Shown piece by piece: positions 1 through 64,000 of a DNA stretch of 64,000 bases (its first letter is position 1; each line of letters begins with the position of its first letter). Source of the stretch: Neoconidiobolus thromboides FSU 785 (Eukaryota > Fungi > Entomophthoromycota); the NCBI GenBank assembly GCA_025603075.1, contig MU626335.1, positions 28,116 to 92,115 of the forward strand, given 5' to 3'. The translations under genes were made by a program, and so were the position numbers. The notes beneath the pieces were generated by a model. The model made no database searches. It saw nothing but the letters and a program-made list of their open reading frames with translations, and was not told where the DNA came from.

Positions 1-39
1 ATATAAACGCTGATCTTTCAAATAACTTTCTTAAAAAAA

Positions 40-909
40 ATGGATTTGTATTTTTTATTTAATAGTGATGAAGAAAATTTGTGTCTCTCGCCTTATGTAT
101 GGCGGATACAGATGGCATTAAAACATAAGGTAAACACGATTTTTATATAATATTGTTTTTTTTAAACTTTTTTAATAGGGTCTTGATTTTAATGAAGTAA
201 AATTAAACTTTAGACAACTTAATAAGACCATTTTGGAATTAACGTAATATTTATAATAATGTATTTTTAAATCTCATAATTTTTAGTGATGGTAAATGGA
301 AGCAAGTTCCAGCCTTAAAGTTTGAAGATGGATCAGTGTATTATAATAGTAGAGATATTGCAATAGAGCTTGAAAAAAGGTTTCCAGAAAACCCAAAATT
401 ATTTCCAAATGGTTCAAAACTTGCCGAATTTTTAGAAAAGTACATTGAAGCTAATATTGATATAATTGGTGGGCTATGTATAGAAGCAGAGAGGGACGTC
501 TTACTAAAGGAAGATCAAGACTTACAGAAAGACTTATTTGACATTGGAATAAAAATGTTTTCACGTCCTATAGAAGGGCTTTATGTGGATTTTGAAAGGT
601 TGTTAAAACCACTTATCCTTATGTTAAAGGATACCCCTTTTTTTGAAGGCACAGAACGTAAGTGATGATTATCATTTTAGTAAATTTGTTTTTACTGTTT
701 TTAATTTAGCTACATACTCTGATTACATCGTCTTTTCCCTATTACAATCTATTAGAGTGCTTACACCTGTACACTTTGAAGTATGTGTTCAAAACATTGA
801 AGACAAAACCTTGATTAACTGGTTCGAGAAATTGTCTAACCTTTTTGATGGATATGCTAAAGCATTTCCTATTAACTTAAAACATGGCCCATATGCTTTA
901 AAAAATTAA
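40..909 (+). CDS. Glutathione S-transferase (etherase-like/GSTFuA-type), 4 exons
   Basis: Manual splicing with GT-AG introns 130-178, 244-286 and 658-709 gives MDLYFLFNSDEENLCLSPYVWRIQMALKHKGLDFNEV...QVPALKFEDGSVYYNSRDIAIELEKRFPENPKLFP...PFFEGTEPTYSDYIVFSLLQSIR...WFEKL. These match GST N-domain (SPxxWR, VP, S.DI) and C-domain (PTYxDY) motifs. Joins track ORFs 336-665 and 643-909. Confidence 0.85.
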
Positions 910-1367
910 AACGTATTTTTAAATATTTATTACCTTAAAGGATTTTGTTACTTGAACTTATATTTTAAAAAACTTTCTAAAGGTTGAAAATACTCTATTA
1001 ATCTAATTTAAAAATCTGATTAGTAAAAGTAGAATACAAGCAGAATATTATATTTTATTGCTGCTATATCTTAATAATTATTTGAAGTATTGTTTTAAAC
1101 TACTAAATTTGGTTAATTTTAATCATCAGTTGATATCCATTAAACTAGATTTTTTTAAAAAGGATTAATGAAAATAATCAAAGCAATCAAAATGAAATGG
1201 TAAAGTTTTACAAGAAATATAATAATATCTCAATGTATCTCAATTAGTTCATTAAAAAAGAGTAAATAACAATAAAACGATATAAAAGTAATGAATTTAT
1301 CGAAAAAAAGCTACTTAAAAAGTTGAGAATAATATAATTCATTTTATTAATATTATCATTCTAAAAT

Positions 1368-2387
1368 ATGATCAAATACACAAGTATTATTTTATTAGTA
1401 GTAGCATCCGTTTTATCAACCCCAGTTCATACTTCTTTTAATAAGACAGAGGCTGAAAATGAAAAGCAGACCATTGATACTAAAAAGCAATATATAGTAT
1501 TAAATTTTATTAATTCGTCAAAAGGTTCTGCAAATTCAACCTTAAACCAAAATAATAACAACATTGATCAAAATAAAAGTGTATCTGCATCCAAAGGGGA
1601 ACAATCAGTTTTAGGTATAAGCCAGATTTCTTCTAACCCAAACTCTACAAGCACAAATTCTTCTTCAATAGTAGCTGAAGTAAATAGTTCAAAGCCTAAT
1701 GGAAATAACAACCCTAATTCAAGTAGCATGAATCCAACAACACAAGCAATCGATATTAATCAATCTACTTCAAACATTCAACAATCAAATAACGCCTCTT
1801 CGAATTTAAATTCTACGGCAATTGACAATAGTACTCCAAATACGATGATAACCCAAAATCAAAATTCTAACCCTAATACCATATCTACATCTACCTCTGA
1901 ATCTGAATCTGAATCTGAATCTGATACAAAAGGCAAAGTGTATAAATTTAACACTCCATTTGTTAATATGGAAATTAGTTTCGATCCTCAAAACAACCGT
2001 GGGATGATAATGTTAGAGCCTATTTCTGAATCTTCATCAACAAATAATTTTGTAAAGGAAGCTTCTAGTCCAAATTTTTCTAGTATTGTTGATACTTCAT
2101 CAACATCTTCCGAAAATGATATCACAAATAACTCTCCTATCTCAAATTCAGAAGGTGCTTTATTTTCTCAAAATGGGAATACCATGCTAAGTGAAGCTGC
2201 AGGAGCAGGTGCTAGTATTGGTGCTTCTAAAGGGCCTAATTCAAGTTTATACAGTGGTAATGGATATAACGCAATTTCTGGGCCCAGTGGATCCATTGTT
2301 TATTCAACTAATTATGGGTCTTCTTATGGACAAGCAGAATATAACTCTAATACAAATGCAATGGCTCAATCCTCTTTTAATAACTAA
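1368..2387 (+). CDS. Secreted Ser/Asn/Thr-rich low-complexity protein (339 aa)
   Basis: Uninterrupted ORF with a hydrophobic signal-peptide-like N-terminus (MIKYTSIILLVVASVLSTP). Mostly S/N/T/Q low complexity, with one non-repetitive island (KGKVYKFNTPFVNMEISFDPQNNRGMIMLEPI). Confidence 0.75.
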   Translation: MIKYTSIILLVVASVLSTPVHTSFNKTEAENEKQTIDTKKQYIVLNFINSSKGSANSTLNQNNNNIDQNKSVSASKGEQSVLGISQISSNPNSTSTNSSSIVAEVNSSKPNGNNNPNSSSMNPTTQAIDINQSTSNIQQSNNASSNLNSTAIDNSTPNTMITQNQNSNPNTISTSTSESESESESDTKGKVYKFNTPFVNMEISFDPQNNRGMIMLEPISESSSTNNFVKEASSPNFSSIVDTSSTSSENDITNNSPISNSEGALFSQNGNTMLSEAAGAGASIGASKGPNSSLYSGNGYNAISGPSGSIVYSTNYGSSYGQAEYNSNTNAMAQSSFNN

Positions 2388-2579
2388 ATTCAACTATTAA
2401 CCTGAATTTTAGAATCCAAGTTTAGAATATTGTTAACTCATTTCTATTAATAAATTAAACTACAATGTAAAATTTTAGGCTATGATTTTAATTATATATA
2501 ATTAACTGCCACTATTTGTCTATTATAAATTAGCTATCAGACTAAAAAAATATTAGATAGCTTATTAGAAAAACGAAAT

Positions 2580-3245
2580 TTAATTTAAGAAAGGACTAGA
2601 CATAAAGGTATCATATAACTTTAGGGTAAGGCTAAAATAATATTGTTGAGTATAAGTAAGCTGATGCTTTTTGAGATATATATCAAAGCTGTTTAGCATT
2701 TTAGTAATATGTGTTAAGTAGACTGGATTCTTAGTACGATCCTTTGGTTTTAATAAGGTGTTACTTAAAGCTACTAATAAAATTAGCAGAGAAAGATTAT
2801 AAACCGAAGTGGCTCGGTTTTGTTTTAAAAATTCAATATCGTGGTTACTAACTTTTTGAGGATATTTGACATCTTTGATTTGATCAAATAAACATAATAA
2901 ATTTATCTCATACAAGCTAAATGAATAAAGCGGTATGTCCGATTCAATAGCCTCTAATGGTATATTGGAACTAACGACATGGCTGAAATCAATCAGGTTA
3001 TGGTTACGTTCATACGTACTTAAAGTTTGTTTATGTATGGTAGGTAGCTTAAGTTTATTGGGATTAGGATGATTAATAGGCTTTATGATATAATTCCAAG
3101 GTAATTTGATACACAGAGGTGGCTTTGTTGAAGTTGGAGAGCAGGAAGGTTGTTCACTTGATCCTTGAAATTCATTTTGAGATGGAAACGAAAAGAGGTT
3201 GGTTTTTACGCTTGAAATATCCCAAGTTTTAAAATCAAAACTCAT
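2580..3245 (-). CDS. Hypothetical protein, paralog of 19443-19997 ('KQNR/LKP/YLxHI' family)
   Basis: 221-aa ORF. Its C-terminal half aligns with 19443-19997: FLKQNRATSVYNLSLLILL...LKPKDRTKNPVYLTHI vs YFKQNRHQPIYNFILLKLL...LKPEHATKSILYLNHI. Confidence 0.7.
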   Translation of the reverse strand: MSFDFKTWDISSVKTNLFSFPSQNEFQGSSEQPSCSPTSTKPPLCIKLPWNYIIKPINHPNPNKLKLPTIHKQTLSTYERNHNLIDFSHVVSSNIPLEAIESDIPLYSFSLYEINLLCLFDQIKDVKYPQKVSNHDIEFLKQNRATSVYNLSLLILLVALSNTLLKPKDRTKNPVYLTHITKMLNSFDIYLKKHQLTYTQQYYFSLTLKLYDTFMSSPFLN

Positions 3246-3498
3246 TCTTATATGTTATAAATAAAATGAAGATTTCTCTCGGTTTATATATTGTATTATA
3301 ATAGTTAAAACAATTAAATATACCAAAAACACTTATTTAATAGTTTTATAATAACATCAAATAAGCTTAGTCACCTAATATTCATTTTATTGGCATAACC
3401 ATAAAATCCCATTAACCTGGAACAATGGGGAATATAAATAACTTTATTTTATTACAAATTAAAATAACAAAGTTCGTTTTCTAAAGTAAAGAACATAT

Positions 3499-3595
3499 GG
3501 GGATGTATTTTTGTATTTAAGAATTTTACTGACAATTTTTCCACATAAATAGTGCATAAAAATGGAAAAATAATGAAACCAAAAAAAACAGCCTC
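3499..3595 (+). mobile_element. MITE family 1 copy
   Basis: GGGGATGTATTTTT ... AAAAAAACAGCCTC imperfect terminal inverted repeats, ATAT on both flanks, shared core AAGAATTTTACT...TAGTGC.TAAAA.ATGGAAAAA. Confidence 0.8.
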
Positions 3596-3660
3596 ATATA
3601 GCAACTAGAATCTTATTTTAGATATAAATATAGAAAATATTCAGTTTACGTATTAAAAAT

Positions 3661-3732
3661 AGCATCTTGGCGCAGAGGAAGCGCGCGGGGCTCATAACCC
3701 CGAGGTCGAAGGATCGAAACCTTCAGATGCTA
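3661..3732 (+). tRNA. trnM: tRNA-iMet(CAT), eukaryotic initiator
   Basis: Cloverleaf starting AGCATCT, anticodon arm GGGG-CTCATAA-CCCC, initiator-type T-loop GGATCGAAACC, A1:T72 pair, and a T-run just downstream. Confidence 0.95.
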
Positions 3733-4026
3733 TTAAAGTTTTTGGTCAATTTTAAAAGCTGATAAAAAGGCCTTTATACATTCTCTCATATATTTGTTTG
3801 CTTTTCATCCTATAGACTTACTATAAATAAAACATTATATGCTTCACGTCCTTAAACTAAAAAAGCTATTAGAAAGTACTTTTTTTGAGATGAAACTCAA
3901 TTTATTCTGGAAATATTAATTGTATTAAAAGATTAGAATAAATATTTTCTTAGGATGTTATTATTTTTGAGTTATCGTTTTATATATCAATTATACGTTA
4001 TTTCAATATATGTGGATGTTTTTTAC

Positions 4027-4265
4027 TATTACTCTTTTTGCTATTTTTTAAAAATTTAGAAAGTGATTGACTAATGCGGCTGTTTAAACTTGAATGTGCA
4101 TTGGTAAAGGATAAATTTTATAACTAATTATTTGTTGCGTTCTAGTGATTCAGTCCTTACTGATTGTGTTTTTATTTTAAAATGAACAGTTAGCTAGTAC
4201 CTACCCAAGCTTGAAAAGAGTACTAGTTAATTAATTTCTTAATTTAGAAATATCAAAGAATAATT
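4027..4265. mobile_element. MITE family 2 copy (degenerate)
   Basis: Co-linear similarity with 32283-32520 (e.g. AATTTTATAAC.A..TATTTGTT, A.TTAGCTAGTA.CTA, TACT.GTTAATTAATTT) and long imperfect inverted ends. Confidence 0.55.
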
Positions 4266-4289
4266 AGTAGAACATCATTTGAAAGTTAA

Positions 4290-5743
4290 TAATAAAATAG
4301 TAAAAAAATCTATTTTGTTGAAAATTTAAGTCTATTGTATAAACATATGCGTTTATAAACCAAGAAATACGAATCCTTTAAATAACTAACGTTGTAATTA
4401 ACTCAAATAGAAAGTTGGTTAAAGCTATTATTTATGAATTGTTTTGAGATTGAGTAAATAACTTAGATAACTTTAAGGCCTTTAACTTTGTATAAGAGTT
4501 TAAAATGCAACTTAAAATATCATTCATTTCCTTACCATATAAACTAATCTCAAAGGTTTTTAAGTTTAATTTACTCTTCTATGCTTGCGATGAATTAATT
4601 ACTGAATATAAGATAAACGGACATTGCTTTAATTCTAAAATTTCTAATAGCGGATAACAATGATATGTACAATTTATAAACTTCTATCCAATTATAAAAT
4701 TACATATACCTAAAAGTACATGATTGATCTTTTCCTTTGTACAAAGTTCATCTAATAAGAATATGTAAGAGCTTAAATCAGCCTTAAGCTTTGACAACTT
4801 TAAACTTGTTAATTTCGGGAAATAAAGAATACTGTTAGCAGTCCTCAAAGTCAACTTGAAGCAATTTTTTAATTCAAAAACCCTCAATTCATGGAATAAG
4901 GACAGTTCTATGAGATGCCTATCTAAAACTACCCAATTTATTTTAATAAACCTTGCCCTACAAATCCCTTCAAACTTCAGATTTCCTATACTGGCCAAAT
5001 TTAATCCAATTCAATTAAAGATGGAAAAGAGTTGAAATTAATTGTAATTCTTTCTTCGAACATTGACAAGTTTAATCTTATGAGTTAAGGAAAACAGTAA
5101 CCCATAAACAGCTCTCTATCTTTTTTCATTGTAAAGCAACTAGTTATACCGAGGTATTTTAATTGGGTTATTCTATCGAACAAAGCCTTTGAACATTTTA
5201 CTCCATTCCTAATGCTCATAAGGGATAATGATGATAACCCTTTTGGGAATAATTACATTAATATAGGCAAAACATAACTCTCTATAAAATTTAACTCTAA
5301 ATGCTTTATATTGTTACTCAAAGCCGCTAGCTTGTGATAAAATTCTCCCAAATACTCGTTGTCATCACATCCGATATAAAAAGATATACCATTTGGGGAG
5401 AACCCTACCTCTTTTTTAATTTTTTGAAAATTATACTCGTTAGTCCCATATGCTCTCAGATCCGAACAACATCTTTTAGTGAATTTGTGGTTATTACTTT
5501 CTATATTTAGGTATCTAATTAAATGGCCATTTTTCTTTAAATTTTGTTTTTTTTTGCTGAAGCAGTGCTTCTTGTAAATTTTGTAGTTTCCCAGAAACAT
5601 AGTAGTAATGATTGATACCAACTCTTACACGCAGTTAAAACTTTGATTTTATATTTTAAATTTAAATATAGTAATGTTTGTTTGAGGGCATATTGTGGTA
5701 AACAATGGAACTTTAGCTGATAGTTCTGGTTTGATTTGGACAT
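4290..5743 (-). pseudogene. Degenerate F-box/LRR gene
   Basis: F-box-like start (FHCLPQYALKQTLLYLNLKYKIKVLTACKSWYQ), then LRR-like fragments (IKHLELN, LRVFELKNC, PKLTSLKLS) split across ORFs 5537-5743, 5253-5621 and 4684-4998 by frameshifts and stops. The 3' end is approximate. Confidence 0.7.
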
Positions 5744-6395
5744 GAATGTATTTTAAATACTGGATAAAATAGAGATCAATAAAAGTGATATAAATATCAA
5801 TTTTTTTAAACTGTTTTTTGAACACTTTTATTTATATACTATTTTCAATAGGTTCGTTATTTGTTTTTCCTTAGTGATTCCAACATAATATCTCATTTAC
5901 CTTATTCACCTCTTGTATTTTCACTCCAAGGCCTTTTTTATTGGCTATAGTATATTGAATAAATGAACTTTCGAAACAAAAGTAGTTTATAGTTATAATA
6001 TAGAGGATCAAACTTTAACTATGTCTTAATGTATAAAAAAGAATTCAACTTTTCTAGAATAGCATGTATGTGCTTCTTTAAATCAAATATTCTTAAATCA
6101 TTATTAGGTAAGCCCATCCTATAACAATTTAAAATTAGGTTGGGGTAGTAACAATTGATCAAATTCTTTGACATCATATGTCAAGTAAAAAACTTGACAG
6201 TTTAAAAATAAGTTTAAAAATAAAAATAACTACCAAAAATTTAAACATGTGTGGATAAAATGGTAGATTTTTAAAGTCTTTCATGGATCAAATCTCACTA
6301 AAGATTATTAATTAGAAATATTTACAGTTAATAAAGCTTTAATATAATATGTTATGTTGAATTTTAAATAACTTTTATTTTAAGCGTTAGTACAA

Positions 6396-6830
6396 TTATT
6401 CTTCGGATTCTTGATCTTTTAACAAAAACTTAATAGATAACGGGTTTACTTTTAGTTTGTTAGTTGTATTGTTCGTGCTATTATTAGTTTCGTTATTACT
6501 TGTTGTGCTTATATCTTCTTCCACATTAATTAAATTAGTTTCATTTGTAAATTCTTGTCTAGTTGGCGAAGTTGAGCTATAAGTAGCATACATAGTATTC
6601 CATTCAAAATTGAATTGCCGTGTATATTCCCCAGAGGAGTCCTCTCTTAGTCTCTTCCTCGTCAGGCTAAACCACTTCCTTACATGTTTTTCATACAATT
6701 TAGCGTCCATAGCTATCTGCTTAATGATTTCACTACATGGCTTCGGGTCGATTTTGAAATAGGATGTTAACACGTATTTTTGATACATAGTGATTAGCAA
6801 AGCTTCTTTCTCTTTATTTTGCTTGACCAT
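6396..6830 (-). CDS. Atypical homeodomain protein (helix 3 WFSLTR, Asn51 replaced by Leu)
   Basis: QKYVLTSYFKIDPKPCSEIIKQIAMDAKLYEKHVRKWFSLTRKR follows homeodomain helix spacing. C-terminal PLSIKFLL motif. Confidence 0.8.
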   Translation of the reverse strand: MVKQNKEKEALLITMYQKYVLTSYFKIDPKPCSEIIKQIAMDAKLYEKHVRKWFSLTRKRLREDSSGEYTRQFNFEWNTMYATYSSTSPTRQEFTNETNLINVEEDISTTSNNETNNSTNNTTNKLKVNPLSIKFLLKDQESEE

Positions 6831-7866
6831 GGCTCATGTTCTTTTGAAATTAAATAAATATCTCCAGTTTATAATCGGATCAAAACTTTAAATACTTTTG
6901 AAAACTTCTTTCATATGATTTATTTATAAGCTTCTCTTTTTGGACTTCTGCCTTATGATCTGTTGAACAATGAATCATCAAATTATTGCTGTTATACAAA
7001 GTCACATGTTAAATATTATGACTCAGATCTTTCATATTGTGTAATATTGCCTTAAAAAAGTGCCATATATGGTATACGACTGTTTGGTAATCTCAGGTTA
7101 TTACTTGGCTTTGTCTTTCCAATCAGATATTGGGCAAGAAGGTTCCATTTTATCTATTTGATCTTTATTCTCAAGCTATTTTTGTTTGTAAAATTAAAAT
7201 TTTAGTCATGGACTTGAATTTTGAAAAAAAGTGGTCATAAAAAATTTTAATGATTAATATTATCTATATATAAGAATTTTAATTTTACTTTACTATTAAA
7301 GAATGTGAATGCAAACATTTAAACTTAGTATAATGTTAGAACGCTTACTTAATATGATATTATCTTTTATACTGTTAATTGTATTTTGAATAGTTTATTT
7401 TTAAGGTAGTCACATAATATTTTAATTCTAATAAAGAATGGAAATATTACTTAAGGTGTACAAATTTAAATAATAATAATAATGTTCAATTATAATAAAA
7501 TAATAATAAAATAATAATAAAATGAATCATTTAGTCATAGGATTTATTGGATTATAAAAATAATGTTGAAATTTAGCTTTAAAATATTCAGATGTATATT
7601 TCTTATTTATTTTAAAAATGGTTTATAAATAGAATTTCTTTAAACTGTAAAATTACCATATATTAGAGCTGAAAAATAATAAGAAAGTATTATAAATAGA
7701 GAAAATCAGTATTTAGGTAATTGATTAAAAATAGCAGAAATGATAGAAACACGGAACTATAGATAATATATAAATCATCAACTTTTAATAGTTATATATA
7801 ATTATTTTGATTAAAATAGATTCAAATTAATAATGTGTTAGAGTGAAAAAACAAGCTAAAATTTTT

Positions 7867-8031
7867 GTCAGTGCAGCTCTTATAATTTTATGAACCAGTT
7901 GATTACTCAAAAGAAAAATCATATTAAAACTCTGTTATCATATTCAACCAGACTTCAAAAAAATTGCGTATAAATAGATTAACTACAAAAATCATCCTTA
8001 AAAAAGTTGAAAAAGAGTTATAGCAGCTATA
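7867..8031 (-). mobile_element. MITE-like family 3 copy
   Basis: Reverse complement TATAGCTGCTATAACTCT...GATGATTTTT...GAAGTC...GTTCATAAAA aligns with 31871-32020. Confidence 0.45.
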
Positions 8032-8319
8032 AAAAGATCCTACAGAAAAGATTTAGAACTGAAAGTATTCATTGAAATGCTATGAATCTTATTATATTGT
8101 TTAAAGAATCATAGGCTGTAAGAAATTTTATTTTCCAAAGCCGTTTATGAATTTTTTTTGGAATTTTAAATATGATTTGAATTATTCAATTAATGCTATA
8201 CTTTAACACAGTCATAAATACTCTTTGTAAGTTATTCATACACTACTATATTTCATAAAATAGAAAATTTAAAAATAAATAATAAATATATTTTTTTGCT
8301 CCAAGTAGTAAGCTTAGGA

Positions 8320-8391
8320 TCTCGGGTAGTATAGTGGTGAGTATCCCCGCCTGTCACGCGGGAGACCGGGGTTCAATTCCCCGCTCGAGAG
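8320..8391 (+). tRNA. trnD: tRNA-Asp(GTC)
   Basis: Acceptor stem TCTCGGG/CTCGAGA, D-arm GTATAGTGGTGAGTAT, anticodon arm CCCGC-CTGTCAC-GCGGG, T-arm CGGGG-TTCAATT-CCCCG. Confidence 0.95.
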
Positions 8392-10364
8392 TAGCATTTT
8401 TACAAAAATTAATAATTTGATGGATATACTAAAGTGTAACCTAATGATCTGAAGTACATCAATATTCTTCTTTTAAATAAAATGTGATTTGTTGATGAAA
8501 GAGCCATCAAATAAATTGACATTCGAAAAGTAAAGTATTGCACAATTTAATATTGAGGTTTGTTTTATAGTGAAATGGAAAGTCAATGGGGGGACGCTTT
8601 GTCCATCCCTTTAAGGTCAGATGTTAAAGAACTGTGGCCAAAATTTCAAGCATAAAGTATATACATACTTTAGTATTAATGAAATAGCAGTAAGTCAACA
8701 AAGCTTTTGGTTCATACCAAAAACTGATTTTGACATTATAGTAATCGTATATAGTCCTTATGGTAAGGATCTTTTTCTAAATATTAGTTAAATAGATATA
8801 TTTATCCTAAAGTGATATTTATATTATGTATTTGTTTGAAAATAAAACTACTACTTTTGCTCATTTCTTTACTTGCTTTATATAAATACTACATAAATTT
8901 GAGACTACAGATTACTTGTATAACTCATTTATGTTTTATTTGAAATTAAATTATCATATTTAGTAAATAGTAATGTTGATTGAAGATTGCTTGAAATGTG
9001 GTTCGGTTTTTGATTTGATTTACACTATGGAGCTGCATGTATATCTATAACATAATAAATATAATTTATTTTAAGAACCTACAACAACAGAATCATAGCT
9101 CTTATTGTCTCATTACAACTAAGTAGCAATAAAATTTATGCCTATACTAAGTAACTAGATTTAAAATAAATTAAGAGCACTTTGAAATAAGTTATTACTA
9201 ATAGCAAGCGATAGCTATAATAATTTATTGAATTTCCAACTTTCATTTAAATCTTGATCACCTGGGATATGATTTAACCTATTTATTATAATTTATGTTT
9301 TTACTTTAAACATCCTGCATAGTAACATAGGTTTTACTGTGTTTATGCAGATTATTTAAATTCATAAGATCAGATTGAGATGATGCTATTTAAATCCTTT
9401 CTTTTGTTTACTGTTGTCTCATGTAGTATAATTTAATAAAAAGGCTCGGATTAATATTAATAGACTATTTTTAAAGTTAGCTATTCAACTAACTTTACTC
9501 ATATAATAAAATTTATTACCTGTGTAAAAAAAGTTCAGAAAGAAATGAACAAAAACATAAATATAGGATTATGTTAAAATTTGAAGATTTTAATTTTGCC
9601 TAATAAGAATAGATATTTTATAAGTCATACTTGAAATAAATAAAAGATGACTTTCGCATCTCAAACCCCGAATGTTGAATAAAATTGGTAATTTGTAGTG
9701 CTCGATAGCATTCTTCAGCTGAATTCTTAAATGACTTTGTTAATATTTAATGTTATTATGGCTCACGTGTATTTTAATTACTTTGTATATTTGATTGAAC
9801 CGAGAATTATATATTTTAAAATATAAATTTATTCTATAAATCGGATGGTTATTTAATCGAACATTTCCCACATGGATCTTTATCTTATTATTTTTACCAC
9901 TTGTTAACATCATTTGGATTTTCAACTTTGATAATTTGGATCTCTATAACGTATCAGTTATTTTTAGGTTCATTTTTTATTGATTTTTAATCTCATTAAT
10001 AATTTTAAGGTGCTTTTTAATCCGACCCCCTTTAAAGCTTTTTGTTCCCTGGCTTAAACTATGTCTTATTTATTCAACATGGCATCAACTATCCATGTGT
10101 AGCTAGGATGAAATAATTATTCATTCTCTAATTCCTCTGTAATTGTTTTATTTCTTTATTATATAAAAAGATAAATTAAATATTAAACAAGATCATTTGA
10201 CCTTCAATTTTGAATTAATACATCAATTGTGCCACTATTTAGGAAGAAATTCACCGTCAGCTGATAGAAAGAGGAAAAACTGGTTTTAAAATAAAAGAAT
10301 ATATAAACAGATTAATAGTAAAATAAAAATTTAACATCATCTTAAGGAGTTGGATTATAAAAAA

Positions 10365-10688
10365 ATGTATGTGTATAGAAGTAGAATTCAACTAAACCCA
10401 AAACAAAACTACGTGTTGAGCTCCTACTATTTAATCGATCCAAGGCCATGTCGGGAACTAGTGGACCAAATAGCTTTGGATGCTGGCTTGCCAGTCAAAA
10501 CGGTGCGTACCTGGTTCACAAATAAACGTGGTAGAACCAAGAAGTCTCTACAAGGTAAAGGTAGTCAAACATCAAGTGGTAGCACAACCCCTTGTGACCT
10601 TAAAGAATCATACACTCAGTCTGATGTAAATATTGTGGGAAAGCATCGCTCAAGTAACATGCTTAGCCTTCATAACATCTTAAATTAA
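10365..10688 (+). CDS. Homeodomain protein (WFTNKR), non-TALE
   Basis: RSRIQLNPKQNYVLSSYYLIDPRPCRELVDQIALDAGLPVKTVRTWFTNKRGRTKK has R5, L16, P26, W48, F49, N51 and R53. First ATG at 10365 (the track starts at a TTG). C-terminus MLSLHNILN. Confidence 0.9.
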   Translation: MYVYRSRIQLNPKQNYVLSSYYLIDPRPCRELVDQIALDAGLPVKTVRTWFTNKRGRTKKSLQGKGSQTSSGSTTPCDLKESYTQSDVNIVGKHRSSNMLSLHNILN

Positions 10689-12724
10689 GGGGTTGCTATC
10701 AGTCATCTTGGCTAAAAATTATTATTATTGTCTAATATTCTCCCAGTTTAAATTATTTGTGTTATTATAATAAATATATATTCAGTTATGTGTTTTGGCT
10801 AAATTTTATTTTTATAATTGACATACTATTTTAAAATATACTTAAGCTAGAATAGAACGGGTACCTTTATGTAATATTCATTCTTAACTTTACATAGAAA
10901 TTTTCTTTAGAATTTAGTATCCTAAACGAAAATACTAAATACTGAATTTTGGTCTCATTTTTAAAATAAGCAAATTTTAATATGATGAATTGTATAAAGT
11001 ACAGATAGTTTCTTTAGGTTAATAGTTACTAGTTAGTTTTAAATTGAGTGTGATAGCTTATCAATTTTAAAAATAACCGTATATTCGAATATCTACCTAT
11101 TAATTAAATAATATTTATAGAACAAACATTCTATATCATCATAAAAACTAGAATTTTCTAAATATAATTCTAATATACAAAAATTTGCTACTGTACTTTA
11201 TTCAAATTATTGGCTCCAATCATAAATTGAACTTACTCAATTCCAAAATCCTGATTTCAAAAGTCTTATAAGAATTCCATTAATTTATTACATAACAGTT
11301 CATAATCACAAAAAAATAATTGCATTAGAACACAATGAGTTCCATCAATTTTAAAAAAAATTAAGCTCAAATGTTAACTTATTAACATACCACATGCAAA
11401 TGTGTGAACATTTAATAAGTCGATTTTGACTTTTTTATTATGAATTGAATAATAATGTTTATCAATTATATATGATCTAAGTTCACAATCGTAACATAAG
11501 TTTGGTCATCTACTGCTACCTTGTGTAATGGGAACAGTATATAATATGTCTATTCTCAATACATTTTAATATTTTTTATTTTATAATCCTTGATTTGTAA
11601 CTATTTGGCTTTTATAAATTAGGCAAATAATCGTTTATCCGTGGTAAATACCTAACTGTTATATTAAATCATCCAAAATATGATATATTACAGTCTTTCT
11701 GTATCAAACTGTCACATATTTGCTAACTAATTCTTAAACTCAAAGTTCTCTACTCTTACCTGACTTTAAATTAATCAACCGTATTGTATAGCTAATCATA
11801 GTATCAATTTGATATAAAGTTACTACAGCAATAAAAGCATTCTCAATCCAGACATATTATTTATCAAAAAGCTATACGAAGCACAGTCATACCGCAGCTT
11901 CATATACAACCAGCTTTCATGAATATCTACAAACTCTTGCCATAAATACCAAAATAAGCTATTTCAGAGTATCAGCGAGCATTTAATTATTATATTTTTA
12001 GTCCTTGATTTCTATTTTCGAACTTTTTCTTTTTAAACTTGATACGGAAACATGTTTTGTAGAAAATTTATTATGTAGGTTAATTTTTATTTTCCATCTT
12101 GGCGCAATCAACGGATGGTGCTTAAATAACAAGTTACAGTTTAAGTATTATTGTGGCACTTATAGTATAATGGTACTAAAATAACTTTTTATAAGGAAAA
12201 AAATAAGCAGATGGATTTATTTAAAAATGTGTGTATTAAAAATATTAGCTTTAGTTAAGACTAAAATTAAATAAAATCTTTTTCATGAAATCAAATTCAA
12301 AAATAAGAGTTCAATAAAATTTATAATAAAATTCTTTTCTATTTCTTATTTACATGTAAGCTATAAATAAAATATAATAAAATGTTTATTCTATGAAAAC
12401 ATCTTTATTTTAATTGGTTGTACTAGGAATATCTTTTAATATGAATTAGTGGTATACAGAATAAACACAATGTTAGAGATTTGACTTGTTTAATTCTTTT
12501 ATAAAAATAACCCGTCTATGGTGTACTATTAGTTAATACACTTTAGTTAAAAATAATAAGTGTAGGGTATATCATTTATTTATTGATAATAATTTAAAAT
12601 TAAGTTACCATGTTTATTTATTTATAATTATACTTTACAAATGGATAAATTGCAAAAAATTGTACTATTTGAGTTTTTAATATTAATACTTCTCTAAAGA
12701 ATAAAAGCAGTAATATATTCGAGT

Positions 12725-14157
12725 TTATAACTGGCTTTTATTTAAAAACGAATATTCATAAACACTTAACCTTGAATTTGAATATTCTTTTTCGTCATCA
12801 TAAGAATTATGCCTTGAGCCAGCGGTAGTAAGTAAGTAAGGTAAATTGGGATGAAACTGAGTTGTAGAGACAGTGTCATTATGAATGGAGCTATTGAATA
12901 TTTCATTTTCACTTTTCTTGTCATCATCATTTTGCTTTGTGATATCAAACAATTTAACTTGCCCTTCTTGGTCTCCGGTAATAAGATACTGTTGAAATAG
13001 ATCAAAATAAACTCTCTGATCCGAATACAATTTTCTATAATATTCTGTAATACAATATTTAGGATACCTTAAATCAAATAAAACTATATTAGAGCTACGC
13101 CTTGATCCTATAACTATATAATGATCATCATAAAATTGAGTCTTTGTCACACCTTTTATACTTTCATGATTTAATATTACTTTAGCTTGATTTAAGTGAC
13201 TGGTTTCGTTTGGATTATAAATACCAACACTACCTCCGAAGCTTCCTGCTGCATAATAGTTAAAACTCGGGTTAAAGCTTATGCTACTTATAATTCCCTT
13301 TTGTCCATCTTTACTTTTTCTTGTTCCTATTGTTTTTTGTTTAATTCCTTGCTTTTCAGGTCGAGTTATATCTATTATTTCTATTTGATTAAAATAGCCA
13401 CAATATAACCTAAGCAATGGTTGATTAAAGTAGAATTAATGAATAGGAAAAATCAATACTTTGTACCGCTACTATCAAATGTCATACAGTTTGGGCCGAT
13501 ATACCTTTCTCTATGATCTATTATTGAATAAGAAGCTCTAGTCTATTATTTAAATACATGATTGTACTTTTTAAGTTAATTTTATACCTTTCCAGTTATT
13601 CCGTCTATTAAGTGAATTGGATTGTCTGTACTTCCAATCAAAAAGCAATTTGTTATCTCATCTAATCATATTTAATCAAATATATAAATAAAGGGTAGTA
13701 TGTTACCTTGTATATTCATGTAGGGATACCAAACCATAGAACAAGTTGGGACTGGTCTTGAAATCGAAAAGCTTGGTTTTAATTCTACTGTCATTTAGAA
13801 ACAAATTGGATTTAAATCTTGTTATTAAATATGATTTACTATTATCTTCCTGTTTATTAGTTAAATTCGAACTAAACAAGTTAATTTATTTATCTATTAT
13901 AATATTTATTTATTAATTTTAGTTACCTATTAAGTACAGTTATATTTTTATCACTTCTATCACTTAGTATTCTTGAGCCATCCGGGGACCTTTATGCTTC
14001 TAATAAGTTAAATTCTAAATCTTTCATTTTGTTTTACCATATTGCATGTTTAAAAAAATGGCCTTATATTATTTGTTATTCACTATACTAAATATTAAAT
14101 ATTGGATTTACTTGAGATATCTATTTCTATATATGATTTATCTTTTAAACTGAACAT
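12725..14157 (-). CDS. WRAP53: WD40 telomerase Cajal body protein 1 (WRAP53/WDR79/TCAB1, yeast Swt21) homolog, multi-exon
   Basis: Spliced N-terminus MFSLKDKSYIEIDISSHFFKHAIWSPDGSRIL. Family-typical motifs LYCGYFNQIEIIDITRP, GQKGIISSI, SDQRVYFDL and FHPNLPYLLTTAGSR. Confidence 0.85.
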
Positions 14158-14321
14158 TGATAAATTAAAAAAGTAATCCAATTTTTGCTCTACTAAATTA
14201 TTGTATTAGAAAATAGATCAAATAAAAAGAATTTATTTAAATAAGGTAAATATAATGACTAAGATATATACAAGAAAGAAAAGAATAATAAATAGATAAT
14301 GATTTAAAATTTATAAATTAA

Positions 14322-15257
14322 TTATTCTAAGATAGGGGAATTAGGGGTAGTAGTATTATGTTCACTTGAGTTATTTGAGCTGCTTTTAGATACCGATTCT
14401 TCAATATTTTCCAAATTCCAAACATTATCATCAAACGGAATGGATCGAATTAATTTTATTTCCTTTTTATCCTTATTAATTAACAAGGTCTCATTATTAT
14501 TATTGTCTAGATCATTTTGATTATGATTCACACCACTGTTATTACGGTCATTATATTTAACATTGTTCCGATTGTAGAAGCTCTTTACTAATAGGGTTAA
14601 AAAGGTATTGTCATTTTCCGGATGCATAAATTGAAATAAAAACAAAGATAATAATTTAACATGATCATAAAAGGGCCATAGTCTTAATAAAACTCGATCC
14701 ATAGGTTTTATTAACTTTAAAGTACCATAGTAACACCAATATTTTAGCCAAAACCTCTGATTCATATTATTCTTACTACTCTGTTCTTTATTAATTATTG
14801 AATAAAAAGAAGATAATATTGGATAAACAAATTGAATAAATAACCAAAAATATTTCTTATTGACTTTATAAAACCTTTTTAATAAATATACCTTGGTTAA
14901 TACCCCAATTATGTCTAAATAAAATGGCGAAAAATACAAATAATTATAATAGCTATAATTATTTCTTGTTATTCTATTGTATTCTTGTTTTAACTGGTCC
15001 TGTTGTTGATAAATCCTATCCATTAAGCTTCGGATTTCTTTTGGCACTTGGTGTTTGATCCATTCTATTAAACTCAAAAAAAATCCTAATCCCATTTTTT
15101 CCCGCTTATTTTCCATTACTCCATGATTATTTACATCTTCTATATTATCACTTTCATCTATATTGTTATTATTGTTTAGCGCTAGCTGTAGTTCCGATTC
15201 ATTAACCAACTCCATTTGATTTAAAAATTTATAAAAGAACAAATTACTGACATCCAC
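14322..15257 (-). CDS. TB2/DP1/HVA22 (REEP/Yop1-like) domain membrane protein
   Basis: QRFWLKYWCYYGTLKLIKPMDRVLLRLWPFYDHVKLLSLFLFQFMHP matches the HVA22 signature (WLxYW...WxPFY..xKL). Start uncertain: the track uses GTG and the first ATG is at ~15215. Confidence 0.7.
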   Translation of the reverse strand: MDVSNLFFYKFLNQMELVNESELQLALNNNNNIDESDNIEDVNNHGVMENKREKMGLGFFLSLIEWIKHQVPKEIRSLMDRIYQQQDQLKQEYNRITRNNYSYYNYLYFSPFYLDIIGVLTKVYLLKRFYKVNKKYFWLFIQFVYPILSSFYSIINKEQSSKNNMNQRFWLKYWCYYGTLKLIKPMDRVLLRLWPFYDHVKLLSLFLFQFMHPENDNTFLTLLVKSFYNRNNVKYNDRNNSGVNHNQNDLDNNNNETLLINKDKKEIKLIRSIPFDDNVWNLENIEESVSKSSSNNSSEHNTTTPNSPILE

Positions 15258-16126
15258 TGTTTATTTTTTAAGGATTATAAAATGAAACACCAACTTGCTT
15301 TATTATTCAAGTAAGAAAACCAGCTTCTAGTCAAGTCATGGAAACATTGTTTATTTTTTGGATTTCTTTTTTATTATTGGTTTTTGGTATGCAAGTTTCA
15401 CATGTTGGGGCTCTTTTTTTCAAAGTATTACTGAATTTTTGTTCATCCAATCATCCTTTTCTCCCGATTATTTAAGTGGCTTTATTGGCCACTATAGTAA
15501 CTAAGTAGTTTAAATAGGAATTAGTTCTATTTTTTATTTATAAAGTAAAGAATGTTGGTTATACAAATACTAACATTTAAATATACTTATTTTAATACTT
15601 GTAATAATAAATTATAAGTAAGTCAAATCAAATATTAGCAGAAGTGAGCCATTGTCTATCAGATATAAAATATTTTCAAAATCAATGTAAAGCTTCTATA
15701 CGAACATAGAAATAACTTATTCACTATACTGATCAAATTATGAATCAAAATTACTTGTGATAAAATAAGACAAAACCTTCTGTTGGCCACAGTCAAGAAG
15801 AGTAAGGGTCTTTTTCCTTACTAATTTTTGCAGTTTTTCTTACAGATAAAAAAGGTGTCATTCAAAAAAAGATTATCTAAGCTCTTCAAGCTTAGAAATT
15901 AAAATCATGTCAGAAATTTATTATTTTTTTAAATTTTATATATCAAAATGAAATTAATAATAAATAAAGCTATCAATGTTAAAAGGTAATATATAAGCCA
16001 AATAATTATAATTGAGTAATCTTGAGATTTAAAAACTAATATTTCCAGTGATTATCTAATAAGTTTTTATTGAAGAATATATAAAAAAGTATTTTTAATT
16101 TTATTTGAATCAAAATTTGATCATAT

Positions 16127-16221
16127 GTAGATGTAATTTGTTTAAAAATCTTACTAACAATCTTTCCGTTTAAATAATGCTTAAATAATTGAAGAAGTGA
16201 CGAAATCAAAAAAGCACCCCT
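16127..16221 (+). mobile_element. MITE family 1 copy (degenerate)
   Basis: GTAGATGTAATTTG...AAAAAGCACCCCT with the family core. Confidence 0.65.
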
Positions 16222-16363
16222 AATATTAATAAAATCTTGGGATAAAATTAAAGCTTTAAATTGAAAATTGATTCCTTTCCGAACGGGATGAAAATACGCA
16301 AAAAGACTCCTATTCTTCTTAATTGTGACCTTTTTATTTAAATTAGTATGAATGTCAGCATAT

Positions 16364-16462
16364 GGGGATGTATTTTTGTGTTTAAGAATTTTATTAGCAA
16401 TTTTTCCACTCAGGTAGTGCTTAAAAGATGGAAAAAGTAATGAAATAGAAAAAAACATCTCC
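16364..16462 (+). mobile_element. MITE family 1 copy
   Basis: GGGGATGTATTTTT...AAAAAAACATCTCC flanked by ATAT/ATAT. Confidence 0.85.
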
Positions 16463-16706
16463 ATATAATAATATAATACCCTATATAATTTACTTTCTAT
16501 TTAGAGTGTTATATATGAAATTATTTTAGATGTACTAAAATAAAACGGATGTTTTAAAAGCTCAATGTTTCCAATAAAATTAGAAGAAAAGAATTATTTA
16601 TTTTGTCACTATACTGTTTTCCTCACTATGTATTTAGCATTATTGATATACATTTATTTTATTTCTTTTTGATTTATTTTTTTGGAAGATAAAAACTAAG
16701 TACATA

Positions 16707-17911
16707 TTAATCCAAGCAACTCTGTAAATTCAAAGCTAAGGTAAGTTTTTTGGAGTAGTTTAACTTTTAACTTAGACATTGGATCTATTGTTAAATAAAA
16801 TAAATCTGAACAATGATCCAGGGTATATCCCATAATAATAGTGTATAGAATAGGCTCCTGACTTTAAGCCATCTAACCACAATCTTATTAGATTGGCTCT
16901 ACTTCTTTCAAATACTTTCTCAATTTTTAAAATATACTTCATTTTATAACTGTAAGTGGTTTCTAAATCAATTAATTCTTTCAATTGAGAAATGGAAGCC
17001 GCTATTTTACTAGTCATATTATCACACTCATATACGACTAAAATCCGAAGCTTTGGTGCTATTTTTTCAAAAGTAGCAATACATTTCAAATCAATCAAAA
17101 TAGTCCCACAGAAGATTACAAGTACCTCAAAAGGATAGTTAAAAACGGTTCAAAAATAGACTAGTTAAACTAAGAAAATAGATGAAACCAATTAAAAGCT
17201 CATAATCTAGAGTGTAAAAATTTAAATATAAAACTCCTAACAATTTAACTGTATGACTTTGAAATAGGACCCAACTCTGTTTATTTGATTTTGTAAATAA
17301 TCTCAAATCTTGTAAATTCGTACAATTAATTAGTATTAGTTCTATGTATCGAAGCTCAAAATTTCTACTGTATAGATGTATACCCTTGATCTTTCTTGAT
17401 ATATTCGGCAATAGAAAACCTAACATAATTATCAACTTTGTCTGTATTTAATGAGGTCACCTTTTTGAGTAGTTACTTCGGTTGTATATCACATAGTAAG
17501 CTTTCATTTCCCCTTTGGTTTAAAATTTGTTCCTTACTGTCATTGTAGTCTAATTCTGTTAGACTTAAATTCTTATGTTTCTCTAAATTCAAGAAAATAA
17601 TGCTTTGAAGTTATAAACATAGTGGTAGCATTTTTACAATGCTTTAAATTATACTTGATATATGCTCCATCCTTTATTCATAACATTTTGATATATTTAC
17701 CATACTTCGTGAGTATTTTTCTCATTAGCTTGAGTTTTCTTCCTCCATAGGATGAATCTAAATCTTCTTAGATCACTGGTATAGATGCTTTATTTTGCCC
17801 TTTATAAACAAATAAAAGTTTGAAAGCATCTCTGATTTGTAATAATTCCGTTATCTCCTTTAATATAACGCTTATTAGCTTTCTTAATTGGAATCTAAAT
17901 CCTTGCATCAT
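16707..17911 (-). pseudogene. Degenerate F-box/LRR gene, close paralog of 61561-62928
   Basis: MMQGFRFQLRKLISVILKEITELLQIRDAFKLL...VI*EDLDSSYGGRKLKLMRK...KML*IKDG aligns codon-for-codon with the 61561 copy, with Trp codons changed to TAA/TGA. LPNISRKIKG, NLQDLRLFT and IAPKLRIL are shared, and both copies end in the same GAT-TAA. Confidence 0.85.
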
Positions 17912-18741
17912 AGCTTAAAAAAGAGTAAAAGAAGTTTAAAAACGGGCTTTTACATTACTATGTTTATTAGTGTTTATGATTTATTTTTTGATTCACTAAT
18001 AAGAATCCATAATTTGATATAAGAACATTTAAATGATTTTATGCAATTTATAATATTGCTAATTTATAAAATTAAGTATTTTGCTATTGTCATTTCATAA
18101 CATTTTGATTTTATTTAAATGTTTGATTTTATTTAAAAATATTTATTTTGATAACTCTACTATAATAGAAACTAAATATTTATGAAGATTTTATATTGCC
18201 TACATGTAGGTAGCATCATTTCAACTATTTTACAAAGTAGAAAAAATGTATATTTTGAATTGCCTATTTGAATCCAAGGCTATAAAAAGAAAAAAGTATA
18301 GTGCTTTATTAGTAAATTAAAACACAAATAGCAGTTAAAAGACATACTAAATAAACAATATAATTTCACATTAGACTTAAAACAATAAATTATTTTTATA
18401 AATAGCTTATATAAATTTAAAAATTTAAAAACTATAGATAGTTCAAAAAAGTATAATAGCAAAATTTTATAGGTATGAAATTGATAGGCCAAATTTTGAA
18501 TTTTATTACTAATTTTGTATTACTAACTTAATTATCCCTTCTGATAATTATTACATTAACCAATATAACAGTTAATAAACTATAATCACTTAACTATTTG
18601 TAATGATTTTTCATAAAACAACTGAAAGCTTAATAACCTAAAAAAAATCAAAGTAATATTACAACCATATAGTAACTTGAGAGCTTATGCGAAAAGATAC
18701 TAGACTATTTAAAAGTACTTTATACATAATTGAAAATATTT

Positions 18742-18838
18742 GGAGATATTTTTTTGGCTTGATCACTTTTTCCATTTTTCAAGCACTATTTCAGTGGAAA
18801 GATCATTAATAAATTCCTTAAACAAAAAATACATCCCC
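18742..18838 (-). mobile_element. MITE family 1 copy
   Basis: GGAGATATTTTT...AAAAATACATCCCC flanked by the direct repeat ATTT/ATTT. Confidence 0.85.
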
Positions 18839-19442
18839 ATTTGGATTTGATAATAAGGTTTAAATATGTAGACAACACCAGTATAACAATTTCTGCTTAA
18901 TAATTCTAAACTTTATATCAATGTATTTCCACTTAGCAAATTTTCAAAATACGTTATATCTTTTGGTTATTGTCTATTTTTAAAAGTAATATTGTTCACT
19001 TATTAGTTTAATATCAATAATTTGTATTTAAATTAACTAAGAAAGAGGAAAATATTTATTTCAGTCTTTGTAAAAATCGATTCTAAATTGATAATGCTTG
19101 AATTTTGATTGTTAAAATGTATAAAAAAATGAAATTTTATATTATATGAGTTACAATGTATTATGTAACAGTTCAAATTACTAATTTGTCGCTTACATAA
19201 TAAAACGTAATACTATTTTTTAAGCTCAGTTTCAAAATTAAGTCACTTTATGAAATTCGAAATATTCGAAATATATTATATCTATATTCACATATAAATA
19301 TAAAGAGAATGAATAGAATAAAAAGCAAGTATAAATTTTAATAAATTAAACTGTATCCAAGAAGATTTTTTACAGTTTCATAAAAAAAATAAACAATATC
19401 AGTTATTTATTTTGTCGGATATCAAAAATCAACAAAATTTAA

Positions 19443-19997
19443 ATGTTTCCAAATATTAATTTGACTTCTAACAACAATATTATTGTAGAACATAATGGTA
19501 ATATGTTGGAACGTAATAACAATATATCATGTAATAATGTGCTTATGGATAATGATTTAAAAGAAAGAGATCTCAATTACTCCAATATTCCTCCCCAATC
19601 TCAATTTGTAACGAACAATTATAACTGTAGCTCTATTACCGGATTGACGTTATTATACACATTTGATACGTTGGATTTATTATTTATACAATTATTTAGC
19701 TCCATGAATAATGGATTGATATTGAATTATTTTAATGAAAGCGAAATGGAATATTTTAAACAAAATAGGCACCAACCAATATATAATTTTATATTATTAA
19801 AATTACTATACACTTCATTAAATTTGTATTTAAAACCAGAGCATGCCACTAAATCTATTCTTTATTTAAATCATATTGTATTGTTTTTAGAACATTATCA
19901 AAGATGTATATATAAATATGAATTAGATTCTATTCAAGAAAGTTATTTAAATCGTGTTTTATTAATTCCATTTGTTCCTTATGCTTATTTTGAATAA
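19443..19997 (+). CDS. Hypothetical protein, paralog of 2580-3245
   Basis: 184-aa ORF sharing KQNR, YN, LKP, TK and YLxHI motifs with 2580-3245. Confidence 0.7.
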   Translation: MFPNINLTSNNNIIVEHNGNMLERNNNISCNNVLMDNDLKERDLNYSNIPPQSQFVTNNYNCSSITGLTLLYTFDTLDLLFIQLFSSMNNGLILNYFNESEMEYFKQNRHQPIYNFILLKLLYTSLNLYLKPEHATKSILYLNHIVLFLEHYQRCIYKYELDSIQESYLNRVLLIPFVPYAYFE

Positions 19998-20189
19998 TGT
20001 TTTTATATAATAAACCAAAATAAAGGTTTTGATTACAAGTATGAATCTAGTATAATAATGTATTATGAATAGTTTAAATGTAAAAATTGCAATTGATTTA
20101 AATAATTTTATTTTTAATACAAATATAAATAAAGAGTAATATTGATTCAAGAGATTAATAATAACTACAAATTTTGTGTTATTACTAAC

Positions 20190-21353
20190 TTATAGTAATC
20201 CACCTAATAATCCACCGCTTTGTCTTTGACCTTGTTTTTGACTCCCAGTGCCAAGAAGATTATTAACAAAACCTCCAAATAAACTATTAGGTCCTAATAA
20301 ACCATTTATGAGACCTCCACTTGATTGAGTTTGGGATTGGGATTGTCCAGAGCTTCCAGTAGAACCTTGATTATAATTATAAGGATAGTTTCCATAATTA
20401 CCGTATGGATAACCCCCATAATTGTATCCGTAATTTCCATAATAATTCGATGGATAATTTCCATAATTGTATGAGTATCCGTTAGATGGATTGGTCCCAA
20501 ATTGAAATCCTCCATTGCTATTACCACCACTTACACTTTGAGATCCACTACCAAATTGGAATCCTCCATTAGTTGGATTACTTCCAGTTTGGGATCCAGT
20601 ATTAATTGAGCCACTTACACCTTGTGATCCACTTCCAAATTGAAATCCAACGCTATCAGAGCCAGTCCCACTTTGTGATCCAGGATTAGATGAGCTGCTT
20701 CCAAATTGGAAACCTCCATTGGCTGGGTTTCCTCCAAATTGAAAACCTACGCTACCAGGGTTGCCTCCATTTTGCGATCCAGGGCTAGGTGAACCATTTC
20801 CACTTTGTGACCCGGGATTAGATGAGCCGCTTCCACTTTGTGACCCAGGATTTGATGAACCATTTCCACTTTGTGACCCAGGGTTTGATGAACCATTTCC
20901 ACTTTGTGATCCAGGGTTTGGTGAACCACTCCCGAACTGGAAATCATTATTACCTGGATTTCCTGTAAATTGGAAACCCCCATTTGTTGGGTCAGCTCCA
21001 AATTGGAAACCTATGCCACCAGATCCACTTCCAGCTTGTATACCGGGATTTTGGGGCCCATTTCCGCTTTGTGCACCAGGATTTTGAGAACTGCTTCCAA
21101 ACTGGAAGCTTCCACTAGTTGGATCAGCACCAAATTGAAAACCAGCACTAGTAGGATTACCTCCGCTTTGTGCACCAGGGCTTGAAGAGCCACTTGGACC
21201 TTGTGATCCAGAATTAGATGATCCAGCACCAAATTGAAAGCCAGTATTAGGATAACCAAAGCCCTTTTTATCTACTGATGAATCAGTTTGAATATCACTG
21301 AGTGGAATAGCTAATGCAGAAGTTACTAAAGTTATGTAGAGAGGAAAGATCAT
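20190..21353 (-). CDS. Secreted Gly/Ser/Gln-rich repeat protein, array member 1 (387 aa)
   Basis: Signal peptide (MIFPLYITLVTSALAIP), SVDKKGF junction, 11 FQF(G/T) motifs, NPGSQSGNGSS repeats, a YGNY block, and C-terminus GGLINGLLGPNSLFGGFVNNLLG...GGLLGGLL. Confidence 0.85.
   Translation of the reverse strand: MIFPLYITLVTSALAIPLSDIQTDSSVDKKGFGYPNTGFQFGAGSSNSGSQGPSGSSSPGAQSGGNPTSAGFQFGADPTSGSFQFGSSSQNPGAQSGNGPQNPGIQAGSGSGGIGFQFGADPTNGGFQFTGNPGNNDFQFGSGSPNPGSQSGNGSSNPGSQSGNGSSNPGSQSGSGSSNPGSQSGNGSPSPGSQNGGNPGSVGFQFGGNPANGGFQFGSSSSNPGSQSGTGSDSVGFQFGSGSQGVSGSINTGSQTGSNPTNGGFQFGSGSQSVSGGNSNGGFQFGTNPSNGYSYNYGNYPSNYYGNYGYNYGGYPYGNYGNYPYNYNQGSTGSSGQSQSQTQSSGGLINGLLGPNSLFGGFVNNLLGTGSQKQGQRQSGGLLGGLL
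20768..20932 (-). repeat. Coding 33-bp tandem repeat (~5 units, NPGSQSGNGSS)
   Basis: Unit TGAACCATTTCCACTTTGTGACCCAGGATTTGA repeated on the + strand inside member 1. Confidence 0.9.
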
Positions 21354-21846
21354 AATTGATATTTTTATTCTTTTTTTGATGTTATTATAAGTACAATTTT
21401 AAGCTGTTTTTATATTGTATTTTCATTAATATCATTTATTTAAAGGCGTTCGATTTCTACACTGGATGTAGTTTTTTTAAAGCCTCACAAATCAATGAAA
21501 TCTTGAATTAAAAAAGACATGATTTTTTGATGGGCTTATTTTAACAATTAAAGTAGCCTGGTAAAAAGATTTTATTGATTTACTTACTATTACAACTATT
21601 TAAGTTTAAATGTTAAATAATAATGATTTTTATAACCACCAATAGTTTACATTGTTGGATTTTGAGTTTTAAAGCATGATTTTATTATTAAATGAACAGT
21701 TAAGTAGTGCAAATTTGATTTAAACAGTTGTACATCATTCACTTGAATTTCATGCATTGAATCAACTTAAATAAGGTTGATTTTGCAATAAAAGCCTTAG
21801 ATTAAATCAAATCAGATCAAATAGTAATTTTGTTCAAGTAATAAAT

Positions 21847-21944
21847 GGGACGAGTTTTTTTGTTTAAGAATTTTATTAAAAATTTTTTGATTCAAATATT
21901 GCTTAAAAAATAGAGAAAGTAATGAAATCAAAAATAACGTTCTC
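21847..21944 (+). mobile_element. MITE family 1 copy
   Basis: Family core, flanked AAAT/AAAT. Confidence 0.75.
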
Positions 21945-22705
21945 AAATTAAATGTTAAGTTAATATAAATTAATATTAAACAGCATAGTTATTTTTTATA
22001 AATCCATAATTTTTAAAAAGCCTTCTATTAAATAATCAAACTTGAAGTTGATTGATAATAACCCTTAGCAGTCCAAGTTCTGTTTGAATGGCCATCTGAG
22101 CACTTTGTATTATTTTTATCATAAAATACTTTATAATTTTGCATTTGTCAAGCACTAATTTAAAACTATCTTTTTTTCTATAATAAAGCTATTATTTTAA
22201 AAATTAAATCAATTTCATAATACAATTTTTTGATTGAATGAATATTTAAATTCAATGAATGTGTGTTATTAATATTTTTAAAAAAGTATTAAAAGATTGT
22301 TTTTACTTATCAAAAAAACTTTAGAATTTAATCTTGTATTTATATTACTTTGCATTTTTATAGTGGTTATTTTCAACCCAAGATTTATTTTTTATTCAAT
22401 TTTAATATATTTAAAGTTATAGTAAGGTAGAAGTATTATTAAAGAAAATGAAACGTAATGAGATTATGGCCCTTTTTTCCTCTTTATTCATTCATTTTTG
22501 TTAATAATACGTTTGAAAACTTATACTTTTTTATATATGTTTGAAAAAAGATTAGATGTTACAAAATACTTTTTTATAATTACTTTAAAATTAGAAGTTT
22601 AAATTTATCAATTTATAAACTTAGTTTATTAATTAAAAAATTGAATAAAATAAAATAAAATAAAATAACAGTATATGGAAACAGTTAATTAGTTAAATAC
22701 AACAT

Positions 22706-22804
22706 GGGAGTGTTTTTTTTGACTTCATTATTTTTTCCATTTTTAAGTACTATTTAAAGCGGAAAATTTGTTAGTAAAATTTTTAAACACAAAAATACAT
22801 CCCC
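22706..22804 (-). mobile_element. MITE family 1 copy
   Basis: GGGAGTGTTTTTTT...AAAAATACATCCCC. Confidence 0.8.
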
Positions 22805-22931
22805 GTATACGAATTTTCAATTTTGATAGTTTAATTGAAGTTAATTGAAATTGAAATTGAAATTGTTCCCAAATGAGTCTACTTTGATTTAAATGTGTAT
22901 CCTCAAAAATGAAATATTTAAATAAATATAC

Positions 22932-23030
22932 GGGAATAATTTTTTTGCTTTCATTACTTTTTCCACCTTTTAAGTGCTATTTGAGCCGAAACATTGTTAG
23001 TAGAATTCTTAAGCAAAAAAGTATATCCCC
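22932..23030 (-). mobile_element. MITE family 1 copy
   Basis: GGGAATAATTTTTTT...AAAAAGTATATCCCC with the family core. Confidence 0.8.
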
Positions 23031-23517
23031 ATATTATGAAAATAGTACGTATTATTAAAAAAGAACTTTTATCCTTTTTATCTTTTTTGATAATTTTCAG
23101 TTAATTTTTCTTAATTATAATAGTTGTGTTTTATCGATTTTAATTTATAAAACTTTAGCTGCTGACTTTTAGGAAAATATTAATTAATAAAAAATTAAGT
23201 ACTATTCTTTACTATAAAAAAAGTAAAATATAAAAACATTATGCTGAATAAATACTTTAAAAATTAATATTAGTATCAAATACAATTCCAAATAATAAAA
23301 TAAATCTGCTTTTAATATTTTCTATCAAATACTAAATAAACCTAAGTTATAAGCCTTTTTAATAAAAAATAGAATAAAAGTATCAAAGTAAGTTAAAAAT
23401 AAATCAAATATTATAATAAACGTTAAAAAATATATGTAAAAAGCGAAGATAAAGATAAATATGAAACAAATTTGCTATTAATTCGAAACAAAATAAAGTT
23501 AGTATTAAAAATTAAAT

Positions 23518-23614
23518 GGGGATGTATTTTGTATTTAAGAATTTTACTAGCAATTTTTCCACTTGAATAGTGCTTAAAAGATGGAAAAAGCGATGAAGCC
23601 AAAAAAACATCACC
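23518..23614 (+). mobile_element. MITE family 1 copy
   Basis: GGGGATGTATTTT...AAAAAAACATCACC flanked AAAT/AAAT. Confidence 0.85.
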
Positions 23615-24008
23615 AAATGCTGAAATTGATAAAGGCTTTGAATTAGAACTTACTAAATAAGGTAAATTAAAGTGATTTAAAAAAAATCAACTTTAAATTA
23701 AATGATCGAAAAACAGAAGCCCATTTGAATCTTAAATACCAAAAACCAGTCAAGAGAAAAGTAAAAAGTAAAAAATAAAATAAAATATTAATATTCTTAT
23801 TTCCCACTTATTTGAATTAAAAAAAGAACTTTGGGCTTTTAGTTCATCTTTAATTAAATTGATTTTATATCTATTCAATAGAACAGCATTCATTATTTAA
23901 GCCCATTTCTTTTATAATTAACGACCGATTCGAAGAGATTATAAAAACCTAGTTACAATCTTCAAAGTACAATATCAAATCAATCATTCTTAACATTAAA
24001 TCAAAAAA

Positions 24009-24488
24009 ATGAAAGCATCCGTTATTTACACTTCTATCTTATTTGCTATCACTTTAGCTGTACCAATTAATGAACAAGCTAATCAACAAGCTAATACTTC
24101 TACTTCATCTAATACAGATGGTAAAGTAGATGGTAAAGGTTTTGATTACAATGGCTATGGCGGCTATGGAGGTTATCCCTATAGCGGAGGTTATGGAGGC
24201 TATAATGGTTATAATGGAGGTTATAATGGAGGTTATAATGGAGGTTATCCTTATAATTATAATTATGGGACTAATTTTCAACAACCACAATCACAACCAC
24301 AACAACAACAGCAATCGGGAGGTATTTTAAATGGGTTATTAGGACCTAATGGTTTAGTTGGTGGTTTAGTTGGTGGCTTATTAGGCGGCGGTAGAGGACA
24401 AGCTCAAGGACAAGCTCAAGGACAAAGTAATGGACTATTAGGTGGATTGTTAGGTGGTGGTAACGGCGGTCTTTTAGGAATTTTATAG
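24009..24488 (+). CDS. Secreted Gly/Tyr-rich protein, array member 2 (159 aa)
   Basis: MKASVIYTSILFAITLAVP signal, KVDGKGF junction, GGYNGGY repeats, a Gln run, and GGILNGLLGPNGLVGGLVGGLLG...GLLGGLLGGGNGGLLGIL. TATAAAA ~70 nt upstream. Confidence 0.85.
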   Translation: MKASVIYTSILFAITLAVPINEQANQQANTSTSSNTDGKVDGKGFDYNGYGGYGGYPYSGGYGGYNGYNGGYNGGYNGGYPYNYNYGTNFQQPQSQPQQQQQSGGILNGLLGPNGLVGGLVGGLLGGGRGQAQGQAQGQSNGLLGGLLGGGNGGLLGIL

Positions 24489-25260
24489 ATAGGTAGGAGT
24501 AGAGTTTAACTTATTCTCTGCGAATTATATATATATTTATATTAAAATAAAAAATGAATTGAAAATTCGATTTTGTTAATGAATAATAATATAATTATAA
24601 TTTTGACATTTAAAATCTAAAAACTATCATTTCTATATTTAAATTAAAAATAAACATATATGATTTAAGTTTAATTTATAAAATACATTATTGATTGTTT
24701 TTTATTAATTTGTTCATTTTTCATTCAACGTAAAATTTACAAAATTACTATTTAATTATTTAAAAAAATCTTTAATATGCTTTATCTTATAATTCGAAAA
24801 GATGAGTAATTTTTATGAAATTTATTTTTTATTTATACTTTTGTACAAAATATTAAGATCAGAGAATAATTTTACCTTAGGTTTAAAGTTAGCTATAGTT
24901 TTTTCATATTATCTACAAAAAGTGCTCAAAATTAACTAATCAATATGAAAGAAACATCAAAAGCATAAAGCTTGTTTTAATTTATACTGAGAATTAATAA
25001 AGTTATAACAATTTAACCCAATATTTACTAGTTTACTATCTAACAGTCAATCCACAAACCGTAGCTCTATTAAATCACTACAATGTTAATTGAGTTAACA
25101 AACAAATCTTAATATATCTAATGAAGCCTATTTATTTCAACTAACAACTGCAAAACTAAAAGATATGTAAAAGAGAAACTATTACCTTTAAAATAAACAT
25201 AAAAAACTTCAATTTTGAGTTTAATTTTAACTTTAACTTTAACTTTAACCTTACTTAAGA

Positions 25261-25689
25261 ATGAAAGCTTTCTTTATTTTTATTTCATATTTATTCTCCT
25301 TAGTATTAAGTGAAGCAACTGAAGAACAAATCCTTACTGCTGATACTCAAGCTTCTACTAATATCAAACAAGCTTTCGCTTATACTCCTATAATTGGTAA
25401 ATCTTTCAATTACTCAGGTTATCGTAGTTTTAACAACTACCATAATTATGGAAGTAACGGTCACTCTTAACAACAACAGCAACAACAGTCGGGTGGTCTA
25501 TTAGATGGCATAATAGGATCTGATAGTTTAATTGGTAGATTAATTAAATCTAGTAATTTGATTCCAGGTATTGTTAATGGAGTGATTGGAGGACTTACTG
25601 ACCATAATGCATATGATTAAGAATAAGGACAAAATAATGGATTGTTAGATGAGGTTATTGAAATGAGACAATATACCTCTTTTAAATAG
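25261..25689 (+). pseudogene. Array member 3, truncated by TAA codons
   Basis: MKAFFIFISYLFSLVLSEA...IIGKSF...*QQQQQQSGGLLDGIIG...LIPGIVNGVIGGL...D*E*GQNNGLLD. TAA at 25468, 25618 and 25624 align with CAA codons of member 2. Confidence 0.8.
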
Positions 25690-25828
25690 TTTATAAAAGA
25701 TGAGGGGTTCGGAAGTTATTTATGGCCTTGGGATTATTAAATTTAAATTTATGTTTATATTGGAATAAAAAAGGAATTGGAATTAGTGTTGGTTTTATAA
25801 ATTTTGGAAAGAATGAATTTTATAATAT

Positions 25829-25993
25829 TTAGCTGCTGCAACTTTATTGTAGTCAAATCTGCAGTGATTTTTAGAATCAATTATTGTTTATTTGGTTTTT
25901 TAGAGCCTAGGTTTTTATTATAATCTGATTTTATCAAAATATTATTTCTAAATAAACAGTTAATTAGGTCATAAAAAAGCTTTAGCAGCTGTA
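25829..25993 (+). mobile_element. MITE-like family 3 copy
   Basis: Left end TTAGCTGCTGCAACTTT and right end AAAGCTTTAGCAGCTGTA (imperfect inverted pair). Shares GTGATTTTTA and GGTCATAAAA with the other copies. Confidence 0.45.
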
Positions 25994-26635
25994 TTAATAA
26001 AAAGTTGAAAGAAATATACACTTAAAAAAATCCAACTACAGTTATTGGGAGTCTGTTGGGACCTAATTTGTGGTAATTTTTAGAGTCAGTTGCTTTATTT
26101 TTTTGATGTTTAATAAAGATTTTATTCACTGTTAGATGAATCTTACTCATAAATGTGTAGTTAAAATTATATTGTAAAAGAGCCTCAACAGTTGGATTTA
26201 GGAATAAAAAACTTCTAAGAGTTTCAAATCGGGAAAAAAATTGACCGAGTTAATTTACCCATATTAATCTTACATATTAAGTTGTTTTTTGTATTTTTGG
26301 AATCTTTATGCAAGTAAAAGTGTTTAAAAAGTGATTGAATAACCACTGCAAAAGTTAAAAAAATTAACATTGAATTCAGTGTTAATTTTACATGTCGAGA
26401 ATAGCTTCTGCTGCAGTCGATAACATATTACTTACCATGTGTATGAAAAATTCCGAACATATAATGAGTGACTTATTAGGACCATTTAGGCTTTACTTTC
26501 AATACCAAAACTACCTGGGCTTTAATTTTTAGTTTCTTATTAACATGAATAAAAAAAGTAAATTATAGTTTCATAATAATTTATAGATTAGATTCGATCA
26601 ATCTAAGAAAGATTTCGAAATCTACAACAATATAT

Positions 26636-26732
26636 AGGGATATTTTTTTTGGCTTCATTGTTTTTTCCATCTTTTAAGCACTATTTAAGTGGAAAAATTG
26701 CTAGTAAATTCTCAAATACAAAATACATCCCC
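26636..26732 (-). mobile_element. MITE family 1 copy
   Basis: AGGGATATTTTTTT...AAAATACATCCCC flanked ATAT/ATAT. Confidence 0.85.
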
Positions 26733-26922
26733 ATATCGTTTAGTCAACCTATACTCACTACTTTAAATTTAATGTTTTCTTCCTAGAATGAAAAGTTAGA
26801 ACTTTTCTATAGTAAACGCTACCTTGGACATTGTTTTAACAAAAAAGTAGAATAAAAACAAAGTTCTCAAGTAAAAAAAGAAAGGAATAAAAATCAATTC
26901 AAATCATACATCTTGAAATTAA

Positions 26923-26930
26923 AAGCCCAT
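26923..26930 (+). promoter_or_regulatory. Candidate upstream motif AAGCCCAT of the secreted-gene array (example site)
   Basis: Also at 23717, 23899 and 28379, on the minus strand at 21530-21537, and as variant AAGCGCAT at 30371. All lie 110-295 nt upstream of array start codons. Confidence 0.4.
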
Positions 26931-27188
26931 TTTAATATTCAAAACAAAAATATTAAATATTAAAACTAGTTTAAAAGTTTAATTCAATGTCTTATTATTC
27001 TTATCTACATAACAATAAAGTAATCACGGCTTTCTACTTCAATCTAAAAATAAATTCTTTTAACAAACAAATGACAATTTACTTCTCTAAGCGCATTTAT
27101 TTAATACTATAATTACCAACTAATGACTATCGCCAAAATAATATATAAATGCCTGAAAACTATCTTCAAAATATAAAAAAACAAAATA

Positions 27189-27587
27189 ATGAAAACATAC
27201 ATTACATACATTCCTTTTTTATCAGCACTTACCCTAAGCTCACCAACAGATGAAAAAGTATCTAGTGAATTACAAGCTTCTAGTGATACTTCTGTAGATA
27301 ATAAAAGCTTCCTTTTCAACGGTAACAACGGTAACAACGGCAACAATAGAGGTAATAGAGGAAATAATTATCGTCAGCGCTGCCCTTTCTTTAATGGGTC
27401 TACTGGCTCTTCTGTAGATGGTAAAAGTTTGCTTTCGAGTGGTAAAAGCTGTCCCTTCCTTAAAAGATATAAAAGTGCTGGTCAACAACAACCTCAACCT
27501 CAACTACAATTTGATCCCCAGCCTCAAGAACCTCAACAAATACCCAAGCGTCAACAACAGCAACACCAAAAACAACAGCAACAATAA
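27189..27587 (+). CDS. Secreted Asn/Gln-rich protein, array member 4 (132 aa; C-terminus probably truncated)
   Basis: MKTYITYIPFLSALTLSSP signal, SVDNKSF and SVDGKSL junctions, two CPF motifs. Ends at a TAA inside a CAA run; a GGDLINEKDL remnant follows in a shifted frame. Confidence 0.7.
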   Translation: MKTYITYIPFLSALTLSSPTDEKVSSELQASSDTSVDNKSFLFNGNNGNNGNNRGNRGNNYRQRCPFFNGSTGSSVDGKSLLSSGKSCPFLKRYKSAGQQQPQPQLQFDPQPQEPQQIPKRQQQQHQKQQQQ

Positions 27588-28641
27588 CAATAACCGGGTT
27601 GGTGGGGATTTAATAAACGAAAAAGATCTGTAATATTTTTTATTTCTCTCTTCATAGTTTTTATATTTGTATTTTAATTTGCTTTTAAAAATTGAGTTAA
27701 TACCAATTATAAGCGTTTATAAATTGTCCTCAAATTAATGACATTTATTGAGAGGTAACAAATAATGTGACAACCTTTTTAAAAAAACTTGAAATCATAA
27801 ACCCTTTTAAAGTTTATTTATTGAACAATTTTGTTGAGGATATGGTTTAACGAAAGGGTATCAAAGATTGATAAAATAACGATTTCCATATTTTAGTAAT
27901 TTAAAATACTATAGCACTATACTTCGGTCAATTTTAATTTTATACACTAACTTACAATTAATAAATAATGAATACAATTTATATTGATATACTAGATCCA
28001 TATCAAATACTAAAAAGGTATATTTAAGAGCTAGTAAACTGTGTACTTACTATATTTACACGGGTTTTGTTTACATTTAGTAAATTTGAAAATTTATCTA
28101 AAGTTAATAAAAATTACTAGTTTGACTTGATCTAAATTCCCAAAATTTATAAGTGTATGTTTTCTTAATTTATTCTTTTGTTCACTTTTTATATAATATA
28201 AAACCTAAAAATAGCTTATGAATGAATACTAAAATAAAAAACATTACCATGTTCTTATTTTAGAACTAAAGAAAAAACACTATTTTCATAGTATTCTGCT
28301 TGAATTCTAATTTTGAGCTGAGTTTTACTCACATTATTTAGACAGCTAAAAATCAACTCAAGTTAAATACAAAACTGAAAGCCCATCTTAACATCAAAGC
28401 AAAGGGATCGCTAAAGAATAGCAATAGTATAATCTGATATGTTAGTATTTTATCACTACAAGGAAACAATGGCAGTAATCTTTCACTTCAATTCGAAATT
28501 GAACTGCTCTGGTAAACAAACAGCAACCTTAATTGATTAATCGCATAGATTCAATAATGATATAGCCAGTCTATAGTTACTTATCAAGAGATATATAAAG
28601 TCCTAACTTAATCTTCAAAAAATCAACAAAACAAAAAAATA

Positions 28642-29056
28642 ATAAAAGTATTTCTTGTCTATACTTCCTTGTTATTGGCTTTATTTTTAGTGTCTCAATT
28701 GATGAAAATATCTTTAATGACCTACAATTAAGTGCATGCACCTATATAACTAGTAAAAGTTTTCATTCCAAGGATAAAAAAGACTGTGATTGCAATGAAA
28801 TGTACCCAGTAGTGGTTATAAAATTGGAAATTATAAACAGAGCGATCACTCCACATAGAGCCATGGAAGTGTTAATCAGCTTTACCCTCAGCAACCTATG
28901 CAGCCTGAAAAGCCCAAAAAACCTCATCAAACTCATCCACTTCAAAGGCCTCACCAAATTCAACAGCGATAACGACACTTATAAGGTGGTGGATAGCAGC
29001 AAAAGCAATCGGATGGTGGCGACAATGGTAGAGATGTCCTTTCAGGGATTTTTTAA
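28642..29056 (+). pseudogene. Array member 5, pseudogene
   Basis: Start ATG replaced by ATA (ATA AAA GTA TTT CTT GTC TAT), frameshifts, ITSKSF junction, P/Q-rich block with TAA/TAG, ending QSDGGDNGRDVLSGIF*. Confidence 0.7.
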
Positions 29057-29932
29057 TTAATGTTAATTTACTTCATTTTTTATTATTCGGATTTTGCTTC
29101 GATATGTCTCCAAATAAAAACTAACTTTAAGCTAGAGTTATTTTATAATATTTGTAAACTATTTTTTGATAATCCAAAGTTTTATCAAGGGGTAATTATA
29201 GATACAGTTAATTTTATATTTATCAAAGGTGTAAAACTATTGTGTGTTTATTTATTTAGCATATTTAAGGGATGGTTTAATGAAGGAATAATAAAGGTTT
29301 AAAAAAATGAATCTTGATAGATCAATGATAATAGAATTATCTGTTAGTTTCATTTAACTCTATTTTATATATTATCTTACACTTAATAAAAAAAGAAACA
29401 CAACAAACGTTTTATCATTGTATTTAGTATTGCTATTTTTTAGCATTTACTCGACTCATTACTATTAGAGATGATTAAAAGCCAATATAATATACATTAA
29501 TAAAAGAAATCTATGTTAAATATCAAAAATATTTTACCCAAAGTCTAACAGTCTAAGCATATACCATTATACCATTACTCTATTGCTTAATTATCTATTA
29601 CTTAATTATCTATTGGTTAATTATCTATGGCATGTTTAAAAAATGATTTAATTAAAATTTCAATCAAAATCAAAATCAAAATCAAAATTGAAAAAATTAG
29701 TGAGCTTCATTGTTTATTAATTATCCATTCTTATGCAGCATTAAATTTTAGAAAAATCATTGCAAAAAAACATTTCCAAATAATTTTAAAGTTAATGTTG
29801 ACTTCTCCATACTATTCAGTTTATTCTTTATTTTTTATAAGAGATCATCCGGAAAATAATTGTACCTTGGGTCAAAATTTATCCACATATTGTTACAATT
29901 TAGACCATCTTTGAACTTTTTAATGCTTAAAG

Positions 29933-30120
29933 TATAGCTATTGCAGCTTTTTTACAAACTATTTAGCATGAATTTTTAGAATTAACTAATTTTTATAAAA
30001 GAGTTTTTGATGCACAATTCTTATATTTTGGAGAACTTTAGTAGTAACTTTATTCTTAAATAAACTGAAAAATAGTTGAAAATAGTTTTAACAGAGGTAA
30101 TTAGCTTTCAAAACTAGGTT
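29933..30120 (+). mobile_element. MITE-like family 3 copy (degenerate)
   Basis: TATAGCTATTGCAGCTTTTTTACAAACTATTTAGCATGAATTTTTAG resembles the 31871 left end. Confidence 0.4.
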
Positions 30121-30663
30121 AATTTTTGACTATCTTTCACTATACAGTTATTTCATCTCTCTTTTAGATAGCTAATAATTCATTTAAGAGTAAATATTTA
30201 TCTAAAAGTAGTTGTATATATGAATGAGATTTTAAAAATTAGTTATAAAAATTGATAAAAATTAATATTAAACTTCGCAAAAAAGATGAAACGTAAAAGT
30301 CGAATTTATTTTTTATTCATGCAAAATGAAAAGAATAAAAATCAACCTAAATTTAAAGTAATAAAGCTGAAAGCGCATTTTAGCATTTGAAGGAAAAAAA
30401 TCAACATAAAGAAGTGCTAACGATTTAGCTCAATATTTTATAGCTTTATACTTGCACAATAATAGATTATTCAAGGCTTTCTATTTCAATTCAAAGTTGA
30501 AGTGTCCTAGTAAAAAACAACGTTCATTAACTATGCGCAATTCATTCAATATTATAATTATTAAGTTGTAACTACTTGTTAAAAAGATATATAAAGACAC
30601 TAGCTTTTAATCATTCAAGAAATATTAAGATAACATCCTTGAAATTAAAGGAACGATTAAGCA

Positions 30664-31002
30664 ATGAAAGCATCTCTTATTTATACTTTGGCTTTATTAG
30701 GATATACCTTAGGTGCTCCAACTAGTGAAAATAGTTCTTCAAGTATACATAATTCTACTAATACTTCTATAAATGGTAAAGGTTTCCATTATGATGGTGG
30801 CTATGATGGTGAAAAAGATGGTCGATTTAGCCCTGGAAATTATGAAGGTACTTATAAGCCTCAAATACAAGCTAGACGATTCATACAGCAGCAGCAGGAA
30901 CAGCAACAACAGTTATGGGGCGGTGGGCAACAACAACAGCAACAGCAGTCAGGTGACGGACAACAACAACAACAGCAACAACAATCAGGCTGGTGGTGGT
31001 AA
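30664..31002 (+). CDS. Secreted Gln-rich protein, array member 6 (112 aa, ends SGWWW)
   Basis: MKASLIYTLALLGYTLGAP signal, SINGKGF junction, Gln runs. An out-of-frame SDRLLGLFK* remnant of the GGLLGIL terminus lies at ~31032-31061. Confidence 0.7.
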   Translation: MKASLIYTLALLGYTLGAPTSENSSSSIHNSTNTSINGKGFHYDGGYDGEKDGRFSPGNYEGTYKPQIQARRFIQQQQEQQQQLWGGGQQQQQQQSGDGQQQQQQQQSGWWW

Positions 31003-31614
31003 TAGATGACCATAAAATGTTAGGCCGAAGTAGTGATAGACTTTTAGGATTATTTAAATAGGATATCTTTTATATTTATGCCTCTCCCTACCTGCCAACA
31101 CTTTTTATATTTATATTCATCAAAATAAAAAACAAATTGTTTTTAGGTTATATCCGTTTATATGTTTTTTTTTTGAAATTGGGTTTTTTTACTAAGGAAT
31201 ATGAGTTTTTTTATACATTTGTTGGAGTTTCAGGCTTTCGAATGTCTTTTTACTATATTTAAAGTATACTCTATTAAGAAGTAAAAATATATAACTGTAA
31301 GAAAGTTTTTAGAATTCATGTTATAAAATAATTTAGATTTAGTCTGAATAAATGATAGTTACATGCTATTTTACACTTAAAAGACAAATATGCTCAATTT
31401 TTATTATTTCTGCCACTACTAAAATAAAAAAGTCAACACACATTACAAAATTAAACCCATACAAAATGTCAAATGCCTTTCATTTAAAACTTAGCAACAT
31501 AAATGAATGTATTGAGAACACCAATTGAATATATCGGATATTTTTTCTAATTTTTTGTCCATTTTCTGGCACATAAAATTTAAAAAATATTACTAGCGGA
31601 ATAATAATACATAT

Positions 31615-31711
31615 GGAGGTGTTTTTTTAGTTACATTACTTTTTCTACTTTTCGAGTGCTGTTCGAGTGGAAGATTACTGGTAGGGTTCTTAAGCAAAAA
31701 AACACATCTCT
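31615..31711 (-). mobile_element. MITE family 1 copy
   Basis: GGAGGTGTTTTTTT...AAAAAAACACATCTCT with the family core. Confidence 0.75.
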
Positions 31712-31870
31712 ATAAAAACACTTTATACTGTTATCTTAAAAGTAAACAAAAAAATGTCTCATAGTAGTCACTCTTATTTATAATATTCGTAATAAATCAA
31801 ACTTGAAAAACAATTGAATTTTAAATTTGAATTTACTTAGATTATTTTACATAACCTTGGGATTAAGGTT

Positions 31871-32020
31871 TACAGCTGTTGCAGCTCTTCTACAATTATT
31901 TAGTGATGATTTTTATGGTCAAACTATTTGTATAATCGATTTTTTAAAGTCTTTTCCTTATGTTTTTGCCTAATTTCAACATGAATTTTTTTAAAATGAG
32001 CAGACAACTAGGTCATAAAA
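31871..32020 (+). mobile_element. MITE-like family 3 copy
   Basis: TACAGCTGTTGCAGCTCTT...GATGATTTTTATGG...CAACTAGGTCATAAAA, homologous to 7867-8031. Confidence 0.45.
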
Positions 32021-32282
32021 GGATTGGAATAATAACATGTGTTATTCAAAATGATTAGTTTTATAAATTTTTTAGTTGGCATTTAGGACGAATGTAGCTT
32101 TTGCAGATTTAATACTACCCTAATTGATTGTTTAAAAGCAAATTTTAGTTAAAGATAGTTTAAAAGTAATAATTTGGCTCTAAAAAAAATCAACCAGGCA
32201 AATAGCAAACTCTAAAATTTATCACCAATTTGTTGTGATAGGTTCTAGGAAGATAAATATATATAGTAATATTTTTTTACCA

Positions 32283-32520
32283 ATCGTCCTTTTTTACTAT
32301 TTTAAAGTTTAAAAATTAATTAACCAGTATCTTTTGAGCTTGGATCTGTGCTGGCGAATGATGAATTTTATAACCAGCTATTTGTTCTTCATACTGGTTT
32401 GAGGCTTACTAACTTAACTTTTACTTTAGTTAGCAATTAGCTAGTAGCTAATGCACCTCTAAGTTTAGATAGCATACTGGTTAATTAATTTTTAAATTTA
32501 GAATAGCAAAAAAGGACAAT
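32283..32520. mobile_element. MITE family 2 copy with ~48-65-bp terminal inverted repeats
   Basis: Left ATCGTCCTTTTTTACTATTTTAAAGTTTAAAAATTAATTAACCAGTAT is a near reverse complement of right ATACTGGTTAATTAATTTTTAAATTTAGAATAGCAAAAAAGGACAAT. Confidence 0.75.
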
Positions 32521-32787
32521 TAATAGAAAATATGCTTGATATTAAACTACTAAAAAAATATCTCAACATATTTTTAAAAAAATCTTTAAATTAAAACGCT
32601 AAATCTAAAATACAATTCGATATTTGAAGCAAGACAAATCAATAAAAAGAATAACAACTTTACTCAAATACCTTGTTATTTTATACGTACAAACAATAGT
32701 TTAAATTATTTATCGGATTAGTTAAATAATCTCACTATCAATTTGTAATTGTTTATTAAAAAGATATAAAAATACGATAAATAAATA

Positions 32788-33477
32788 ATAAAATCATCCC
32801 TTGTCAGTATTTCCTTATTTGCTTTAAGTTCAGGTGCCTCAACTGATGAACAAGCTTATATTGACACTCAAGAAAATACCAATACCTCGGAAAAAGTAAA
32901 ATTTTTCTTTACAGAGGTTCCAATGGTAGTAGCAGGGGTTTTAATGGAGGCGCTAGCGCAGGTATTCATGTAAGTATCAATATAAGGTATTCATGTAGGC
33001 TTCAATCGAGGCAATGTTGGGGGTATCAATGGAGGAATCAACATAGGCTTTGATTTAGGTATTAATAGAAGCTTTGATTAAGGTATTGGTATAGGTTTTG
33101 ATGGAGATAATAACCCAAGTTTCAATAGCGATACGAATAGGAGCTTTAATGTAAGTGACCGCAATCAATATTCAAGTGACTCTAACAGTCTTAGAGGCGG
33201 TGGCCAATCTCAAACTCACAGATGCAAACCTCATGGACTTAAACTTCAAAAACCCAGTAGAGCGCATAATGTAGGGAACCATGGTCAAATTTTCTCTAGT
33301 CCAAATAGTTATGAAGATAATGATCAACCTGAAGAACCTTATCCCCAACAATCTCATACTAAACCCCTGCACCAACCAAGTTGACAGAAATAGCAGTAAT
33401 AGTCAAGTGACGGACAACAGTACAACAGTAATCGGGCTACTGGTGGTAATAAAGGTGGTCTTTTGGAGATCTTGTAA
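32788..33477 (+). pseudogene. Array member 7, pseudogene
   Basis: ATA in place of ATG (ATA AAA TCA TCC CTT GTC), signal remnant, GIxxGF(N/D) repeats, P/Q block with TGA/TAG/TAA at Arg/Gln positions, ending GGNKGGLLEIL*. Confidence 0.75.
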
Positions 33478-34561
33478 ATGATAAAATACAAGTTGTTTTT
33501 TACTTTTTTGGTTACGCGTGTTTTATATTATATTTATTCTAGAATAAAAAATAAGTCGGGATTAGCTGCAAGCATTTACTTTTCTTTTAAAATTGTAGAT
33601 TCATTAACGGATAAGGAGTATTGCTTTTTTTCTTTGAAAATAAATGCTTAAGACAATATTTATATCAAATTAATGCTTATTAAGAAAGGCTTTGATTAAG
33701 AGTTGGACGTAAACTGGCAGGCTATAGGGAGTAGCTAGAGTAGATAAGCCAACGTACTCTTCAGTCAAAACTTATTTTAAATAGCTAAGCCAATTTAATT
33801 TAAAACTAAGAAAAAAGTTCATTCAAGGAGATCTGATTGAAAAATACATACATATAAGGATGAATCATCACATCGAAAGCCAGCCACTAGCTTATAGAGT
33901 TATTTATAAATAAGTCAGATAACTGAGACATCAATTGATGATAGTAAAAATTTGAAAAAAAGGGAAGAGGTCATACATAAAAAGGAAGAATCAAATTCAA
34001 TGTCTTGAGCATAACTTAAGATGGCAAGAGAAGCAGAGCACAGAGTTTAGTTAGATCCGAAATCCCAACCAGATAAAAATAATTTTAGACTCTAACTAGA
34101 TTTTATTCTACACTTCTAATTTTCATTTGAATTTGCTATTTCACTTCATTTAGACTCATCCTGATTTTTAGTAAATTTTAATAGCTAAGTTAATTACTGT
34201 TTGGTTTTCCAATCATAAAATTGTTAAAGAAATGATATCAAAAGAGTGTAACGTCAGAAATGCGCTAAAATTAATTTTAATTATACACTTCTAAAACAAT
34301 TTCCTTTTTTATAGTTGCGCTAACTGCCCAGATAAAACATTCAATTATTTTTCTTGATTAGTTTTAATTTGGTGTATACCAATTTATAACTAGATATTAA
34401 AATAAAATAAAAAATACCGATCATTTGAGTATAGTGTTAGATTGCGTTTACTGCTCATCTTTTAAATTGGTATGCAATTAACAATAGCCATCCATTAAAG
34501 GAATATAAAAGAGCACCAATTGTTATCTATAATAAATAAATTCAATATTAAAAAACGTAAA

Positions 34562-34870
34562 ATGAAAGCATCTCTTGTCTATATACCCTTTTTATTAGCT
34601 CTTAATTTAAGTATACCAATTGATGATAAGGGCTCTACAGATGGCCAATCGATTGAAAAAGTTAAAGGTGCTGTTTCGCCTCAACTACAATCAATGAGTG
34701 GTTCTGGGAATCAAGTAGAACATAATGAGCAACGAAACCCTAGAGGTAGAAATTTATTTAGGCAGGCAAAAGCAATTCATGACTTTGGAAGTCTATCAAA
34801 TCAAGACACGCAAAGCAATTTGAATGAAAGGAATGTAAATAATCTAAACCAAGAGGTAAGCCGATCCTGA
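34562..34870 (+). CDS. Small secreted protein, array member 8 (102 aa)
   Basis: MKASLVYIPFLLALNLSIPIDDK signal of the family type, ATG in AAAATG context, TATAAAA ~58 nt upstream. The payload is divergent. Confidence 0.65.
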   Translation: MKASLVYIPFLLALNLSIPIDDKGSTDGQSIEKVKGAVSPQLQSMSGSGNQVEHNEQRNPRGRNLFRQAKAIHDFGSLSNQDTQSNLNERNVNNLNQEVSRS

Positions 34871-35749
34871 AAGTCAAGTGGGGGGAAATAGGCACAAATA
34901 ATCAAGTGGTGATATGAAAATAAATTACTAGATTAATATTAGTAGTGGCAAGTTTTAAGAGCTTGATTTTGAAGATACAGCTTATTTTTTGTTCTCCTTT
35001 TCCATCATCGCATTATATAATTATACGTTTAAATAAAAAATAGATTAAATTAAATTTTGATTTTATAAGGTTTATAAATTGCCCTTTTGCTAACTATTAG
35101 TTTTTATTGAGAGATAGGGAATAATACGATTATTTTACATCTTTCCTCATAAATCTTTAAGCATTTTAGAATACTAATGAGTCAAGGTAGTAAACAACTG
35201 CGTTACGAATTTGGCAAAATGTAAAAGAGTATGATTAAAAAGCATTAGTAGCTTTTTCAAAGGTAGCATGGAAATATCATATACTATATATTTAAATGCC
35301 TATTTTTGTTTTGTTAGAAAAGTATTTTAATTTCATTTATCTATTATTTAGCTTTATTTCTATTTCCAAAAATTATTGATGCTTTTTAGTGTTACTATTT
35401 TATACCAACTATAATTTTTTGGTATTATTAGAATACAATTAAAGGCATATTATCATTTATTAATACCTTGATTTTTAACGAAAGTATGTAAAAAAGGCAC
35501 CTATATTATTACGTAGTTTTATTGTTGTATCAAAGTATTATAAAAACATGGGGTATTTTTTTCGTTTCATCAATCTTTCCATTTTTTACTCTCTACTTCA
35601 TATCACTCTAGATTTATATCTATATTTATAGCAAATTAAAAAAATAAATTATAATTAATTTAGATATAAATAATTTATAAGCTAGTCTAGTTAAAACTAA
35701 AGGCTTTTGTAAAGGCAAAAAGACAAAAAACAAATATGACCTCACTTTT

Positions 35750-36460
35750 TACTCACATCTTGGTTTTATTGGGTTTTTTATACCTTCCCTTTTTTATACC
35801 CTCACTTTTTGATAACGTCCCAACTAAACTCCGACCTAGCTTATTTCTATACTTTTACAATATTATCAAGATACTTTTTACGAAATAGCCACCTACCACA
35901 CGTGTAAATCTAAATCTTCAAGCTTTTTTAATAGTTATAAATTCACATATCAATCCTTGAACCTCAAACATTGTTTTTAGAGCTTATATAGACATTTAGA
36001 TCATTAGTCCATATGTTACCCGAAAAAATCTAACTTTAATATAGTTAGTTTGATCTTATGTTTTCATTCCAGCACAAAACAAAAATACTTTCTTTTTCTT
36101 GCTTTATATTGCTACTTTTGCTCTAAGGTAAATGAATAATTTTTTCATTTATCTTTACTAATATCACTTATCTTCAAACCTCTGATGTTTCACATAGCAA
36201 TGTTTTCTTTTGAGTCAAATCCTTTTTGTGATTGTTAACTTTATAAGTTTACTTGAGTCACCGATTTTTATCTGAACATCTCTCGCCTAGTCTTTCTGCT
36301 ATAATTCCGCTATTTTTTTCCATCACTGTTACCTATACTAATCAATAATCTAAACCAAATGCTCTTGTTCTTATCTTAACTTTTTACATAGATAAACAGT
36401 TTATTTCAAAGAGCTTTCCGCTATTCCAAATTCAAGGATAAGGGATACAAACAGTTTTTT
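35750..36460 (-). mobile_element. Non-LTR retrotransposon (L1/Tx1-like) endonuclease relic
   Basis: Minus-strand fragments read YPLSLNLE*RKAL*NKL, GSRIDM, GRWLFRKKYLDN and EFSWDVIKK, in the order expected for the APE domain and linker (YAP..ER..FW, SRID, W..N..L, WD..K). Many stops. Confidence 0.45.
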
Positions 36461-37267
36461 GATATTTTCTTATTGCTTGTTGTATAGGGATGTATTTTTT
36501 TTTAAATTTATTAATGATCCTTCCGCTCAAACAACGCTTAAAGTTTTCATATTATATAAGGGATGTTTTTTTGATTTTAAAACAAGTTAAGCAAGCGTTA
36601 TATTGTTACAAAAATATTAATACATAATACCAAAGTTAATTTTAATGACAATATTAAAATCATGTTTGTGTCAAAATCACAATTGCTGTTATGATTAGGG
36701 TTAATAGTAAACACTGTGATTAGTTAATGTTTAAAACAAAAAAGCGGCTAATTTTGTTTACATTATTAATATTAAGTAATATTCAATATTTCAATAAAAT
36801 AAATTTCATTACTAAAAATATCAAACTAAACAACGTTATAAAAGTATTGCTTTTTGAATAGAATTTTTTAAATTCAATAAAACAAAACTTTTAAATACAA
36901 ATTTAAATTATTAAAAGCTGTATTCTATATTTTAAATAAGCTATCATTATTTTATCATAGTCTAAAAATATTACTATCAATTATTTTAATGCTTAAACTG
37001 TTTTTAATGTGTATTGCAGTTGGCTTTAATTTATCCCTTTTAAAAAATTTCATCTTTACAGCCACACCATCTAAGTAAAAATTAGATCATTCGCATTACT
37101 TTTATTTAAATTTGTGACTACATAACTATACTTAAAAATATCGATAATAACTGATTATATTAGTGTAACTGTATAACAACTTCTCAGAGAAATGTATAAA
37201 AGCATCAACTTTTACCTTCTAATAGACATAGAAATCCCAAATTCAATATTTTAAATAAACAAAAACA

Positions 37268-37474
37268 ATGAAAACATCTTTTGTCTATGTTCTCTCTTTA
37301 TTAACCTTTACTTTAAGTGTTCCAGTTGGTGAGCAAGCTTCTGCAGATGAAAATCAAGTTCAAAAAGCTGCTACTGGAAACGTAGCTCAACAGGTACCAC
37401 CGTTAGTTGGAGATAGAAAAAGAGGTAAAAAAGAAGGTCTATTAGGTGGTACACTTATACCAGGAATCTTATGA
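37268..37474 (+). CDS. Prepro-peptide, array member 9 (68 aa)
   Basis: Signal MKTSFVYVLSLLTFTLSVP, Q/A/E-rich pro-region, basic cluster RKRGKK, then EGLLGGTLIPGIL*. TATAAAA ~73 nt upstream. Confidence 0.75.
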   Translation: MKTSFVYVLSLLTFTLSVPVGEQASADENQVQKAATGNVAQQVPPLVGDRKRGKKEGLLGGTLIPGIL

Positions 37475-38305
37475 ATATTAAATCTATAGCTATTTTAACC
37501 TTTCAACGATACTGGAATATATTTTGTGCTTCAAAATAAAAATAAACTGAAACTAATCTTTATTTTGTAAAATTATTTCTAATTTCTTTATATTAAACTT
37601 TTTGACTATATTGAATAGTTTGCAAATAAAAAAGGAATAAATGGTAGTTTTGTAACAATTCTACTTTGTTTATTTGAAAAACCACTTGAGGTCTAAATCC
37701 TTTCATAAATTTTAGAAAAAAAGTTAACGGATAGTAACACAACTCTTTTTTGAAAATGGGTGCTTGAGTTAACTTTGCCATATCAAGTTGAATGTTAATT
37801 TTAAATTTATAAAATTACATAAAATCAAACGTAACCCTAAACTAGATCAATCACAGCTGTTTAAATTTAAACATCCATATTCTCGCAGAAACTATTTGGC
37901 TATTATTTAGTGCTTACTTTAAAGCTTAATCTTGGCTTTGACAAAATTTAGATTTAAAATTCTATTCATAAATGAACACAGCTAGTATTATATAATTGAA
38001 CTTTAACAGCTCTAAAACCAAATTTTAAGTAACACTAAAACAATAAATTGTTTAAATGTGTTAAAGCCAGCTTTAGTACATCCCTTTCAAAAAATTTCAT
38101 GCTTATAGTCACACTAACTATTTAAGTAAACTTTAGATCATTCGTATTACTTCTATTTAAATCGGTGTGTACTTATGTGGCTTTCATTTAAAGGTATTGA
38201 TAACTGACTATCTTGGCATAGTTAAATAACTCAAAAAAGTGTAAAGATATCAACTTTACCTTTCAGAGATATAAAAAGCTTGAATTTAATACTAAAAAAG
38301 TAAAA

Positions 38306-38485
38306 ATAGCAAAAGTATATTGTTTGTGTCATCTCCTACTAACTTTTACTTTAGGCATTTCAATTGGTGAATAAGTTTCTGAAGACGAAAATCAAGTTCG
38401 AGAAGCTGCTACTGGAAACGTAGCTCAACAGGCATCACTATTGACTGGAGGTAAAAAAGGAGACTTATTGGATGAGATCCCATAA
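38306..38485 (+). pseudogene. Array member 10, decayed tandem duplicate of member 9
   Basis: LLTFTLGISIGE*VSEDENQVREAATGNVAQQASLLTGGKKGDLLDEIP*. CAA>TAA at 38372, no intact ATG, and flanks homologous to member 9 at an offset of ~1.05 kb. Confidence 0.8.
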
Positions 38486-39107
38486 TATAAATATTTAGTT
38501 ACTTTTTAACCCTCTGAATATATTGTAATTTATATCTATGTTTCAAAATAAAAACAAGTTGAGACTAATTTTTGTTTTTGTAAAATTGCTTCTAATTTTA
38601 AAACCAATATTTTTAGCAACCATATTAAACTATTTGTAAATAAAAAAAGAAAAAGGGGGGCCTTGTAGTATGACTCTGCTTTATTTTGATATGTATTTTT
38701 TTATAGATTACTTGAGATATAAATCCTTTAAAACTCCATAGAAAAACTTTTAATGAATATTAAATACAGTTTAATGTGTAAAATTGACACATGGATAATT
38801 TGCTTATAAAAATTACCATAAATCAGATTTCAAAAGAGCTATAACAGCTGTAATCATAGTTTATTTAAAATAAGCTATAGTTGCTTTAATTTGTTCTTTT
38901 AAAAAAGAATTATACTACAGTAGCTATTAAATATTAATTTTATTTTGAATTAATGTATAACTATATAATCATATTTGTAAACTGATAGAAGCATTGATTA
39001 TCTAGATATAATAGTATACAGCAGCTTATTAAAAAGATATACTAAAGTATTGAATTTAATCTTAAGATATATAATAAATTAAATTCACTATTTCAAAAGC
39101 ATAAATA

Positions 39108-39260
39108 ATAAAGTTACTGTTTGTCTATATCTTCTTTTTGTTAGCTTTTATTTTGACTATTTTACTTAATAAATTAACTTCTGCTAATAAATAAATTAAA
39201 AAGTTACTATTGAAATATAGCTTAATGATATCATTAGTAGCTGGTAGTAAAAATCAAATA
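39108..39260 (+). pseudogene. Array member 11, heavily decayed copy of member 9
   Basis: ATA AAG TTA CTG TTT GTC TAT ATC TTC TTT TTG TTA GCT TTT aligns to the member 9 signal. GAAATATAGCTTAA vs GGAAACGTAGCTCAA shows C>T/G>A decay. Confidence 0.55.
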
Positions 39261-39623
39261 AAACAAAAATAATAAAAATGAAAATAAGTTTATCAAGTTT
39301 GAACTTTTCAGGGCTTTAATAAATAATTTATAGCTATTTTTAATTATTTGATTATTTATAATTTATATATTTATTTTATAGTACTACTTATAATTTTTAT
39401 TAATATTAATGGATTTTGTTAATGAGTTATTAAAAATTTTGCAAATGAAAGGATAAAAAAATAATAACTTTATAACTTATTTTTGCTTTGTGTTTATAAT
39501 TATTTATATTTATTAATAAAATATTTAAAAAATAGTTAGCAAATCATAACAGTTTTCAAAAATTGATATCAAAAACTATTTCATTTTGCTAAATTAATTG
39601 ATCAAACTAGATTTTATATATAT

Positions 39624-39711
39624 GGGGATGTATTTTTGTGTAAGAATTTTACTAATAATTTTTTCACTCAAATAGCGCTTAAAAGATAGAAAAAGTAAGA
39701 ATAAAAAACCC
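39624..39711 (+). mobile_element. MITE family 1 copy (small internal deletions)
   Basis: GGGGATGTATTTTT...AAAAAACCC flanked ATAT/ATAT. Confidence 0.8.
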
Positions 39712-40021
39712 ATATATAATTTGAGATCTAATTTAATTTAATTTTTTAGAGATTTATAAAAAATAAAAAATATTTAAAATGTATTAAAATTAACTTTAGT
39801 TTAAAGTATTTTATTATTTTTATTATGTTATCACTAAATTATCATGTCATACTGTTTTTGTTAGTTATATTCTAAATCACATTTATTAATATGCAGCTAT
39901 TTATTAAAAAAGTATATAAAATCTTAATTATATATATAATACTAACTATTTTTTTAAAATTCTATATAAGTTTCTTATTAAAGAGCAAAAACACTTAATA
40001 ATTTCATATCATTTATCATAA

Positions 40022-40450
40022 AATGCTGTAAGATATCGCTTTGTCAGCTCCATGATTGATTATAACATGGTAATCACTCAAGTCGTTGTGTTCTCGAGTT
40101 CAGGCACAATCAATTCCGGACCTTTTATTTTGATTTGCTATGAGAATTTCTGTCATGTAATTCTGGAGGACATTATCTCTCCGTTTTAGTATTCATACTT
40201 CTTGGAGTATAAAAGGAATTCTAGAAAATAACAACTCAAGACTTTCTAATTGAATTAGTCCCTGATATTGTACCTTCAATAAAGCCATTAAATCTTTCCG
40301 ATAGTATTTTACGTAGATTTTACAGCAGTATTGTCTATTCTATTTGTGTTACATAATCCGTAGCCTATTACGTCTGCATCCTTGATGCTTCAAGTCTACC
40401 TTAGTTATATAAACCAAGACCTTTCGACTTACAGTTAGTTAATCAAGCAA
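40022..40450 (-). mobile_element. LINE ORF2 post-RT relic; homolog of 63602-64000
   Basis: Clear nucleotide similarity to 63602-64000 (ATATCGCTTTGTCAG, GTATTGTCTATTCTATTTGT, AAGACCTTTCGACTTA). The minus strand reads KSKGLGL...RNRL...NRQYCCKIYVKYY, resembling the K..GGLGL motif after non-LTR RT domains. Confidence 0.5.
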
Positions 40451-41651
40451 AAACTTTACTAAAGTGATGTACTGATATTAAGTAAAGTTATAATATATGA
40501 ATCGCATTGGTAAAGTTTTTGCTGATATAGCAACTTTTACCAAACTTAATAAAAATTCTGCTAGTTTATAATACATATTATAACAAAATAATTTAAAGTT
40601 ATTAAGTATTTTGCTTTTTGATAAAAAATTTATTTTTATAAATCTTAAGAGGTTTTTGAAATACAAAATATTTAAAAATTGAGTAAAAAAATAAAACTGA
40701 TTTGAATATTCCCTAATTTCTTTTAAAAAAGTTCAAAAAGCTACAGTAAAAAGTTTAATAGGTGCTTTTAAAAAACTACTCCTAAATAAAATATTTAGAT
40801 AAGTTAGTTCAAATAAAGTTGTTCTAATTAACTATAGAGCCTTATCTTGGCAATAACTAATTTATGTGAAAAACAAGTACTGGTTTACTAACATAGCTAC
40901 AAAAAATTACTAAACTCTAACTTAACTATTCTGACTAAAAAATGGATTTTATTTGTTAGACTAAAACAGATCAGTGTTACTAAATCTTACCTTATTGGCC
41001 TCTGATTGGTTAATTTACCATAAATGAGTTACAATAGTTACATTAGATTTCCTTTATTTAGATATCTTTGTGAATATATACAACTATGGCTGCATCTATG
41101 ATTGGAAACTTTTAAATTTGCAAGACTGGATTTACTATCAATAATTGCGTTTTTATTGTGGTTTTATATTGCGCTAGTAAGAAATAAATAAGCTATTAGT
41201 TACAATAGTTAACTATTTTTATATTTAAAAACAATTTAGTTTTGAAAAATAGTCTAATACAGTTATACTTATCGATCTCTCTCTTATTTGATAAAAATAA
41301 TGGGTATATGTTTTTAGCGTATACCAAGAAAATCAACAACTATAGCTGCTTTATAATTCTGTATCCTCATCACTTAATCCTTGAATCAAAAAAAGATAAC
41401 TGTCTTTAAGATATTTCTTAGAATTACGCTAACTAGTTGGGGTAAAATATTAGATCATTTTCGTTTACTTTTATTTTTTAATTGCATATATAACAATGTT
41501 AAATAAATTGATTAAAAATAGCTATAAAAATTATCTTTCATTTAAATGTAACAAGTTGTAACTTTTATTTTAAAAAAGTATATAAAAGGCATCAATTATT
41601 ATTTACAAAAACACAAATAAATAAATATTAGTATTAAAAGCAGTAAACAAA

Positions 41652-41828
41652 ATGAAAGCATCTCTTGTCCTTATCTCCTCATTATTAAGTTTGACATTAA
41701 GTATACCAATAGCTGAAAACTCTCCTATTGGCATACAAGTTTTAAACATTAGACGTAATATTGAATCAGAAGACCAATTGCTAAGAGATATTTTAAATCT
41801 AAAAGAACCCCTTTTAATAAAAGTTTGA
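41652..41828 (+). CDS. Small secreted prepro-peptide, array member 12 (58 aa; absent from the ORF track)
   Basis: MKASLVLISSLLSLTLSIPIAENSPIGIQVLNIRR/NIESEDQLLRDILNLKEPLLIKV*. Family signal peptide, RR site, TATAAAA at 41581. Confidence 0.6.
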   Translation: MKASLVLISSLLSLTLSIPIAENSPIGIQVLNIRRNIESEDQLLRDILNLKEPLLIKV

Positions 41829-42304
41829 AAAGCGATGGTTTAGCTATGGTATTTAGATTCAGATTTTATATAACTTAAAACAAAATAAAGATAGAGTGAT
41901 AGTAATGATAGACAATGAACTCTATAGAAATTGATTATCCTTTCTAAAATTCTATAAATATTAAAGATCCATTTTATTTTTATTATTACCCTGTGTATTT
42001 TTATCTTTAATAAAATGAAAAACTATTAGAAATTAAATTTTTCTTTGACAATTGATCACTTTGGTTAATAAGATATAGTTGTATTTATTTTAAGTGATTG
42101 TTTGAATTTTCAATAGCAGCTTTTAAAGGAAATGATCATAAAAGATGTAATATACTTAAAATGGGCTGTAATTATTTTTAACTATTTCTTTTAAAGTGAT
42201 TTCTTTATTCACAGTTATACTGACTGATTAAACTAATATTATATCACTTTTATTCGTTTTAAACAGTTATGTAACAGCATACTACTACACACCAAAAGGA
42301 CATT

Positions 42305-42506
42305 GTAAATGTATTTCCCTGTTTAAGAATTTTACTGATAGCCTTTCTGCTCAATATAAAGAGCGCTTAAAAAATGGAAAGAGTGTGGAAATAAAAACAC
42401 CTCTATATTGGGGCGAATTTTTGTATTTGAGAATTCTACCAATAATCTTTTCACTCAAATAATGCTTAAAAGATGGAAAAAGTAATGAAGCCAAAAAAAC
42501 ACCCCC
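42305..42506 (+). mobile_element. Two tandem MITE family 1 copies sharing a central ATAT
   Basis: Copy A ends AAAAACACCTCT, ATAT follows at 42405-42408, and copy B runs 42409-42506 ending AAAAAAACACCCCC-ATAT. Confidence 0.75.
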
Positions 42507-42765
42507 ATATACTGACGTCTTTTTTACCTTTGTTCATTTATCTATCTTCTATGTAATAAAAAAGAGATATTTTACTCATGATATCTATGAATAAAAGGTA
42601 TTTTTATTTGATAACTTTGATCATTTAAGTATGACATTAAATTAGTTTTGAGCACTATTAATTTACTATGTAACAGTGTATGAATACTTTATAAAAAAGT
42701 ATATAAAGAAACCACTTTTAATCCTTTAAATATAAAAAACCAACTTCAATATTAAAAAACAAACA

Positions 42766-43146
42766 ATGAAAACATCTTTTATCTATATTTCTTTTTCATC
42801 ATTTTTTGCTTCAAGCGTGCTAATTAGTGAAAAAGTTCCTATTAAAAGACAAGTTCAAGACGTTAGACGCGCTGGTCAAACTCAACTATACTTGAAACTT
42901 GGTTTTGGAAACCAAATAGAACAAAGTATCTAGTGTAATAATTTTGATAGGAATGTAGGTGCTGAAGCATAAAAAGGTTTTGGAAGTCACTTTGCTTCTA
43001 ATTCTAGAAGTAACTTCAATGATGATAACGTAAGTAATCAAATACAATCAAAGCTTAGTTTTGGAGATCAAACAGATTAACTACATAATCAGGTACTATA
43101 ATTCTCTTAACCAAGGACAACTAATGCCTGAACCTGAGAATTAAAT
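42766..43146 (+). pseudogene. Array member 13, truncated by TAG/TAA
   Basis: MKTSFIYISFSSFFASSVLISEKVPIKRQVQDVRRAGQ...LGFGNQIEQSI* (TAG at 42931). Read-through continues KGFGS...LSFGDQ with further TAA codons. Confidence 0.65.
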
Positions 43147-43966
43147 AAATTCAAATAATCAATATTGATTTAGTGGTGATGATTGTTAGAATTTAATATA
43201 TAAATTTGATTTTAATTTACTTATGAGTAACATAGGTTTATTTTTATGATTACCTCCTTCTGTCATTAGGTTTTATATTGTAACACTATTTAAAATATAA
43301 AATAAATTGAACTTAAGTTTAGAGTTTGTATCTAACTATAAGGCTTTTGAAATTGATGATCTTTATATTTAAAATTAAAAATTGAACTATATTTTTGTAT
43401 TCATCGAAATGGGAAGTTTTTAATGGCTTATTAATGTATCATGCTTAGTGTATAAGTATGTCTTATTTAAGAACTTGACTAATAATTGTTCAACTTCTTC
43501 AGTTCTCATAGATTGATAGAGGAGTAATATCAATCAACAATCGAACTATTTTGGTAGCTTTGCTAATTAAATATGGCTATTTATAGTACATAAATACGCA
43601 TTTTATATCTTTGCTTATAATCAATAAAAAAGAAAAAAATACCGAAGTATTATTCTATTTTTATGCTTTAGAAGCTTCCTTATTATTGAAATTTTATTAA
43701 TTTATCTGCCATTTTTAGTACAAAAAATCGATCCACTTTATATTAAAAGACTAAAATTATATTAAACCCCCAAAATTCTTCATTTAAAATTTCATAACCT
43801 TATTATATAGCTTTCCTTCTATCTCATTCCAACTTTCATTTTTCCTATCAAATTTCTATCTCGGATTTAATTGGTTAATTCACCATTTAACAAAAATAAA
43901 ATCTCCAAAATACATTTCAATTCCAAGTCTTCCAAATTTCCATTTCTTCAACATTCAACCAAACCA

Positions 43967-45542
43967 ATGGGTAAAAAAAACCAACAAAAGCGTAAACAAC
44001 AAGAGATAGCGGAGAGTATTTTAGGTGCTAAAGGACAAATTAAACCAAAGATTATTAAAAAGAAAAAGGAAACTGATACACCGCTAATATTAACTAAACG
44101 AGAGCTTGAGTCCTTAGAAAAAGAGATTCATAATTCATCAACTACTGCAAAATCAAAATCAAAATCAAAATCGAAATTCGGAAAGTCAATCCCTGAAGAT
44201 GATAACGACGAAGAAACTTGGGGAAATAGTTATAATTTTGATGCCCAAGGAAATTTAATTGTTCAAGAAGAGGAAGGGAATGGAGGCGCTAGTGAAGAAA
44301 CTAGCTTGCAGTTATTAGGAAATACGATTACTAAAGGAATGATCGAGTTGGGGAAAAATTTTACTAAAAAAGGGAATGGTAAATCAAGTAAAAATAAAAT
44401 GAGCCAACTGTTAGGTTTGATTGGCGGAAGGAAAAAGGAAAAAGCAGTAGTGAAGAAGACGGAGGAGGAAGAACAGGAGGAGGAAGAGATCGAAGAAGAA
44501 GAAGAAAATATTGATGGTGAGATTGAACATGAAAATAAAATCAAAGGCGGGAATAAAGGGGATGATGTTGTAGATGAAGAGAATGATAATGAAGAAATAG
44601 AAGAAGAGGGATCAGATATAGACTCAGAAGGTAACTGGTAAAAATTCAAATAAATTCAAATTAAACTAAATTCAAATAGAAGAAGAAAAAGAAGATATGC
44701 ACGTTAAAAAATATGGTGAAAGTCATTATAACGAAGAAGAAATGAATAAGAAAATAGAGAAGATTAAGAATAGAAGTTATAATAATTTGGTAGTTAAAAA
44801 ACAAGAACATCAGTATTGGGTTAATTTGGCAACAACAGAAGAAAACTATAATCAAGAGAGTATTGAGAGTCAAATGAAATGGGAATTAAAGGACTATTTT
44901 ATTAAAAATAGATTGATTGAACCTTTTGAGAAATTAAATTTAAAGAATGGTGGTAAATATTTATTATTATTATTATTTATTTATAATAATATTTTTTTAT
45001 TTTTAATAGAAGATAAAGAACTTAATGACTCACAAAAAGAAATATTTTCATTACTTAATAATTATTATGATTTATTTTATCCCATCTTAAATTTAAACAA
45101 AACAAATGAAATAAGGAATGCTTATATGTTACATGCTTTAAATCATATTTTCAAGTAATTTATACTTACCTTTATTATTTTATTTATAATATTTAATTAT
45201 TAACTATTATAGAGTAAGAGATACAATTTTAAAAAATAATTTTAAAATTGCCAAAGCTAAATCACAAAACAAAGAAATAGAGTAAATTAACTAATATTAG
45301 TTAAAGCTTAAATTAAGATTAATATTTTTATAGAAATATTAAAGATAGTGGATTTACACGTGCTAAAGTATTGATATTAGTACCTTTTAAATCAGTAGCA
45401 TTAGATATTGTTAATAAATTATGTGATTTAAGTGGCTGTGATCAAATTCAAAACAAAGCTAAATTTTTAAATGAATATCAGTTACCTAAAGGTACTATTG
45501 ATCCAGTTAAAAATAACACGAAATTACCTGGTAATCTATTGT

Positions 45543-45593
<51 letters not shown>

Positions 45594-46753
45594 CTTTTAT
45601 TTAAATTAGAGGATCATCGACAGATTTTTAGTGGTAATACAGAAGATTATTTTAAACTAGGTATTAAATTAACAAGAAAAACACTAAAACTATATACTTC
45701 TTTTTATCAATCGGATATCATTCTTGCATCCCCTTTAGCTTTACGCTTAGGTACAGAACAAAAGGAATATGATTTTTTATCAAGTATCGAAATTGTAATA
45801 TTAGATCAATTAGATCATCTTTGTATGCAAAACAGTGAGCATTTACACCACTTATTTTCGAAATTAAATCAAGTACCAACTGAAGCTAGAGATGTAGATT
45901 TTTCTAGAGTTAAATCCCATTATTTAAATCAACAAGCTGAATTCAATTGTCAATTGATTACTTTATCTCAAATAATTACCCCAGAAATTCAAGCTTTATT
46001 TCATAAATATAGTAAAAATGTAGAAGGTAAGAAAGAATAGCAATTTAATTAAAAGTAATTAAAGTATTAATAATTAATTTTATTATTTAGGTAAAATTCA
46101 ATATTTTGAACCGGTATTAGAAGGTCAATATCTAAAGATTGAAAATCCAGTTTCTCATAAATTATTTCGAATTTTATCTAATGGCCAATTAACTCAACAA
46201 GATGAGTTAAGATTTGAGTATTTTAAAAATAATATATTACCTCAATTGAATCAAAAGTTACAATTCGAAAAAAAAGTCATGTTATTTATCAATAATTATT
46301 TTGATTTTGTTAAAGTTAAAAATTATTTGAAATTGTTAAATTTTGAATTTGGTACTATATCTGAATACTCCAGTATTAAAGAAGTATCTAAATATAGAAA
46401 TTGGTTGAAGATTGGTAAAATTAATTTGATTTTATATACAGAAAGATGTCATTTCTATAGAAGGTAAAAAATCGGAACTTTTTGTTTTATTCTATAGTAC
46501 AAATAATATATTAATTTTAATTTTTATTAGATATAAAATTCAAGATATAAATGAAATTATATTTTATTCTTTACCTGATTATTGTAACTATTATAATGAG
46601 TTAATTGATAATATTCAATTAGATTCATTAAATAATAAGATTAATATAACAATTTTATTTTCTAAATGGGATGAACTTAAGTTAAATGGGATTTTTGGTA
46701 CTAAAAATACTCGTTCTTTTATTCACGGTAATAGGGATCAAATTAACTTTTAA
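43967..46753 (+). CDS. UTP25: U3 snoRNA-associated protein 25 (Utp25/DEF), multi-exon
   Basis: Basic/acidic N-terminus, then [78 protein letters not shown] and [12 protein letters not shown]. Confidence 0.93.
45545..45590 (+). repeat. (AAT)15 microsatellite in a UTP25 intron
   Basis: Perfect AAT run between GTAATC (45532) and TTAG (45609). Confidence 0.9.
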
Positions 46754-46890
46754 ATGCTAATTATAGAAATAATAAAATAACAAGATAGATTTGAATGAAA
46801 CTTTTTGAAAAAAAGTAAATTATGTATCTTTATTTTAAAATTTTTGTTATTCTTGTTAAATCTTCTTTCAATCTCTATATCATAATAGCT

Positions 46891-47169
46891 TTAGAAATTT
46901 CTACCATTTTTTAATAGAAATCTCTCTGGTTCTTCACCTTCTTTTGATTGAACACATTTTAACCAAACTTTTAAAGGTTCATAAACTTCTCTTGGTTCAT
47001 GAAATAAACCTTGAAATATATCTTCCATATGATCATTGCAACGGTGACTCTTTGGCATCTTTTTAGGTAATGTTCTCATTGGTTTTTCAATTAATACATC
47101 ATAATCAAATTGACTTTTAATATCTGCTTTTTGTTGTTCAGATGTGGAATTTGATGATGAACTGGACAT
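46891..47169 (-). CDS. Small hypothetical protein (92 aa)
   Basis: Clean ATG-TAA ORF with protein-like composition, convergent with UTP25. No family recognised. Confidence 0.55.
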   Translation of the reverse strand: MSSSSSNSTSEQQKADIKSQFDYDVLIEKPMRTLPKKMPKSHRCNDHMEDIFQGLFHEPREVYEPLKVWLKCVQSKEGEEPERFLLKNGRNF

Positions 47170-47624
47170 TTTGTTTTATTTTTATAAGTTGAATTTGGAA
47201 TTAAAAAATGAAGTTTAAAGATTTTATTTCTATTTTTTAATTTGTCAATCTTCATGGGATTTTGGATTCAAAAAATAAACTCAATCAAATTTCAGAATAT
47301 TCTTATAAGCAGTTTAAATGTTTTATTCAAAATAAAAATTAACAAAATCAAAAAAGAATTAAAGGAATACAAAGGACCATGAATAGATGGATTCAAAAGG
47401 AATTAGGAAGAATTGTATTATTAGTTTAAAGAAAGGACTTTTTCCATACTTTATATAGAATCAAAATTCAACATCTTCGCCTAATTGAAAAGCATTTTCT
47501 TGAGAAGAAAATCGAATTAATTAAAAGATAGCAGTAGGATCTGACAAATTTTTTTGTTGAAAGGAAAACTAGGAGGTAGGAGTAATATTTTCCAACCCAT
47601 TAGAACCCCTACCTATCGTAACTC

Positions 47625-49001
47625 TCATTTCAACATCGATTTCCCAATCTTAATTTGCTTATCAAACTCCGTTATAAACTCCATCAATTTTAAAAAATTT
47701 GAATGAAATCTTATTAATTTAGGAAACTTCTCAAAGAACGTTTTCAATTTCATTGTATTAAAAAAGGGATAGTTAAACTCCAAATACAATAGCTGTGGGA
47801 GCTTAATTTTCAATAGTAGATTATTTGTATGTTCAGTACTTTGATTTTGTACAATAGAATTAGTTTGTCGAGTTGGGATAAGAGTAAGATATAGTGTAAG
47901 GATAGAAGAACAGGCGAGGTTTATAAATTGAATTAAGCTATTGTTGATAGCCCCATTATATTGAATATGTAACTCATTTAACTGATGTAATTTATTAAAA
48001 GAACAATTTAAATGTATATGATTAATATTAATTAACTTCAATATTCTCAGTGTACTAAAATTACCGTTGATCAATTGATTAATACTATTGAAATTAAGTG
48101 TAGTTGCAGTCACATTTTTAAAATTAATATCTAAATTAGTTAATTGGGTTAGCGATATTAATTGAGTATTATTCAGTAAATTATTTTGTAATGATATACT
48201 CAATAAGTTAATTAAACTACCAAATTTATATTGAATCCTACCATATAATTGCAACTTCTTTAATTTGCTACCATTGATTAAATTGAGTACTTTAATATCA
48301 CTTTGCTTATAAAAATGAGCTTTAAAATATTGAATTTGTCTCAAATCAAACGAAAGTGATTGTTGTTTATTAGTATTATTTTGATGATGATTTTCCAATA
48401 TTAAACGATTTACATGAATCAAATAGGTATTAATAAATAATAATAGCTTAAAATTAGCTTTACCAAAGTAGGAAAATGAAAGAATATTATCTAAATTTAA
48501 ATAGTTTAATAAACTCAATGTATCCTCTTCATTATCGGATAAAACATTAAGTTGAACTGTAGTTAAATAGTGCAATTCTTTCAATCCTTTAAAATTGAAA
48601 TTAATATTTTTACAACTTAAACTTAATATTTTCAAATTATTAAAGCTTGTATAATCCCATTCTATAGTTCGTGTCGTTGGATTGTCATTTATTAATACCA
48701 ATATTAATCCATGAATATTATTTTTGACCGTATCCTTCTTCTTATATTTAAAAAATTGATCTTGATCCTCTTCAACATCTTTGATCTTTTCAATCTCTTT
48801 ATCATAACAAACATATTGAATGTATTTTTTATACTGTAATTGAGTCTTAAGATGAAATTTAGTATATAATTTGTAATTGATGTTATTGAATAAATGAATT
48901 AATATTAGTTTATTCCATCTTTTGTTGATGCATCGTAAGCGGATTAATTCACCTATTGTAAAATGATTTAGTAAGGGGATGATGATTTCAACGGTTAGCA
49001 T
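47625..49001 (-). CDS. F-box/LRR (RNI-like) protein
   Basis: MLTVEIIIPLLNHFTIGELIRLRCINKRWNKLI F-box, then LRR-like repeats (NNLKILSL, KLKKLQL, TQLTNLDI, STLRILKL, PKLIRF). ATG at 49001; the track starts at a TTG. Confidence 0.8.
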   Translation of the reverse strand: MLTVEIIIPLLNHFTIGELIRLRCINKRWNKLILIHLFNNINYKLYTKFHLKTQLQYKKYIQYVCYDKEIEKIKDVEEDQDQFFKYKKKDTVKNNIHGLILVLINDNPTTRTIEWDYTSFNNLKILSLSCKNINFNFKGLKELHYLTTVQLNVLSDNEEDTLSLLNYLNLDNILSFSYFGKANFKLLLFINTYLIHVNRLILENHHQNNTNKQQSLSFDLRQIQYFKAHFYKQSDIKVLNLINGSKLKKLQLYGRIQYKFGSLINLLSISLQNNLLNNTQLISLTQLTNLDINFKNVTATTLNFNSINQLINGNFSTLRILKLININHIHLNCSFNKLHQLNELHIQYNGAINNSLIQFINLACSSILTLYLTLIPTRQTNSIVQNQSTEHTNNLLLKIKLPQLLYLEFNYPFFNTMKLKTFFEKFPKLIRFHSNFLKLMEFITEFDKQIKIGKSMLK

Positions 49002-49392
49002 GCGAAATAAATAAATAAAAGATGAGGTCACTAATCGAGGAGAAGAAATAGTCAAATAAAAGTGGTTTGATATAGATAAAAAATAAATGTATAGTTAGGT
49101 TATTAACTAATATGATTTAAACAAAAGAACAAAATTAATTTTTGCAATATGTGCAAAAATTAAATTATAGCTTTGATTGATTTAAAATAAAATGTAATCA
49201 AAAATATTAAATGTTTGTTTCAGATCTAAAAATAGGAACGTTTACATTAACTAAAAATAAGAGATGAATTACAAGCTTTTTACATTTGTGTTATTTTAAA
49301 ACCCAAACCTTTATTGTTATGAAAGTAATTGAATACCCCCACTTGTTGAAATTTAGTATAGATTACCTTTTTTTTCATCTTTTTAACTTTAT

Positions 49393-50006
49393 CCTTTTAT
49401 TTTAATCCACTCTCCTATTTATAAATTTGAGATATTTAATAAGCTTACTTTAGCTCTATTAAAACAATCGGATATCATGCCATTAGAAAAGTAAAAGTTG
49501 GTACTACAGTAGGTAGTATTCGAGAAAAACGAGTTGGACTTAAATTAGCCCAATTCTTAGCAAGTAAAATTCAAGATAGTTAGCTACCTTATTGCTTTAA
49601 AACTCTGGGATATCCCTACGTTTAATGAAATCTATATACCTAAAGATGGCATTTATGAAAATCAGAAAATCATTTTCTGGAATCAAGAAATAATCTTATG
49701 ATTATTTTATCTTTCTTATATCTCAATATAATTGAAGTTACCCTGCTCCTGTAAAACAGTATTAGTCACTTATACAAAGAATTTAGTAGTAAAAATGGCA
49801 TTATTATTTGTTATGGCTCTAGAGATAATGAAAAAGTAGGTGGACAGTTGAAGCAAGTATTAACAAGTGTTAAATTCAATATTGCTAGTACCCATCCGAT
49901 TAAATTAGCAGAGTTGGATTCATTTGATTGCTTTGATATTGTTAAAGATATGGTTAAGTTTTTGAGTCAAAATAAATGTTTTGATAGCTTGTTACAAGCA
50001 GTCTAG
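49393..50006 (+). pseudogene. Decayed alpha/beta-hydrolase (ABHD14-like) gene
   Basis: Fragments in order: FILIHSPIYKFEIFNKLTLALLKQ/GYHAI, LGYPYV (degenerate G-x-S-x-G), PAPV, IIICYGSRD, ASTHP, DMVKFL. Several frameshifts and stops. Confidence 0.45.
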
Positions 50007-50140
50007 AGATGGATGAGCATTAGATGACTAGTTTTAACTTTATTAAAATAGATCGATAATTACACAATATAATACATTTACTATTTCTCAATCTTAAAAT
50101 ACTTTTACTGTTCATTATTAAAACATTAAACTATTAATAC

Positions 50141-50234
50141 GGGATGTCTCTTTAGGTTCCATTTATTTTCCTATTTTTTAACACTATTAAGTGGAAAAAT
50201 TATTAGCCAATTTTAATACAAAAAAGACATTTCT
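50141..50234 (-). mobile_element. MITE family 1 copy (degenerate)
   Basis: GGGATGTCTCTTT...AAAAAAGACATTTCT with the core AACACTATTAAGTGGAAAAATT. Confidence 0.65.
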
Positions 50235-51639
50235 ATATGTAAGATTCTGGTCTAAACTGAGTGATTCCAATGTCGTTTTTTTGGTTTTATCATTCCAATT
50301 TCTCAACAGAAAACCAAATCTTAAATAACACTATACTTAATCACAAATAAAAATTAGAATTAGAAAGTTTATTGTAAGTTGCTTATTTATCAACAACCCT
50401 TTAATGTATTTATACTGGTTAGGTTGCTAATGATAACAATAATGCTACTGTTATAATATAAAGAGTAATGATTGATCGTTATATATAATACTTATAACAA
50501 GGGTCCATATTGCTATTATAATAATGCGCAATAATGCACTTTTAGTAAAAGATTAACTCAACTAATCATATGATACTTTAGAAACTGTAGTATATATGTC
50601 TACAGGATTTAACAATATCATAATCATGTAAAAAATTAGTTTCCAAAAAAGTTTTCGAAAAGTTTAATAAATAATTAAATAGCTTTTATATACAAGTCTT
50701 TTAGCTCCGCCCTTTAGAGCAAATCCCAGCAAATAGAATTCAACTAACCAACGTCTTGAACATTGAACAATTAAGCTTTTTATAAAAAACTATATGATTT
50801 GCCCTATCAACTTGAATTAATCAAAATCGAAATTAAAAAATAATTATACGAATTCCATTTAACCTTTTAGAATAATAACAATAATAAAATATACTTTAAT
50901 AAAAGTTACTATAAAATAATCACCACTTCTCTCCCACTTTTTCTTTTAGACTCTTCTTATCTTCTATCTTACTCTTGAATCAAAAATGAAACAGCCATAA
51001 TAAAACAAGATAAACTAACATAAGGGCTTAATCTTTCACCTAGCAAATAAATATGTTAATATATTAATTTAATTATTAATAAAACAAACACTTTATCTGT
51101 TTTTCTATTTTTTATAAATCTAAATGTGTTAATCATTAAAAACACTTACCAACTCTAGCTGCTTTCCAAAAAATACTCATTAAACTAAAAGTATGAATAT
51201 TAGTATTATGTTTCATTTCATCTTCCTTTTGGTTTGAATATTGGATATAATAACATATATCGATAGATTAATTGATTAAATAAATTCTTACCCCTCCTTG
51301 TTTTTATCTAAAAGAGTAGGTGCTTGGGCATGAATATAAGTGGAAGTACAAACAATTAATAAAATCACTAATAATAATGATTGAAAATCAAATAAAGCGG
51401 ACTGTCATAATTATGATAATTAATAATTTAGTTTATAAATTGAGCTTTTAATATTAAAATTACTAGCATCCTTGAATTAAAGTTTATAAAAAATGTAGAG
51501 ATTGAAACAAATGTAAAATTTATTAACAAAATTTAATCTTAGTCAATTGGAGGATCGACCAATGAAATAACTCCTTAACTGCGTGGCTAAAATGATCAAA
51601 AAAATGGTAAAAATGTAAGAATTAGATTGATTAAAATTG

Positions 51640-54600
51640 ATGATGCAAGAAAAGGAAAATTTCAAAGAAAGTAAAGAAAGTAAAGAAAGTAAAGAAGCAA
51701 AAGAAGTAGAGGAAGTTAAATTAATGGGATCTACAGAAGAAATAAAAGAAGGAAGAAATAAACTTGAAGAAGGAATATACGAAAAAGAAGAAAATGAGGA
51801 ATTAAAAAAAGGTGAACAAACTGAGTCAAACGAAAACTCCGAAGGAGAAACAGAAACAGAAACAGAAACGGATCCGGAAGGTAAGAAATGCTCGTTTTTT
51901 AGCCATCAAAACTCTCATAATTAAAAGAAATCATTAGATATCATTGAAATCGAAGAACCAAAACTTAAATATACTCGATTAACAGGGGGTACATTTGATA
52001 ACTATTTAAAAGGAGATGCAGCCAGTTGTATTATTGCTGGAGATAAAGTGATGGTAAGAACATATTAATAATCAACTAAAATAACAAAATAAATAATAAT
52101 AAAATTGAAACGTTAAATATTAATATTGGTTTTCCAAAATAGGCAGTTGGTACCCATTCTGGTAAATTATATTTGCTTGATTTAATGGGTAATGAATTAA
52201 AATCCATTAATTGTCATACCACTACAATCAATGCTTTAAGTATGGATTTGTCAGAACAATTTATTGCTTCTGCTTCGGATGATGGTAAGTTGAATCATTC
52301 CCTTTTTTTATTAAAATTTTTAATAAAAAATGCGAATAATCATTTTAATAAAATTAAGGTTCTATCAAAGTCCATGGTATTTATACTTCATTCAAACAAA
52401 GCAAAAATTATATGCGGCCTATGAAAGCAGTCGCTTTAAGTCCTGATTTTGGTACAAATTCCCAACAAAGAATTATCTCCGGTGGTTTAGCAGGTCAATT
52501 AATTATGAATACTAAAGGTAAGTTGTAAAGAAATCGAAATGAACTTTATTATTATTATTGTTTAATTGAATTAAGTATACATTTTTGTGTTGGTTGAAAA
52601 GTTAATTTAAATTATAATTTAAACTATTTTATTATTTCATTTAGGTTGGTTGGGTTATACAGATCAAATATTGCAATCGGATGATGGTCCAATTTTGGAA
52701 ATTCAATGGAAGGGAAATTACATTGCTTGGGCATCGGATTCAGTAAGTAAAATTAGTCCGATCATAATCAAAGGATTTATTTAGTTTAACTAAGTTAATT
52801 ATTGTTAATATAGTTGAACAATATTTATCAATTATAAATAATTATCTATTAATATACTATTCAATTAGTTGATTAATTAGATATTTATATTGATCTTTTT
52901 TCATTATTTTTAGGGAGTTAAAATTTATAATAGTCAAACTAATCAACGCATATCTTTTATACCGAGATCTGAAAGTTCACCAAGAGCCGACCTTTATCCT
53001 TGCCATTTATATTGGAAATCAAACATTGAATTATTTATTGGTTGGGCTGATACGTTCAAAATTGCTAAAGTTATGGTAGGTGATTGAAATGTTTAAATCA
53101 TGTTTTCAAACTTATATATGTTGATAAATTAAACATATCACTAGGTTCATGATCCTTCAATTCATCCCGCTATTTTATCTCAATTACCATCTGTAGAAAT
53201 CGAATATATGTAAGTATTTAATTGAATGTCTATCTTTATCTATTTATTGAAATATAAACTATTAGACTACGTACTGATTTTATCATCAGTGGTATTTCTT
53301 ACTTAAAAGAACAAATATTGTTACTAGCCTATAATGGGGAAATCATTTATGAAGACAAAGATTTCAATAAACCTAGTAAAGTAAGTTAGTTAAATAATAA
53401 TAGTATTGACAATAAACAAATAAGAAAAATGAATATGTCAGTATTTATTTTATTTTATTAATTCTAATTATTAGCCTTCAAACCCACCCGAGCTTCGAAT
53501 AGTAGATAAAAAAGATGGTGCGGATGTAGCCGATATATTAACTATGAATGGTTATTTAAAATTTAAATCGCAAGATTATAAACTAGGTAAAAGAACAATC
53601 AATAATAAGTAATAACACTAATAAATTCTATCCAATAGTAACTACACCAAGTAGTGATTTATATTTTATAATGAGCCCCAAAGATTTAATTTGTGCCAAA
53701 GAAAGAGAATTAACGGATCGTATTGAATGGCATATCGAAAATGAATTATATTATGAAGCATTGCAATTAATCAAACAACATCCAGAAGAAAGTAGTAAAT
53801 ATACAATCAATAAAGTAGGTAAATTATATATGAAACATTTAATATTACAACAAGATTATGAAAGAGCAGGAAAACTATGTGTCGAAGTATTAGGAAAAGA
53901 TCAACAACAATGGGAAAAATGGATCTTTGCATTTTATCAATCCAATCAAATTAATGCTATTATTGAATTTATACCAACTAGAGAAGTTATACTTTCTTCT
54001 ACTGTTTATGAAATGTTGTTAGCTCATTATTTAAAATGGGATAAAAATTTATTTTTTAAATTAATTCGACAATGGCCAATTAAAAATTATAATTTAAAAA
54101 GCATCTTAGCTTTAGTGGAAGATGAATTAAATAAGTACGATATTGAAAATGAAAATGAAAATGAAAATCAAAATGAAAGTAAATTATTATTACAAATTAT
54201 AGCTGAATTATATCAATTAGATAATCAACCTCAATTAGCATTAAATTATTTATTAAAATTAAAAAGTCCTATTGTATTTAATTTAATTAATGAATTTCAA
54301 TTATTTAATGAAATTAAAAATAAAGTCAAATTATTAATGGATTATGATGTATTACAATTCCAAAATGAACTTGAATATCAAAAAGCGGGGGTTCAAGTTA
54401 CAAGTGAATTAAAAGCAGTAACAATGTTAGTTAGAAATTTACAATTTATTTCAATGGAAACGGTAGTAAATCAATTATATGATCATCCCTTGTTATTGCA
54501 TAATTATTTGCATGCTATCTTTAAAAAAGAAGCTAACTTAGGGGCTAAATGGCATGATATACAAGTAAGTGTACTTTAAAATAATAATACTAATATTTCT

Positions 54601-55631
54601 TTCTATAAATGAACAATCATCAATCTATTTATTGTTATTTATTATTTATTGTTTAGGTGGAATTATATGCTGAATTTGATTACCCATTATTAATGGGATT
54701 CTTACGTTCCTCTAATGATTACTCTTTAAAAAAAGCATACAATTGTTGTGAATTAAGAGAATTGGTACCCGAATTAATTTATATATTAAGTCGAATGGGA
54801 GAATATCAAAAAGCGTTATTATTAATTTTACAGAAATTAGGGGATATCGATAAAGTAAGTAGAAGGATAAGGGGAGGGGAGATGAGTCATAGAATAATAT
54901 TAATTGATTTTTATTATTATAGGCTATTGATTATGTTAAAGAATATGAAGATGAAGAATTATGGCAAGTCTTGTTAAAACATTCTCAAGATAAACCAGGT
55001 AAATTGATAGTCTCAATTAACTAATTATTATAGTTTTAAAAAAAATCAACTAACTTTACTCCTTTTTTATTTTTTAATTCTAGAATTCCTTAAAGCATTA
55101 TTAGAACAAAGTGGTAGTCATATTGAACCTAATAAAGTGATACAAAGTATTCCTAAAGGTTTAAAAATTCCTGGTCTAAAAAAGAGCATCCTAAAGATAT
55201 TAATGGACTTTCAATTACAAATGTCATTGAGAATCGGATGTGAAAAAGTGATTTCAAGAGATAGCAAAATGTTAAGTAAACAATGGAAACAAAAACAAAA
55301 GAGAGGAATGACAGTATTTGGTGATAATGAGGAGTTTATGAATTGTTCAAAGTGTGAGAAAAGTGTGATGGATAATGGGGAAAAAGAAGAGTTAGTGTTT
55401 TTTTATTGTGGTCATGGATATCATGTAGGGTGTTTGGGAACAAAGATCGAAATCAATGGAAGGAGTAAATATGAAGTTAAATTACAGTTAAATGATTTAA
55501 TAAATTGTCCAAGATGTGATCAATTACCATCCACGCCTAAATTAGAAGAAGAAAATAAAAATTTACTAAGTAAAAAATCCAATTTATCTTTAAATGAACA
55601 GTTACCACCAATGGTAAATTTCATACCATGA
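51640..55631 (+). CDS. VPS41: HOPS subunit Vps41, multi-exon
   Basis: Acidic N-terminus, EEPKLKYTRL, WD40 part (THSGKLYLLD, ASASDDGK, GGLAGQL, WKGNYIAWAS, RADLYPCHLYW), clathrin-repeat region (DRIEWHIE...YYEAL; ELYAEFD) and a C-terminal RING (CSKC...CGHGYHVGC...CPRC). Start uncertain. Confidence 0.93.
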
Positions 55632-55818
55632 GCTTTAAATTTCAATAAAAATAAAAATATTAAAATATATTAAAGATATATTAAACTTATTATTTAAAAT
55701 TCAAAATTATTTTTATATAAAAAAGAAACATAATACTCAATTTTATTCTTATATAACATAATATAAATAGAATCAAAAATAAAATTGATATAGAAAAAAA
55801 GCGTTGATTTATATCAAC

Positions 55819-57571
<1,753 letters not shown>

Positions 57572-58946
57572 TTTTTTAAAAATTAAACTTAAAACAAACT
57601 AGATAAAATAAAATTCAATTAAAAAATTTCATTTGAAGATTCTGTCGGTTGGTTTATATACCTCTCTTCTTTCTTTTTTGTAATAAAAAATAAATAGGTT
57701 ATAATTTTACTTAGAACAAGGGTTATGTAGTTTTTACACTCTTTTATTCTTAGAAAAATTGGAACATAATAATGTAATCTTACCTTATTTATTTTTAATT
57801 GGTTATAAAAAAGTGTTAACCCTGAAATTAGAAATCCTCTAATTGGCTAAAAGATAAGACATCATGACGTGGTGATTGTTAAGTTACCTAATCTAGTTGG
57901 CTCAATTTTTTAAGGACTCCAAAGAATGTGATGGTGAAGTTTACTATGGGCAGATTGTAGGATTTTAAGGATTGATTGGTCGGTTTAAAAATTGAATTTT
58001 TATTTAGTGGTTTATAATGATTTTTTATCTCGTGAATGAATTTGTTGACTATTTGTTATCGGATTAACTAATTCAAACTCAATTTATTACTACTTCACCT
58101 TAAAGATTAAATTAATTGTTTTAATTTATCGATAGAATAGGGTAAACGGGGTGTCCGTGAAAGAGATTGTTCTTCCTTAGAATAAAGCGAATCTGAACAG
58201 AAAAAACAAACGCTGATTAAATTTTAGTTGAATAAAGCAGTTCAACCTGTTTTAAACTGAATTATCTAATAATCACAGTTCTTTGTAATAATAATAATCT
58301 TGCGGTTTGAGTTAGACAATAATTAGTGTTCTGGTTAAATTCCTCTCATTTTATGAATTGAAATTTATTATTTAAAAACTATAAAATTGAATTCTTTATC
58401 AAAAAAACTATCATAAATATCCCGTTTATCTATGAATTATTTTAGAGGCAGTAATTCTTGATAGTATATAAATAAAAGTATATTATATACTTTAATAATC
58501 AAAAAAATAGATAAATAATAAAATAGATAAATAATGTGTTTATATAAAAATGTATTTATTCTTCCTTAGTTAAGATACAATTAGTTATTTTCCGAGTAAG
58601 GTTAACCATTAGTAAACACATTAACTCAGATTTAAATATAATATTACTATATAAAAACGTTATCAAGAAATTAAAAATATTAATTTTTGTAATAAGAATA
58701 AATATTATGGCTAGTTTGATAAGGGCCAATGTTCTATCTAAATTCTTGTTTTAAAGCCACTGTTCGGTTTGTGTAACAAAGTTAGTAATTTCCCTCAGTA
58801 TAAAATTAGTCCTTTGTCGAAATAATTCCCATCTCGAACAAAATGCTTGTCCTCCAAAAATTATCTTTATCTTCAAAATAATAAACAGAAGTATAAAAAT
58901 TACAAAACTATTTATATGATTTACTAAAAATAATAAAATAATCTCT

Positions 58947-60203
58947 TTAATTTGTCATTGTCATAAATAGTAACATATTAACAACATTAGCTAATGATGG
59001 ATATCTGGTTACTATTTCAATAAAATACTTCATATAAATCAAAATCCTTGAAGCATATCTCGTCTTCTTAAATAAGCCTAACAACCCACCACAATAAACA
59101 ACAAGTCCATCTACCATATAACTAATAGCATAACTAGGACCTAAAGAAATGATGGATATAATTTTACTATTTTTATATTCTTTCATCGATTGATTTTTCA
59201 TCTCGAGCTTTAGATTATTACTGAGATGTATAGCTTGCATATGTGTAGTATAATATAACTTAGGTTCTTCAAGATTACTAACATCACCAAGAGCATAGAT
59301 GTGATCATAATCAGTTACTTTAAAATAGTTATTAACTTTAATAAACTCTTTTTCATCTAAACAATCATTCATTTCCTTCTTCATAAATTCACTATTTGGT
59401 TGAAGTCCGATACTTTTAATAACTAAATCAAGCTCCAATTTAGTACCATCTTCTAACTCATATTCCTTTTCACTAATTTGTTTTAATTTTTGATCAAATA
59501 TAATAGTTAGATTTTGATTATTTTTATTACTTAAATCTCTTAATGCCTTCTCACAATTATTAGATAACTTAGAATTCTTAAATTGACTTAGTAATTTATT
59601 ATTATTGTGAACTAAGTAAAATCGTTTGTTTGGATATCTTTCAACTAATTCGGCTATCATTTCAATACCAACTGCACCACCCCCAATACAGGCTATCTTT
59701 TGACTTGATTCAATTTTTTGTTTATATTCAGTTAACTCAGCTAGACGATCATTGTAATTTCTAACTGAAGAACTACTCTTGAATGGCAAATTATAACTTG
59801 ATCCAGTACATATGATTAATTTATCAAATTCAATTTTTTGTTGATTTGTTAACAACTCTACTGAATTCTCATTTACACTAACTATTTGATCAATAATAAT
59901 AGTAATCTTATCATCATCCCTACCCCCACCTTCAATTGTATCGTTATAATGATTTTTGATAACTAATTTCTTTTGTTTATCGACCATAATCAGTTGTTTA
60001 AAAGGTATACATATTTGATGTAATCTTTTTTTAAAATCTTCTTGCTTTGGTCGTAATAATACATCAATTATAGAGGGTATATATTCATGATATTCTTTTT
60101 GGTCAATCATGATTATTTCTGTAGAAGGAGTACTTAACTCATTAATTAAAATACTACCCGCTGCTCCTCCTCCTAAGATTACAATCTTTGTTTTGGAATT
60201 CAT
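58947..60203 (-). CDS. FAD/NAD(P)H oxidoreductase, AIF/AMID/FSP1-like (Pyr_redox_2)
   Basis: IVILGGGAAG (FAD), ICTGSSY, IACIGGGAVGIEMIAEL (NADH), VNNYFKV...IYALGDV. Likely start MNSKTK at 60203. Confidence 0.85.
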   Translation of the reverse strand: MNSKTKIVILGGGAAGSILINELSTPSTEIIMIDQKEYHEYIPSIIDVLLRPKQEDFKKRLHQICIPFKQLIMVDKQKKLVIKNHYNDTIEGGGRDDDKITIIIDQIVSVNENSVELLTNQQKIEFDKLIICTGSSYNLPFKSSSSVRNYNDRLAELTEYKQKIESSQKIACIGGGAVGIEMIAELVERYPNKRFYLVHNNNKLLSQFKNSKLSNNCEKALRDLSNKNNQNLTIIFDQKLKQISEKEYELEDGTKLELDLVIKSIGLQPNSEFMKKEMNDCLDEKEFIKVNNYFKVTDYDHIYALGDVSNLEEPKLYYTTHMQAIHLSNNLKLEMKNQSMKEYKNSKIISIISLGPSYAISYMVDGLVVYCGGLLGLFKKTRYASRILIYMKYFIEIVTRYPSLANVVNMLLFMTMTN

Positions 60204-61560
60204 TTTGTATTTTATTTTGGATTGAAATATAATTTTTGTTAATTCTTTAAATTTTTTATAATTCAAGTAACAAGTAAACGTGACATCATCTTATGGGGTT
60301 AATTTGCATCATTACTTGATTATGTTATTTAAATTTTTTATAATTTTGATTTTGATCACCTAATTTATTCAAAATCTTTGATTCAAATTTAACTTTCGTT
60401 TAGAATCTTAATTGCGATTAAAATAAAATGACATTGTCAAAATAATGAAATCGAAATTTAGTTTTAACAGCTCATTCAACTAAATTTTATCTTATCCTTT
60501 TCACTCATTTTCTCCTAGTATCCGAATTTTACCAAGATGGTATTAGAACTTAACTTAACTTCAATTCTCCTTCTACTTACATTTCTTTGAATGAGTTCAT
60601 CATTTAAATTCTTCATTACCAGAACTTCATCTTAGCTTTATTCCACCTATTACCTTAATCTTTATCACCTTAGTAGTTTTTAGTAAATATATTAAGTTAA
60701 AAATTGCTGGTTTAATCGCAATATGGATGCTTTAAGTAATTATTTGTAGGATGGAAGTCAATTTCAAGCTATCTATAAGTTGTGTTTGGTATTTTGCTGG
60801 TATTACTGTGCTTTTAGTGCAAGATATGGTTAATGGCAGGAAAAAATAAAGATAACGGTTTATAATCAAATAGAGAAAAGGAAAAAAAGGCTTATTTGAT
60901 TGATAAATTACAAGATATCGAAAAGAGATTTTAAGATATAATGTCAATAGTATTATTTATTCAAAAGAAGCAAGTTGTGTTCAAATTGGGACTATTAACA
61001 AGCAAGTTGATTGTTTGATATTGGGGCATAATGAGTTTAGTGATTTAAAAGCAAATAACTATGAGGATGACAGTGACTTTATTTTTTTGAACCAAGAGAT
61101 ATTTGAATTCTTTATATTCTATTTAAAGTTTTTTTCTATTTTGTGTTATAAGAATAAATTCATAAAGGTTGAATAGTTATAAATATTAGTACTATTAATA
61201 CATGTTTTTATGCTATTATATGATCAAATAATATTAAAAAATAAAGATTTTTATTGTTATAAATTAATGAAGCAAATTAAATTACTTAGCTTGAAAAAGA
61301 TTGTTATAATATTGTGGAATATGACAATGATAAAATATATCTAACAAAGTGCTTGGGACTGTCTAACTCCTTCAAAACTTAAATATATATGCATAATTTT
61401 ATAAAATAACAGTATTACATATATGCGTAGTTGTTCCATGTTCTTATATTAAGCTATTAAAGTTCAATAATGAATTAAAAAATAAATAACAAATATTCAG
61501 CATAGTAATATAAAGAGCCACTTCTTATACTCACCCTTCATTTTGTTTATACTAATTACG

Positions 61561-62928
61561 ATGTGAGAACCTCAATCCCAACTAGAAAACCTACCAAATT
61601 TTATACTAAAGCAAATAACAGAGTTACTGCAAATCAAAAGTGCTTTCAAGTTTTTATCTGTTTCTAAAGATTGGAATAAGGTATTTACATCAGTAATCTG
61701 GGAAGATTTAGCTTCAAGTTATGCAGGAAGCAAGCTTAAAGTGATGAGAAAAGCATTTAAAAAATATGCTAAATATATCAAAATGTTATGGATAAGGAAT
61801 GGGAGGTATATTAAATATATTCCAAAGCATTATAGAAATGCTACCACTGTGTTTATAACTTCAAGGTATTATTTTCTAAATTTAGAGAAATATAAAAAGT
61901 TGAATTTAACGGAATTAAATTATAATGGTGGTATGGAATCTGTTTTAAATCAAAGTGGAAGTCAAAATTTTATGTATAACACTCAACTCAAACAATTACT
62001 CAAAAACATAACCTCATTGACCACCGATAAAATTGACAACCATTTTATAGATTTTGTATTACCAAATATACCAAGAAAGATCAAGAGTATATGTTTGTTT
62101 AGCCGAGATTTTGAGTTTAAATCTATCGAATTCATACTAACAAACTTTCAAAACTTACAAGATTTAAGATTGTTTACAGACCTATGTCAACAAGATCTAC
62201 TCTTGTTTCAGAATCATATGTTCAACTCACTGAAAACTTTATATCTAAACTCTTTCACTTCATATGATAAATTCAATATTAACTTCAATCATTTTCCTGT
62301 ACTAACTAAACTACATTTAGATTATGTTCGTAATCTATACTTACACGGTATTTCTAACCTTACTTTCCTTGAATTAAACTTTATTGATTTAAAATGTATC
62401 AATTCTTTTGGAAATATAGCACCAAAGCTCCGAATTTTAATTCTATAGAATTGCAAAAATATGAATAGTAAAGTAGCAACTTCCATCTTTCAATTGAAAG
62501 AGTTAACTGACCTAGAGATTACTTATCGCTATGAGATCGAATATATCTTAACTATTGAAGAAGTTTTTAGAAAAATTCAATCCAATTTGATAAGCTTACA
62601 ATTAGAAGGTTTAAGCTTAGGGACTTATTTTGTACAACTCTTAATAACTAAATGTCCCAATTTAATTTATTTGACAATAATTTCATCCCATTTTGATCTC
62701 GATGGTTTATTATATTTTAATTATCGAATGAAACTTGATAAACCAAGTTTAAACCTAGGTGAAGTTTATATAAAAAATTGTACTAGTGCATATACTTTTC
62801 TTATTAAGTATATTTTAAATTATTATTTCAATTTATTCTTTTTAGTGCTGGATCCGACCCCCAAGTTGGAGTGGAATTATAATAAAAGACCTACTTTAGC
62901 CTTGAATTTACATGGCTGCTTAGATTAA
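61561..62928 (+). pseudogene. Near-intact F-box/LRR gene with two in-frame stops
   Basis: One frame reads M*EPQSQLENLPNFILKQITELLQIKSAFKFLSVSKDWNKVF...LRILIL*NCKNMNSK..., with TGA at 61564 and TAG at 62446. Paralog of 16707-17911. Confidence 0.8.
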
Positions 62929-63044
62929 TATGAATCGAGCTTTAATATTTTGGATTATTTAAAATAGAATGCATGTTTTATTCTTACTATTATATTTATA
63001 GCACTACTTTGGATGTTTAAAGCATATTTAAAAAATCTATAAAT

Positions 63045-63139
63045 GGAGATGTATTTTTGTGTTTAAGAATTTTCCAATTTTTCCAGTTAAATAGTGCTTA
63101 AAAAATTGAAAAAATAATGAAGTCAAAAAAAGCACTCCC
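63045..63139 (+). mobile_element. MITE family 1 copy
   Basis: GGAGATGTATTTTT...AAAAAAAGCACTCCC flanked AAAT/AAAT. Confidence 0.85.
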
Positions 63140-63601
63140 AAATATTATTAATGAATTTTAAGAATTGGGGATGTCTGGATTAGTTTCATTATTTTATCCA
63201 ATTTTTTAAATATTATGTATTTTAAAAACTTTAAAATTCTATAAAAACAAATTTTCTATTAAAACGAAAGTACCCGGACACAGTTCTAAATTATTATATT
63301 ATAGTTTATACTGTAAGTTAGTTGAATTTCTGCTAGACCTTAAACACATATTCTTATAAAACTTTATTAACAAATGTTTATTATTGACTGCTTTATAACC
63401 AACACTGTAGACTTGCTATCAAATAAATAAACTATTTTGATGTTATAATTATATTATTGATATATTACTAAGTTGATAGATAGCTGCATGGGAGGGAGTG
63501 GTTAGCCCCAAAACTATAATTAACCATCCATATATAGTACAAGTAATAATAGTATTTACATATTATTACGATTACTTGTTCTTTGACTATTTATTAACTT
63601 A

Positions 63602-64000
63602 GCTATTGTGAAATATCGCTTTGTCAGTCACATGGTTAATTATAACATAATGATCGCCTAAACTGTTGTGTTTTCGAGTTCAGAGAAAACCAATCCCACG
63701 TTCTTATTTTGATTTGATATTTATACTTTCCAGAGTATAAAAGAGTTTACAGAGTATAGTAGTTCGAGGCTTTTTAACTGAATTATTCCCTGATATCTCG
63801 AACATTTAATAAAGCCACTAAGTTTACTTAATAGTATTTTACATAGATTTTACATTAGTATTGTCTATTCTATTTGTCTTATATAGCTTGTAACCTATTA
63901 CGTGCTATTCCTCATAATCCAAGTCTATCTTAGTCACATAAACTAAGACCTTTCGACTTATAGTGTAGTCAACCCAGCAATAGCTGCTCTTGACTCCAAG
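63602..64000 (-). mobile_element. LINE ORF2 post-RT relic (runs off the window)
   Basis: Homologous to 40022-40450. The minus strand reads KSKGLSLCD...RNRLQAI...CKIYVKYY with many TAA/TAG/TGA. Confidence 0.5.

Follow-up and report, generated by a model that had tools for sequence, protein, structure and literature searches.

An orphan tandem array of low-complexity protein genes with signal-peptide-like N-termini in Neoconidiobolus thromboides: candidate coat or adhesive proteins

Described systems resembling the array family

On aerial hyphae, peptides of the Ustilago repellent Rep1 assemble into amphipathic amyloid fibrils (PMC3133707). Rep1 and the KEX2-processed repeat proteins (KEPs) are each made as one polyprotein in which KR sites flank every one of many core peptides (PMC3133707, PMC7329392, PMC9769878). 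The gene family described here resembles Rep1 of Ustilago maydis and the fungal KEPs, which are secreted, cysteine-free proteins thought to provide hydrophobic or amphipathic surface material in place of hydrophobins. It differs from them in that a gene has no more than one or two tail units, that canonical members have no dibasic flanks and that the low-complexity body is long; their sequences are not similar, and in no member were repeated cores found between KR or RR sites. Secreted glycine-rich proteins (GRPs), such as the plant GRPs (PF07172) and those of tick cement, have Gly/Tyr-rich low complexity behind a signal peptide, a layout to which the array proteins with their putative signal peptide correspond; glycine-rich proteins have cement or wall roles and predominate in tick cement cones (PMC6591454). 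The order of leader, junction, body, Gln stretch and Gly-Leu tail, in contrast, does not characterise the GRP families. Against the Pfam GRP model (PF07172), one array member (M2) scored 17.4 bits (E 0.007) at a gathering cut-off of 30 and the other members gave no match.

Further resemblances are those of composition or layout. FG-nucleoporin (GLFG) and prion-like domains also consist of uncharged Asn/Gln/Gly/Ser-rich spacers with regular Phe or Tyr stickers (about 14 FQFG in M1), and cohesive domains of these types form gels. They are, however, intracellular, whereas the array proteins have a putative signal peptide; the two are not homologous and resemble each other in composition only. Plasticins and other Gly/Leu-rich peptides of frogs share the GxxxG-spaced Gly-Leu segments and the pattern in which signal and leader are conserved while the sequence behind them is hypervariable. 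Plasticins proper are peptides of ≈23 residues with GxxxG, released at KR from a dermaseptin-type precursor. In the array family the GxxxG spacing is present, but the tail of canonical members is not preceded by KR, the body makes up most of the precursor, and there is no relation to the frog precursors, which belong to another kingdom. With hydrophobins only a possible role, that of a surface coat on aerial structures, is shared. Hydrophobins (PF01185, PF06766) are small secreted proteins and require eight conserved cysteines, paired in four disulphides; the canonical members have none or one and gave no Pfam match, so the family does not consist of hydrophobins, as had been concluded before from its poverty in cysteine.

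The array and its copies

N. thromboides is an insect-killing entomophthoralean fungus. In strain FSU 785, 13 loci, named M1 to M13 from left to right, lie in a 23-kb row within the 64-kb stretch of DNA analysed here (the window; Table 1). The genes of the family are small, intronless and TATA-driven, and each starts with a signal-peptide-like N-terminus. A previous reading from the sequence alone (the sequence-only reading) had counted 13 paralogues, which was borne out by signal-peptide DNA, promoter region and 3' flanks in common; all start coordinates were correct, and so was its guess of an entomophthoralean insect pathogen as the source. A DNA profile of the signal region, trained on the first 82 nt of the eight loci with an ATG and scanned over the 64 kb, recovered the untrained loci M7 (E 2.7e-10), M5 (4.4e-9) and M10 (5e-4) and gave no further significant match within the 64 kb. 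M11 was non-significant with this profile alone (E 4.3) and was confirmed instead by a 740-nt homology to the M9 unit at 37018-37739 (E 4e-27), and M1 by a 639-nt homology to M2 that spans the tail and the 3' flank. The homology between M6 and M5 covers the whole unit (1.1 kb), and M8 is homologous to the M12 and M13 units. Since homology between units often runs into promoters and 3' flanks, the loci are segmental duplicates. A whole-genome profile search returned only 14 matches in 24.6 Mb, nine of them inside the array. Six further family loci are located on three other contigs, and the paralogues on contigs C49, C10 and C279 follow the module order of the array members; the family thus amounts to about 19 loci in N. 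thromboides FSU 785.

Table 1 Loci of the array, with positions in the window
Locus	Position	Strand	State	Modules and remnants
M1	20190..21353	-	intact ORF, 387 aa	signal, leader ending SVDKKGF; FQFG stickers in 11-aa (33-nt) tandem repeats, then Gly/Tyr/Asn block; Ser/Gln stretch; Gly-Leu tail finishing GGLLGGLL
M2	24009..24488	+	intact, 159 aa, canonical member	TATAAA at -69; signal, leader, KVDGKGF junction, GGYN repeats (12-nt units, 100% match), Gln run, two Gly-Leu tail units
M3	25261..25689	+	dead; in-frame stops 25468-25470, 25618-25620, 25624-25626	Gln run and decayed tail readable in unchanged frame; homology to M2 3' half
M4	27189..27633	+	open frame 132 aa (27189-27587), ending within Gln run	junction module duplicated internally; tail remnant in different frame, 27595-27633
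M5	28642..29056	+	dead; ATA at start position, stops, frame changes	junction remnant 28746-28775; Gln/tail remnant finishing VLSGIF 28973-29056
M6	30664..31061	+	open frame 112 aa (30664-31002), ending just past Gln runs (SGWWW)	decayed tail remnant in different frame, 30987-31061
M7	32788..33477	+	dead; ATA at start position, several stops, frame changes	GIxxGF-type payload; tail remnant finishing GGLLEIL
M8	34562..34870	+	open frame 102 aa	signal and leader intact; no aromatic body
M9	37268..37474	+	intact mini-member, 68 aa	TATAAA at -73; signal, leader, RKRGKK site, 13-residue Gly-Leu peptide (tail LIPGIL)
M10	38306..38485	+	dead M9 duplicate; ATA at start position, in-frame stop in leader, frame changes, deletion over basic site	unit ~1 kb, 65% identity
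M11	39108..39551	+	heavily decayed M9-unit copy; ATA at start position, stops from codon 29, frame changes	
M12	41652..41828	+	open frame 58 aa	TATAAA at -71; signal, short leader, RR, 23-residue peptide (weakly amphipathic, net charge -2); no Gly-Leu tail
M13	42766..43080	+	open frame 55 aa (42766-42933)	signal, KR and RR sites, 20-residue peptide; decayed sequence carries on in frame past stop

Three copies (M1, M2 and M9) are intact, tail included, the open frames of M4 and M6 are without it, five copies (M3, M5, M7, M10 and M11) are dead, and M8, M12 and M13 are short open frames in which a clear tail is absent, as had been noted. M8 retains the motif QRNP, which marks the start of the tail in the C10 and C49 paralogues, but the tail itself is unrecognisable. 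Five of 13 copies are dead and five more truncated or atypical. The estimate that about half are pseudogenes was fair, and the idea of birth-and-death evolution with a variable payload is supported. The array has evolved by tandem duplication, slippage of body repeats, repeated loss of the tail and decay. It is a compact case in which the secretion cassette is kept and the exported part is reinvented by slippage, truncated or lost.

TATAAA is present at -80 to -40 in nine of the 13 loci, compared to a background of 9% (binomial P 1.7e-7). The expectation of such a box in most loci was correct, but its distances range from -45 to -76 and go beyond the ≈60-75 nt given earlier. Conservation is much stronger in the signal-peptide DNA than upstream of it (column entropy 0.7-0.8 compared to 1.35 bits) and extends to all codon positions. 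By eye, most members start with MK, about 14 hydrophobic residues, T-L-A/S and then x-Pro; M1 lacks the Lys. By a rule of thumb (positive n-region, hydrophobic h-region of 10-15 residues, small residues at -3/-1), such N-termini are signal-peptide-like and would fit the common signal peptide proposed earlier.

Two-part build of an orphan family

The canonical members, M1 and M2 in the array and the C10 and C49 paralogues outside it, share one order: putative signal peptide, acidic leader, junction, low-complexity body, Gln-rich stretch and Gly-Leu tail. The junction, S-V-[DE]-x-K-x-[FY], is conserved among them and separates two parts of very different composition. In all seven, the leader is net-acidic with 14-42% charged and 0-5% aromatic residues, whereas only 0-4.6% of the residues after the junction are charged (1.7% in M1) and 11-61% are aromatic. 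The sequence-only reading had called the junction basic; in canonical members it contains a single conserved Lys and no dibasic site. M4, by comparison, has 16% charged residues after the junction. The body is rich in aromatic residues and Gly/Asn/Gln and is built on a gene-specific motif (FQFG, GGYN or YPY), in which tandem-repeat analysis revealed recent slippage. Low confidence of the structural models (M2, AF2 pLDDT 48 with weak helices at residues 106-125; ESM Atlas model, 0.44) was read as disorder. The Gly-Leu tail has hydrophobic pairs every four residues with GxxxG-type spacing, comes in one or two units per gene, and ends in G-K in the C10 members. M1 and M2 share a conserved tail and M7, M5 and M9 keep remnants of one, as described before. 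Since open copies (M4, M6, C49b and C49c) have lost it, the tail may be non-essential. Cysteine is absent from M1, M2, M6, M8, M9, M12, M13, C49a-c and C10a; C10b has one and M4 two.

A Pfam search with the members returned nothing above cut-off, and word searches for sequence relatives were blank. When 1.84 billion proteins were searched exhaustively with a family profile, the only matches were the paralogues of the same genome and two further proteins, a spidroin and a dictyostelid repeat protein, both of which were read as compositional. The latter, Cavenderia fasciculata DFA_06325 (XP_004362029.1), is the sole non-self protein matched by the tail portion of that profile (E 5e-7) and is likewise secreted-looking, with many repeats of GLLTSLLGTGLLGK; it is, however, a multi-repeat protein of 669 aa without junction or aromatic body, and the match is most likely a convergent, short low-complexity motif. 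These searches support the earlier view of a nameless, lineage-specific family: judged by sequence similarity and within the libraries searched, it is a species- or lineage-restricted family of N. thromboides.

A putative coat or adhesive and its alternatives

We propose, with a probability of roughly 45%, that the members of the family are cohesive proteins of an extracellular coat or adhesive. Of the earlier interpretation, the 'surface-active or adhesive' part is plausible and our preferred reading. The two-part build, the disorder and the near-neutral, cysteine-poor canonical proteins speak for it, as do the analogies of Ustilago repellents and tick cement, but composition is in general a weak guide to function. 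The proteins would be secreted, the charged leader keeping the sticky body soluble during export, and the leader may be cleaved after the junction Lys. Outside, the uncharged aromatic body would self-associate, in the manner of cohesive FG-nucleoporin or prion-like domains, to a gel, film or cement that covers hyphae or conidia. Assembly, or the hold on the surface, may be aided by the Gly-Leu tail, and cross-linking through Tyr by the many tyrosinases of the genome is conceivable. The mini-members at the right-hand side (M9, M12 and M13) would have drifted toward short peptide precursors with dibasic sites.

It is possible but unlikely that the family encodes precursors of host-directed, antimicrobial or signalling peptides, with signal and leader as a secretion cassette. 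Proteases would then free the Gly-Leu tail, or in M9, M12 and M13 the short peptides at the C-terminus, to act on membranes or receptors, after the model of the Gly/Leu-rich plasticins of frog skin or of fungal Kex2-processed precursors. A conserved cassette with a hypervariable downstream part is the pattern of frog peptide and conotoxin gene families, and it is found here, too. The basic site of M9 directly precedes its Gly-Leu peptide, RR or KR precede the 20-23-residue peptides of M12 and M13, Kex2-like convertase loci are present in the genome, and the terminal G-K of the C10 members points in the same direction, as does the spacing of the tail, which is of the GxxxG type reported for plasticins (Carlier et al. 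2015, as cited in PMC6591454). The canonical members, however, speak against such precursors. No dibasic site was found in M2 and the C10 and C49 sequences, and M1 has only KK at the junction (M4 has two KR), so that no canonical tail is adjoined by one. Most of a canonical protein is taken up by the long low-complexity body, for which a peptide precursor would have no obvious use, and one or two tail units per gene are unlike Rep1 or the KEPs (PMC3133707, PMC7329392). A Kex2- or Rep1-type layout, as suggested by the sequence-only reading, fits only the mini-members and is not supported for canonical members, which lack KR or RR around the tail. Nor is its suggestion of toxins supported, as far as classical toxins or antimicrobial peptides are concerned: the tails have no charge except for the terminal Lys (C10) and one Glu (M9), their hydrophobic moment is low (muH 0.06-0.22), and the net charge of the mature proteins is -4 to +1. 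Cationic amphipathic antimicrobial peptides combine positive charge with a high helical moment; the mini-peptides have charges of -2 to 0.

A largely silent gene graveyard, that is a decaying remnant whose few open frames have no meaningful protein output, appears improbable. The dead and truncated copies would fit, and the intact M1 and M2 are missing from the public NCBI protein set, in which the ORFs of M4 and M8 are present exactly. In two possible RNA runs, the words sampled from a 9.8-kb stretch of the array (window 20100-29900) were next to absent, with only 3-9% of them found. Yet five pairs of intact members gave dN/dS ratios of 0.19-0.59, well below 1 albeit at a dS of ≈0.8-1.3, which indicates, at the level of sequence comparison, that the family is coding and under constraint. 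The promoters have kept their TATA boxes, the perfect recent repeat units of M2 preserve the frame, and intact paralogues on other contigs are annotated genes. Were the family silent or trivial, it would merely be another lineage-specific cluster of low-complexity genes.

Wall-bound structural proteins whose Gly-Leu tail serves for GPI attachment or anchors them in membrane or wall, modelled on GPI-anchored glycine-rich wall proteins such as Sclerotinia SsGSR1, are very improbable: fungal glycine-rich GPI wall proteins do exist (PMC10269696), and an N-terminal signal is combined with a hydrophobic-leaning C-terminus in M2, C10a and C10b (Kyte-Doolittle mean of the last 20 residues 0.9-1.0; -0.6 in M1 to 1.0 across members, a rule-of-thumb GPI check), but a GPI signal, made up of an omega site, a polar spacer and a hydrophobic tail of 15-20 residues, would require a C-terminus more conserved across the family, M1 offers only ≈8 final Gly-Leu residues behind a polar QKQGQRQ spacer, the C10 members terminate in Lys, the best 19-residue window of M2 (≈1.2, calculated by hand) is under the usual transmembrane threshold, and several open copies are tailless.

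A narrower form of the coat or adhesive reading is speculative and, in our estimate, unlikely to hold in full: the family would coat or glue the aerial, forcibly discharged conidia of a lineage without hydrophobins and represent a new class of fungal surface proteins. A cleavable acidic leader would chaperone the uncharged body with its Phe/Tyr stickers, which would condense outside to a gel or film, be cured by the expanded set of tyrosinases and be seated on the surface by the Gly-Leu tail. An orphan, apparently secreted family of uncharged sticker-and-spacer proteins is a concrete candidate for the water repellency and adhesion of aerial hyphae and sticky ballistic conidia, and may be of interest for protein-based adhesives and gels. 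To our knowledge, hydrophobins are confined to Dikarya, and Entomophthoromycotina should therefore be without them; a search of the genome for class I hydrophobins, run without a positive control, gave no match. Tyrosinase loci above the Pfam cut-off number at least 30 in the 24.6-Mb genome.

Paralogy and state of the 13 loci

The 13 paralogous loci of the 23-kb array (numbered M1 to M13 in left-to-right order) had been proposed by a sequence-only reading, and every start position that it gave holds. Nine of them share a 67-nt direct repeat of 61-70% identity, detected in a repeat search, that crosses the start codon and the signal peptide. A profile of the DNA of eight ATG loci recovered M7 (E 2.7e-10), M5 (4.4e-9) and M10 (5e-4), none of which had been used for training, and gave no further significant match within the 64-kb window. 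M11 was below significance with this profile of the signal DNA, yet has 740 nt in common with the unit of M9. Positions 23755-23799 were masked in the nhmmer and blastn scans; Tandem Repeats Finder was run mask-free over 20000-43500. Homology between M1 and M2 amounts to 639 nt and spans the tail and the 3' flank. Since many pairs share promoters and flanks besides the coding sequence (1.1 kb for M5/M6, 1 kb for M9/M10), the units are segmental duplicates. Nine of the 13 starts are preceded by TATAAA at a distance of 40-80 nt, compared to 9% of random positions (P 1.7e-7).

The copies are preserved to different degrees (see table), and the absence of a recognisable tail that had been noted for M8, M12 and M13 was found again in their short open frames. 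All four dead copies without a start carry ATA in place of ATG, and in M3 the first stop is a TAA located where the Gln (CAA) run begins. Introns as the cause of the broken copies were ruled out: each break is a single in-frame stop or a frame slip, and homology continues directly across it. No directional, RIP-like signal was seen in the pair of intact M9 and dead M10, in which transitions make up 64% of the changes and are symmetric (58 C>T plus G>A, 60 T>C plus A>G). The exact open reading frames of M4 and M8 are present in the public NCBI protein set; those of M1, M2, M6, M9, M12 and M13 were not found there, and a look-up of the exact M2 sequence in public assemblies returned no record. 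The best array members, M1 and M2, thus seem to be absent from the published annotation or to be modelled differently in it.

Positions and state of the features discussed (window coordinates unless a contig is named)
Feature	Position	Strand	State or remark
M1	20190-21353	-	intact, 387 aa, tail present
M2	24009-24488	+	intact, 159 aa, tail present
M3		+	three in-frame stops
M4	27189-27587	+	open frame stopping in or just after Gln run; tail remnant in different frame
M5	28642	+	ATA at start position, stops, frame changes
M6		+	as M4
M7	32788	+	as M5
M8	34562-34870	+	short open frame, tail not recognisable
M9		+	intact mini-member, 68 aa, tail present
M10	38306	+	as M5
M11	39108	+	as M5
M12		+	as M8
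M13		+	as M8
MITE-like element, example copy	42405-42515	+	terminal inverted repeats
MITE-like element, other copies	21846-21952, 22706-22808, 22927-23034, 23509-23623, 26637-26741, 31606-31714, 35556-35606, 39590-39728, 42309-42410
MITE-like element, copy on C10	C10:112861-112968		adjoins C10 cluster of the array family
UDP-glucose pyrophosphorylase ORF	55819-56871	-	TAA at final Pfam profile position (413 of 413)
ORF paralogous to 2580-3245	19443-19997	+	convergent to M1
ORF paralogous to 19443-19997	2580-3245	-	convergent to S/N-rich ORF
S/N-rich ORF	1368-2387
Tyrosinase loci, examples	C42:87127-87681; C16, five loci; C78:146-682		C78 locus at start of array contig
DFA_06325, Cavenderia fasciculata	L006:6001-8109 (GL883007.1)		hypothetical protein, 669 aa

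Protein architecture and relatives of the family

The genes are TATA-driven and intronless and encode disordered proteins of a secretion type, in which a charged leader is followed by an uncharged, aromatic body and then by a Gly-Leu tail. The composition changes sharply at the junction lysine in each of the seven canonical members (M1, M2 and paralogues on the contigs C10 and C49 of the same genome): the leader is net acidic with 14-42% charged and 0-5% aromatic residues, and the region behind the junction has 0-4.6% charged and 11-61% aromatic residues. M4 and M6 are exceptions, 16% of their post-junction residues being charged. From gene to gene the bodies cannot be aligned (M1 has FQFG and 11-residue spacers, M2 has GGYN, and the C49 and C10 members have YPY), and they contain young tandem repeats, of 33 nt with 89% match in M1 and of 12 nt with 100% match in M2 (Tandem Repeats Finder). 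Net charge lies between -4 and -1 in the canonical members, which have no or one cysteine; in their neutral Gly-Leu tails, hydrophobic pairs recur at a spacing of four residues and the helical hydrophobic moment is low. AlphaFold2 modelling of M2 with the family alignment gave a pLDDT of 48, with short helices confined to the first tail unit. The corresponding ESM Atlas model has a pLDDT of 0.44; its structure matches, at TM <0.35, are meaningless, and no usable look-alike was obtained from this source. A complex prediction for self-association of the tail (four copies of M2 residues 98-159) scored 0.04 and gives no verdict.

When the whole genome was searched with a profile, 14 matches were obtained, nine of them within the array. 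Six further loci are located elsewhere, three on C49, two on C10 and one on C279; the NCBI proteins KAI9296006.1 and KAI9298329.1, both of the entomophthoralean insect pathogen Neoconidiobolus thromboides FSU 785, are exact matches to family paralogues on C49 (121,928 nt) and C10 (209,453 nt), respectively. The signal peptide of these six loci is of a sister type (MKYLFIA...). Their modules come in the same order: the leader and S-V-[DE]-x-K-x-[FY] precede a body rich in Tyr, Gly and Pro, and a Q/Y stretch separates this body from the tail. An example of the tail is NPSILGSIFGxNGLVNSILGTGK, which can be aligned to the first of the tail units in M1 and M2. The tail has also been lost in two of the C49 paralogues, C49b and C49c. 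Duplication, slippage of repeats, loss of the tail and decay shape the evolution of the family.

No named family had been recognised from the sequence, and the database searches bore this out. Pfam gave nothing above the cut-offs (M2 reached 17.4 bits against GRP, cut-off 30), and word-index homology searches returned one compositional match for M2 and none for M1. An exhaustive profile search against 1.84 billion representatives produced six matches, four of which are paralogues from this genome. A spider aciniform spidroin matched over profile positions 27-95 only, in 18 stretches, and is read as compositional. The dictyostelid protein DFA_06325 matched at tail positions of the family profile only; its N-terminus is signal-like, some 20 repeats of GLLTSLLGTGLLGK are set apart by Asn-rich and EYQRQLAxLRAL spacers, and it looks like a multi-copy precursor of Gly-Leu peptides. 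M1 and M2 are themselves absent from the library searched, so that its coverage of entomophthoralean genomes is incomplete; within this coverage we consider the array family an orphan of the lineage. No paper on it was found in a literature search. As a family it is real and new; its general kind, a tandem cluster of low-complexity secreted proteins restricted to one lineage, is familiar. What distinguishes it is the design of leader, junction, uncharged body and Gly-Leu tail, in a fungus for which a genome search, performed without a positive control, found no class I hydrophobin.

Possible function and constraint

The best of the readings is an adhesive or surface-coat function, for which Ustilago repellents (PMC3133707) and the glycine-rich proteins of tick cement (PMC6591454) are published analogies. 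In composition, the body of M1 is similar to the GLFG domains of nucleoporins and that of M2 to prion-like Gly/Tyr/Asn/Gln domains. We assume that the bodies would act as cohesive sticker-and-spacer domains and, once outside the cell, come together as a gel, film or cement on hyphae or conidia. During export they would be held soluble by the acidic leader, which may be cut off at the junction lysine, and the Tyr-rich bodies would be plausible substrates of tyrosinase. Taken jointly, these assumptions have in our estimate a probability of roughly 0.45, slightly below even odds. Tyrosinase (PF00264) has 34 matches genome-wide, of which about 30 exceed the Pfam cut-off and have nearly the full length, a strikingly large set for a genome of 24.6 Mb.

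Alternatively, the loci could encode precursors of secreted peptides, as suggested by the earlier analogy to Kex2-processed proteins. This fits the right-hand mini-members, in which RKRGKK precedes a 13-residue Gly-Leu peptide (M9) or RR/KR precedes peptides of 20-23 residues (M12 and M13), and Kex2-like convertase loci are present in the genome. The canonical members, however, have no dibasic sites at the tail, and no family member is cationic or strongly amphipathic. The analogy holds for a minority of members only. A GPI or wall anchor at the C-terminus is improbable, since the C-termini lack the conservation that a GPI signal demands. The view that the array is a silent graveyard of decaying genes is argued against by the preserved TATA boxes, by young repeats that stay in frame and by dN/dS values of 0.19-0.59 (dS 0.8-1.3, Nei-Gojobori) for five pairs of intact members, which are rough owing to low-complexity alignment and saturation but without exception below 1.

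In the DNA of the signal peptide (first 63 coding nt; 24009-24071 in M2, and the other ATG loci) entropy is nearly equal at the three codon positions (0.72, 0.71 and 0.80 bits) and lower than the column entropy of 1.35 bits in the 63 nt upstream. The secretion cassette is thus conserved as DNA and not as peptide alone, which suggests a constraint on DNA or RNA, or gene conversion, in addition to selection on the peptide.

Genomic setting

The window (G+C ~26%) represents the final 64 kb of a contig of 92,115 nt (C78) in an assembly of 24.6 Mb in 799 contigs. In four DNA sequencing runs, 69-98% of the sampled words of positions 20100-29900 were present; two runs guessed to be RNA contained 9% and 3%, which is not interpretable on word counts alone. 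The runs show only near-identical DNA in three other samples.

Short introns occur in the window. The standard genetic code is used, and TAA, TAG and TGA all terminate long open reading frames. An alternative code as an explanation for in-frame TAA codons of array copies was ruled out by this usage and by the UDP-glucose pyrophosphorylase frame, which ends with TAA exactly at the end of the profile, a point at which other UDP-glucose pyrophosphorylases are also known to end. The two paralogous ORFs listed in the table (30% identity over 121 aa, E 5e-11), both convergent to a gene for a secreted low-complexity protein (M1 and the S/N-rich ORF, respectively), have no Pfam match and could represent exons of larger genes.

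Among the array genes there are at least ten copies, in both orientations, of an interspersed element ~110-115 nt long, which we regard as MITE-like because of its terminal inverted repeats (TATGGGGATGT...ACACCCCCATA). A first look at the whole genome gave 2511 candidates, of which 40 were scored and found to be 80-92% identical; one copy adjoins the cluster of the array family on C10.
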